A DNA stretch of 32,000 nucleotides from Candidatus Minimicrobia sp. QA0096 (GTDB taxonomy: Bacteria > Patescibacteriota > Saccharimonadia > Saccharimonadales > Saccharimonadaceae): the NCBI RefSeq assembly GCF_963967315.1, contig NZ_OZ017288.1, positions 510,001-542,000 on the forward strand, written 5' to 3'. The stretch's first letter is position 1, and every line of letters starts with the position of its first letter. The notes under the pieces were generated by a model, which saw only the letters and a program-made list of their open reading frames with translations, was not told the DNA's origin and did no database searches. Positions 1 to 32,000 of the stretch are shown in pieces. Position numbers and translations under genes: made by a program.

Positions 1-952
1 CGTAGTTGTAATTTTTATCAAACCCACTGTCGTTCAAAATCGTTGTTACAAACGCGCCACAATCGACACCGCCGCCATAACACGTACCGCCAGTAAATCT
101 GTTCTCACTTTTTGCCTTTTCTATAGCTTTTTCGTAATCAGGTTTTTTATCTGTACGAACCCTTTTTTCTGGCCAGGCATAACGTTTGACATAGTCGATA
201 AAGTCGCCGCCACCGTTTGATGAAGAGCATCCTCCTCCACTTCCGCCTGTACCATTAAATCTTTCATAGATTTTTTGTGCGGCGGCACCGCGTATATTTT
301 TAACGTCATCTTTTGTCATGGCTGATTTTTCAAAATCGTCATGCCAAAAAACAGTGGCGTCATCAACTGTCTTCAGGGTTTTTAATAATTCCCATGAATT
401 TGAAGCGGTACCAAATCCACGAGCAGTAACGGGTCTTTCTGTCCCCTCTTGCACTAAATACTCTAATTCGAAGATCAATAGCTTGTCGTTGTCTTCTACC
501 GGAATAGAATCGACCATACCCTTGTCGTTAGGCGCGCCACCATACTCTTGGCTGTAATATTTTTTTAACTCAGACGGTATTTTATTAGCTATAAGCGTTC
601 GCCTTCCGAACGTCCACTGGGCAAGTCCCCAACCTCCAGACCCCCATCCTTGACCTACTTCGTGTCTGGTAGGACTAAATCCTGACTCTGCCTGAATATT
701 AGCCATCACGCCAGCTGTTTGTTCGGCGCTTAATCCTGCGTTGCGTAGATATCCCCAAATCTTTTCTTGGTTATCAGATCCTGATACTCCATTAGAAGAT
801 GATCCGGAACAAGTTGTTGAATCATTTTCTTTATACCAAAGAATATCGTTTGTTACATATGAATCGGGATATCCTGCCGCCAAAGATACTGGCTGCATAG
901 TAATAGCAAAAGATATAGCAAAGCAAAGAGCGATAGACAACTTTTTATACAT
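1..952 (-). CDS. Secreted peptidoglycan hydrolase, 3' end cut by window edge (lysozyme-like domain followed by NlpC/P60- or CHAP-like cysteine peptidase domain)
   Basis: Absent from the ORF track because no stop codon lies inside the window. Hand translation of the minus strand from ATG at 952-950 gives MYKKLSIALCFAISFAITMQPVSLAAGYPD (Sec signal). It continues LSAEQTAGVMANIQAESGFSPTRHEVGQGWGSGGWGLAQWTFGRR, a motif I associate with phage-tail-type lysozyme domains. After a GGSGGG linker comes GGVDCGAFVTTIL, the G-x-D-C nucleophile context of papain-like amidases. The start overlaps the stop of the upstream ORF by 8 nt. Confidence 0.7.
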   Translation of the reverse strand, partial: MYKKLSIALCFAISFAITMQPVSLAAGYPDSYVTNDILWYKENDSTTCSGSSSNGVSGSDNQEKIWGYLRNAGLSAEQTAGVMANIQAESGFSPTRHEVGQGWGSGGWGLAQWTFGRRTLIANKIPSELKKYYSQEYGGAPNDKGMVDSIPVEDNDKLLIFELEYLVQEGTERPVTARGFGTASNSWELLKTLKTVDDATVFWHDDFEKSAMTKDDVKNIRGAAAQKIYERFNGTGGSGGGCSSSNGGGDFIDYVKRYAWPEKRVRTDKKPDYEKAIEKAKSENRFTGGTCYGGGVDCGAFVTTILNDSGFDKNYNY

Positions 953-1394
953 CAGATCGATTCCTCTTATATTCGTTTATAATATCTGCAGGAACACCAA
1001 TATTTTTTAAGGCGTCTGGGGATTTTCTATCATTAACGCCTGTTATGACTGAATTATTTCTTAGGACTGCATACGTGTTGTAGGTAGATTTGAATTTCTC
1101 GCTATAAATTTCTAGTGCAACCAACTTAAATTCGCCCTGCTCTTTTACTATTGAATACTTTTTTAATTCACGGTTGCCGTAGGTACTAGAGGTAGAATTT
1201 AGTAATTCGGTAATAACTTTCTGTTCTGATGATTGCTCGTGAGTATTATTTTGATTCTCGTTAGTGTTTTGGGATGATGACAGAATAGTTGTGTATTGAT
1301 TGCTGTCAGGGTTTTTAATAATAAGGAAGGTTGCCGTAATACTTACTAAAAATAATACGGATGATATTAGGATAACTTTATTTTCTTTATTCAT
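945..1394 (-). CDS. Small bitopic membrane protein, unknown function (T4SS-locus associated)
   Basis: ORF track 945..1424. The preferred start is MNKENK at 1394, which forms a TAATG 1-nt overlap with the stop of the upstream 990-aa gene. It has a single N-terminal TM helix (VILISSVLFLVSITATFLII) followed by an N/Q/S-rich linker and a roughly 90-aa C-terminal domain. No recognisable motif. Confidence 0.55.
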   Translation of the reverse strand: MNKENKVILISSVLFLVSITATFLIIKNPDSNQYTTILSSSQNTNENQNNTHEQSSEQKVITELLNSTSSTYGNRELKKYSIVKEQGEFKLVALEIYSEKFKSTYNTYAVLRNNSVITGVNDRKSPDALKNIGVPADIINEYKRNRSDV

Positions 1395-4366
1395 TAGACC
1401 TTCCTCGCATACTCCCAGTGCCATTGTTCGGGGTTACTCCCACCCGGCTCAGCCCAAGCGGGATGTACATAACCGTATTTGTGGGCGTTAGCTTTTAGCC
1501 AATTATATGTAGAAGACCCAAACGCGCCAACTTCAATATCTGCAGCAAGTCCCCAGCCGTGGTTTGATACACACGGGGGAGCTGGAGCTGCTCTTGATCC
1601 TAGCTCTTTACTATATCTAATTTGCGTTGCACAATCTCGATACGCTTCATTAATTATTAAGTCTGACCCGTTATCGGCTTTATACGCTTTATTCATTTCT
1701 TCCATGGCCGCTGCAGCTTTCTTATTCATTTTATTGCCTGACGAGAAAGATAGAGTTTGCAATTCTGAATCTGGAATTCCGCCGTTGCTATGACCTCCCC
1801 ATCCGTCTTGTTGCGCCTCTTCTAATTGAGGTTCGCCAACTGCCTCGCCATTGTCTGGAGCTTTAGCCGTGGTTGAAGGAGCGTCTTCTTCGTCATCTTC
1901 GCCATTGATTGATTGGGCAATTTGGAAATCAATTAATAATACTGACATTGCGGAAAGCTTTCTATCGTCGTATTGCTTAGCGGAATTTTCAGCTCCGAAA
2001 GATTGGTCAGTAATATCTTTGCCTTCACTATCTTTATATGTTGGTGCGGTAGATGATGTTGTTTGTGTTGAATCTGATGGCGCTGTACACCCGCCATTAC
2101 TAAACCAGTAGCTTCCGGTGCTGGCATCTCCACAGCCTTCTACAAAGTCATGAAGAGGAGTATCTTTAACTATGTATCCATTATTCATGAGATCGGATAT
2201 ATCTGCGCCATCTGGAATGTCCATATCTTTCTGTATCCATCCTTCATTTTCGGCAATTTGAATAGCCTCCTCTACTGACATGTTTGCCTGGCTATTGGTT
2301 ATGCCAGTACACGGTAATCCTGCCATATTCACGGCTGGATCTTCGGATGATCCACTTCCCATATAAAAGTCTTTTGCGTATCCACAATATTTATCAGAAT
2401 ACATACCGCTTGCTGCTTTTGCAGTAGATGAATAAGATAGTGCCATAGAAGGTAGCCTGAGAATGTTAGACAGCATTGCTACTGGAGTTTTACTATAAGT
2501 TCCATTAGCTATCATCATATTGCCCATATTATGGAATATACTACCTAAGAATGTATATCTACTGGACGTATCGAATGGACTTAATGAGGCTATATCCATT
2601 TCTTTTTGGAATTCTTCGTTTGCTATTTGGATTCCGTTGAATTCTGCTAATTGACTCATCTTAAGCCCGGGGAGCATTTGTCCCATAGATCCTGCCGAAA
2701 AGAACGCCGCCGCACCAACGCCGAGTGCATCTCCCAGGTCTTTATATTGAGCCTTGTCTGGCGTAAGGAGGCTTTTTGCTAATTCTGTGAGGATATTTTT
2801 TACTTGCTCGCCAACTGCATATTCGAGTACTTTTTTAATCACTTCAGATAGCGCTGCCTTACCTACCCAACTAACTATCGCACTTATACCGCCAGTAGAG
2901 GCTGAGACTGCTGCCTCTACTGCCATAGAGGCATACATGGCTACTGGACTTAATATATAATCGCATACACCTTCAGTGGCTTCTTTAGCTTCATTAAAGC
3001 CTTGGATTATAGGATTCGTAGCTACTGAATATCCAGGAATGTAGTTTTTTGCAATTCCAGGCTTGTCGTTATTTACGCCCATTGCTGCTAGTAAATACGG
3101 AGAATCTAATGCCGATCCTTCGGCGTTATCGGACCCTTTCATCTTTCCTCTTTCGGTTAGCATAGTGCCGATGGTTTCCATCGTTTCTTGAGAGAATCCA
3201 CCACCACTAGAGTCGAGTCCAGAAGCCTTAGCTTGTGATCCAGGGGATAGGATAACATCCATAACTATGCCTAATAGTGGAGCTAACTGAATTGCTGCTA
3301 CACCTGACGCAATAAGATTTGGGATTTTTACTACAGCACAAGCCCCTGCACTAATAGCATAAGCTAGGCCACCTTTTTTCAGCTTACCACCCAACTTATC
3401 AACACCTTTGCTAATATTTTTACTAGCACTACCAGCTTCAAACTTTGGTAATTTTTCTTTAAATTTCTCTCTTTTTTCTTTTATTCCAAGTTTTTTATCA
3501 ATTTTTGAAATGGCACTATTTCTTTTAAGGTTGAATTTACCGTAAAGCCTACTTATGTGTTTTCCTGTCCAGGCGCGGAAACGCATTTTCATTAGACCGG
3601 TTCTGCCATAGACTTTACTGGCAATTTTACGATTCTCTTTTTTGAGCAATTCGTCTTTTAATTTCGACGACTCAATAGGTTTCCCATCGTTTAATCCTTC
3701 CACCTTCCAGTGAGTTGGATTTTTTTCTGGGTATCCTCTTCCTTTTATGTCCATTTCTTTGCCATCAGCATCAACTGGAATTAATCCGGATTTCTTGAAT
3801 CTCTTAAGAGCTTTGTTGGATAATCTTCCTGTTTTGCATTTAATTTTCTTATTATTGCAAATTCCTGCATCATCACCAGATTCAAAAATTCTGTTTATTA
3901 TTTTTTTCATTCTGGTTTCTTTAACAACTGAAGCGGAGTCGTTTTTCCAGGTGAAATTCTCCATAATATTTTGTAACATTGTCGCTGGACTAAGAAATAT
4001 TCCCAGAATTCCACCGCCCAGTCCCAGTATTCCAGCAATAACTGCAATTGGTCCGCGTTTTTTCAGTAAAGATTTGAACGTTACTGGACTTTTCTTTTTT
4101 CCCGCAGACGGCTGATAAAAACCGTTGCCTGGAACAGAAGATTCTTGGTCATTAACAGCAGTGCTGGCGGAATCATTTTGATTAGGATTCAAATCCGAAT
4201 CTTTATTATCAAACTGAGATTCAAGGTCATTTATGGCATCTTTTTCGCGATCACTTAACTCTGACCCACTGTCAGAACCAGCCGAGATTTGATCAAACTT
4301 AGCCTGCTCAGCAGGATTTAACCTGCTGTCAGTTTCGGAATCCGTCGTGTAATCAACTCGTGCCAT
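1394..4366 (-). CDS. Large membrane protein with C-terminal peptidase M15 (VanY / D,D-carboxypeptidase-like) cell-wall hydrolase domain
   Basis: 990-aa ORF with an acidic disordered N-terminus and a TM helix (GPIAVIAGILGLGGGILGIFL). The central region carries several hydrophobic segments. The C-terminus reads INEAYRDCATQ...SNHGWGLAADIEV...EQWHWEY, matching the S-x-H-x-x-G-x-A-x-D and E-x-W-H zinc-binding signature of M15B/VanY peptidases. Confidence 0.8.
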   Translation of the reverse strand: MARVDYTTDSETDSRLNPAEQAKFDQISAGSDSGSELSDREKDAINDLESQFDNKDSDLNPNQNDSASTAVNDQESSVPGNGFYQPSAGKKKSPVTFKSLLKKRGPIAVIAGILGLGGGILGIFLSPATMLQNIMENFTWKNDSASVVKETRMKKIINRIFESGDDAGICNNKKIKCKTGRLSNKALKRFKKSGLIPVDADGKEMDIKGRGYPEKNPTHWKVEGLNDGKPIESSKLKDELLKKENRKIASKVYGRTGLMKMRFRAWTGKHISRLYGKFNLKRNSAISKIDKKLGIKEKREKFKEKLPKFEAGSASKNISKGVDKLGGKLKKGGLAYAISAGACAVVKIPNLIASGVAAIQLAPLLGIVMDVILSPGSQAKASGLDSSGGGFSQETMETIGTMLTERGKMKGSDNAEGSALDSPYLLAAMGVNNDKPGIAKNYIPGYSVATNPIIQGFNEAKEATEGVCDYILSPVAMYASMAVEAAVSASTGGISAIVSWVGKAALSEVIKKVLEYAVGEQVKNILTELAKSLLTPDKAQYKDLGDALGVGAAAFFSAGSMGQMLPGLKMSQLAEFNGIQIANEEFQKEMDIASLSPFDTSSRYTFLGSIFHNMGNMMIANGTYSKTPVAMLSNILRLPSMALSYSSTAKAASGMYSDKYCGYAKDFYMGSGSSEDPAVNMAGLPCTGITNSQANMSVEEAIQIAENEGWIQKDMDIPDGADISDLMNNGYIVKDTPLHDFVEGCGDASTGSYWFSNGGCTAPSDSTQTTSSTAPTYKDSEGKDITDQSFGAENSAKQYDDRKLSAMSVLLIDFQIAQSINGEDDEEDAPSTTAKAPDNGEAVGEPQLEEAQQDGWGGHSNGGIPDSELQTLSFSSGNKMNKKAAAAMEEMNKAYKADNGSDLIINEAYRDCATQIRYSKELGSRAAPAPPCVSNHGWGLAADIEVGAFGSSTYNWLKANAHKYGYVHPAWAEPGGSNPEQWHWEYARKV

Positions 4367-4383
4367 ATTTTCTCGCTATTTTT

Positions 4384-6243
4384 CTACACCGCTCCGTAGC
4401 CGCCGATCGGCGAATCTGACGGTTTTATTTGTTGCGATACAGGATTTGTATTGATCAAATTATATTCGGTATCACTAGCCTGAATTTGGATGTGAACGTG
4501 ATTTTGTCCAGCAAAGAATAATCCTTGCCCAACTGGGAAATTGGCTAGTCGTTTCTGCTCTTCATCTGTCAATTTAAACACTTGCGCCAAAACGTCAACG
4601 GCGCTGGCAGACTGTTTCAAAAGTAGCTGCATTGAGGAGTTGGAAACGATTGCTCGCCCCATTTTACTTCCGACGAAATCTTCCACGTCCTGCGTGATAG
4701 TCGTTAAGCCTAATTGATATTTGCGGGCGCGCTTGGCTAACGAGAATAAGAAATTGGCAGAATCGTCATATTTCATCAATTGCCAAGCCTCGTCAACAAT
4801 CAGCATACGTTTCCTCTGGTCGGTACGCGTAATATTCCAGATATGGTTAAGAACAATATACATCGCCGTTGGTCGCAGTTCATCTTCCAAGTCGCGAATG
4901 TTAAAGACAACCATATTATTATTAATATCAATATTACTCTGTTGTGAAAATATTCCAGCAAACGTTCCAGAGGTAAATTTGCGAAGTCGCTGAGCCAGAC
5001 TTGGGCCAGTTCCGCCCATATGAAGCAAAGTGTCGTATAGGTCGGAAATTGTCGGTGGCGTAGAATTGTGCGTCAATGGATCCGAAGTAATACCGACGCG
5101 CGCGTAGGTGTCAATCAATGCTTGATCAATATCAGCTTCTTCTGCTGGTGATAATCCTGCCATGACTTGCCCGCCGGCTCCTACTCCTGCGCCGCCCAGC
5201 ATTTGTCTGAGTAGTCCGTGTAGTGTAACTAAGTTAGCTCGCAGTGCGTCATCTGCTTCATCAGTGTCAATAACACGCGGCAAATCAAACGGATTGATTC
5301 TCGTGTCGCTACTTAAACTCAATCGAATATAACTGCCACCAACCGCGTCGCATAGTTTTTGGTACTCGTTTTCTGGGTCGATAATTACAATATCAGCCCC
5401 GACCATCATACTTCTTAAAGCTTCCAGCTTAACGGTAAATGATTTACCAGCACCAGACTTAGCGAACACGACCATATTGGCGTTTTCCAGAGAGAATCTG
5501 TCAAAAATCACCAAGCCATTATTATGCATATTAATTCCGTAAAGCACGCCCTTATTATCTGTTAAATCGGCTGAAGTGAATGGAAAGCTGGTTGAAATTG
5601 CGCCAGTGTTCATGTTGCGGCGAATCTGTAGTTCATCAGTCAATTGTGGAATAGAGCTATTCAATCCCTGCTCCTGCTGGCTGGAAGCTACTTTTGAGAA
5701 CACCAATTGTTGACCAAAAATAGTTTCAATTTTATGCTGGATGAAGTTTAGCTCGTCCAAGCTGTCGGCGTAAAGCGTAATATATAAGCCGTAGCGGAAG
5801 AACTTTTCGGCGCCAATCTGCAATTGATCGCGCAATTCTTCGGCGTCTTGCAAAGCCGCTTCCAAGCCTGGATCGCGCACCTTTCCTTTTTCCATGTTGA
5901 TATTCATGGTTGCTTCCAACTGAGTAACTTTTTTACGCAGGTTATTCAGGACAATTTGCGTATCGACTGGATAAATAAACATACTAATATCCAGCACTTC
6001 ATCGATGTTAATGATTGAGCTAAGCCAGCCGGTGTAGATTTGGCGAGGATAGCCATAAACATACATTGTGCGACCGTATTTTGAGCCAAGTCGGAAATGG
6101 TCAGAATGAAGCTCAATACTACTTGGCGCGATAAAATCACGCAAAGTTCGAACACCAGTTAAGAAGGCTTGTTCGACTTCGGCTTGCTCCCTTGCTCGTT
6201 GTTGAGCAGCAATATCAACGGCGTCTAATTTCTTCTTCGCCAT
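4384..6243 (-). CDS. virB4: VirB4/TrbE/PrgJ-type T4SS ATPase
   Basis: 619 aa. Walker A is VVFAKSGAGKSFTV and Walker B is RMLIVDEAWQLM. The N-terminal region (IAPSSIELHSDHFRLGSKYGRTMYVYGYPRQIYTGWLSSI) has the pattern seen in Gram-positive VirB4 homologues. Its ATG forms a TAATG overlap with the upstream gene stop at 6243. Confidence 0.9.
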   Translation of the reverse strand: MAKKKLDAVDIAAQQRAREQAEVEQAFLTGVRTLRDFIAPSSIELHSDHFRLGSKYGRTMYVYGYPRQIYTGWLSSIINIDEVLDISMFIYPVDTQIVLNNLRKKVTQLEATMNINMEKGKVRDPGLEAALQDAEELRDQLQIGAEKFFRYGLYITLYADSLDELNFIQHKIETIFGQQLVFSKVASSQQEQGLNSSIPQLTDELQIRRNMNTGAISTSFPFTSADLTDNKGVLYGINMHNNGLVIFDRFSLENANMVVFAKSGAGKSFTVKLEALRSMMVGADIVIIDPENEYQKLCDAVGGSYIRLSLSSDTRINPFDLPRVIDTDEADDALRANLVTLHGLLRQMLGGAGVGAGGQVMAGLSPAEEADIDQALIDTYARVGITSDPLTHNSTPPTISDLYDTLLHMGGTGPSLAQRLRKFTSGTFAGIFSQQSNIDINNNMVVFNIRDLEDELRPTAMYIVLNHIWNITRTDQRKRMLIVDEAWQLMKYDDSANFLFSLAKRARKYQLGLTTITQDVEDFVGSKMGRAIVSNSSMQLLLKQSASAVDVLAQVFKLTDEEQKRLANFPVGQGLFFAGQNHVHIQIQASDTEYNLINTNPVSQQIKPSDSPIGGYGAV

Positions 6244-7127
6244 TATGACCTTCCTCCTCTCGGTGATGGACCAGTTCCCTTAGTTACGTAAGTGGTCGTA
6301 AGCTCGCTTGGATCAATGTCCTCTAACGATTCACGTGACGACGTGTCGGGATTATATGAAGTGTAGAACAGCTCACCCAGTTGTCGGGTGTTCAATTGCC
6401 AGCTTTTTACGCCCATTTGGAATAGACCATTCATAACCGAATCAATGCGGTTTTTAATTTCATCTTTTGCTTTGGTATAGGTAACTTGGTCAATTTTTGT
6501 TACGGTTGCCTCTTTTTTTCCGCTGAAGAAGCTATTGAATAATCCCTTAGTCTGTTGTTTGAAGGCATTTTCCTCGCCAGCTGGATAATATGGAACGACA
6601 ACATAAAAACTCTTATCCATAATGTTTGCCTCTTGTGCCAGAATATCAATAAAATCCATATAATCATCCATTAGGACATTGAGGAGCATATTGTCTTGAT
6701 TGCGGCGAATTTCAGCCAATCTGTCCAGATATGGGCCAATGTCTACGCGGCGTGAACGGATAAGAACTTGAATTGGGAAATATAGAGAGTTAATAAAGTT
6801 TTGATAACTGAACTCAATTCCCTCTCTTTCGCGTGAACTCATAAGGTCGAAGTTGATCGATTCGCATTCCACTACTGCCCGAAAACTGCCATCGCTCATG
6901 ATGATCATATTTTCGCGCATTTCAGAGAAAAGCAGCGTATTCTGGGTGCTAATTGGTCCTTTTTGCTTCTTGTCGTCAGGGGTTTTATCTGGAGATGGCG
7001 CGGTTGGACTTGGTCCCGAACCAATTGCTGCTGATGGCTGCTGAGAGACACCAGGAAGAGCCGCATTGGTTTGCGGAACCTGCTGATAAGATTGTTGATT
7101 TTGTAACTCTGGTTGCATAAACCCCAC
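6243..7127 (-). CDS. Soluble T4SS-locus protein of unknown function (possible VirB4 N-terminal-domain-like paralog)
   Basis: 294-aa ORF whose track start is GTG at 7127. The ATG at about 7118 (MQPELQ) is preceded by AGGTGGGG and is probably the real start. The N-terminus is Q/P-rich and no TM helix is present. The core MIIMSDGSFRAVVECESINFDLMSSREREGIEFSYQNFINSLYFPIQVLIRSRRVD resembles the non-ATPase N-terminal domain pattern of VirB4-family proteins. That similarity was judged by eye only. Confidence 0.55.
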   Translation of the reverse strand: MGFMQPELQNQQSYQQVPQTNAALPGVSQQPSAAIGSGPSPTAPSPDKTPDDKKQKGPISTQNTLLFSEMRENMIIMSDGSFRAVVECESINFDLMSSREREGIEFSYQNFINSLYFPIQVLIRSRRVDIGPYLDRLAEIRRNQDNMLLNVLMDDYMDFIDILAQEANIMDKSFYVVVPYYPAGEENAFKQQTKGLFNSFFSGKKEATVTKIDQVTYTKAKDEIKNRIDSVMNGLFQMGVKSWQLNTRQLGELFYTSYNPDTSSRESLEDIDPSELTTTYVTKGTGPSPRGGRS

Positions 7128-8039
7128 CTAACGTAGTGAAATCACCACTTCCTCATCTGATAATTTATTTTCTTGCTGAATTCGATTTGCCTCACGCGCA
7201 ATCGTTTCAATCGAGAGGTCGCGGTTATTTGCCAGTTCTATTATAGCAGGTGGCACCTCGTTTACGCTAGTTTGCGGCGTGGTTGTCGGCTGAGTTTGAG
7301 CTGGAGTGTTCGTGACAGGTAGTCCGGACACTGGATTTAATACGGATTGACGCATTGTTGGGTACGGATTCATTTGTAGTGGTGCGGCTGGAGTAGGATT
7401 ATCTGGTTGAGATGGTTGAGGTGTTTGCGTAGGAGGCGGTGTAGCAGATTGCCCTGTTTGCATCTTTTGGATAACTTCTTGTCGTCTACGAACATCTGAC
7501 TGATTTATTAAGTGATTGATATTTTGCGCCGTAGCACTATTTTCATCCAATATGTCGTTAGCCGCTTGCCCTTCGTTGAATAAGTCGGCACGCATCGAGC
7601 TATTCGGATTATTGACGCCACGAATTGACCAACCTTGACTATCTACCAAATTCGCCAAATATGACAATCTTCGCTGAACTTCGGCTTGATCGTAATTATT
7701 TCCGTAAGTCTTCTCCTCGACTTTTGGCGCGATAACTTCGACTAATCTTTCAATTCCATCAGGCTGCCATAGACGTTTTTTTGGTTTTAACATAAAAGAA
7801 ATGACTGCTGCCAAATAAACTTCCATTGGCTGATCTTTTTTAAGCGGTAAAGCCAGCGCTCCAAAGAATAAAATTATCGGCACAGGAATTATTGCCAAAG
7901 GTAGTAAAATTGTACTCAAACCGTACGCGATAGCGATTCCGATAACAGCTATAATTAAGAACACAAACTGTCGGAAACTAAACGGCCCGAGCAGTTTGTC
8001 CTCCGCCTCGACATCTTGAGGGACTTTATACACCGACAT
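7128..8039 (-). CDS. PrgI/TcpE/VirB3-like membrane protein with long C-terminal extension
   Basis: The N-terminus reads MSVYKVPQDVEAEDKLLGPFSFRQFVFLIIAVIGIAIAYGL. A second TM helix and KKDQPMEVYLAAVISFMLKPKKRLW follow. This is the pattern of PrgI-family (VirB3-like) proteins encoded just upstream of VirB4 in monoderm T4SS. An extra 200 aa or so includes a P/T/Q-rich tract. Confidence 0.65.
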   Translation of the reverse strand: MSVYKVPQDVEAEDKLLGPFSFRQFVFLIIAVIGIAIAYGLSTILLPLAIIPVPIILFFGALALPLKKDQPMEVYLAAVISFMLKPKKRLWQPDGIERLVEVIAPKVEEKTYGNNYDQAEVQRRLSYLANLVDSQGWSIRGVNNPNSSMRADLFNEGQAANDILDENSATAQNINHLINQSDVRRRQEVIQKMQTGQSATPPPTQTPQPSQPDNPTPAAPLQMNPYPTMRQSVLNPVSGLPVTNTPAQTQPTTTPQTSVNEVPPAIIELANNRDLSIETIAREANRIQQENKLSDEEVVISLR

Positions 8040-8069
8040 ACTGCTTATATTATATCAAAAATATGATGA

Positions 8070-10601
8070 TTATAGCATGTTGCGAAGGTTTTTGAACTGA
8101 TCTTTGGCTGCGTCAGTTGCATTAGCTGACAGCCTCTTATCAGTAAGAATTGTGTTGATAACTTTCTTAAGATCTTGACGTTTCTTATCAGTAATAACAG
8201 ATGTATTCTTTACAGCTTCTATTAATAACTTAACACCATCAGCCTCAGTGGTGGCTAAAGTTTCTGGTTTATATTTACCACCCTGTAGCCAGTCAGCACA
8301 ATAATTGAGCAAATCTTGACGGTTATTAATAGCGCCCTTAACCATATCGTCAATTAATTTACCGCCCATAAATGAAGCTTTGTTTTTCACGCCGGATGAC
8401 GCTAATGCTGCCGACACGGAAGAATAGAATTCTGGCGGTAATTCGCTAACAAGCTGAGCCACTTCTGTAACAGTTCCGTATTTAATCTGCTCTTCAATTG
8501 CGGCTTCACGTATAAATATGTTATTACTATCCAGTACTGTTCCATTTGAAAGCGTCACGGAATTGCCTAAAGATATCTTTTGTCTTTGCTCAGCGCTCAG
8601 CTTATAATGCTTCATAATCTGATGAGCTTCATCAACAGACTTGGCGTACTCACTGCGGCTGGTTGCTATGGCTGAAGCTAAGGCTGCATTTGCACCAATC
8701 AAATTGCCATTTGCATCTTTGAATACGTTGCCGCCAGCTTTTTCTCGAAGTTCCTTGCTGTTTATCAATTGTTCTGCAAATTCACTGTGCTGCTGACGTT
8801 GAGCGTTGTTCTTAATCAGACCCGCTGTTGCAATTTCGGTTTCTAGGTCTTTAATATCATTCATGAATGCGGTTTGCTGCTGATGGGCTTTCAAATCTTG
8901 TCGAGTTGCATAGGTAGCCGACACGTTTCTCAGAGCACGATCGTATAGAGATCTTTTTTCGTATATATCATCTGGTGCGTGACCCAGCGTAGATTCGAGG
9001 TAGCGATTATCATCTTGTGCAGATAAGAAATCTGAGCGCCTGGAAGCCTGTCTGGCATATAAGTCCGACTTCTTATATTTGGCTGTATTCCTAAATGAAT
9101 TCTCGGCATTTTTCTGTGAAGTTTCCAGATCCTTTTTACGCAATCTACTATTATGATCCATTCGGCGGCGTAAACGATTTGGGTTGAATCGCGTCATATT
9201 GGCATTAGTCAACTTCTTGTTTTTAGTGATCTCACGACGATCTTTAGCCCAGTTTTTGGACTTGTCGTACCAGCCTTTATTCTTGTCATTAACAAACCCA
9301 GCGAATTTGCCTAATACTCCGCCGCTAAGTTTCAGAATTATAGGTGTTAAGGCTAATGGTATAACTTGAACCACCATTCCTAAGATTTGCATTATTCCAC
9401 CATTTGCTCCAGTGGCGTTTTGGATAATTATTATTCCCGCTAGTTGTGCCCCACCGAATATTACAGCGAATGCCGGGAAAAATACTAACATCGTGAGGAA
9501 TAAGTCTCGCCATTTCTTAAACCATTTTTCTGTGCCAGGAAGTAAATAGCAAACGAAGGCTAAAGGTGAAATGATAATTAAGATTACAATCAAAGCTTGA
9601 CGTGCTGCCATAATTAGAAGTACTAAGAGAAGCACTAGACCTATCCCCACTAATGCTGATAGTGCCAATGGTAGCAGTTCTGCGCCCATGGCTACTGTTG
9701 CGACTGCCCCGCCAGCTAAAGCTCCGTTGGATAATATCATCACAATAACTTCTGACCATGTCCAACCTACACCCGTATTTTCTCCTACGGTGGATATGGT
9801 ATTTTTAATCCCCATGAAAGCGTCTTGGAAAGCGTAACCAGTTACGTTTGATAAATCCAGTAATATAGCACAAATCGTAAATGATAAGTTGACCAGCACT
9901 GCCGCAATTATTAACCTAGGGAGCATTTTTTTAACGCCGTAATTGCTAATTCCTACAGAGGTCAATTGTGAGTAGATAATCACCAAAAACGCCACAATAA
10001 ACGCCACATTGCTAATGTTGCGCATAATGACCCACGCCAGATAAATTCCACTGTTTTGGTTGGTCGTTTCTAACGGCTTAGTTTTTAAGAACTCCTGAAG
10101 CGCGCTGTACATATAATCTATGCCATCAGCCAGCCAGTTGGAGAGTGGACAGATAATCCAACCTATTCCCTGCACATCACAGGAAGTACCTGTTGAATTT
10201 TCAGATGGCGATTCAATTGAAATAGTTGAGGTGCTGGTTTGTTCATAGGTGTTTGGTGGCGTAAATGAATAAACTGCGTAGGTTGCGGAACTTAGTGAAG
10301 ATATTTCGCTTGATGGGAAATAAATAACCTTGGCTTCTTTTTTATTCTTATCTTCATTAACATAAACAAGCGAATTATCAGGTAGGTTAAATTGTTTGAT
10401 CTTTTTATCATCACTTACCTTTGTATATTTTTCTTTATTATAGGTTAAATTATGACCACTCCATTCTGCATCTACAGCGTAAACAGAGGTTGAGTGTGTT
10501 AAGTTATTAAGAAAAATGCCCACCAGCATCCCTGCTATCAGCAATACAAACCACTGCAGCCACTTGTTAAGAAACTGCTTACGGGAAATTAACCACTCCA
10601 T
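8070..10601 (-). CDS. Extended VirB6/TrbL-like polytopic membrane protein, paralog 1
   Basis: 843 aa. It has an N-terminal TM/signal, a roughly 110-aa ectodomain, the conserved SCDVQGIGWIICPL motif and then about 6-7 TM helices. These include ARQALIVILIIISPLAFVCYLLPGTEKWFKKW, a TrbL/VirB6-like loop motif. A basic/polar cytoplasmic tail of about 400 aa follows. Clearly homologous to the adjacent 994-aa ORF. Confidence 0.65.
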   Translation of the reverse strand: MEWLISRKQFLNKWLQWFVLLIAGMLVGIFLNNLTHSTSVYAVDAEWSGHNLTYNKEKYTKVSDDKKIKQFNLPDNSLVYVNEDKNKKEAKVIYFPSSEISSLSSATYAVYSFTPPNTYEQTSTSTISIESPSENSTGTSCDVQGIGWIICPLSNWLADGIDYMYSALQEFLKTKPLETTNQNSGIYLAWVIMRNISNVAFIVAFLVIIYSQLTSVGISNYGVKKMLPRLIIAAVLVNLSFTICAILLDLSNVTGYAFQDAFMGIKNTISTVGENTGVGWTWSEVIVMILSNGALAGGAVATVAMGAELLPLALSALVGIGLVLLLVLLIMAARQALIVILIIISPLAFVCYLLPGTEKWFKKWRDLFLTMLVFFPAFAVIFGGAQLAGIIIIQNATGANGGIMQILGMVVQVIPLALTPIILKLSGGVLGKFAGFVNDKNKGWYDKSKNWAKDRREITKNKKLTNANMTRFNPNRLRRRMDHNSRLRKKDLETSQKNAENSFRNTAKYKKSDLYARQASRRSDFLSAQDDNRYLESTLGHAPDDIYEKRSLYDRALRNVSATYATRQDLKAHQQQTAFMNDIKDLETEIATAGLIKNNAQRQQHSEFAEQLINSKELREKAGGNVFKDANGNLIGANAALASAIATSRSEYAKSVDEAHQIMKHYKLSAEQRQKISLGNSVTLSNGTVLDSNNIFIREAAIEEQIKYGTVTEVAQLVSELPPEFYSSVSAALASSGVKNKASFMGGKLIDDMVKGAINNRQDLLNYCADWLQGGKYKPETLATTEADGVKLLIEAVKNTSVITDKKRQDLKKVINTILTDKRLSANATDAAKDQFKNLRNML

Positions 10602-10659
10602 CTGGGTTTATATTAGCATTTTTGATGGAAAAAGTCAAGAGAGCGTATGAAGCATGTGC

Positions 10660-13644
10660 CTAGTTCCCTCGTCGCCTAGAATCCTCCAATGCCTTTCTTA
10701 CATCTTCTTGAGATGTAGCGATAATTATTTTCTCCCCAGAATTACTATTATTCTGTTGGTTATTTTGTGGTGATTGTTGAGGACTGCTACCTTGGCTGTT
10801 CTGTTGAGAATTAGAGGAGGATGTATTCTGTGGCGTATTATGGGCAACCACTCCGTGAGCATTTAACGCTTCGGATATTGCTTGATTTATATTTTTCGCA
10901 GTATTTGGATTTGATATGGCAACTTCTCCTGCTTTTATAAATGCATCCTTAGCTTGCTGACTTCCACTAGTAGTAATAGCATCGGATAACCATTTGGTTG
11001 CTGCGCCATTTTGTACTAAGTGTTCCGCCTGTAGATTTCCAGACGCGGCATTATTTACTGCCATATTAGATAGGTCTTGCGTACTACCAACCTCGTCATT
11101 AAGGATAGCATCTCCTAATCCATTTCCTATGATATTATTATCCTTCTTTGCGTATGCAGCTTTAATTGCCCGTTGTTTTATGGAGTTGTCTGTGCCTTTT
11201 AGACTACTCAATACATCCATACGTTCTTTAAAACTACCATTAGCCATAGTATGGTCAATAGCCGCCGCGCGCATAGCCTTTGATTCTACAGTTGTGCCGT
11301 TGGCTATATTGGCTATCTTGTCAGATGTCATACCTTGCAACATTGTGGATGCATTTTCAACGTCGCTTTCGAACGCCTTAGCTACAGTTGCGCGGGCGCG
11401 CGCTCCACCTTTATCCCAACCCATGAATTGACCGAGTGGACTATTGTCCCTCCACGTCGCAAATTTACCCGTTCGCCTGCTTGCGCGTTTTCTATTCATG
11501 AAGTCTGAGTATTTTCTTTTTGTATCGCCAATAACAGAATTGTCAACACGTCCTTTTGCTGCGCCTTTTATATTTCCAGCGAATCGACTATGCGCATTAG
11601 CACCCATTCTGCCTATCTTTGCGCCAATATTGCCCAACGAATTTAAGGAGCTCTGTAGTACGAAAGGTGTGGCGCCTAATGGCAAAATAGACGCTGCCAA
11701 GCCTGCAAACTGCATAGTTATCGCAGTATCATTCGGGTCGCTTGTGGCTGTTGTCATTAATATTGCCCCTGCTAATTTACCAGCTCCATACAAAAGGGAT
11801 ATTATAGGAAAAACCATTAATAACCCCCTAAACATTGATACCCATTTTTTGAATAAACTTTCGGTGTTTGGCAGGAGCCAAGCTGCGAATGCTAGGGGCG
11901 CAATTGATATTAGGAGAACTATAGCTGCTTGTCTAACTATTAGTATGACAAGCACAACAAGTAGCACTAACATTAGAGATAGTAATGTTGGTACACTGAC
12001 TGCAAGCGCTGCAAATAGCACTGTTCCTGTAAGAACTAGAATGCCAGCAACTGCTGCGCCGAGACCGCTCGCTATTGCTGAATTTGAAGACGATCCACCA
12101 ACTCCAGACACCGCTCCTTCAAGAGCTTCTTTTAGTGTAAAGCCAAGGATATTGGATAAGTCGACGGCTAATTGACATATATAAAACGATAGGTTTACTA
12201 ATACAGCTCCCACTATTAATTTTGGTAAGATTTTTTTAATGCCGTAGTTACTTATGCCGATACTACTGACTTGTGAGAAAATTACCCATAAAAATAGCAA
12301 TACAAATATGACGTTTGCTATATCACGAAAGAAGTTCCATGCCTGTTTTGCTCCTACCGCATCAGACCCCTCATCGAAGATAGCAGGTCTAATATTAAGA
12401 AACTGTGATATTACAGAATAAGAAGCATCAGCAATTCCCCCCATAAAAGTCATTAAAGGACAAATAAGCCATCCCATTCCATCAATACCACACGAATTTT
12501 TTTCCTCTTCTTCTCCGCCGCCGTCACCTTCCGACGGAGTTTCTATTTTAGCAGACTGACCTTGCTTACAGGCGTTTATTTTTTCTGGCTGATTTTCATA
12601 TTTTGTGTAGCAATACTTAGGATCATCCTTATGATTTATACCGCGTCTGCAGGCGGCTTTTAGATTTTCGTCTGCCAGCCCTACACACGCGGTGTCTGTG
12701 ACTGACTGCTTTAGGGCTTCTTGATATTTTGGCGCTGACTCCACTAGGCGTTGATATATATTCATACACTGCCATTCAGAAATGTTTGCGTCATAATGAT
12801 TCTGTGGCCATTCACGGTTATTTGATCCGCCCACATTATAACCCTGCCCGTCGCCAGGTAGGTAATATGAGTTAGTTGCATTTCCGTTACCATCTATATT
12901 TGGTATTTCCCAATCTTTTGAGCTGTGTCGTTGAGGTTGAGGATTGTCGTCTTTTACGCAACCTTTTATCATGGACCTCGAAACCAGATATTTTATGCTA
13001 GGATCGGAGTTTTCTATACCATTTTTATAACCTGATAAATTTGTTAGTACTTCAAATATCTTTCCTTTTGAATATACATTAGCGTCAACTTGTCTATCAT
13101 CCTTCCCTCCTGCAGACTTCTTTTTTTTGCCAAATGCACCACTTCCATTTATACATTCGTCTTCGGACAGGGTGTAGTTAGTGCCTCTCCTGTATCCTAT
13201 TTTGCAAAGCAATACCTCTACGGCGGAGGATCTTCCTTGTGGCTGTATGTTGAATTGACTAACAGCTGTACTCATAAGTTCAGCTGAGTTGCAATCAAAA
13301 TATCCTCCCGAGCTATTGTATCCTGTAAAGCCTGGAAAAGTTCCTACGTAAGCTCCGTCGCCAACATTATTAAATATTTTTCCCTTTTTCAGCTCCTCTA
13401 CGTTGCTGTTGGGCGCCTTACTTCCTGCACGGACAAAACATGTATCTAATGCGCGCGCATAAACATAGAACTTATATTTTTCTTGAGTACTGAGGCCATC
13501 AAAGTATCCATCAGCAAATGCGGGTAAAGAGGTTAATAGTGTAGAAATTGGTAATATAAATAAGGCGCTCACGCACAAATATAAAACTATACTCTTAAAG
13601 ACGTTTCTACGACTAAACCCACTCATAAACATAAACACCTTCAT
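10660..13644 (-). CDS. Extended VirB6/TrbL-like polytopic membrane protein, paralog 2, with large Cys-rich ectodomain
   Basis: 994 aa. A signal peptide is followed by an ectodomain of about 350 aa with 12 Cys. Then come SCGIDGMGWLICPL, a multi-TM core (VRQAAIVLLISIAPLAFAAWLLPNTESLFKKW), and a long tail ending in a Q/N/S low-complexity tract. The real start may be the third Met (MSGFSRRN, ATG at 13626), 9 nt after an AAGGTG Shine-Dalgarno. Confidence 0.65.
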   Translation of the reverse strand: MKVFMFMSGFSRRNVFKSIVLYLCVSALFILPISTLLTSLPAFADGYFDGLSTQEKYKFYVYARALDTCFVRAGSKAPNSNVEELKKGKIFNNVGDGAYVGTFPGFTGYNSSGGYFDCNSAELMSTAVSQFNIQPQGRSSAVEVLLCKIGYRRGTNYTLSEDECINGSGAFGKKKKSAGGKDDRQVDANVYSKGKIFEVLTNLSGYKNGIENSDPSIKYLVSRSMIKGCVKDDNPQPQRHSSKDWEIPNIDGNGNATNSYYLPGDGQGYNVGGSNNREWPQNHYDANISEWQCMNIYQRLVESAPKYQEALKQSVTDTACVGLADENLKAACRRGINHKDDPKYCYTKYENQPEKINACKQGQSAKIETPSEGDGGGEEEEKNSCGIDGMGWLICPLMTFMGGIADASYSVISQFLNIRPAIFDEGSDAVGAKQAWNFFRDIANVIFVLLFLWVIFSQVSSIGISNYGIKKILPKLIVGAVLVNLSFYICQLAVDLSNILGFTLKEALEGAVSGVGGSSSNSAIASGLGAAVAGILVLTGTVLFAALAVSVPTLLSLMLVLLVVLVILIVRQAAIVLLISIAPLAFAAWLLPNTESLFKKWVSMFRGLLMVFPIISLLYGAGKLAGAILMTTATSDPNDTAITMQFAGLAASILPLGATPFVLQSSLNSLGNIGAKIGRMGANAHSRFAGNIKGAAKGRVDNSVIGDTKRKYSDFMNRKRASRRTGKFATWRDNSPLGQFMGWDKGGARARATVAKAFESDVENASTMLQGMTSDKIANIANGTTVESKAMRAAAIDHTMANGSFKERMDVLSSLKGTDNSIKQRAIKAAYAKKDNNIIGNGLGDAILNDEVGSTQDLSNMAVNNAASGNLQAEHLVQNGAATKWLSDAITTSGSQQAKDAFIKAGEVAISNPNTAKNINQAISEALNAHGVVAHNTPQNTSSSNSQQNSQGSSPQQSPQNNQQNNSNSGEKIIIATSQEDVRKALEDSRRRGN

Positions 13645-13668
13645 TTAATCACATATGAAGGTGTTTAT
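13631..13668 (-). promoter_or_regulatory. Perfect 14-bp stem / 10-nt loop hairpin covering the annotated start and putative RBS of VirB6-like paralog 2
   Basis: ATAAACACCTTCAT (13631-13644) is the exact reverse complement of ATGAAGGTGTTTAT (13655-13668). The element lies 24 nt downstream of the lipoprotein stop and is not followed by a strong U-tract. Confidence 0.5.
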
Positions 13669-13691
13669 GCAATAGTTGCTAAGTCTGGAGT

Positions 13692-14807
13692 TTAGTCTTT
13701 TTTAATATTGTCCCAAGCATTCTGTATCTCAGGGATTTCGTATGCTGGTACGTCTTCACCGTTTATAGTGAATAGCATCGGGCTTCCTTGTTTTTGATAA
13801 TCATGAGGTACACTGATTCCTCGGAAATCAATTATCACAGGAGCTACTCGAATCTTTACTGTGCGGTCTGATACCGCATCAAGGGATTGCTCCTTTGACG
13901 GGTCAAAGTTTAGATTTTCGGCACTCCCCCTGTCAGTGTTAACAATGGTCATTATTTCTTCAACCCCACCATCTCCTGTTAGATAAGCTGCTTGATATTT
14001 AGGAATCCAACCACCGTAATTTAGACCGTTGCATCGTGTAAGATCTCCTTCATCAGAACAAGGGTCTGCGTTATTAGCGTTGTTTCGGACTAGCTTTGGA
14101 TAATTACCGTCTTTTCCTGTAGACTCAAATATTTTATTTGGCTGTCCATCTAGTGGAAATAGGTCGAAAACGTTATAGTCAAGATATCTTTCCTCAGGGT
14201 ATTCTTTATACTCCTCAAAAAAGTCATATATCACCTTTTGAGCACTTCCTATAGCCATACTGCTTAGGTAGGCGTCGCGCATCTTGTCTGCCTCTTCCAC
14301 TCTGCCTTCGTCGACTAGTTTAAAGTAGGATTTGGCCATCAAATTAATACTGTAGGCGCTGTGCTCTCCGATATTTTTCATGACTCCAGGGAGTTCTTCT
14401 TTTGTTGTGATTATCTGACCAAACTCATCAATATCTAATTTTGCAGATTCGCTGTTAGCATGCATGTTTGTATAATTAATGAAGGCTGCTCTCTTGTCGT
14501 TCGTGTCTTTTGCATTATCCAAAGAGTCTAGAAGATTATCCAGTCCCTCAATTTCTGGGATTTCTCTAGCCTCTGGTGATGGAGAACTTGTCTCTTCTAC
14601 TGAAGGTGTAGAATCTTGAGTTTCCTGCGAGGTAGGTGTTGTATCTGGAGTTGGCTCACTGTAGCTTTCACCACAGGCTGACAACGGAGCTACTGAAGCT
14701 AACAGTGCTGCCGCTGTAGCGATGCCCTTTAAGAACTTTTCTTTAGTTGTAGTTGAAAGACTTGTTTTTGAATCGCTTGGGTTAAATTGTTCACGATTTC
14801 GAACCAT
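13692..14807 (-). CDS. Predicted lipoprotein, unknown function (first gene of the T4SS-like operon)
   Basis: The track ORF 13692..15053 runs through a tRNA and a terminator, so the start was moved to Met83 (ATG at 14807). The N-terminus MVRNREQ...KEKFLKGIATAAALLASVAPLSAC|GES has a lipobox (LSAC). A GAGGAAGGA element lies upstream. An S/T/P/E-rich linker follows, then a globular domain of about 300 aa with no motif I recognise. Confidence 0.6.
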   Translation of the reverse strand: MVRNREQFNPSDSKTSLSTTTKEKFLKGIATAAALLASVAPLSACGESYSEPTPDTTPTSQETQDSTPSVEETSSPSPEAREIPEIEGLDNLLDSLDNAKDTNDKRAAFINYTNMHANSESAKLDIDEFGQIITTKEELPGVMKNIGEHSAYSINLMAKSYFKLVDEGRVEEADKMRDAYLSSMAIGSAQKVIYDFFEEYKEYPEERYLDYNVFDLFPLDGQPNKIFESTGKDGNYPKLVRNNANNADPCSDEGDLTRCNGLNYGGWIPKYQAAYLTGDGGVEEIMTIVNTDRGSAENLNFDPSKEQSLDAVSDRTVKIRVAPVIIDFRGISVPHDYQKQGSPMLFTINGEDVPAYEIPEIQNAWDNIKKD

Positions 14808-14886
14808 AACGCTTGGTATCCTTCCTCTGACATTGTCAGATATTTTATTGTAAAAACTTCTTAGACTTTCTAGTCCAATTGCCCAT

Positions 14887-14915
14887 ATCATAACATAAAC
14901 TATACAAAAATGCAA
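14887..14915 (-). promoter_or_regulatory. Putative sigma70-type promoter of the T4SS-like operon
   Basis: On the minus strand the sequence reads TTGCAT, a 17-nt spacer, then TATGAT. It lies downstream of the tRNA-Asp terminator and about 80 nt upstream of the lipoprotein start. Confidence 0.35.
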
Positions 14916-14936
14916 TAAGTTAAGTATATTTTCCAT

Positions 14937-14958
14937 AAAAAAACACCCTGTTAGGGTG
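14937..14958 (-). terminator. Rho-independent terminator after tRNA-Asp
   Basis: The minus strand reads CACCCT-AAC-AGGGTG followed by a run of about 7 T. Coordinates are set in the ORF-track frame and may be off by 1 nt. Confidence 0.6.
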
Positions 14959-14968
14959 AAAATATCTG

Positions 14969-15046
14969 TGGCGCGCTCGACCGGATTCGAACCGGCGATC
15001 TCCTCCGTGACAGGGAGGCGTGATAGGCCAACTTCACTACGAGCGC
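14969..15046 (-). tRNA. tRNA-Asp (anticodon GUC), CCA encoded
   Basis: Minus strand: GCGCTCG TA GTGA AGTTGGCCTA TCAC G CCTCC CTGTCAC GGAGG AGATC GCCGG TTCGAAT CCGGT CGAGCGC G CCA. The cloverleaf folds cleanly. Coordinates may be off by 1 nt. Confidence 0.9.
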
Positions 15047-15061
15047 ATATCAATACCCCTT

Positions 15062-15090
15062 ATATTATCAGATTACTTCTGTCTTTTCAA
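15062..15090 (-). promoter_or_regulatory. Putative promoter for tRNA-Asp
   Basis: The minus strand reads TTGAAA, a 17-nt spacer, then TAATAT. The element ends about 15 nt upstream of the tRNA 5' end. Confidence 0.45.
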
Positions 15091-15112
15091 GGAAAATGTT
15101 TGCTTTTTTCGC

Positions 15113-15139
15113 TTGACTATTTTACAATTTAGGTATAAG
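15113..15139 (+). promoter_or_regulatory. Putative promoter for the pilin array
   Basis: TTGACT, a 15-nt spacer (short), then TATAAG, ending 10 nt before the ATG at 15150. This would give a very short or absent leader. Confidence 0.3.
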
Positions 15140-15149
15140 AGAAAATTTT

Positions 15150-15521
15150 ATGGCAAAAAGAAATATTGTAATCAGTATATTCATCGCAACAGTAATCGCA
15201 GGGAGCGTTTTTATACCCAAAGTAGCTTTGGCTGCCGGCTGCGGCGGCGCGGAAACCTCTGTTATTTCTTGTGAAGGCGAAGGTAGTACGGCAATTATCA
15301 ACATAATCAAGCAAGTTATTAAAATCTTAACCGCTGGAGTTTTGGTCGCGGCGGTTGGTGCTGTTATATATGGCGCATTCTTATATACCACTTCTGAGGG
15401 TAGTCCAGATAAGATAAAAAAAGCACGTGAAGTCTGGACGAATACTGTTATTGGGATAATAATGTTTGCGTTTATGGTGGCAATTACTAACTTTATTATT
15501 CCAGGAGGAGTTTTCGATTAA
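15150..15521 (+). CDS. VirB2/TrbC-like T4SS pilin paralog A (Cys-pair class)
   Basis: 123 aa. A Sec signal (cleavage near ALA|AG) precedes a short exposed segment with two Cys (GCGGAETSVISCEG). Two hydrophobic helices are separated by a TSEGSPDKIKKAR loop, which is VirB2/TrbC topology. The core is shared with the six other paralogs. Confidence 0.7.
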   Translation: MAKRNIVISIFIATVIAGSVFIPKVALAAGCGGAETSVISCEGEGSTAIINIIKQVIKILTAGVLVAAVGAVIYGAFLYTTSEGSPDKIKKAREVWTNTVIGIIMFAFMVAITNFIIPGGVFD

Positions 15522-15949
15522 TGAAGAAAATTATAATAGCAATGTCTTTAATGATTATAGGGTCGTTTGGGGCGAGCGTAACTTTCCCGGGTATTTCTTT
15601 TGCGGACGATGCATGTTCTAATAAGGGGAAGATTTTAACATTAAAACCATGGTATAGCGGCTTGACTAATAGTGACTGTTCCCTTAAAAATCCAGGCACA
15701 GATACTAATTCTCAAGCTAACTATATTTGGAAAATCGCGCTTAATATCGTTGATGATTTGCTGCAGCTTATCGGTTACACGACTGTTGGATATATTATGT
15801 ACGGTGGATTCTTGATGATGACCAGTAACGGTGCTCCAGACAAGGCTGCTCATGGGCGAAAGACTATTATGAGTGCCGCGATCGGTCTGGTTATCGCCCT
15901 AGCTTCTGTTGCGTTGGTTAACTTTATATCATCAAAGATAGGGGTATAA
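15521..15949 (+). CDS. VirB2/TrbC-like T4SS pilin paralog B (Cys-pair class, longest variable region)
   Basis: 142 aa. A signal peptide (SFA|DD) precedes a variable segment with two Cys (ACSNKGKILTLKPWYSGLTNSDCS). The two-helix core has the loop TSNGAPDKAAHGR. The ATG overlaps the previous stop (TAATG), and AGGAGGAG lies upstream. Confidence 0.7.
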   Translation: MKKIIIAMSLMIIGSFGASVTFPGISFADDACSNKGKILTLKPWYSGLTNSDCSLKNPGTDTNSQANYIWKIALNIVDDLLQLIGYTTVGYIMYGGFLMMTSNGAPDKAAHGRKTIMSAAIGLVIALASVALVNFISSKIGV

Positions 15950-15950
15950 A

Positions 15951-16235
15951 ATGAGATATATGGAATTTTTTGCTGGATTATTAGGAAAAGCAGATGATCT
16001 TGGCGTGCCACAGAATAACGATGTAGATATTATGAAGTTTGTTAATTTGGCGCTCTGGGTGGCTGGTGTCGTGGCTGTTATTGTGGTGATTATTGCTGGA
16101 ATAAATTATTCCCTGTCTTCCGGCGATCCCGCTAAGACGGCCAGCGCAAAGAATGCTATTTTATATTCAGTTATTGGTTTGGTTATTATTGCTAGTGCGA
16201 TTGCTATAACAGGTTATATTATAGGAAAGGTTTAA
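15951..16235 (+). CDS. VirB2/TrbC-like pilin-core paralog C (no obvious signal peptide)
   Basis: 94 aa. It retains the two-helix core (LALWVAGVVAVIVVIIAGINYSLSSGDPAKTASAKNAILYSVIGLVIIASAIAI) but lacks a hydrophobic Sec leader. The start could also be the internal Met4. Confidence 0.6.
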   Translation: MRYMEFFAGLLGKADDLGVPQNNDVDIMKFVNLALWVAGVVAVIVVIIAGINYSLSSGDPAKTASAKNAILYSVIGLVIIASAIAITGYIIGKV

Positions 16236-16236
16236 A

Positions 16237-16617
16237 ATGAAGATTTTTACAAAAATCCTGACGGCTGGAATACTAATAATTGGGCTCCTTGGCGTGTTTA
16301 CTCCAGCGGTATCCGCGGCTAACGGTATTGATATTTGCTCAAATGGAAATGAAAACTCTGTCTATTGTAAAAATAAGGGCAGTGGCGAAACTCAAGTGAA
16401 CGGTATTATAAAAACTATCGTTGAAGTTTTACTTACGGCCGTTGGTGCTATTTCGATTATTATGATAGTTATTGGCGGTATTATGTTTGCACTTTCCAGC
16501 GGTGATGCTCAGAAAGCTGCAAAAGCCAGGAATACTGTTTTATATGCTGTCGTTGGCTTAATAGTTTCTATATTCGCTTCAGCGATTGTTAATTTTGTAT
16601 TTAATAGGTTTAATTAG
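16237..16617 (+). CDS. VirB2/TrbC-like T4SS pilin paralog D (Cys-pair class)
   Basis: 126 aa. A signal (VSA|AN) precedes ICSNGNENSVYCKNKG and the core GAISIIMIVIGGIMFALSSGDAQKAAKARNTVLYAVVGLIV. Confidence 0.7.
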   Translation: MKIFTKILTAGILIIGLLGVFTPAVSAANGIDICSNGNENSVYCKNKGSGETQVNGIIKTIVEVLLTAVGAISIIMIVIGGIMFALSSGDAQKAAKARNTVLYAVVGLIVSIFASAIVNFVFNRFN

Positions 16618-16625
16618 GAGAAAGT

Positions 16626-17003
16626 ATGAAAAAATCAATAATATCAATAGCAATTATGACCTGTGCGGTATTTGGAACATCAGTTTTATCTACTGCTTCC
16701 CTGCCAGGTAGCGCTTCTGCCCAGGTATCTGATGGTATTAATACCGCTACAACATCGGAAATGAAAGGTAAAAGTATTGACGGTGATAAAGGTCTAATAA
16801 AAACAGTAGTTAATGTTTTGCTTTGGGCTGTAGGTATTCTGTCTGTTATTATGATTATTTTTAGTGGATTTCGCTATATTACTTCGGCTGGCGACGCTTC
16901 AAAGACAAAATCTGCTCAGAGTACGCTCACCTATTCAGTGGTTGGACTAATTGTGGCTATTATGGCATACGCGATCGTCAATATGGTTACAAATCGACTA
17001 TAA
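16626..17003 (+). CDS. VirB2/TrbC-like T4SS pilin paralog E (Cys-free class)
   Basis: 125 aa. AGGAGAAAG RBS, signal (ASA|Q), and core GILSVIMIIFSGFRYITSAGDASKTKSAQSTLTYSVVGLIVAIMAYAIVNMV. Confidence 0.75.
   Translation: MKKSIISIAIMTCAVFGTSVLSTASLPGSASAQVSDGINTATTSEMKGKSIDGDKGLIKTVVNVLLWAVGILSVIMIIFSGFRYITSAGDASKTKSAQSTLTYSVVGLIVAIMAYAIVNMVTNRL
16963..16989 (+). repeat. 27-nt near-identical segment shared by pilin paralogs E and F (second copy at 17411-17437)
   Basis: TGGCATACGCGATCGTCAATATGGTTA versus TGGCATACGCAATCGTCAATATGGTTA, 26/27 identical. Both encode the C-terminal (M/L)AYAIVNMV segment. Confidence 0.8.
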
Positions 17004-17019
17004 TAAATCCATAATTAGT

Positions 17020-17048
17020 TTTACAAATAACAGATAAAAATGTATAAT
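17020..17048 (+). promoter_or_regulatory. Putative internal promoter for pilin paralog F
   Basis: TTTACA, a 17-nt spacer, then TATAAT, within the only sizeable gap (76 nt) in the array. An AAGGAG RBS follows, 9 nt before the ATG at 17080. Confidence 0.4.
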
Positions 17049-17079
17049 AGTAATATCATTAAACAAGGAGAAAATAACA

Positions 17080-17457
17080 ATGAATAAATTAAAATTAATC
17101 TTGGCGGGACTACTGGTAGTACCAACTGTTGCTTTGGCTGTAGCCCCAGCTGCAAGCGCTGAAGGTGATTTTACCTTAACTAATGGCGTAAATAGTGCAA
17201 GAGGAGAAGGTGTGAGTGACAATACTGCAAGCCCTGAGTCTCTAGTTAAGCAATTTGTAAATATATTCTTGTTTGCCGTCGGTGCATTAAGCGTTATTAT
17301 GCTTATCTGGGGCGGTATCCGATACACTACTTCAGCTGGTGACAGCAATAAGGTTACAGCTGCTAAGAATACAGTTTTGTATGCAATTGTCGGTTTGGTG
17401 GTTGCAATTTTGGCATACGCAATCGTCAATATGGTTATTGATAAGTTTAAGGGTTAA
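17080..17457 (+). CDS. VirB2/TrbC-like T4SS pilin paralog F (Cys-free class)
   Basis: 125 aa. Signal (ASA|E), then core GALSVIMLIWGGIRYTTSAGDSNKVTAAKNTVLYAIVGLVVAILAYAIVNMV. Confidence 0.75.
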   Translation: MNKLKLILAGLLVVPTVALAVAPAASAEGDFTLTNGVNSARGEGVSDNTASPESLVKQFVNIFLFAVGALSVIMLIWGGIRYTTSAGDSNKVTAAKNTVLYAIVGLVVAILAYAIVNMVIDKFKG

Positions 17458-17471
17458 TCTACCCTACCGTT

Positions 17472-17504
17472 AAAAAAGAGCCTCGCTGATGAGGTTCTTT
17501 TTTT
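17472..17504 (+). terminator. Rho-independent terminator ending the pilin array
   Basis: The stem is GAGCCTC, loop GCTGAT, then GAGGTTC (one G-U pair), followed by TTTTTTT. An A-tract precedes the stem, so it could act in both directions. Confidence 0.65.
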
Positions 17505-17509
17505 GTGGC

Positions 17510-17540
17510 TAAAAAAATACCGCCAACTTGTGACGGTATT
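17510..17540 (-). terminator. Rho-independent terminator of hsp20
   Basis: The minus strand reads ATACCG, an 11-nt loop, then CGGTAT, followed by TTTTTTT. Confidence 0.55.
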
Positions 17541-17556
17541 TTCTGTGAAATGATTT

Positions 17557-18051
17557 TTACAGAACTTGAATCTTCTTTGCTTTTTCTTGCTTTATCTTTT
17601 CAAAAGTAATTGTCAAAACGCCATCTTTTAATTCTGCCTTAACACCTTCTTCATTTACAGCGGTTGGCAATGCTAATGTACGACTGAATTCGCCCCAGTA
17701 GCATTCTTGGATGTGCCATTGGCGAACATCTGCTTCGTCACCGCTAGACAGTGTGCCGCTAATTGTTAAAATACCGTCAGAAATGCTTACGTCTAGGTCG
17801 TTTCGATCTACGCCAGCGGTACGAGCTTTGATAACTAGGTTGTTTTCTGTCTCGAAAACGTCAACAGCCAATTGTCCCATTGCGTCATCAGCTTCATCTT
17901 CCCAATTATCGTCGGATCGCGTTGTTGGTGTGCTATTGCTTCTACTATTGTCGTCGTTAAAACCAGGTAGCAGATCGTCGTTATCATCGTCAATAAACGC
18001 CGCAGCCAATTCCTGTTCTGTTAGTAATGTATCATCTTGCTTTCGGGCCAT
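17557..18051 (-). CDS. Small heat-shock protein, Hsp20/alpha-crystallin family
   Basis: The alpha-crystallin domain reads LAVDVFETENNLVIKARTAGVDRNDLDVSISDGILTISG...WGEFSRTLALP...VKAELKDGVLTITFEK. The track start at 18063 is GTG. The ATG at 18051 (MARKQDD) sits 4 nt after GGAGGA and is preferred. The N-terminus has an acidic extension. Confidence 0.9.
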   Translation of the reverse strand: MARKQDDTLLTEQELAAAFIDDDNDDLLPGFNDDNSRSNSTPTTRSDDNWEDEADDAMGQLAVDVFETENNLVIKARTAGVDRNDLDVSISDGILTISGTLSSGDEADVRQWHIQECYWGEFSRTLALPTAVNEEGVKAELKDGVLTITFEKIKQEKAKKIQVL

Positions 18052-18096
18052 AATTTCCTCCACTTTTATAATAGGCTCATTGACAAAGTCTTTATT

Positions 18097-18125
18097 AGTA
18101 TAACTGTAATGTGCGTTATAATCAA
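18097..18125 (-). promoter_or_regulatory. Putative hsp20 promoter
   Basis: The minus strand reads TTGATT, a 17-nt spacer, then TATACT. No CIRCE element is present here. Confidence 0.35.
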
Positions 18126-18155
18126 CAGAGAAAGGCTTAAAACGTAAAAATTACA

Positions 18156-18830
18156 ATGTTTGACACGCTATTATCAATCATCGCTCCTCACCACTGTTAT
18201 AAGTGCGGTGAAACGGGTGGTATTTTATGCTTAGATTGTAAAAAATACATCACGAGTCGGAAGTATGATATGTGCGTATTGTGTGGCGATTTATTGGAGA
18301 ATGGCAATTTATGTAAAAAGCATAATCTTCCCTGTGATATGATCTGGTGTTTTTCACGGCGTACAGGTGTTGTTGCAAAGATCATTGATGATTATAAGTT
18401 TAACCGCGTTCAGGCAGCGGCTGGATTGCTAAGTGAGTTCTTAGACGAAGCTCTGCCTGAATTGCCGTCAGATGCGGCAATTGTACCAATCCCTACAATT
18501 TCTAAGAATATTCGACGCCGTGGATTTGATCATATCCGAAAAATTGCCGTTAAACTATCTCGACGTAGAAAAATAGAATATTGTTCCCTGCTTCGGCGTA
18601 GAAACAATGTCACTCAGCATTTCACAAAATCTTCCGCCCAGAGAAAACGCCAAGCAAAGGAGTTTTTTGAAATTGCGGGTAAAGTTGATAAAAATAAGAG
18701 GTATATCATTATTGATGATATATTTACGACTGGCTCAACTGTGTTGGCGGCGGCGGAATGTTTGAAGAAAAATGGTGCTAAACACGTGGAAATTGCGGTT
18801 ATTGCCAGGCACGGGCGCCCGAAGCTATGA
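18156..18830 (+). CDS. comFC: ComF family protein (ComFC-like phosphoribosyltransferase-fold competence protein)
   Basis: The N-terminus carries a 4-Cys zinc-finger pattern (CYKCG...CLDC...CVLCG). The C-terminus carries the PRTase motif YIIIDDIFTTGSTVLAAAECLKKNGA. Confidence 0.8.
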   Translation: MFDTLLSIIAPHHCYKCGETGGILCLDCKKYITSRKYDMCVLCGDLLENGNLCKKHNLPCDMIWCFSRRTGVVAKIIDDYKFNRVQAAAGLLSEFLDEALPELPSDAAIVPIPTISKNIRRRGFDHIRKIAVKLSRRRKIEYCSLLRRRNNVTQHFTKSSAQRKRQAKEFFEIAGKVDKNKRYIIIDDIFTTGSTVLAAAECLKKNGAKHVEIAVIARHGRPKL

Positions 18831-19277
18831 GTGATGATAATGACTGCCGCGATGGATTTCTTGGGCGCGGTACAATTGTTCAGCTAAAATAAGACGAACT
18901 AATTGGTGCGGAAACACTAAGTTTGATAATGACCAGACGATGTTGGATTTTTGGCGCAAGTCGCTGGTAACTCCGTAAGCGCCACCGATGATAAAAATAA
19001 TATGCTTATTGATGTTGCCTGTAATTAAATTAGATAATTCTGGCGATGATAAGTTTTTTCCGCGCTCATCGAGCAAAATAACGAAGTCGTCTGAATTAAG
19101 GCGTGAAAAAATACGCTCAGACTCTTCCTGGCGCGCTCTGTCGCCTTCAAAGCTTGAATGCGGTAGAATAATCATTTCCGCAGCAAAAGGTGCTCGTAGA
19201 CGCTCTAAAAAACGAAAAATGCCTGGCTGAACCCAGGCTTCGTGCTTTTTTCCGATTGTTATAATGGTGATTTTCAT
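18825..19277 (-). CDS. rlmH: 23S rRNA (pseudouridine1915-N3)-methyltransferase RlmH
   Basis: SPOUT-family pattern: MKITIITIGKK...IIFIIGGAYGV...WSLSNLVFPHQLVRLILAEQLYRAQEIHRGSHYH. The track ORF extends to 19367 but that extension overlaps tRNA-Ser, so the start was set at Met31 (19277). Confidence 0.85.
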   Translation of the reverse strand: MKITIITIGKKHEAWVQPGIFRFLERLRAPFAAEMIILPHSSFEGDRARQEESERIFSRLNSDDFVILLDERGKNLSSPELSNLITGNINKHIIFIIGGAYGVTSDLRQKSNIVWSLSNLVFPHQLVRLILAEQLYRAQEIHRGSHYHHS

Positions 19278-19285
19278 AATATCTA

Positions 19286-19373
19286 TGGCGGAGAGAGAGG
19301 GATTCGAACCCTCGATGAGTTGCCCCATACCGCTTTTCGAGAGCGGCCAGTTCAACCACTCCTGCACCTCTCC
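19286..19373 (-). tRNA. tRNA-Ser (anticodon CGA), long variable arm, CCA encoded
   Basis: Minus strand: GGAGAGGTGCAGGAGTGGTTGAACTGGCCGCTCTCGAAAAGCGGTATGGGGCAACTCATCGAGGGTTCGAATCCCTCTCTCTCCGCCA. The anticodon loop is CT-CGA-AA. Coordinates were cross-checked against the frame of the overlapping track ORF. Confidence 0.9.
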
Positions 19374-19385
19374 ATAAAGCTAATG

Positions 19386-19462
19386 TGGTACACCCGGCAA
19401 GATTCGAACTTACGACCTCTGGCTCCGCAAGCCAGCGCTCTATCCAGCTGAGCTACGGGTGC
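19386..19462 (-). tRNA. tRNA-Arg (anticodon GCG), CCA encoded
   Basis: Minus strand: GCACCCG TA GCTC AGCTGGATA GAGC G CTGGC TTGCGGA GCCAG AGGTC GTAAG TTCGAAT CTTGC CGGGTGT A CCA. Confidence 0.85.
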
Positions 19463-19539
19463 ATACAGCCTTTCGAAAATCGATTGGCTATAATAAAAAT
19501 ATAAGGTACCTTCATTGCTATAAAGCACTGAACTTTTGT

Positions 19540-19568
19540 ATTCTACCACATAAAATATAGCCAATCAA
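19540..19568 (-). promoter_or_regulatory. Putative promoter upstream of tRNA-Arg/tRNA-Ser/rlmH
   Basis: The minus strand reads TTGATT, a 17-nt spacer, then TAGAAT. The -10 hexamer is preceded by TGG, giving an extended -10 (TGnTAGAAT). Confidence 0.4.
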
Positions 19569-19569
19569 G

Positions 19570-20088
19570 CTATAGCTTTATCAGTCGAATAAACTTCTCT
19601 AAGGCGTCCGGCTTAATTTCTTGCATTGGTAGGCGTGCTCCGAGCATATCGACAATTCTCTCGCCCTCTGCTTCGGAAAAGTAAATAGTTAAACCTGGCG
19701 AAAATCGTTTTACTGGCAATAATAGAATCGAATGTTGGTTGTTTTCGTGAATTAATCCAAATGCGCGAAATTCGCTAAAATCGTGTAAAACATCGGCGAT
19801 GTAAATACCTTTGGGGCTAATCGCGTAGTTTATTACTTGTGGGGTTTTGTTTGATAATACAAACAAGGCTACAGCCATAATTGGCAACAAAACAGCGAAA
19901 GTCCAGTTCTTAAACACCAAAATTGCCAAAGCCATTAATCCTATCAACACAATTACAAAAAACACGTACCACAATTTACCGCGCTGAACCTGCACGCCTT
20001 CTGGCGCGTTCCAAGCTATTGGCTCGGTTAAATCAATCCTGTCAGATGCTGGCGCTTCAAAGTCTTGGTTTTCTGGACTATCGTTCAT
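19570..20088 (-). CDS. Hypothetical membrane protein (two TM helices plus a small C-terminal domain)
   Basis: 172 aa with an acidic N-terminus and two adjacent TM helices (WYVFFVIVLIGLMALAILVF, FAVLLPIMAVALFVL). A soluble domain of about 90 aa follows. The gene lies 35 nt downstream of orphan pilin G on the same strand. No motif recognised. Confidence 0.6.
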   Translation of the reverse strand: MNDSPENQDFEAPASDRIDLTEPIAWNAPEGVQVQRGKLWYVFFVIVLIGLMALAILVFKNWTFAVLLPIMAVALFVLSNKTPQVINYAISPKGIYIADVLHDFSEFRAFGLIHENNQHSILLLPVKRFSPGLTIYFSEAEGERIVDMLGARLPMQEIKPDALEKFIRLIKL

Positions 20089-20123
20089 GACGTTAGTATA
20101 TCACGATGAGAATTAGTGAACAA

Positions 20124-20531
20124 TTAAACGTTAGTGGTTGATCCGCCGCTTAAAGCTGCGCCAAGGATGAAGTTAATGATGGCGTAAGCGAAGACTGCGA
20201 TTAATAGACCAATGATTGCGTATAGAATTGTGTTTTTGGCGTTTGTGACGGATTCTTTTTTACCGCCAGATATTACGTAGCGGAAACCGCCGAAGATTAG
20301 CATAACGACACTTAAGACGCCGACGCCGAACAGCATAATGTTGATGGCTCGCCTTACGATTGATGAATCACCATTAGCCAAGTTGGATGGCGTATTGTCG
20401 CCGCGTGCCGCGTTAATTCCAGCTGGAGCGCCACCTTCGCCTAATGCAGAAACTGGAGCGGTTGCCAAAACTATACCGAACCCAATTGTAAGTAATCCTA
20501 TTGTAATTTTAGAAATATATCCTTTTACCAT
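20124..20531 (-). CDS. VirB2/TrbC-like T4SS pilin paralog G (orphan copy, Cys-free class)
   Basis: 135 aa. Signal (VSA|L), then GINAARGDNTPS and the core GVLSVVMLIFGGFRYVISGGKKESVTNAKNTILYAIIGLLIAVFAYAIINFI. It is closest by eye to paralogs E and F. Confidence 0.75.
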   Translation of the reverse strand: MVKGYISKITIGLLTIGFGIVLATAPVSALGEGGAPAGINAARGDNTPSNLANGDSSIVRRAINIMLFGVGVLSVVMLIFGGFRYVISGGKKESVTNAKNTILYAIIGLLIAVFAYAIINFILGAALSGGSTTNV

Positions 20532-20537
20532 AATTCT

Positions 20538-20567
20538 ATTATACTCTATTTACGATAAAGCTATCAA
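20538..20567 (-). promoter_or_regulatory. Putative promoter of pilin G, predicting a leaderless mRNA
   Basis: The minus strand reads TTGATA, an 18-nt spacer, then TATAAT. Only 6 nt (AGAATT) separate the -10 hexamer from the ATG, and there is no Shine-Dalgarno. Confidence 0.4.
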
Positions 20568-20603
20568 TAATTGCACTTCTATGGTACACTAAATAGTGAA
20601 TTT

Positions 20604-20696
20604 GGAGGAGTACCCAAGTGGCTGAAGGGGACGGTTTGCTAAATCGTTAGTATGGAGAGATCTGTAGCGGGGGTTCGAATCCCCCCTCCTCCGCCA
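20604..20696 (+). tRNA. tRNA-Ser (anticodon GCU), CCA encoded
   Basis: GGAGGAGTACCCAAGTGGCTGAAGGGGACGGTTTGCTAAATCGTTAGTATGGAGAGATCTGTAGCGGGGGTTCGAATCCCCCCTCCTCCGCCA. The anticodon loop is TT-GCT-AA and the variable arm is long. Confidence 0.9.
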
Positions 20697-20713
20697 AAAT
20701 TCAGAGATAGTAC

Positions 20714-20803
20714 GGAAGGGTGACCGAGTGGTTGAAGGTACCGGTCTTGAAAACCGGCGTGCGGTAAAACGTACCGAGGGTTCGAATCCCTCCCCTTCCG
20801 CCA
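20714..20803 (+). tRNA. tRNA-Ser (anticodon UGA), CCA encoded
   Basis: GGAAGGGTGACCGAGTGGTTGAAGGTACCGGTCTTGAAAACCGGCGTGCGGTAAAACGTACCGAGGGTTCGAATCCCTCCCCTTCCGCCA. The anticodon loop is CT-TGA-AA. Confidence 0.9.
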
Positions 20804-20823
20804 AAACAGTACTATTGAAGTCG

Positions 20824-20859
20824 AAAAATAGGAGATTCGTGCGAGTTTCCTATTTTTTT
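20824..20859. terminator. Bidirectional rho-independent terminator (tRNA-Ser pair / VanZ-like gene)
   Basis: AAAAATAGGA, a 14-nt loop, then TCCTATTTTTTT. The stem is AATAGGA/TCCTATT with A- and T-tracts on either side. Confidence 0.6.
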
Positions 20860-22015
20860 ATTTCTCTTGTTTGACTTGAATCGTACTTTTGTAACTTGCG
20901 CCAGATAGACGATCAAACATAAAACGTCGATTAAATAACGCTACGACAATTGTAACTAATACGAATAATATGAATGCTAAGAATGTAATTGCGAATAGAC
21001 AGAGAAACAATAGCGAATTCGCTTCCTTATTAAATTCATCCGCGAGGTAAAACAAGCCTGCGGGAATGATGCGAAAATATATCGTGAGTAAGATTCCTCT
21101 GAAAATTGTGCGAATCCGTTTTTTATTTTCAAATTTGAGTCCAAACTTTAATAATGCACTACCAAAAGTTTTACCATTCAGTAGAGGAATTAGGCTAAAA
21201 TAGAGGGCTAAAAATAGCGAAAACGGAAGTTGGGTTTTTGATAAGGTGTAAGGAATACGGATGATAACAGCGTCGATTATTAGAGATAAACTAACACGAA
21301 TTCCAGAAACTCGTGAGCCAGCCTCAAAGGATTTTTCATCTATTTCTTCCCTGGACGGAAGTAGCCACGTCGCAAACCAGCCCAGAAAGTAACCGACGCA
21401 TCCGCCTATCGTGTTCTGGATGATATCATCGACGTCGGCTAATCGGTAAGGTCCTGAATAGATGAAATAAAGTCCAGACAATTGAGTTATCTCAAAGAAT
21501 AAACTTAAAATAGCCGTCAATAATAACGTCTTTTTAAGGCTACATTTGAAATAGTAGCGCAGGTAAATTCCGAACGGAATGAGCATTAAAATGTTGAAAG
21601 CAGGAACGTAAAAAGTGGGATGTTTTATCGCCGTAATCCAAGTCGAGCTATCTGTTAATACAAGTGGACTATCCTTTATAAAATCTGCGACGAATGAAAA
21701 CGGAATTAAATTCAGATTTTCTGCGTAAGTTGTGTGAACAGATTCTGGATTTGGTAACGGTAAAATAACTAAGAAATATACAGTTAATAAATACAGAATA
21801 AAGGAATAGAAAATCAAAGTCCTAAGCTTATTGACGGAGCCGTATTTTCGATAGTTCGCAATCATATACGGCAACGTGATAAGAAAAGCTAAAATTGGAA
21901 AAAGGATTAGTGCAACCTTAATAGAAATTAGGTATCCCATAGACTCCATTATACTAAACATTTTCTCTATAAAGTTCAGGATGACTATTTCTATGCTGGG
22001 AAATATACTTGACAA
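20858..22015 (-). CDS. VanZ-like / RDD-domain fusion membrane protein
   Basis: The N-terminal half has VanZ-like motifs (NLIPFSF...ADVDDIIQNTIGGCVGYFLG). The C-terminal half has an RDD-like pattern (RVSLSLIIDAVII...LNGKTFGSALLKFGL...MFDRLSGASY). The track start at 22015 is TTG. Internal ATGs at 21961, 21949 and 21940 are alternatives. Confidence 0.65.
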   Translation of the reverse strand: MSSIFPSIEIVILNFIEKMFSIMESMGYLISIKVALILFPILAFLITLPYMIANYRKYGSVNKLRTLIFYSFILYLLTVYFLVILPLPNPESVHTTYAENLNLIPFSFVADFIKDSPLVLTDSSTWITAIKHPTFYVPAFNILMLIPFGIYLRYYFKCSLKKTLLLTAILSLFFEITQLSGLYFIYSGPYRLADVDDIIQNTIGGCVGYFLGWFATWLLPSREEIDEKSFEAGSRVSGIRVSLSLIIDAVIIRIPYTLSKTQLPFSLFLALYFSLIPLLNGKTFGSALLKFGLKFENKKRIRTIFRGILLTIYFRIIPAGLFYLADEFNKEANSLLFLCLFAITFLAFILFVLVTIVVALFNRRFMFDRLSGASYKSTIQVKQEK

Positions 22016-22082
22016 AAAACAAAGCTTATGCTAACATTGTAATCAGTATTCTAAAAATAGATACAAAAAAGAAAGAATAAAA

Positions 22083-22424
22083 ATGAATTTAGTACAACAG
22101 TTTTTCACCGTTACAACTATGTTTGTCAGTTTGAATGTAGCGTTTGGTGTGCTGCTGCACGACACCAACGTTGATAAAGCGTTTTTGTCATCTTGGAAAA
22201 CATATAGCGTTCAAAGTGACGTTGAGGGTGAAATAAAAATGCCAGAAACAAAGCCTCATACTCATCCAGAACACGCTCAATTGTCAAATGTGCTGAAAGA
22301 AGGTTCGGCGCGACCGCGAACTACGCCTCGTAATAACGATAAGAAGCGATTGCGCCAAAAATATGCCGCTCGTGGACAGCATACTTTTGATGGTTATCAC
22401 CTTGATTTTGAAGGTGTGAGTTAA
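22083..22424 (+). CDS. Hypothetical small protein
   Basis: 113-aa ORF filling an otherwise empty 400-bp gap. It has one N-terminal hydrophobic segment, then a basic/His-containing tail (KPHTHPEH). No recognisable motif, and coding status is uncertain. Confidence 0.35.
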   Translation: MNLVQQFFTVTTMFVSLNVAFGVLLHDTNVDKAFLSSWKTYSVQSDVEGEIKMPETKPHTHPEHAQLSNVLKEGSARPRTTPRNNDKKRLRQKYAARGQHTFDGYHLDFEGVS

Positions 22425-22425
22425 A

Positions 22426-24981
22426 CTATTTTAAGCTAATTACTTCCAGTTCCGAAACAAGCCGAGTAATGATTTTTTCTTGCTCGGCTAATTGCTCGCG
22501 AGTTTCCTCGACAAGGTGGGCTGGCGCCTTCTCAACGTAAGTCGGATTTTCCAGGCGCTTGTTTAATCCCGCCAATTTCTGACGTGATTCGGCTAGGCGC
22601 ATTTCCAGATTTTCCTGATGTTGATACAGAGTTTCGCTATCAATATCTAGCCACGCTTCCCTGTTTGCCGTCGCCAATCTCAGTCCGCGCGGTTGGTCGG
22701 TGTGTTCAATTGCCTCAAGCCGCATCAGATGCTTAATCGTGTCTTGATTGTCAGCGATAAGATTGTCGTTGCCGTATAACAATCGATATTTCTTATTCCC
22801 TGGCAGTTCAGCAATCACCCAGCGACCTTCGGCAACCAAGAGCTTAAGTTGCTCGAATTGTTCGGCAGCAATCGGATCGAACTTTTCTGAAGTTGGCCAA
22901 GCTTCACGCATCAAAATGCCGTCGGTGTAATTGAGCGTTTGCCAAATCGTTTCCGTAACAAATGGCGCAAATGGATGAGCGATTTTCAAAGAAGTTGCCA
23001 AAACCCAAGATAATAATGGACGATTGATCGCGGTTTTAGACGATTCAATGTACCAGTCGGCCACGTCGTCCCAGATGGTGTGATAAACAGTTTCTGATGC
23101 CTCTGAGAAGCGATATTGCTCTAATCGAACGGCGATGTTGTTGGCGGCGTCGTTCAATTGGCGAATAATCCAGTGATCAGCCGGAGTTTGTGGTTCTAAG
23201 TCGACAATTTGGTGATTATCGCCAATTTGCGCTTCAACAAACCTGGCAATATTCCATAGCTTATTGCAGAAGTTGCGAGCAGCGATAACAGAGCCGCGGT
23301 TAAAGGCCTGACTTTGAGCCGGCGCCCGTCCAGCGATAATTCCCATACGTGTGGCGTCAGATCCAAATTCCGCAACCAATTCCATTGGATTAATGACGTT
23401 GCCCTTAGACTTAGACATTTTTTGGTTATGTTCGTCATTAACCATTCCGTGTAGATAAACTTCTTTGAACGGCAACTTCCCTGTTCGGTACAGACTAAGC
23501 ATAATCATTCGAGAAACCCATGCGCGCATAATATCCATACCAGTTTCCATCATGTCGGTCGGGAAATAATTGGCTAAATCGCCGCCATCCAAGTAGTCTG
23601 TAACAATATATGGCCATTGTCCAGATGAGAACCAGGTGTCAAAGGTATCCTCTTCCCTAATATATGTTGTGCCATTTACAACAATACTCTGTTCGTTGGT
23701 GCGAGTGTCGAATATCCAATCCTTAGGGTCGTTTTCATTTACAAACGCAGGAATTGGTATTCCCCATGGAATCTGTCGTGAAATATTCCAGTCTTTCAAT
23801 TGCTCAAAATATGCGATAAGCTCTTTGCGCTTGGATGCTGGATAAAAAGTGATTTCTTCTTTTTTGAGTGCATCAATTGCTGGCTGTGCGAGTGATTGTG
23901 TTTTAATAAACCACTGCTCTTTAATCATTGGCTCAATTACGCTGCCACACTTATAACAATGTCCAACGGCGTGTTCAATTTCAGTCTCACCGCGGCGTAG
24001 CTCCAGTGCCTCCAGTGCCTCCAAAACTCGAGCGCGAGCTTCTACTGGTGTTAATCCTAAGAACTGCGCTGGCACGTTTATCATCTTCCCTTCTGGGCTG
24101 ATAATTGACTCTATAGGTAAATCATGACGTTTTGCAATTTCAAAGTCGTTCGGGTCGTGCGCTGGCGTAATCTTAACCGCACCGGTACCATAGCTCATGT
24201 CGACGTATTCGTCCGCGATGATAGGAATTTCCTTATCGACAATCGGCAGTAAAATGCGAGTTCCAATCAATTTTTTGTATCGCTCATCATCTGGATGAAC
24301 TGCCACAGCGACGTCGCCAAGCATAGTTTCTGGGCGCGTAGTAGCAATGATAATTTCGCCAATTTTATCTAATGTCGGGTAAGCTATTTTCCACAACTTC
24401 CCTTTCTCATTCTTATGTTCTACCTCGATGTCGGCAAAGCTGGTTTGGTGTTCGGTACAATAATTGACAATTCGCTCACCTCTGTAAACCAAATTGTCAT
24501 CCCACATTTTCTTAAATGTGTCGTATACGGTGTTGATAACTTTGTCGTCCAGAGTGAATGTCAAATGCTTCCATGACGCACTAACACCTAACGCGCGCAA
24601 TTGCAGCTCCATATTGCCGCGTTTTTCTTGTACAAAATTCCAAACTTGACTATACAATTGGTCACGTGAAAAATCGAAGCGACTCTTCCCTTGCTTTGTT
24701 AATTCTCTTTCATACACAACCCAAGTTTCAAACCCAGCATGGTCGGCGCCTGGAATAAATACGGCGTCGTCACCCTTCATTCGGTGATAGCGAATCAGAA
24801 TATCCTTCAGATTCATATCGAGTGCGTGCCCAATGTGAAGGTTACCGTTCGCGTTAGGTGGCGGCATAATGATTGAATATGGCTTGCCTACCCCTGTTGG
24901 TTCTAATGCGCCGCTGGTTTCCCATAGGGCGTAAATGTTTGGTTCGTAATCGTTTGGTATGTATTGTTTAGCTAGCTGCAT
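22426..24981 (-). CDS. valS: Valine--tRNA ligase
   Basis: 851 aa. HIGH motif (PPPNANGNLHIGHAL), KMSKS motif (KMSKSKGN), and a C-terminal coiled-coil typical of ValRS. Confidence 0.95.
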   Translation of the reverse strand: MQLAKQYIPNDYEPNIYALWETSGALEPTGVGKPYSIIMPPPNANGNLHIGHALDMNLKDILIRYHRMKGDDAVFIPGADHAGFETWVVYERELTKQGKSRFDFSRDQLYSQVWNFVQEKRGNMELQLRALGVSASWKHLTFTLDDKVINTVYDTFKKMWDDNLVYRGERIVNYCTEHQTSFADIEVEHKNEKGKLWKIAYPTLDKIGEIIIATTRPETMLGDVAVAVHPDDERYKKLIGTRILLPIVDKEIPIIADEYVDMSYGTGAVKITPAHDPNDFEIAKRHDLPIESIISPEGKMINVPAQFLGLTPVEARARVLEALEALELRRGETEIEHAVGHCYKCGSVIEPMIKEQWFIKTQSLAQPAIDALKKEEITFYPASKRKELIAYFEQLKDWNISRQIPWGIPIPAFVNENDPKDWIFDTRTNEQSIVVNGTTYIREEDTFDTWFSSGQWPYIVTDYLDGGDLANYFPTDMMETGMDIMRAWVSRMIMLSLYRTGKLPFKEVYLHGMVNDEHNQKMSKSKGNVINPMELVAEFGSDATRMGIIAGRAPAQSQAFNRGSVIAARNFCNKLWNIARFVEAQIGDNHQIVDLEPQTPADHWIIRQLNDAANNIAVRLEQYRFSEASETVYHTIWDDVADWYIESSKTAINRPLLSWVLATSLKIAHPFAPFVTETIWQTLNYTDGILMREAWPTSEKFDPIAAEQFEQLKLLVAEGRWVIAELPGNKKYRLLYGNDNLIADNQDTIKHLMRLEAIEHTDQPRGLRLATANREAWLDIDSETLYQHQENLEMRLAESRQKLAGLNKRLENPTYVEKAPAHLVEETREQLAEQEKIITRLVSELEVISLK

Positions 24982-25101
24982 AAGTTATTCCATGGTTTTT
25001 TCATGTGAAAAAATACAAAAGAAAACAAAGTAGCTTTTCACGTGCAAAAGCCCTTAAATATGTAATCCTCTAATTTCTCCACATGTTTATATTACATCTT
25101 A

Positions 25102-25110
25102 ATTATATCA
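25102..25110 (-). promoter_or_regulatory. Putative extended -10 promoter for valS
   Basis: The minus strand reads TGATATAAT (TGnTATAAT). The -35 region is weak. Confidence 0.3.
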
Positions 25111-25143
25111 CAAATTTATGCGGTGCGATGGATGAAATTAAGG

Positions 25144-26070
25144 TTATTTTCTAATCGTTTGATACGCTCGATATAGCCAATATTGAAGTGGCTTTAGGGG
25201 AAGTTCCCAGGTTGACCCAGAATAGATATCTTCGCCGCCGAACGATCGCTTAAACTTTGTAAAGCCAGCCCATGGGTGATTTTTTGGTGCGTTTTCAGGA
25301 GCAATTCCGTATAAATCGACTTTCTCCATTTGACAATGTTTTGCATCGATTATCGCTTCGGTGAGCAGGGCAGTTCCAGCGTTAAGCTTGCGATATTCTG
25401 GCGTAGAATTTGCTGCCGCATGTGCATAAATTCGAGTTGTTTTTGAGTCGAAAAATAGGGCAGTAGCAATTACTTTATTGTCATATGTTGCGTACCAAAA
25501 AGAAGCATCTTTGGATGGAAGTAGAGAACCAGCTTGCTTATGAAAATATGAATCTGGGTGCGGCGACATGCCGGTTCTTTTGGCAACTTCGTGTATCAAT
25601 TCTAAGAAATATTTAATATCGTCTGGGTTTTGAGATTGATGAATAGTTACGCCTTTTTTGTGATAATTCCTATAACAATTCCTTACAGGTTGCGCCATGT
25701 TTGCTATGATTTCTTCCTCTGGCTGCTGGAGATTGATAATGTGCGTATGTTCTGGCTGTAAATGAACGTAAGTGGCTTTTTTCCAATTCTCATCAGATAA
25801 CACCTTAGAAAAGGTAGGTTTAATTGGTCCGATTCTAAGGAAAGTTACGCCAAGTTTTTTACCGAGCTCTGCTAGGTCTTTTAGCGCCAATCGTAATACT
25901 TCTTCGTTAATAGCGGTTGGACCGAAGGGGCAATATAAGCGAGAATTGCCTGTGCCGCGCTCTAATATTGCGAAATATTCCCATCCTTCACCTCTGTTGT
26001 GAAAGACTTTTCGACCGAGCGATTGTTGAAATTTTTCCCAGGCTGATGATTGTAGAAAATGTTGATTCAT
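25144..26070 (-). CDS. FemAB-family peptidoglycan interpeptide-bridge aminoacyltransferase (FemX-like)
   Basis: 308 aa. The N-terminus MNQHFLQSSAWEKFQ and the C-terminal YAHAAANS...LYGIAP...GFTKFKRSFGG follow the FemX/FemAB pattern as I remember it. Confidence 0.65.
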   Translation of the reverse strand: MNQHFLQSSAWEKFQQSLGRKVFHNRGEGWEYFAILERGTGNSRLYCPFGPTAINEEVLRLALKDLAELGKKLGVTFLRIGPIKPTFSKVLSDENWKKATYVHLQPEHTHIINLQQPEEEIIANMAQPVRNCYRNYHKKGVTIHQSQNPDDIKYFLELIHEVAKRTGMSPHPDSYFHKQAGSLLPSKDASFWYATYDNKVIATALFFDSKTTRIYAHAAANSTPEYRKLNAGTALLTEAIIDAKHCQMEKVDLYGIAPENAPKNHPWAGFTKFKRSFGGEDIYSGSTWELPLKPLQYWLYRAYQTIRK

Positions 26071-26088
26071 GTTGTAATCCTCACAACG

Positions 26089-27159
26089 TTATATTGCTGT
26101 CATTGATAAACTTGGCTGAACTTCCAGATCGTATGGATCTGTAGGCTCGTCAATTTGAGATCTGAAATAACCAAGGGTAGCAATCATCGCGGCGTTATCT
26201 GTACAGAGTTGGATAGGGGCGTATTCGATGTCAATTGGCAGGGCTTCACGTAATTGACGACGCAACTCTTGGTTAGCTGCGACTCCGCCAGCGATCACAA
26301 CGGAGGCTGGCTGGAAATTGTCAAACGCCTTCTTGGTTTTATTTACGAGCGTTTTTATGGCTGTATACTGGAAACTTGCCGCCATATTACGTCGTAATTC
26401 GTCATCTACGAGCGCTGGAAGCTCATGGGAGGGAAAAGTGAAGTCTTTACCGACTTCGTGCTGAACGGCTCTCAAAACGGCTGTCTTAAGCCCAGAGAAG
26501 GAGAAATCGTATTCGCCGGATAATTTGGCAATAGGTAAATGGAACGTGTGCGGATCGCCAAGTTCGGCGGCTTTGGCGATGGCTGGGCCGCCAGGATACG
26601 GCAAACCGATGATTTTAGCAACTTTATCAAACGCTTCGCCAACCGCGTCGTCTTGAGTTTGACCTATGAGCTGATAATCTCCGTGATTTTTAAATAGGAC
26701 AAGTTGTGAATGCCCGCCTGAAACGATCAACGAAAGCATAGGGAATGACGGCTGCTGTTTCGGCAATGTTAGAGATAAATTGTCGGATTGCTTATTGATA
26801 AAATTGGCGTACACGTGAGCTTCTACGTGATGAATCTTAAAGAGCGGCTTATTATGGATAATAGCGAGAGTTCTAGCGGCGAGAGTGCCGATTAATAGCG
26901 AGCCAATAAGCCCCGGCGCGTAAGTAACGGCGATGGCGTCAATATCATCCCAAGTACAATTTGCGTCAGACAAAGCTTTTTTAATGACGGGATTTACAAC
27001 TTCCAAATGACTACGCGCGGCAATTTCTGGAATAACTCCGCCGTATTCTGCATGAATATCAATTTGAGAATTGACGACATTTGAAAGCAAGCGTTCGCCA
27101 TCTTCAACGATTGACGCCGCTGTTTCGTCGCAACTGGATTCAATTCCCAAAATCCTCAT
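26089..27159 (-). CDS. tsaD: tRNA N6-adenosine threonylcarbamoyltransferase TsaD
   Basis: MRILGIESSCDETAASIV...HHVEAHV...GGVAANQELR, a classic Kae1/TsaD signature. Confidence 0.95.
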   Translation of the reverse strand: MRILGIESSCDETAASIVEDGERLLSNVVNSQIDIHAEYGGVIPEIAARSHLEVVNPVIKKALSDANCTWDDIDAIAVTYAPGLIGSLLIGTLAARTLAIIHNKPLFKIHHVEAHVYANFINKQSDNLSLTLPKQQPSFPMLSLIVSGGHSQLVLFKNHGDYQLIGQTQDDAVGEAFDKVAKIIGLPYPGGPAIAKAAELGDPHTFHLPIAKLSGEYDFSFSGLKTAVLRAVQHEVGKDFTFPSHELPALVDDELRRNMAASFQYTAIKTLVNKTKKAFDNFQPASVVIAGGVAANQELRRQLREALPIDIEYAPIQLCTDNAAMIATLGYFRSQIDEPTDPYDLEVQPSLSMTAI

Positions 27160-27191
27160 TTGCTTTTATTATAGCAAATATAAGTGGTAAA

Positions 27192-28517
27192 ATGGGTATT
27201 ATGAAAAACGAGTTGGTAAAAATTGCTAGAAAAACGCTACCTCAAGGAGCTTTGGAAAAAACCGAAAACGCCTATAGAGTTGCGCGCACGAAGATGATTA
27301 GCCTAAGATATGGCAATCCAGCTCGTGGCTTGAGAATTATTGCAGTAACAGGGACGAACGGGAAAACTACGACTGCTTGTTATATCAATGAGATCTTGAA
27401 AGAAGCTGGTTTTAAGACTGCATTATTTACGACGGCGGTGATTGAAATTGCTGGCAAGGAAAAGATAAATGATTTGAATGCGACAGTTCCGACTGTAGCG
27501 AGGCTATTCAGCTTTTTCCAGACAGCTCAGCGTGAAGGCGTGGAATATGTGATTTTAGAGGCAACAAGTCACGCTTTATCACAGCATAAGTTTGACGGCG
27601 TGCCAATTGAAGCGGCGGTGATGACTAATTTGACTCAAGACCATTTGGATTATCACAAGACGATGGAAGCTTACGCGGCGGCTAAGGCTAAGTTGTTTGA
27701 GAAAAAACCGAAATATATCGTGCTGAATCGCGATGACGAGTGGTTTGAATATTTTGATAAGTTTACGGCTTCTGGCGAGAAAATGACTTACGGAACGAAT
27801 CCGGAAGCTGAAGCTCACTTGACGCACGTTAAGTTATATAAAAAGGGAACAGAGGCGAGTCTGCTGATTGATCATCAAACTCATTTGGAGTTGGCGACTA
27901 ATTTGCCTGGCGAATTTAACGTGATGAATATGTCGGCTGCGGTGTCGTTGGCATATTTGTTGGGGATAAAGTTGGAAGATATCCAAGAGGGCGTGGCGAA
28001 TTTGGAAGCGATTCCTGGACGATTCGAGCGAGTAGAAAATAAGATTGGAATTGATATTATTGTGGATTATGCTCACACGCCAGACGCGTTGGAAAAATTG
28101 CTAAAAACCACTCATAAAATTACCAAGGGGCGATTAACTTTGGTGTTTGGTGCGTGTGGTGACAGAGATAAGACAAAGCGACCGATTATGGGCGAGCTGG
28201 CGGCTAATTTGGCAGATAGGATTTTTCTAACTGACGAGGAAAGCTATAACGAAAATCCAGATGAAATTCGGGCAATGATTCGTCAGGGAATTGAGCGAAC
28301 GAAAAAGGCTCATAAAATGACGGAAATTGCTGATCGAAAACAGGCGATTTATCAAGCTCTGAGGTCGGCTGTTCGTGGCGATACGGTTCTGATTACGGGT
28401 ATGGGTCATGAGCAGTACCGAATTGTGAATGGCAAGCGAATTCCGTGGAACGACAAGAAAGTCGTTCAGGAAATTATTTCTGAGATTGAGAAAAAGAGTC
28501 GTAAAATTTCGCTTTAA
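27192..28517 (+). CDS. murE: Mur ligase MurE (UDP-MurNAc-L-Ala-D-Glu : diamino-acid ligase; third-residue specificity unclear)
   Basis: P-loop AVTGTNGKTTT, plus DYAHTPDALEKLL and FGACGDRDKTKRPIMG. The track ORF starts at 27081 inside tsaD, so the start was moved to ATG 27192 (MGIMKNE); ATG 27201 is equally possible. EESY occupies the position of the DNPR motif. Confidence 0.85.
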   Translation: MGIMKNELVKIARKTLPQGALEKTENAYRVARTKMISLRYGNPARGLRIIAVTGTNGKTTTACYINEILKEAGFKTALFTTAVIEIAGKEKINDLNATVPTVARLFSFFQTAQREGVEYVILEATSHALSQHKFDGVPIEAAVMTNLTQDHLDYHKTMEAYAAAKAKLFEKKPKYIVLNRDDEWFEYFDKFTASGEKMTYGTNPEAEAHLTHVKLYKKGTEASLLIDHQTHLELATNLPGEFNVMNMSAAVSLAYLLGIKLEDIQEGVANLEAIPGRFERVENKIGIDIIVDYAHTPDALEKLLKTTHKITKGRLTLVFGACGDRDKTKRPIMGELAANLADRIFLTDEESYNENPDEIRAMIRQGIERTKKAHKMTEIADRKQAIYQALRSAVRGDTVLITGMGHEQYRIVNGKRIPWNDKKVVQEIISEIEKKSRKISL

Positions 28518-29763
28518 TCTGTTTCCAGCTTTGTGATTGGCGAACTAATTTTTCTACATCGCTTGGGTCGAGCAGCAATTCTTTCACGGCGTCTTCAAGG
28601 TAAATGCCGCCCTGTGAGCCTTTGAATAGAATTGTCGTATCTTTAATGTCGCTATTTTTCAGGAATTCTCCAGCTTCAAGCGCCGTGTCAAAAGAAATTA
28701 CTTTACAGCCATTTTTTTCAGCGATTGGCGCGAGGTGTTTCTTAGCCATTTTACCGACAGTGATGAGCGATTCTAGCTGTTTAGGGTCGCAAATTTCACC
28801 GATTTTTTTATGCTCCGATTCGGATGTTTCGCCCAGTTCATTCATATCTCCCAATACGGCAATCTTGTGATCGGCGGAGATGGAATAGAGTGTTTTTAGC
28901 GAATTTTCCATGGCAATAGGGCTGGCGTTGTAAGTGTCGTCCAGTAATGTGCAACCGCGTATGCCACGTAAAATATTCATTCTGCCTGAAACTGGTCTGA
29001 TTTTTGTTAAAGCCGATGCAACTTCTTCAATATTCATTCCGCAAGCCAATCCCGCCGCCGCCGCGCCAGTGATTGAGCGGATGTTGTGTTTGCCCAATAC
29101 AGAAATATTTATATCCTGAGAAGTTTTTTCGGAGTGTCTTAAATTGACAATACAGCCAGTATCTGTAGTCTTTTTAATTTCCAGGAAAACATCAGCGGAT
29201 CCATCGCCGTAACTTACGCGATTTCCAACTATGAGATTATGATATTTTTCATCGATATCGTGAAGGTTGAAGATGGTTTTTTTAGCGACCTGGCTAATGG
29301 ACAGTTCCTCATGAGCTACCGTATCCATATTTTTGAAAAACTCCATATGTTCAGGTGCAACAGAGGTAATTATGGCAATGTCGGGCTGGATATAGCGCAT
29401 AAAAGTAGCCATTTCACCAGGGCAATCAATACCACATTCTTGAATAATTATATCTGGAGATTCGGGGTTTTTTATGCTGGCGTGTGCTGCGGAGAAGACT
29501 TTTAGCCAGGCTAGGGGAGATTTGGCGTTTTTTGGCCCGTCTACGCCTAAGATTTCCAGCGGCGCACTTAAGGTTGTGTTCAAATTGCCACGACTATGGC
29601 GCACGGTGAATTTTTCTGATAGAACAGTGGCGGTTGCTGATTTTACGCTAGTTTTACCAACGCTGCCGACTACAGCAATTAGTTTAGTGTCAGGATGAGA
29701 TTTAAGATATTTTTTTACATAAGAGCCGAGAATTGTTTCTAAGAGATGTTTGAATAATTGCAT
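28474..29763 (-). CDS. murF: UDP-MurNAc-tripeptide--D-alanyl-D-alanine ligase MurF
   Basis: 429 aa. P-loop IAVVGSVGKTSVKS, and a Mur-ligase middle and C-terminal pattern (LLDDTYNASP, AVLGDMNELGE). Confidence 0.85.
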   Translation of the reverse strand: MQLFKHLLETILGSYVKKYLKSHPDTKLIAVVGSVGKTSVKSATATVLSEKFTVRHSRGNLNTTLSAPLEILGVDGPKNAKSPLAWLKVFSAAHASIKNPESPDIIIQECGIDCPGEMATFMRYIQPDIAIITSVAPEHMEFFKNMDTVAHEELSISQVAKKTIFNLHDIDEKYHNLIVGNRVSYGDGSADVFLEIKKTTDTGCIVNLRHSEKTSQDINISVLGKHNIRSITGAAAAGLACGMNIEEVASALTKIRPVSGRMNILRGIRGCTLLDDTYNASPIAMENSLKTLYSISADHKIAVLGDMNELGETSESEHKKIGEICDPKQLESLITVGKMAKKHLAPIAEKNGCKVISFDTALEAGEFLKNSDIKDTTILFKGSQGGIYLEDAVKELLLDPSDVEKLVRQSQSWKQIKAKFYDSFSQSQK

Positions 29764-29821
29764 GGAGTTATTATAACAGATTGAGGAACAGTAGGGAGAA
29801 GGGTGTGAGGTTGCCTCTTTA

Positions 29822-30727
29822 ATGATTTTATGGTATTATAGCAACCATTGTATGGAGATTGCTAGAGAATCAGGAGTAGCTGAGATTGCTTGGGGGATTG
29901 TTGAATCTTCCGAATACCAAGAAAGACTGCGTGAAATTGTATTAGGAATAGGGCGAGCTGCAACCAGAGATTTTAATCCGGAAAGTTCATATCGATTAGT
30001 GGATAGATATGTCGCGTCAGGTGTGGCGGATGATACTTTAAGAGAAAGAAGCGACACAGACAAAATGCCGAAAGATAGAGTGCTGGAGTTGATACAGATC
30101 ATGCCTTATTGGATTCGATCGGAGGAGAATCTCGAGTCTTATAGGAACGGGGCATTTTATGAACGTAATAATAAGATAAAAGAAAAAGAGACGGTCGTAG
30201 CCTTTAATAAAATTCTGCGGACTATTATCAGCGAAGGACAATACACTCGTAAGTCAGAGCTTATATCGGATATTGAAAATGCTATGAATCATCTTGATTA
30301 TAGTGATAAAGAGGTTAAAAATGCGCATAGATTTTTAAATTATGTAATTAATGGTATGCGCCATGAAATCGCCGCTGAGATGGCCCTAAATGAGGTTGAG
30401 GGAGTACAAGCTGTTTATACATCTAGCGTTGAAGGCGACCTTGCTGGGACTGATATTTTGGTTGAATATGTAAGAGACGGTAATATATATGTATTTGGTT
30501 TTGATATAAAATCAACGAAAACCGCAGCACGTAAGGCTAATAATGATAAGTATTGCATGGACTACCGTGCTATCTGGTCTGGCTTTAATCACAAGGCTGG
30601 TGACTTTGGCTATGATGAAGATGGCTTAATTCCTAAGAAGCGTGTTATTAGAGGAAAGATTTCATATTATAAGGGTGTTCTTGAAGAGATGGTCAGAGAA
30701 GAAGATTGTAAAAGACAAAATAATTAG
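29822..30727 (+). CDS. Hypothetical protein (possible PD-(D/E)xK nuclease-fold C-terminal domain)
   Basis: 301-aa ORF with no family recognised. The C-terminal segment RHEIAAEMAL...GTDILVEYVRDGNIYVFGFDIKSTK fits an E...D...(D/E)xK spacing. The start could also be Met11 (29852). Confidence 0.5.
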   Translation: MILWYYSNHCMEIARESGVAEIAWGIVESSEYQERLREIVLGIGRAATRDFNPESSYRLVDRYVASGVADDTLRERSDTDKMPKDRVLELIQIMPYWIRSEENLESYRNGAFYERNNKIKEKETVVAFNKILRTIISEGQYTRKSELISDIENAMNHLDYSDKEVKNAHRFLNYVINGMRHEIAAEMALNEVEGVQAVYTSSVEGDLAGTDILVEYVRDGNIYVFGFDIKSTKTAARKANNDKYCMDYRAIWSGFNHKAGDFGYDEDGLIPKKRVIRGKISYYKGVLEEMVREEDCKRQNN

Positions 30728-30750
30728 CACTCACACTTGACGAGTGCTAA
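30724..30750 (+). promoter_or_regulatory. CIRCE operator (HrcA binding site)
   Basis: TTAGCACTC-ACACTTGAC-GAGTGCTAA is a perfect match to the CIRCE consensus TTAGCACTC-N9-GAGTGCTAA. Confidence 0.9.
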
Positions 30751-30766
30751 TTTGTTGCGCTACAAT
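30737..30766 (+). promoter_or_regulatory. Putative groESL promoter overlapping CIRCE
   Basis: TTGACG, an 18-nt spacer, then TACAAT. The -35 hexamer lies inside the CIRCE spacer and right arm. Confidence 0.5.
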
Positions 30767-30796
30767 AAATGTATTGTTAACGAAATGGAGGATAAC

Positions 30797-31066
30797 GTGA
30801 GTACACCTATTAAGCCTCTTGGCGACCGTGTTGTAGCGGTGCGTGAAGAAGCAAAGACTCAGACAGCGAGCGGAATTTACTTGCCTGATAACGCTAAAGA
30901 AAAGCCAGTAGTTGCGGAAGTTAAAGCAGTTGGCGGCGATGTGAAGAACGTCAAAGTCGGTGATCGAATTGTCTATAAGGAATATTCGACTACGGATTTG
31001 AAAATTGACGGCACGGAATATTTGGTTGTTCGCGAAGAAGATATTTTAGCAACGGTTGTTGGATAA
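30797..31066 (+). CDS. groES: Co-chaperonin GroES
   Basis: STPIKPLGDRVVAVREEAKTQTASGIYLPDNAKEKP...VGDRIVYKEYSTTDLKIDGTEYLVVREEDILA. The track start (TTG 30737) lies inside the CIRCE/promoter. GTG at 30797, 4 nt after GGAGGA, is preferred. Confidence 0.9.
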   Translation: MSTPIKPLGDRVVAVREEAKTQTASGIYLPDNAKEKPVVAEVKAVGGDVKNVKVGDRIVYKEYSTTDLKIDGTEYLVVREEDILATVVG

Positions 31067-31082
31067 AAAGGGGAGTTTAATT

Positions 31083-32000
31083 ATGGCAAAAAAAGTTTTT
31101 TATGATGACGATGCGCGAAATCGCGTGCTTGGCGGCGCTAAGTCACTATACGACGCAGTTAAGGTAACTTACGGTCCAAAGGGTCGCAATGTTGTGATTG
31201 CGAAGGGTTTTGGTGGACCAACTGTTACTCATGACGGCGTAACTGTGGCTGAAGGAATTGAATTGCCAGAAAATGATGACGAAACGCTGGGCTATAAAGT
31301 CGGTGCCGATTTAATCAAACAGGCCGCTAAGAACTTGAACAAGCAAGCAGGCGACGGCACAACGACTGTAACGGTGTTGACGTACTCGATTTTGAAAGAG
31401 GCAAATCGATTGATTGCGGCTGGACATAATCCGATGGAACTTAGGAAAGGTATCGAGCAAGCTGGCGCGGAAATTGTTAAAGAATTGAACAAATTGGCTG
31501 AGCCGATTGAAGGCAAGTCTGATCGCGTGGCTGAAGTTGCTACGATTTCGGCGGGTGATGCAGAAATTGGTAAATTGATTGCTGGCGTAATCGAGAAAGT
31601 TGGCAAAGACGGCGTAGTTACTGTTGAGGCTGGTCAAGGCTTGGAGCTGGAAGCTGAAGTTGTCGAAGGTTTTAGCTTGGACAAGGGTTGGGTGAGTCCG
31701 TTCTTTGTTACTGATGCGGGTCGTCAGGAGGCTGTGTACGAAAAGCCAGCGATTTTGATTACCGATAAGAAGATTTCTAGTGTACAAGAATTCTTGCCAA
31801 TGTTGGAAAAATTGGCACAAAGCGGTAAAAAGGACGTTGTTCTGATTGCTGATGAAGTTGAAGGCGAAGCTTTGAGCATTTTGGTCTTGAACAAATTGAA
31901 GGGCGTATTCAATACCGTAGCTGTTAAGGCGCCAAGTTTCGGTGATCGTCGTAAAGATGTTCTTCGTGATATCGCTGTGCTGACTGGCGCGATTGTGATT
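31083..32000 (+). CDS. groEL: Chaperonin GroEL (3' end cut by window edge)
   Basis: Absent from the ORF track because there is no stop in the window. Hand translation from ATG 31083 gives MAKKVFYDDDARNRVLGGAKSLYDAVKVTYGPKGRNVVI...AGDGTTTVTVL...AVKAPSFGDRRKDVLRDIAVLTGA. An AGGGGAG RBS lies upstream. Confidence 0.95.
   Translation, partial: MAKKVFYDDDARNRVLGGAKSLYDAVKVTYGPKGRNVVIAKGFGGPTVTHDGVTVAEGIELPENDDETLGYKVGADLIKQAAKNLNKQAGDGTTTVTVLTYSILKEANRLIAAGHNPMELRKGIEQAGAEIVKELNKLAEPIEGKSDRVAEVATISAGDAEIGKLIAGVIEKVGKDGVVTVEAGQGLELEAEVVEGFSLDKGWVSPFFVTDAGRQEAVYEKPAILITDKKISSVQEFLPMLEKLAQSGKKDVVLIADEVEGEALSILVLNKLKGVFNTVAVKAPSFGDRRKDVLRDIAVLTGAIVI

Follow-up and report, generated by a model that had tools for sequence, protein, structure and literature searches.

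Conserved type IV secretion locus of Candidatus Minimicrobia sp. QA0096 and its divergently transcribed pilin genes

Described Saccharibacteria systems and the present locus

A type IV secretion system (T4SS) of Saccharibacteria was first noted in Nanosynbacter lyticus TM7x (McLean 2020, Cell Rep). The corresponding locus of Southlakia epibionticum, SEML1_0006-0021, was shown by Tn-seq to be essential for epibiotic growth (Wang 2023, Cell); SEML1_0006-0011 and 0013-0019 scored essential (ES in later outgrowth samples) and SEML1_0012 did not. Patescibacteria T4SSs were surveyed by Quinonero-Coronel 2025 (Microb Genom), with the coupling protein and relaxase absent or unlinked in most Patescibacteria, and the Saccharibacteria system was reviewed in FEMS Microbiol Rev in 2025. 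The literature reports neither a pilus on any saccharibacterium nor a substrate of the system.

The window, i.e. the whole 32-kb stretch of DNA analysed, came from Candidatus Minimicrobia sp. QA0096, a Nanosynbacter-group saccharibacterium, and the link to Saccharibacteria made in the initial annotation was right. Judged by sequence comparison, its locus is the conserved chromosomal T4SS present in all Saccharibacteria, orthologous in almost every gene to the loci of S. epibionticum and TM7x. Gene order, strand and near-identical gene lengths were shared with S. epibionticum ML1 (SEML1_0006-0019) and with TM7x. Common to SEML1 and the window were a lysozyme hydrolase, a giant of about 1000 aa, two VirB6-like proteins of about 850-1090 aa, VirB4 (612 and 619 aa, respectively), a TrsD-like protein (293 and 294 aa), PrgI (300 and 303 aa), six divergent pilins followed by Hsp20 and ComF, and one unlinked extra pilin. 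Absent from SEML1 were a 149-aa gene, which in the window separated the lysozyme gene from that of the giant, and a tRNA-Asp in the divergent region; the window also had a 371-aa lipoprotein upstream of the VirB6-like pair, whereas SEML1 has the NTF2-like SEML1_0012 between the pair. The Patescibacteria clade of Quinonero-Coronel 2025 likewise had an MPF-FATA-related VirB4, TrsD beside VirB4, PrgI and VirB6 (VirB6-like proteins in the window), no relaxase near virB4, and VirB2 arrays of 2-11 genes with a mean identity of about 25% (23-44% pairwise among the window pilins), and did not differ substantially from the window.

Such a locus, which had been thought essentially uncharacterised, is already known: its composition has been described (McLean 2020; Wang 2023; Quinonero-Coronel 2025), it has been reviewed (FEMS 2025), and it has been shown by Tn-seq to be essential in a cultured relative, this essentiality coming only from S. 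epibionticum, which belongs to another genus.

Gene order, flanking genes and transfer functions

Nine co-oriented genes on the minus strand, spaced by -8 to +58 nt (ORF listing and frame check), faced six pilin genes on the plus strand (15150-17457, spaced by -1 to +76 nt) across tRNA-Asp(GTC) in the divergent intergenic region (14969..15046, minus strand; ARAGORN). The minus-strand set consisted of a lysozyme/Cys-peptidase, a 149-aa protein, a 990-aa VanY protein, VirB4, a TrsD-like protein, PrgI, two VirB6-like giants and a lipoprotein. ORF, tRNA and profile calls confirmed the layout given in the initial annotation, and its reading as a T4SS locus of monoderm type that faces a divergent set of pilin genes was supported, the component list being essentially right. 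A terminator-like hairpin came after the tRNA-Asp (14958-14944; terminator scan), and a sigma-70-like promoter match (11/12) lay at 17020-17048, inside the 76-nt gap before pilin 6. In relatives, two further co-oriented genes continued the operon past the position of the window's left edge. Cumulative GC skew had its minimum at about 15 kb. DnaA boxes were not clustered at the divergent promoter (19 one-mismatch sites were scattered), and the idea of a replication origin there was therefore dropped.

A VirB4 relative was encoded in 567 candidate stretches of a collection with one genome per species. The order VanY-giant, VirB4, TrsD-like, PrgI, VirB6-like(s), divergent pilins, Hsp20 and ComF was kept in the 80 loci inspected. 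VirB4 identity was 83-99% across 80 Saccharimonadia loci, and the same housekeeping genes flanked the locus across the class.

The rest of the window consisted of housekeeping genes; the composition of the window was uniform (about 38-46% GC), and it held no repeats. No coupling protein (VirD4/TcpA), relaxase or integrase was found among the ORFs scanned within the window, and VirB7, VirB9 and VirB10 had no Pfam or NCBIfam match on any ORF scanned, in line with the stated absence of these outer-membrane components. The locus belongs to the monoderm T4SS lineage related to MPF-FATA (types pCF10, pIP501, pGO1 and CTn2): outer-membrane parts, a coupling protein and a relaxase are all missing from it. 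A conjugative element (ICE) that transfers DNA, whether still active or decayed in recent times, would agree with the placement of VirB4 in the CD1110 conjugal-transfer family, with PrgI and TrsD being conjugation-associated families, and with the presence of conjugative clusters among the closest plasmid relatives. This explanation was nevertheless judged exceedingly improbable in view of the lack of transfer genes and repeats within the window, the uniform composition, the class-wide housekeeping flanks, and the finding of relaxases in just 103 genomes of Patescibacteria, seldom close to virB4 (Quinonero-Coronel 2025).

The comF gene lay two genes past the pilin array, after hsp20, both in the window and in distant relatives. 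This conserved position, together with ABY1-class loci that also link the T4SS with comF, recG and radA (literature), would fit a ComB-like DNA-uptake machine that scavenges host DNA with the adjacent ComF and the competence system. Against it, the comF neighbour of S. epibionticum, SEML1_0021, was non-essential and the T4SS essential (Wang 2023), and deletion of comEC in S. epibionticum ended competence with viability unaffected (literature); DNA uptake as the role of the system was considered very unlikely.

Channel and cell-wall proteins

VirB4 (4384..6243, minus strand; 619 aa) matched the NCBIfam CD1110 family (NF045971) at 1e-114, exceeding the 325-bit cut-off and spanning positions 166-751 of the 752 of the model, and matched P-loop_TraG at 8e-28. 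It carried Walker A (AKSGAGKS, aa 261-268) and Walker B (MLIVDE, aa 480-485) motifs, was identical to WP_338503936.1, and paired with aa 230-770 of an 804-aa Brevibacillus VirB4 (9e-87). The adjoining TrsD-like protein (6243..7127, minus strand; 294 aa; SEML1_0009) matched NCBIfam TrsD (4e-4), positions 1-119 of the CD1110 model (0.003) and positions 203-283 of VirB4_plasma (3e-5), with its aa 58-148 pairing with aa 38-140 of a full-length VirB4 (E 0.008); it was 31% identical (4e-29) to the gene upstream of the Pontibacillus VirB4. A TrsD-like gene next to a shortened VirB4 is as expected of a Patescibacteria T4SS. The matches show that VirB4 is split into two genes, with the TrsD-like protein as the detached N-terminal domain and the 619-aa protein as the C-terminal body, a detail that may be new. 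The PrgI/VirB3-like membrane anchor (7128..8039, minus strand; 303 aa; SEML1_0010) matched PF12666 at 4.3e-14 (53 bits vs. a cut-off of 27) over aa 5-90, followed by a P/Q/T-rich extension of about 210 aa, and had a hydrophobic stretch at aa 16-68.

The two VirB6-like proteins, of 843 aa (protein a; 8070..10601, minus strand; position of SEML1_0011) and 994 aa (protein b, VirB6/TrbL-like; 10660..13644, minus strand; position of SEML1_0013), were polytopic paralogues with 27% identity and shared the invariant motifs C..GxGW..CP and SPLAF..LLPNTE..FKKW. Between aa 188 and 431 the 843-aa protein had several hydrophobic, TM-like stretches, and its long C-terminal domain was hydrophilic. In the 994-aa protein, a Cys-rich N-terminal ectodomain (aa ~45-385) preceded a TM core (aa ~437-629), and the C-terminal domain was again hydrophilic. 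The 994-aa protein matched TrbL at 7.5e-4 (19.8 bits), below the cut-off of 25.9; TrbL was also matched by 7 of 34 homologues (best 1.6e-5). The 843-aa protein had no Pfam match of its own. All 120 homologues of the 994-aa protein among the matches listed carried PF19590 (precomputed), which we take to be a TrbL-like family, its name being unconfirmed; a literature look-up of PF19590 gave nothing. The VirB6-like profile had no match among PDB sequences, and a 31-residue motif of the 994-aa protein matched aa 173-203 of Ti VirB6 (E 0.1; hhalign). SEML1_0011 was annotated by structure as 'Type IV secretion system protein', and orthologues of the pair had published structure-based matches to TrbL/VirB6 with TM-scores of about 0.50-0.53 (Wang 2023). 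The call of two VirB6/TrbL-like proteins in the initial annotation had support from topology, paralogy and published structural annotation, but is tentative, the sequence evidence being sub-threshold for one and lacking for the other. The identity profile of the 994-aa protein was mosaic between species, and this larger protein may be a recombinational mosaic, a detail that is perhaps new.

The gene at the left edge (2..952, minus strand; position of SEML1_0006) encoded a VirB1-like exported cell-wall hydrolase with a signal peptide and a Phage_lysozyme2 domain (PF18013; 1.9e-25), followed by the first part of a C-terminal domain resembling Cys/His peptidases. The gene was cut by the edge; full-length orthologues had 405-406 aa (e.g. 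L002:15337-16557), and their Cys/His peptidase-like tail was visible by eye and matched by no Pfam model. The 990-aa membrane protein (1394..4366, minus strand; position of SEML1_0007) had TM segments and a VanY domain (PF02557, D-Ala-D-Ala carboxypeptidase, peptidase M15; 6.4e-12) at aa 878-987, and is a predicted large cell-wall-remodelling subunit encoded beside VirB4. It occupied the position of the M23/NlpC-P60 giant in Pontibacillus, and SEML1_0007, in the same position, scored essential (Wang 2023). The earlier calls of VirB4 (profile above cut-off and Walker motifs), PrgI (PF12666) and cell-wall hydrolases (lysozyme and VanY matches) were all borne out.

The 149-aa bitopic membrane protein (945..1394, minus strand), specific to the Nanosynbacter group and found in 16 of 80 related loci, was 100% identical to a protein annotated as hypothetical in Ca. 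Minimicrobia sp. QA0096. Its N-terminal TM segment was followed by an alpha-beta4-alpha2 domain at the C-terminus, with pLDDT >90 in an AF2 model, which was obtained without a deep alignment because all homologues listed were at least 88% identical. This model had no significant match in the PDB, with only faint similarity to NTF2/SnoaL/cystatin (E ≥ 0.05). The 371-aa lipoprotein (13692..14807, minus strand), the first gene of the minus-strand operon, had a lipobox (LSAC in the translation) followed by a disordered S/T/P/E-rich linker, and its AF2 model (pLDDT 74.8, pTM 0.72) had no match in the PDB (Foldseek, best E = 1). None of its 232 homologues had a Pfam domain or a name, and its identity was 23-81% among genomes whose VirB4 is 95-99% identical. 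A hypervariable lipoprotein with a predicted fold without PDB match may be a further new detail. A VirB8-like (NTF2-fold) identity was rejected for both proteins, neither AF2 model having a significant PDB match.

Pilins, proposed working and comparison with known systems

All six array genes exceeded the gathering score of PF18895 (T4SS_pilin), with E from 7e-7 to 7e-13, and matched NF045849, the NCBIfam 'pilin-like' model of the Mycoplasma ICE: pilin 1 (15150..15521; 123 aa; PF18895 7.2e-7; NF045849 4.6e-4), pilin 2 (15521..15949; 142 aa; 3.2e-8; 2.3e-6), pilin 3 (15951..16235; 94 aa; 6.9e-13; 7.8e-10, 38.3 bits vs. a cut-off of 40), pilin 4 (16237..16617; 126 aa; 8.3e-10; 2.4e-9), pilin 5 (16626..17003; 125 aa; 2.8e-8; 1.2e-8) and pilin 6 (17080..17457; 125 aa; 7.6e-12; 7.7e-9), all on the plus strand. 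A seventh, unlinked paralogue of 135 aa (20124..20531, minus strand), outside the coordinates of the initial annotation, also exceeded the PF18895 score (6.5e-9), matched NF045849, and shared 44% identity with pilin 6. Its counterpart in kind is SEML1_0024, a 'pilin' scored non-essential (NE; Wang 2023); the seventh gene may be a new detail. TrbC (PF04956) was matched by five of the six array pilins (E 0.002-0.04; 0.0078 for pilin 4 and 0.0023 for pilin 6), always below threshold. Searches for a sequence link to solved VirB2 pili or to Agrobacterium VirB2/VirB3 were null, the pilin profile having no match at E ≤ 10 among all PDB sequences and the comparison with Agrobacterium VirB2 a probability of 0.7% (hhalign).

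The pilins consisted of a signal peptide and two C-terminal TM segments with a short charged loop (hydropathy and alignment), conserved as S-x-G-D-x-x-K. Pilin 1 had a short Cys-containing variable segment between the signal peptide and the two-TM hairpin, and in pilin 3 a leader was not evident. The signal peptides and the arrangement as an array beside T4SS genes would also be compatible with effector or toxin subunits that are exported by Sec and then secreted through the T4SS, as in pertussis ptx/ptl (McLean 2020). Secreted subunits were regarded as highly improbable, given the two C-terminal TM helices and charged loop of each protein, the PF18895 matches above threshold, an identity to Ptx S1 of only 11% in the original proposal (McLean 2020), and single-copy homologues in Embleya conjugative-type clusters and Firmicutes T4SS clusters.

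PF18895 pilins above threshold adjoined PrgI and VirB4 on plasmids of Pontibacillus, Paenibacillus, Clostridium perfringens, Priestia and Embleya, with a TrsD-like gene beside them in all but Embleya, and the Pontibacillus cluster united pilin, VirB6-like, PrgI, TrsD-like, VirB4 and peptidoglycan hydrolase genes. According to a preprint (ter Beek et al. 2025, bioRxiv), VirB2-like pilins occur on about 95% of the conjugative plasmids representative of Gram-positive bacteria. Both observations speak against the statement that monoderm T4SSs normally lack VirB2-type pilins and, with the match of 7/7 pilins to the Mycoplasma ICE model, leave the 'hybrid architecture' built on it unsupported. A hybrid origin, in which a monoderm channel secondarily captured VirB2-type pilins from a diderm T4SS to give an architecture unique to CPR, seemed quite unlikely: weak TrbC/VirB2 matches were on its side and co-option was left open by Quinonero-Coronel 2025, because pilins were then thought to be absent from MPF-FATA, but pilins of the same family accompany PrgI and VirB4 on plasmids of both Bacillota and Actinomycetota, including those whose VirB4 is most similar to that of the window.

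The overall best explanation, and a highly probable one, is a conserved Saccharibacteria T4SS of monoderm lineage that would serve as a conduit to the host, needed for epibiotic growth. In the most likely working model, drawn from knowledge of the families, pilins would be exported by Sec and placed in the membrane as two-helix hairpins. A VirB4 ATPase of two polypeptides (TrsD-like N-domain and 619-aa body), tethered to the membrane by PrgI/VirB3, would pull them out of the membrane and stack them on the VirB6-like platform, with the lysozyme/Cys-peptidase and the VanY-domain giant opening the peptidoglycan. The outcome would be a short conduit from epibiont to actinobacterial host, for proteins or other material not bound to a relaxase, moving outward or inward and needed for epibiotic growth. 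Their variability makes the VirB6-like ectodomain and the lipoprotein the probable host-facing parts.

Among T4SSs, only that of Saccharibacteria is known to be essential to its own carrier, and it probably underlies host exploitation by ultrasmall epibionts. This importance was established by others (2020-2025), and therefore the window adds only another member. The increment is direct sequence-level evidence that the PF18895 pilin family is native to T4SS loci of monoderms, the clear demonstration that VirB4 is split, and the observation that one VirB6-like protein and the neighbouring lipoprotein were mosaic or hypervariable with VirB4 almost invariant, which makes the former two candidate host-specificity parts. 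A joint reading, of a wider monoderm split-VirB4 lineage with native pilins and of recombining host-range determinants in Nanosynbacter, is tentative, and somewhat less than an even chance was given to it. If its first part were true, the Saccharibacteria system would be an expanded version of a relaxase-less, split-VirB4, PF18895-pilin monoderm T4SS lineage also present on mostly non-mobilizable Bacillota megaplasmids, and the pilins would therefore have been inherited together with the channel. If the second part were true, the N-terminal ectodomain and C-terminal module of the larger VirB6-like protein and the lipoprotein would recombine between Nanosynbacter species, and the reshuffled modules and lipoprotein would act as host-range determinants.

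The T4SSs of Rickettsiales/Anaplasma and Bartonella likewise belong to host-dependent bacteria and combine several oversized VirB6 proteins with divergent pilin paralogues in tandem, but they are of the diderm MPF-T type and possess VirB7/9/10 and VirD4; the likeness is convergent and no sign of locus-level homology. The Prg/Pcf system of pCF10 (Enterococcus faecalis) is, like the present locus, a monoderm T4SS with PrgI, VirB4, VirB6 (VirB6-like proteins in the window) and a cell-wall hydrolase, and has a small two-TM VirB2-like protein, likened to the window pilins by description, that is proposed to polymerise on VirB6; assembly of pilin on VirB6 in a Gram-positive system has experimental support only for PrgF/PrgH of pCF10 (ter Beek et al. 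2025). Unlike the window locus, pCF10 transfers DNA and encodes a coupling protein, a relaxase, an adhesin and VirB8-like proteins; its pilin is single and its VirB4 is unsplit.

The split-VirB4 megaplasmids of Bacillota (Pontibacillus sp. ALD_SL1 NZ_CP062975, P. polymyxa pSC2 and C. perfringens pJFP838A) had one or two pilins transcribed in the direction of the channel genes, in contrast to six divergent ones in the window, smaller VirB6-like proteins, a PrgI of 116 aa vs. 303 aa, and M23/NlpC-P60 rather than VanY/lysozyme hydrolase domains. Their clusters are plasmid-borne and known from genes alone, on plasmids mostly typed as non-mobilizable, whereas the window locus is chromosomal. As in the window, a PF18895 pilin accompanied the channel genes. 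It lay immediately upstream of the genes for PrgI, a TrsD-like protein and a VirB4 of about 620-640 aa, with a peptidoglycan hydrolase downstream; in Pontibacillus, whose VirB4 and TrsD-like proteins were 37 and 31% identical to those of the window, a VirB6-like gene stood between the pilins and PrgI and the hydrolase directly followed VirB4.

Gene layout and conservation of the locus

Nine co-oriented minus-strand genes lay between 2 and 14807, separated by -8 to +58 nt. A tRNA-Asp(GTC) gene on the same strand (14969-15046, -) was directly followed by a terminator-like hairpin (14958-14944, -), which suggests that transcription of the T4SS operon starts from a separate promoter downstream of the tRNA. 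Six pilin genes, spaced by -1 to +76 nt, occupied 15150-17457 (+). The ORF listing, tRNA scan and frame check thus confirmed the layout proposed in the initial annotation, with tightly packed minus-strand genes facing a divergent pilin array. A sigma-70-like promoter match (11/12; 17020-17048, +) stood just 5' of pilin 6, in the sole sizeable gap of the array.

The gene at 2-952 (-), encoding a Phage_lysozyme2 domain (1.9e-25) and a Cys/His peptidase-like tail, was cut by the left edge of the window; its orthologues in relatives had 405-406 aa. In relatives, the lysozyme gene was followed by two more co-oriented genes of 203 and 216 aa (16554-17818, +, in the Saccharimonadia locus L002; 16587-17851, +, in L007), and the operon therefore probably continues past the left edge. 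Neither gene had a Pfam match. The corresponding positions in Southlakia epibionticum are occupied by SEML1_0005 (PEGA-like) and SEML1_0004, each of which was scored as essential.

The remaining genes of the window were of housekeeping type (Hsp20, ComF, RlmH, tRNAs, VanZ, a class-I aminoacyl-tRNA synthetase, FemAB, TsaD, two Mur ligases and GroES). Genes for a coupling protein, a relaxase or an integrase were absent from the window; the lack of mobility genes and the stable housekeeping surroundings argue against the locus being an active ICE. The two Mur-ligase-family genes (27081-28517, +, and 28474-29763, -) were convergent, and their 3' ends overlapped by about 44 nt.

The VirB4 of the window was identical to WP_338503936.1 of Candidatus Minimicrobia sp. 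QA0096, and the 149-aa product of the operon also had a 100% identical counterpart in that organism. The nearest species representatives were Nanosynbacter genomes (87-93% nucleotide identity). Scanning a genome-contig collection with one genome per species returned 567 stretches that code for a relative of VirB4. Across the 80 of these loci that were retrieved, gene order was maintained throughout Saccharimonadia. VirB4 was remarkably well conserved, with 83-99% amino-acid identity across the 80 loci, environmental lineages included, and in the more distant loci identity dropped to 55-66% for the TrsD-like protein and to 44-51% for PrgI. All T4SS genes around VirB4 diverged much faster than VirB4 itself.

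Channel components and surface proteins

VirB4 (4384-6243, -) matched the NCBIfam CD1110 VirB4 family above cut-off (1e-114), as well as P-loop_TraG and AAA_10, with Walker A and Walker B motifs present, and spanned only positions 166-751 of the 752 in the CD1110 model. The 294-aa product of the gene upstream gave three weak, concordant matches to the missing part of VirB4 (TrsD, 4e-4; CD1110 positions 1-119; Mycoplasma VirB4 positions 203-283). When aligned with a full-length Brevibacillus VirB4 of 804 aa, the 294-aa protein matched aa 38-140 (E 0.008), and the 619-aa product matched aa 230-770 (9e-87). By these alignments, VirB4 is encoded as two polypeptides (294 aa and 619 aa), in agreement with published work likening TrsD to the VirB4 N-terminus.

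The 303-aa protein was PrgI/VirB3-like (4e-14) and carried a long low-complexity extension, and a VanY carboxypeptidase domain formed the end of the 990-aa membrane protein. The 843-aa and 994-aa proteins were polytopic paralogues with common invariant motifs; their VirB6/TrbL matches were sub-threshold by sequence, and the assignment leans partly on published structure-based annotation of orthologues. The initial annotation, which had read these genes as a T4SS channel accompanied by VirB2-like pilins, was mostly correct, the feature being real and rightly located.

The 994-aa VirB6-like protein (10660-13644, -) was a between-species mosaic when identity was calculated per 50-residue bin against ten related loci (L002, L007, L009, L011-L013, L015, L016, L018 and L020) in which VirB4 was 95-99% identical. 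Its ectodomain (aa 1-350) resembled L013 and L016 (30-90% per bin) and was 2-46% identical to L009, L012 and L020. The TM core together with the C-terminal module (aa 400-850) resembled the set of L009, L012 and L020, with 84-98% identity to L009 but only 8-56% to L013. Mosaic blocks were also present in the 843-aa paralogue, and were smaller.

The first gene of the operon (13692-14807, -) encoded a 371-aa lipoprotein with an LSAC lipobox followed by a disordered S/T/P/E-rich linker. It was hypervariable (23-81% identity among close relatives, in the genomes of the mosaic comparison) and had no Pfam domain. Its AF2 model was confident (pTM 0.72), with a helical bundle and beta-sheet fold predicted, and had no fold match in the PDB. 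The lipoprotein and the variable parts of the 994-aa protein could, from their variability, be host-facing specificity parts; the details of the mosaic and of the hypervariable lipoprotein may be new to the literature. The 149-aa bitopic protein (945-1394, -) was confined to the Nanosynbacter group (16/80 loci). Structure prediction was confident for its C-terminal alpha-beta4-alpha2 domain, whose likeness to NTF2/SnoaL/cystatin folds was faint and non-significant.

Pilins and proposed assembly

All six array genes and a seventh gene at 20124-20531 (-) matched PF18895 T4SS_pilin above threshold. The products combined a leader and a short variable segment with two TM helices that have a conserved charged loop between them, pilin 3 being without a clear leader; pairwise identity was 23-44%. 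Sequence comparison of the window pilins with solved VirB2 pili gave no match. McLean et al. (2020) reported the locus in TM7x and across Saccharibacteria, and interpreted the small genes as encoding a secreted array; a Ptx-like secreted array of six small proteins is contradicted by the two-TM topology and Pfam membership. The seventh pilin gene (135 aa) lay 2.7 kb beyond the array and was 44% identical to pilin 6. Next to it on that strand came a gene for a membrane protein of 172 aa that matched no family (19570-20088, -). An unlinked, non-essential pilin (SEML1_0024) likewise exists in S. epibionticum.

By family knowledge and work on pCF10, pilin hairpins would be Sec-inserted and pulled out of the membrane by PrgI-anchored VirB4, and the VirB6-like platform would receive the stacked pilins. 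Hydrolases would open the wall, and the conduit would extend to the actinobacterial host, with non-relaxase-bound cargo moving one way or the other. Published work on the Saccharibacteria T4SS has observed neither a pilus nor a transported substrate. A ComB-like DNA-uptake machine is argued against by the dispensability of comF and comEC in S. epibionticum, where the T4SS is not dispensable.

Plasmid relatives and described systems

The initial annotation had regarded VirB2-type pilins beside a monoderm channel as a hybrid architecture. This claim fails, as PF18895 pilins adjoin monoderm T4SS genes on Bacillota and Actinomycetota plasmids. All seven window pilins matched NCBIfam NF045849, which models a pilin-like protein found in Mycoplasma ICEs (E 5e-4 to 8e-10), and ter Beek et al. 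(bioRxiv, Dec 2025) showed PrgF of pCF10 to be an essential VirB2-like pilin and found VirB2-like candidates in about 95% of 174 representative Gram-positive conjugative plasmids. Given these matches, the plasmid neighbourhoods and that survey, pilins with a monoderm channel are normal for this lineage, and the claimed architectural novelty is outdated. Capture of the pilins from diderms is argued against by the same evidence, with PF18895 pilins in monoderm T4SS loci and NF045849 matches for the window pilins.

The most similar VirB4s in the plasmid database were from Bacillota and Actinomycetota. Pontibacillus sp. ALD_SL1 (NZ_CP062975.1, 351362-361354) had, in order, a pair of PF18895 pilins, a TrbL-like protein of 779 aa, PrgI/TraL, a TrsD-like protein, a VirB4 of 621 aa and an M23/NlpC-P60 hydrolase of 1050 aa; neither a relaxase nor a coupling protein lay within 12 kb. 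Its TrsD-like protein was 31% (4e-29) and its VirB4 37% (4.5e-124) identical to the window counterparts. Here the module of the window recurred on a Bacillota megaplasmid, flanked by chemotaxis and flagellar genes. Above-threshold PF18895 pilins also stood just upstream of PrgI, TrsD-like and VirB4 genes in Paenibacillus polymyxa pSC2 and C. perfringens pJFP838A. In an Embleya sp. NBC_00896 plasmid (Streptomycetaceae; NZ_CP108778.1, L084:5520-6050, +), a PF18895 pilin ORF (3.3e-20) absent from the PLSDB gene table directly preceded TrbL_4, PrgI, VirB4, a coupling protein and a replication-relaxation family protein. The host phylum of this plasmid, Actinomycetota, is that parasitised by Saccharibacteria. 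TrsD-like genes occurred in 44 plasmid records, of which 38 were typed as non-mobilizable.

In Priestia megaterium pFDU301A (NZ_CP045273.1), a PF18895 pilin lay about 0.5 kb upstream of a 116-aa ORF with no family assigned, followed by TrsD-like and VirB4 genes. When plasmid VirB4 hits were ranked by coverage x identity, this record came top; it also yielded the sole plasmid match to a window pilin. It is a 1.08 Mb, 33% GC 'plasmid' carrying just one annotated feature and a VirB4 split across two frames, and may be a replicon that was insufficiently polished or wrongly assigned.

As a discovery, the locus is already known and well described. Quinonero-Coronel et al. (2025), surveying Patescibacteria, reported a VirB4 clade sister to MPF-FATA, with TrsD, PrgI and VirB6, 441 pilin arrays of 2-11 genes each, and rare relaxases; a 2025 FEMS review presented the system as a new T4SS type. 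The peculiarities of Saccharibacteria (divergent six-gene array, chromosomal site, essentiality and lack of DNA-processing genes) have all been published. Wang et al. (2023) annotated SEML1_0006-0019 in S. epibionticum, showed by Tn-seq that the genes, pilins included, are essential in co-culture, and made the very point of the initial annotation, namely a Gram-positive-type composition plus pilins, without coupling protein or relaxase. Their gene table agreed with the window in order, strand and length, and also shared Hsp20, ComF and the unlinked pilin.

Follow-up and report, generated by a model that had tools for sequence, protein, structure and literature searches.

Arrays of diverged VirB2-like pilin genes encoded beside a T4SS are known from Patescibacteria. 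The array described here has already been published, and its locus is a member of that known set. A 'Sec-secreted array' of G1 Saccharibacteria / TM7x, the first to be described and from the same genus as the DNA analysed here, was seen in 2018/2020 (McLean et al., bioRxiv 10.1101/258137). A survey reported 441 VirB2-like pilin arrays in Patescibacteria, with a mean array identity of 25% and a maximum of 54% (Quinonero-Coronel et al. 2025, PMC12102498). The earlier note on this DNA placed multiplied virB2 genes mainly in the Anaplasmataceae, a view made outdated by these arrays, which are documented in Patescibacteria and in this genus. In Southlakia epibionticum ML1, Tn-seq on a single host scored SEML1_0014-0019 each as GD/ES/ES and the orphan SEML1_0024 as NE, so that the six tandem genes count as essential and the orphan as non-essential (Wang et al. 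2023, PMC10633639). For the upstream genes of the array a polar effect could account for this outcome; for the last gene it cannot. A perspective from 2024 described the role of the Saccharibacteria T4SS as 'completely unknown'. Pili are generally said to be absent from monoderm T4SSs. Cryo-ET of M. amalyticus revealed a tube with a width of 8.6-9.0 nm and a length of 61-70 nm. Filament preparations from a Saccharimonadia parasite contained Ig-like Pam pili only, according to a preprint in which neither a T4SS nor VirB2 is mentioned.

Several diverged virB2 copies in an obligately host-associated bacterium are also a feature of the Anaplasmataceae rvh T4SS and of Bartonella. The rvh T4SS has more than one extended VirB6-like protein, a further likeness to the present locus. 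Those virB2 copies are diderm PF04956 pilins, thought to be differentially expressed and to provide antigenic or host-surface variation, whereas the genes described here are predicted to be co-transcribed, have an ancient fixed order, are each essential in a relative and form part of a monoderm-type (MPF_FATA-like) system. The Mycoplasma proteins Mbov_0395 / ICE_MMCAP2_0565 (NF045849) are described by an 80-residue hairpin profile to which all seven present proteins match; their T4SS, also neighboured by VirB4, is of the MPF_FATA type and belongs to a wall-less monoderm. The Mycoplasma ICE pilin-like protein is single-copy and encoded on a mobile element; the genes described here, in contrast, are chromosomal, multiplied and mostly leader-bearing. 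VirB2/TrbC/TraA pilins (PF04956; T-pilus 8cue, 8exh, 8fai) have in common with the present proteins a signal peptide, a two-helix hydrophobic hairpin with a short positive polar loop, and neighbouring genes for VirB3, VirB4 and VirB6 homologues. The present case differs in its monoderm host, in having seven diverged paralogs instead of one gene, and in that pilus formation is at most predicted. By analogy only, in the major and minor pilin sets of type IV pili and type II pseudopili a hydrophobic assembly module is conserved while the exposed parts diverge, and several non-redundant operon paralogs accompany a separately expressed main subunit, but their N-terminal single helix with globular head, prepilin peptidase and PilB/PilC mark an unrelated fold and assembly machinery.

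The window, the whole stretch of DNA analysed, comprised 32,000 nucleotides. Six tandem pilin ORFs (A-F) were located on the + strand at 15150-17457, and an orphan (G) on the - strand at 20124-20531, 2.7 kb beyond the array. The ORFs are as the earlier note described them, with the orphan outside the interval that it gave for the family. The array lies ~9 kb from virB4 and falls under the definition of PMC12102498, namely at least two pilin genes in tandem or one gene apart, near virB4. All seven proteins passed the PF18895 T4SS_pilin gathering cut-off of 26.6 bits (A 29.6, B 34.0, C 48.9, D 39.0, E 34.1, F 45.6, G 36.2), with E-values of 7e-7 to 7e-13, far beyond chance. An HMM made from the seven was run over every ORF of 50 aa or longer in the window and recovered exactly those seven. 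Within-genome paralog identity was 23-45%, a high divergence that, like the family itself, is shared with the Patescibacteria arrays, for which ~25% is reported. Hydrolase, VirB4, TrsD-like, PrgI, two VirB6-like proteins, six pilins, Hsp20 and ComF, with an orphan on the opposite strand, are likewise common to both. Compared by layout and length, SEML1_0014-0019 and SEML1_0024 of S. epibionticum agree with the window in order, strands and neighbours (VirB6, Hsp20, ComF, tRNA-Ser); the lengths are 132/185/103/126/127/138 + 144 aa there and 123/142/94/126/125/125 + 135 aa here. A hypervariable lipoprotein gene lies between the VirB6-like gene and the array in the window, a position at which S. 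epibionticum has no gene.

Genes for VirB4, PrgI, a TrbL-like protein and a VanY hydrolase were found 1.5-14 kb from the pilins on the opposite strand, and T4SS-pilin synteny was maintained in 14 genomes. Transcribed divergently from the array is the gene for an extended VirB6/TrbL-like protein of 994 aa (10660..13644, -; PF04610 TrbL E 7.5e-4, below the cut-off), which is hypervariable among close relatives: its identity is 34-96% where that of VirB4 is 100%. A second extended polytopic membrane protein (8070..10601, -; 843 aa) had no Pfam match. It is probably a VirB6-like paralog of the 994-aa protein, because the two translations, compared by eye, have common stretches such as GISNYG(V/I)KK(M/I)LP(R/K)LI and because it is syntenic to SEML1_0011, which was matched to a T4SS protein by its authors. 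There follow a PrgI/VirB3-like protein (7128..8039, -; 303 aa; PF12666 PrgI 53.2 bits), a TrsD-like / VirB4 N-terminal-domain-like protein (6243..7127, -; 294 aa) that matched models of NCBIfam for TrsD (E 4e-4) and VirB4, in each case below threshold, and is syntenic to SEML1_0009, and a VirB4-type ATPase (4384..6243, -; 619 aa; PF19044 P-loop_TraG 97.7 bits, AAA_10) with 100% identity genus-wide. A membrane-anchored protein whose C-terminal domain is a VanY/M15 peptidoglycan peptidase (1394..4366, -; 990 aa; PF02557 VanY 45.8 bits) may be the functional counterpart of VirB1/PrgK. VirB5, a TraF-type cyclase and a T4CP were not recognised among the annotated window ORFs.

The seven pilins share a C-terminal module, as had been noticed from the sequence: mean paralog identity was 35.6% in the module (range 26-56) vs 22.6% before it. 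The proposed loop motif, (S/T)(S/A)GD..K..A(K/R)N, was found fully in C, D and F and nearly in E, but A, B and G deviate, and only S and G are invariant among the seven loops. Mature N-terminal segments measured 16-40 residues, shorter than the 20-55 first estimated. Putative signal peptides were recognised in six of the seven, with none in C: each has two K/R in its n-region, a hydrophobic core, and a small-x-A site (ALA, SFA, VSA, ASA, ASA, VSA) kept in orthologs, sites and cleavage being assigned by inspection. By hydropathy, A, D, E, F and G have three hydrophobic segments, corresponding to a signal-peptide core and two TM helices, and C, without signal peptide, has two. B shows just two at threshold owing to an amphipathic helix 1, the hydrophobicity of which is lower than in the other paralogs.

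Pilin A (15150..15521, +; 123 aa), the array's first gene, has a signal peptide ending ALA, a 16-residue mature N-segment with a Cys pair (C31, C41) kept in 15 genomes in the ortholog alignment, and then the hairpin module; its orthologs have a mean identity of 95%. Pilin B (15521..15949, +; 142 aa), the start of which overlaps the A stop by 1 nt, has a signal peptide ending SFA and an N-segment of 40 residues, in which a Cys pair is conserved and the motif ILTLKPWY occurs. Pilin C (15951..16235, +; 94 aa) starts 1 nt past the B stop and has an acidic 26-residue N-tail, the most archetypal hairpin and the top PF18895 score; it is leaderless, at 93-101 aa, in all related loci. Pilin D (16237..16617, +; 126 aa) starts 1 nt past the C stop, with a signal peptide ending VSA and a conserved Cys pair (C34, C44); presence of its C-terminal tail is haplotype-dependent, giving 126-aa and 140-142-aa forms in the ortholog alignment. 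Pilin E (16626..17003, +; 125 aa), with a signal peptide ending ASA, is the most variable subunit. Pilin F (17080..17457, +; 125 aa), the array's last gene, also has a signal peptide ending ASA and gave the best TrbC match of the seven; as a guess, it is the candidate major subunit. Orphan G (135 aa) has a signal peptide ending VSA, the loop SGGKKES and a C-terminal GAALSGGSTTNV tail. Its nearest paralog is F (44.5% identity), its orthologs are 95% identical, and its strand and relative position are unchanged in all loci with enough flank.

Structure prediction returned a helical hairpin. The AF2 model of F consists of a helix at 52-84, a four-residue loop at 85-88 and a helix at 89-124 (hairpin pLDDT about 70-81), so that the PF18895 architecture of two long hydrophobic helices and a short polar loop is present both by hydropathy and in this model. 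Net charge was +1 to +2 for loops and 0 to -4 for N-segments, with manual correction for A and B. Foldseek of the F hairpin model against the PDB gave no significant match (best E 0.98), a helical hairpin being too generic for discrimination, and no VirB2 or TraA chain was among the 50 PDB matches listed. The PF04956 gathering threshold (27.9 bits) was reached by no window pilin: F scored 18.5 bits (E 0.0023) and B-E 14.6-16.8, and A and G had no match. The similarity is weak and consistent, at E 0.002-0.04 for five window paralogs. Among 46 diverse family members, 14 matched PF04956 TrbC (best E 2.5e-8), and relatives reach E 1.6e-6 in Table S2 of Wang et al. (PMC10633639). A 571-sequence family HMM gave no signal for Ti VirB2 / F TraA, hhalign against VirB2 gave a probability of 0.4%, and a profile search of PDB sequences returned unrelated weak matches only and no solved pilin. 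All seven proteins matched NF045849 (Mycoplasma ICE) end to end over its 80-position profile at E 8e-10 to 5e-4, at 19.8-38.3 bits (best C) and thus below the equivalog cut-off of 40 bits; by these profile scores the seven pilins are related to NF045849 and are not members of it. Assignment of the seven ORFs to the VirB2/TrbC-like T4SS pilin family PF18895, as the earlier note had it, is supported by the match of all seven to PF18895, the T4SS neighbourhood, the predicted hairpin fold and the relatives' PF04956 matches. No filament made of these proteins is known from this or any other organism.

Spacing within A-E comprises a 1-nt overlap followed by gaps of 1, 1 and 8 nt, with an SD at each, which suggests that A-E form one translationally coupled operon. 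Pilin A is nearly leaderless, with a TATAAG -10-like box 10 nt before its ATG. A promoter-like site in the E-F gap (17020..17048, +; TTTACA-17-TATAAT; 11/12 match) was joint best in a 7.3-kb scan and is followed by a consensus AAGGAG ribosome-binding site, F having the strongest SD. A second site (20538..20567, -; TTGATA-18-TATAAT; 11/12 match) precedes G. With its -10 box ending 6 nt upstream of the ATG, a leaderless mRNA is probable; 22 nt resemble the F promoter/5' region. Since the strongest promoter-like sites of the scan precede F and G, these two may be expressed from their own promoters, separately from A-E; promoter calls were made at consensus level. A terminator-like hairpin 3' of F (17477..17504, +; AGAGCCTC-GCTGAT-GAGGTTCT, then a T run, with an A run before) was read from the sequence and is absent from the consensus scan listing.

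The seven pilins are fixed, ancient paralogs with a 1:1 ortholog per position across species. Nearest neighbours occupied the same array position in 105/105 cases, with ortholog identities of 77-95% against 23-45% for paralogs. Conservation of the array in relatives was confirmed, the 6+1 layout being found in 14/14 genome loci with enough flank. The order A-B-C-…-F beside Hsp20 was kept in metagenome loci down to 65% Hsp20 identity, where A, B and C were still classifiable at positions 1-3. Multi-module fusions occur in other lineages, with 2-17 pilin modules per polypeptide (verified in an NCBI MAG locus, L017) in fixed numbers (4, 6, up to 17), and the AF2 model of a 4-module fusion contained four hairpins. 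Fixed gene order with 1:1 orthology, the allele dimorphism of E (below) and the fusions are additions of the present analysis, no mention of them having been found in the consulted sections of the array papers.

From this evidence we think it reasonably probable that the seven are functionally distinct PF18895 paralogs in the chromosomal monoderm-type T4SS of a Saccharibacteria epibiont (Candidatus Nanosynbacter, oral TM7), acting as non-redundant subunits of one heteromeric conduit. Six would be made with a cleavable Sec signal peptide and C inserted without one, to judge by their N-termini. On hydropathy, charge and the AF2 model, each would form a two-helix membrane hairpin with the positive loop cytoplasmic and the divergent acidic or Cys-bridged N-segment outside. 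A-E would be co-produced from the predicted operon, with F and G made from promoters of their own. The VirB4 / PrgI / VirB6 machinery would then extract the pilins and co-assemble them into a heteromeric tube or stalk across the cell wall towards the host bacterium, F serving as bulk subunit, A-E as specialised base, adaptor or tip, and G as an accessory, dispensable variant of F. Of the three options raised in the earlier note, heteromeric assembly fits best, because of the 1:1 orthologs, the deep conservation of order, A-E coupling, S. epibionticum essentiality and the natural fusions.

The strongest competitor, which we regard as unlikely, is that the pilins stay in the membrane as T4SS channel components of fixed stoichiometry, such as a ring, a stalk or a sleeve through the cell wall, and never extend as an extracellular pilus. 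Fusions of fixed module number are no harder to reconcile with a defined oligomer than with an open-ended polymer, related hairpin proteins are encoded by Mycoplasma ICEs, and we know of no pilus described for these elements. Monoderm T4SSs are also not known to make pili, and Pam pili alone were obtained in the Saccharimonadia preparations. The exported, divergent and partly disulfide-capable N-segments of six pilins suggest surface exposure, however, a ~9 nm tube is present in a relative by cryo-ET, and the family reaches TrbC/VirB2 at profile level.

Division of labour in a conduit may also be set against the use of one or a few pilins at a time, as receptor- or host-specific alternatives or antigenic variants, which we judge improbable. 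The paralogs do diverge most in the exposed N-segment, and adaptation of arrays to different host strains is proposed in the 2025 survey (PMC12102498). In close relatives, B-F have a dN 3-20 times that of housekeeping neighbours, and there is some population-level diversification in B, D and E, which occur as two linked haplotypes. B has two allele classes (dN 0.01-0.02 vs 0.08-0.09), and E has two deeply diverged classes in otherwise near-identical genomes, separated by a dS of ~1.1 and a dN of ~0.26 against a background dS of 0.1-0.3. C-terminal tails are optional in D, E and F, and the neighbouring VirB6-like protein and lipoprotein are hypervariable. Against this, every paralog has a long-kept 1:1 ortholog in unchanged order, the N-segments that vary among paralogs are conserved among orthologs (dN/dS 0.05-0.47), A-E are predicted to be translationally coupled, and each of the six array genes is essential in S. 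epibionticum on one host. The dN/dS comparison across orthologs gave values below 0.5 everywhere (0.03-0.47 in every pilin region), indicating purifying selection. At the pilin locus, no silent cassettes, long DNA repeats, invertible elements or promoters, or recombination cassettes were found; the sole inter-paralog DNA repeat was 80 nt at 70% identity, without flanking inverted repeats, and each of the seven genes is an intact ORF that has a start codon and an RBS or promoter-like site. An antigenic-variation cassette system (pilE/pilS-type, msp2-type) was rejected, as silent partial copies, gene-conversion repeats and an invertible promoter were lacking. On dN/dS and the lack of cassettes, neither antigenic diversification nor one-at-a-time alternatives, the other two options raised, is supported as the reason for seven copies. 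The paralogs are fixed and distinct, and their differences are therefore read as division of labour and not as switching. Between strains, the allele classes of E, D and B may tune host or partner specificity. T4SS effectors are not known to be exported by Sec as a rule. That the pilins are small secreted effectors delivered by the T4SS is very improbable: they have N-terminal signal peptides, and a TM7x transcriptome preprint labels 'six putative effector genes', three of them up-regulated in stable symbiosis, but two long hydrophobic helices past the signal peptide are typical of integral membrane hairpins, and the threshold of pilin family PF18895 was passed.

A width of ~9 nm is in the size class of conjugative pili. 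As a speculation, the heteromeric conduit may be what cryo-ET showed in another Saccharimonadia parasite as a 'lance' or conduit of roughly 9 nm. A more specific version, offered tentatively and held to be rather doubtful, is that a short heteromeric tube of defined subunit order (base/adaptor, F shaft, tip) is the host-induced ~9-nm barbed lance, that poly-pilin fusions are hard-wired versions of it, and that E/D/B haplotypes together with the VirB6-like protein set partner specificity. If this is true, monoderms would have in the ordered tube their first example of a pilus-like T4SS structure.

The array is not in itself a new discovery. Orthology, gene order, coupling, the lack of switching machinery, fusions and allele dimorphism do reduce the range of hypotheses, leaving a co-assembled heteromeric structure. 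A cultivated Saccharibacterium cannot grow as an epibiont without the T4SS and its pilins. Since Saccharibacteria are unable to synthesise nucleotides, amino acids or lipids themselves, the T4SS is a leading candidate for extraction of resources from the host.

Seven pilin ORFs were found in the window, six in tandem on the forward strand (A, 15150-15521; B, 15521-15949; C, 15951-16235; D, 16237-16617; E, 16626-17003; F, 17080-17457) and an orphan, G, on the reverse strand (20124-20531), outside the coordinates given in the earlier note. Run against every window ORF of 50 aa or more, an HMM built from A-G recovered these proteins and nothing else. All seven exceeded the gathering threshold of Pfam family PF18895 (T4SS_pilin; 26.6 bits) at 29.6-48.9 bits, and the family of six tandem genes plus one orphan is confirmed. 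The common C-terminal module, a two-helix hairpin with a loop, was likewise borne out, paralog identity being 35.6% in the module versus 22.6% upstream of it. The loop motif ascribed to every member was complete in C, D and F only; it was almost complete in E and deviated in A, B and G. The mature N-terminal segments preceding the module (N-segments), previously put at 20-55 residues, measured 16-40.

Hydropathy profiles of A and D-G contained a leader core and two transmembrane helices. Helix 1 of B was sub-threshold, and C comprised two helices only. Small-x-A sites at the ends of the putative leaders, which six pilins carry and C lacks, are kept among orthologs. A net positive charge in the loops and a neutral to acidic character of the mature N-segments are consistent with a topology that places the loop inside and the two termini outside. 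Conserved cysteine pairs were observed in the exported N-segments of A (C31/C41), B (C32/C53) and D (C34/C44), and a similar CG…C pair in the first module of the four-module fusions; these pairs suggest a disulfide-stapled surface loop.

The gene set adjoining the array is a monoderm-type T4SS of Patescibacteria. Divergent from the array lie genes for two extended VirB6-like proteins of 994 aa (10660-13644, reverse strand; TrbL match sub-threshold) and 843 aa, a PrgI/VirB3-like protein, a VirB4 ATPase and a 990-aa protein with a VanY peptidoglycan peptidase domain. In a scan of species-representative genomes, the 994-aa protein matched only oral Saccharibacteria, most closely Candidatus Nanosynbacter sp. 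TM7-087 (96%). A 294-aa protein (6243-7127, reverse strand), overlapping the VirB4 start by 1 nt, had no Pfam match; it weakly matches TrsD/TraD models and the N-terminal part of VirB4 models, and resembles a VirB4 N-domain/TrsD homologue that has become a separate protein. The 994-aa VirB6-like gene is adjoined by a lipoprotein gene (13692-14933, reverse strand; lipobox LSAC). Its mechanical ORF (13692-15053, reverse strand) extends across tRNA-Asp (14969-15046, reverse strand), which means that the gene must begin within this ORF, probably shortly upstream of the KGIATAAALLASVAPLSAC lipoprotein signal. Positions 17557-31066 hold ordinary housekeeping genes and match Southlakia epibionticum SEML1_0020-0050 in part. 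Pfam or tRNA scans identified Hsp20, a ComF-like phosphoribosyltransferase, RlmH, a VanZ-family protein, ValS, a FemAB-family protein, TsaD, GroES and five tRNAs there; MurE- and MurF-like ligases were judged from translations alone.

A helical hairpin, whose absence the earlier note gave as grounds for refutation, was predicted for F by AF2, from a shallow alignment of 18 sequences. The model comprised a leader helix, a disordered stretch (27-51), a helix (52-84), a four-residue loop and a second helix (89-124). Mean pLDDT was 63 overall, rising to about 70-81 within the hairpin. A Foldseek search of the PDB, made as a comparison with the VirB2/TraA fold, returned generic hairpins alone (E 0.98 or worse), a fold shape too common to discriminate. 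Direct sequence comparisons of the pilin family with Ti VirB2 and F TraA were negative. Five of the seven pilins gave weak, co-linear but sub-threshold matches to PF04956 (TrbC/VirB2; E 0.002-0.04), 14 of 46 family members also matched this model (best E 2.5e-8), and the S. epibionticum orthologs are listed at E about 1e-6 to VirB2/TrbC in Table S2 of Wang et al. (PMC10633639). The proposed kinship with VirB2/TrbC rests on profile overlap, common architecture and gene neighbourhood.

A profile of A-G matched 80,324 cluster representatives at E ≤1e-3 and 24,125 at ≤1e-10. The top matches were single polypeptides with 2-17 pilin modules after one leader or signal peptide ('poly-pilins'; P0121-P0139 and others), for example 6 modules in 552 aa and 17 modules in 1775 aa. 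A four-module protein was verified as an ORF (8001-9095 of locus L017) within a six-gene pilin array of the NCBI MAG GCA_030698495.1, and AF2 modelled this protein as four successive hairpins. No mention of poly-pilins was found in the searched parts of the 2025 Patescibacteria survey (Quinonero-Coronel et al., PMC12102498). A-G also matched NF045849, the Mbov_0395 family of pilin-like conjugal transfer proteins from Mycoplasma ICEs, end to end over 80 positions (E 8e-10 to 5e-4), all sub-threshold (best 38.3 bits, cut-off 40). This match indicates that a VirB2-like hairpin is not foreign to monoderm T4SSs, which weakens the case for an obligatory co-option from diderm systems; monoderm MPF_FATA-type systems may have had a hairpin pilin of their own, without borrowing it from diderms.

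Conservation of the array in relatives was confirmed. The 6+1 layout and the gene lengths are unchanged in 14 Nanosynbacter genomes, where same-position orthologs are 77-95% identical on average and within-genome paralogs 23-45%; the nearest neighbour was the same-position ortholog for 105 of 105 proteins. In an Hsp20-anchored metagenome scan, the gene order (orphan … Hsp20, F … C, B, A) held down to 65% Hsp20 identity. D, E, F and G grouped more closely together as a subfamily, and five tandem pilin genes were present in a few lineages. Positions 1-3 in distant lineages were still A, B and a short leaderless C, and by sequence C is a conserved leaderless member rather than a truncated copy. 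One metagenomic contig carried two complete arrays of different lineage types flanking the orphan pilin (L055, L076), which may reflect a true duplication, a transfer or chimeric assembly of the contig. Pooled dN/dS ranged from 0.03 to 0.20 for the module and from 0.05 to 0.47 for the N-segments. The N-segments termed hypervariable in the earlier note are therefore divergent between paralogs but conserved between orthologs.

The window array is a member of a published class, in the genus where it was first seen; the TM7-087 ortholog carries the NCBI name 'pilin'. The survey counted 441 arrays, each with 2-11 pilin genes, across 383 assemblies of Patescibacteria, at a mean within-array identity of 25%, and already draws the likeness to Bartonella and Anaplasma (Quinonero-Coronel et al. 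2025, PMC12102498); the statement that multiplied virB2 genes are known mainly from Anaplasmataceae is consequently out of date. Gene order in S. epibionticum is the same as in the window (Table S1 of Wang et al., PMC10633639). Tn-seq in the same source gave 11-15 insertions in input DNA and 0-4 recovered for the six pilin genes SEML1_0014-0019 (calls GD/ES/ES), and 19 input and 22-23 recovered insertions for the orphan on the opposite strand, SEML1_0024 (non-essential). Individual essentiality there covers the last array gene, for which polarity plays no part.

Among very close genomes (VirB4 100% and Hsp20 99% identical; dS 0.1-0.3), the rate of evolution of B-F is 3-20 times that of neighbouring housekeeping genes, an excess not shared by A and G. 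E falls into two allele classes (dS ~1.1, dN ~0.26, 63-66% identity), a divergence equal to that of much more distant lineages, and these are linked to long or short C-terminal tails of D and E and to B alleles. Two linked B/D/E haplotypes, I (D126/E125) and II (D140-142/E137), thus segregate on near-identical genomic backgrounds (window 16237-17003 with L003, L004, L010, L013, L014, L016, L022, L024, L029, L034 and L045). The 994-aa VirB6-like protein (34-96% identity) and the lipoprotein (29-97%) are hypervariable in close genomes and only loosely linked to E class. S. epibionticum has no gene where the window has the lipoprotein.

All promoter, SD and terminator calls in the array region are consensus-level only. 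A-E are separated by a 1-nt overlap and then gaps of 1, 1 and 8 nt, with an SD for each; upstream of A, the first array gene, a TATAAG box leaves a gap of only ~10 nt. The two best promoter-like sites in a 7.3-kb scan were upstream of F (TTTACA-17-TATAAT, then AAGGAG; forward strand) and of G (reverse strand). The -10 box of G ends 6 nt ahead of the ATG, and its mRNA is therefore probably leaderless. Within 17020-17063 (forward) and 20531-20567 (reverse), F and G have 22 nt around the -10 box in common, and a hairpin with a T run lies 3' of F. Long DNA repeats, silent cassettes and invertible elements were not present.

Seven non-redundant subunits with a joint function are favoured by the ancient 1:1 orthology, the fixed gene order, the coupling within an operon, individual essentiality in a relative and natural in-cis fusions. 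A-G would form one heteromeric T4SS conduit, with F as bulk subunit, A-E as specialised subunits and G as an accessory copy of F. In the main rival explanation, the pilins stay within the envelope, where they make up a channel with a set stoichiometry. Use of the paralogs one at a time or for antigenic switching has poor support, as does a role as secreted effectors. The observation of the earlier note is correct and its interpretation right in part: the pilin assignment stands, and of its options the heteromeric one is favoured over switching or alternatives. Conjugative pili are similar in width to the tube, or 'lance', of Mycosynbacter amalyticus, which by cryo-ET is host-induced, 8.6-9.0 nm wide and 61-70 nm long, with a barbed tip; as a candidate for the conduit, this tube is speculative. 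The array itself was already known, and what this essential apparatus does is a question of biological importance.
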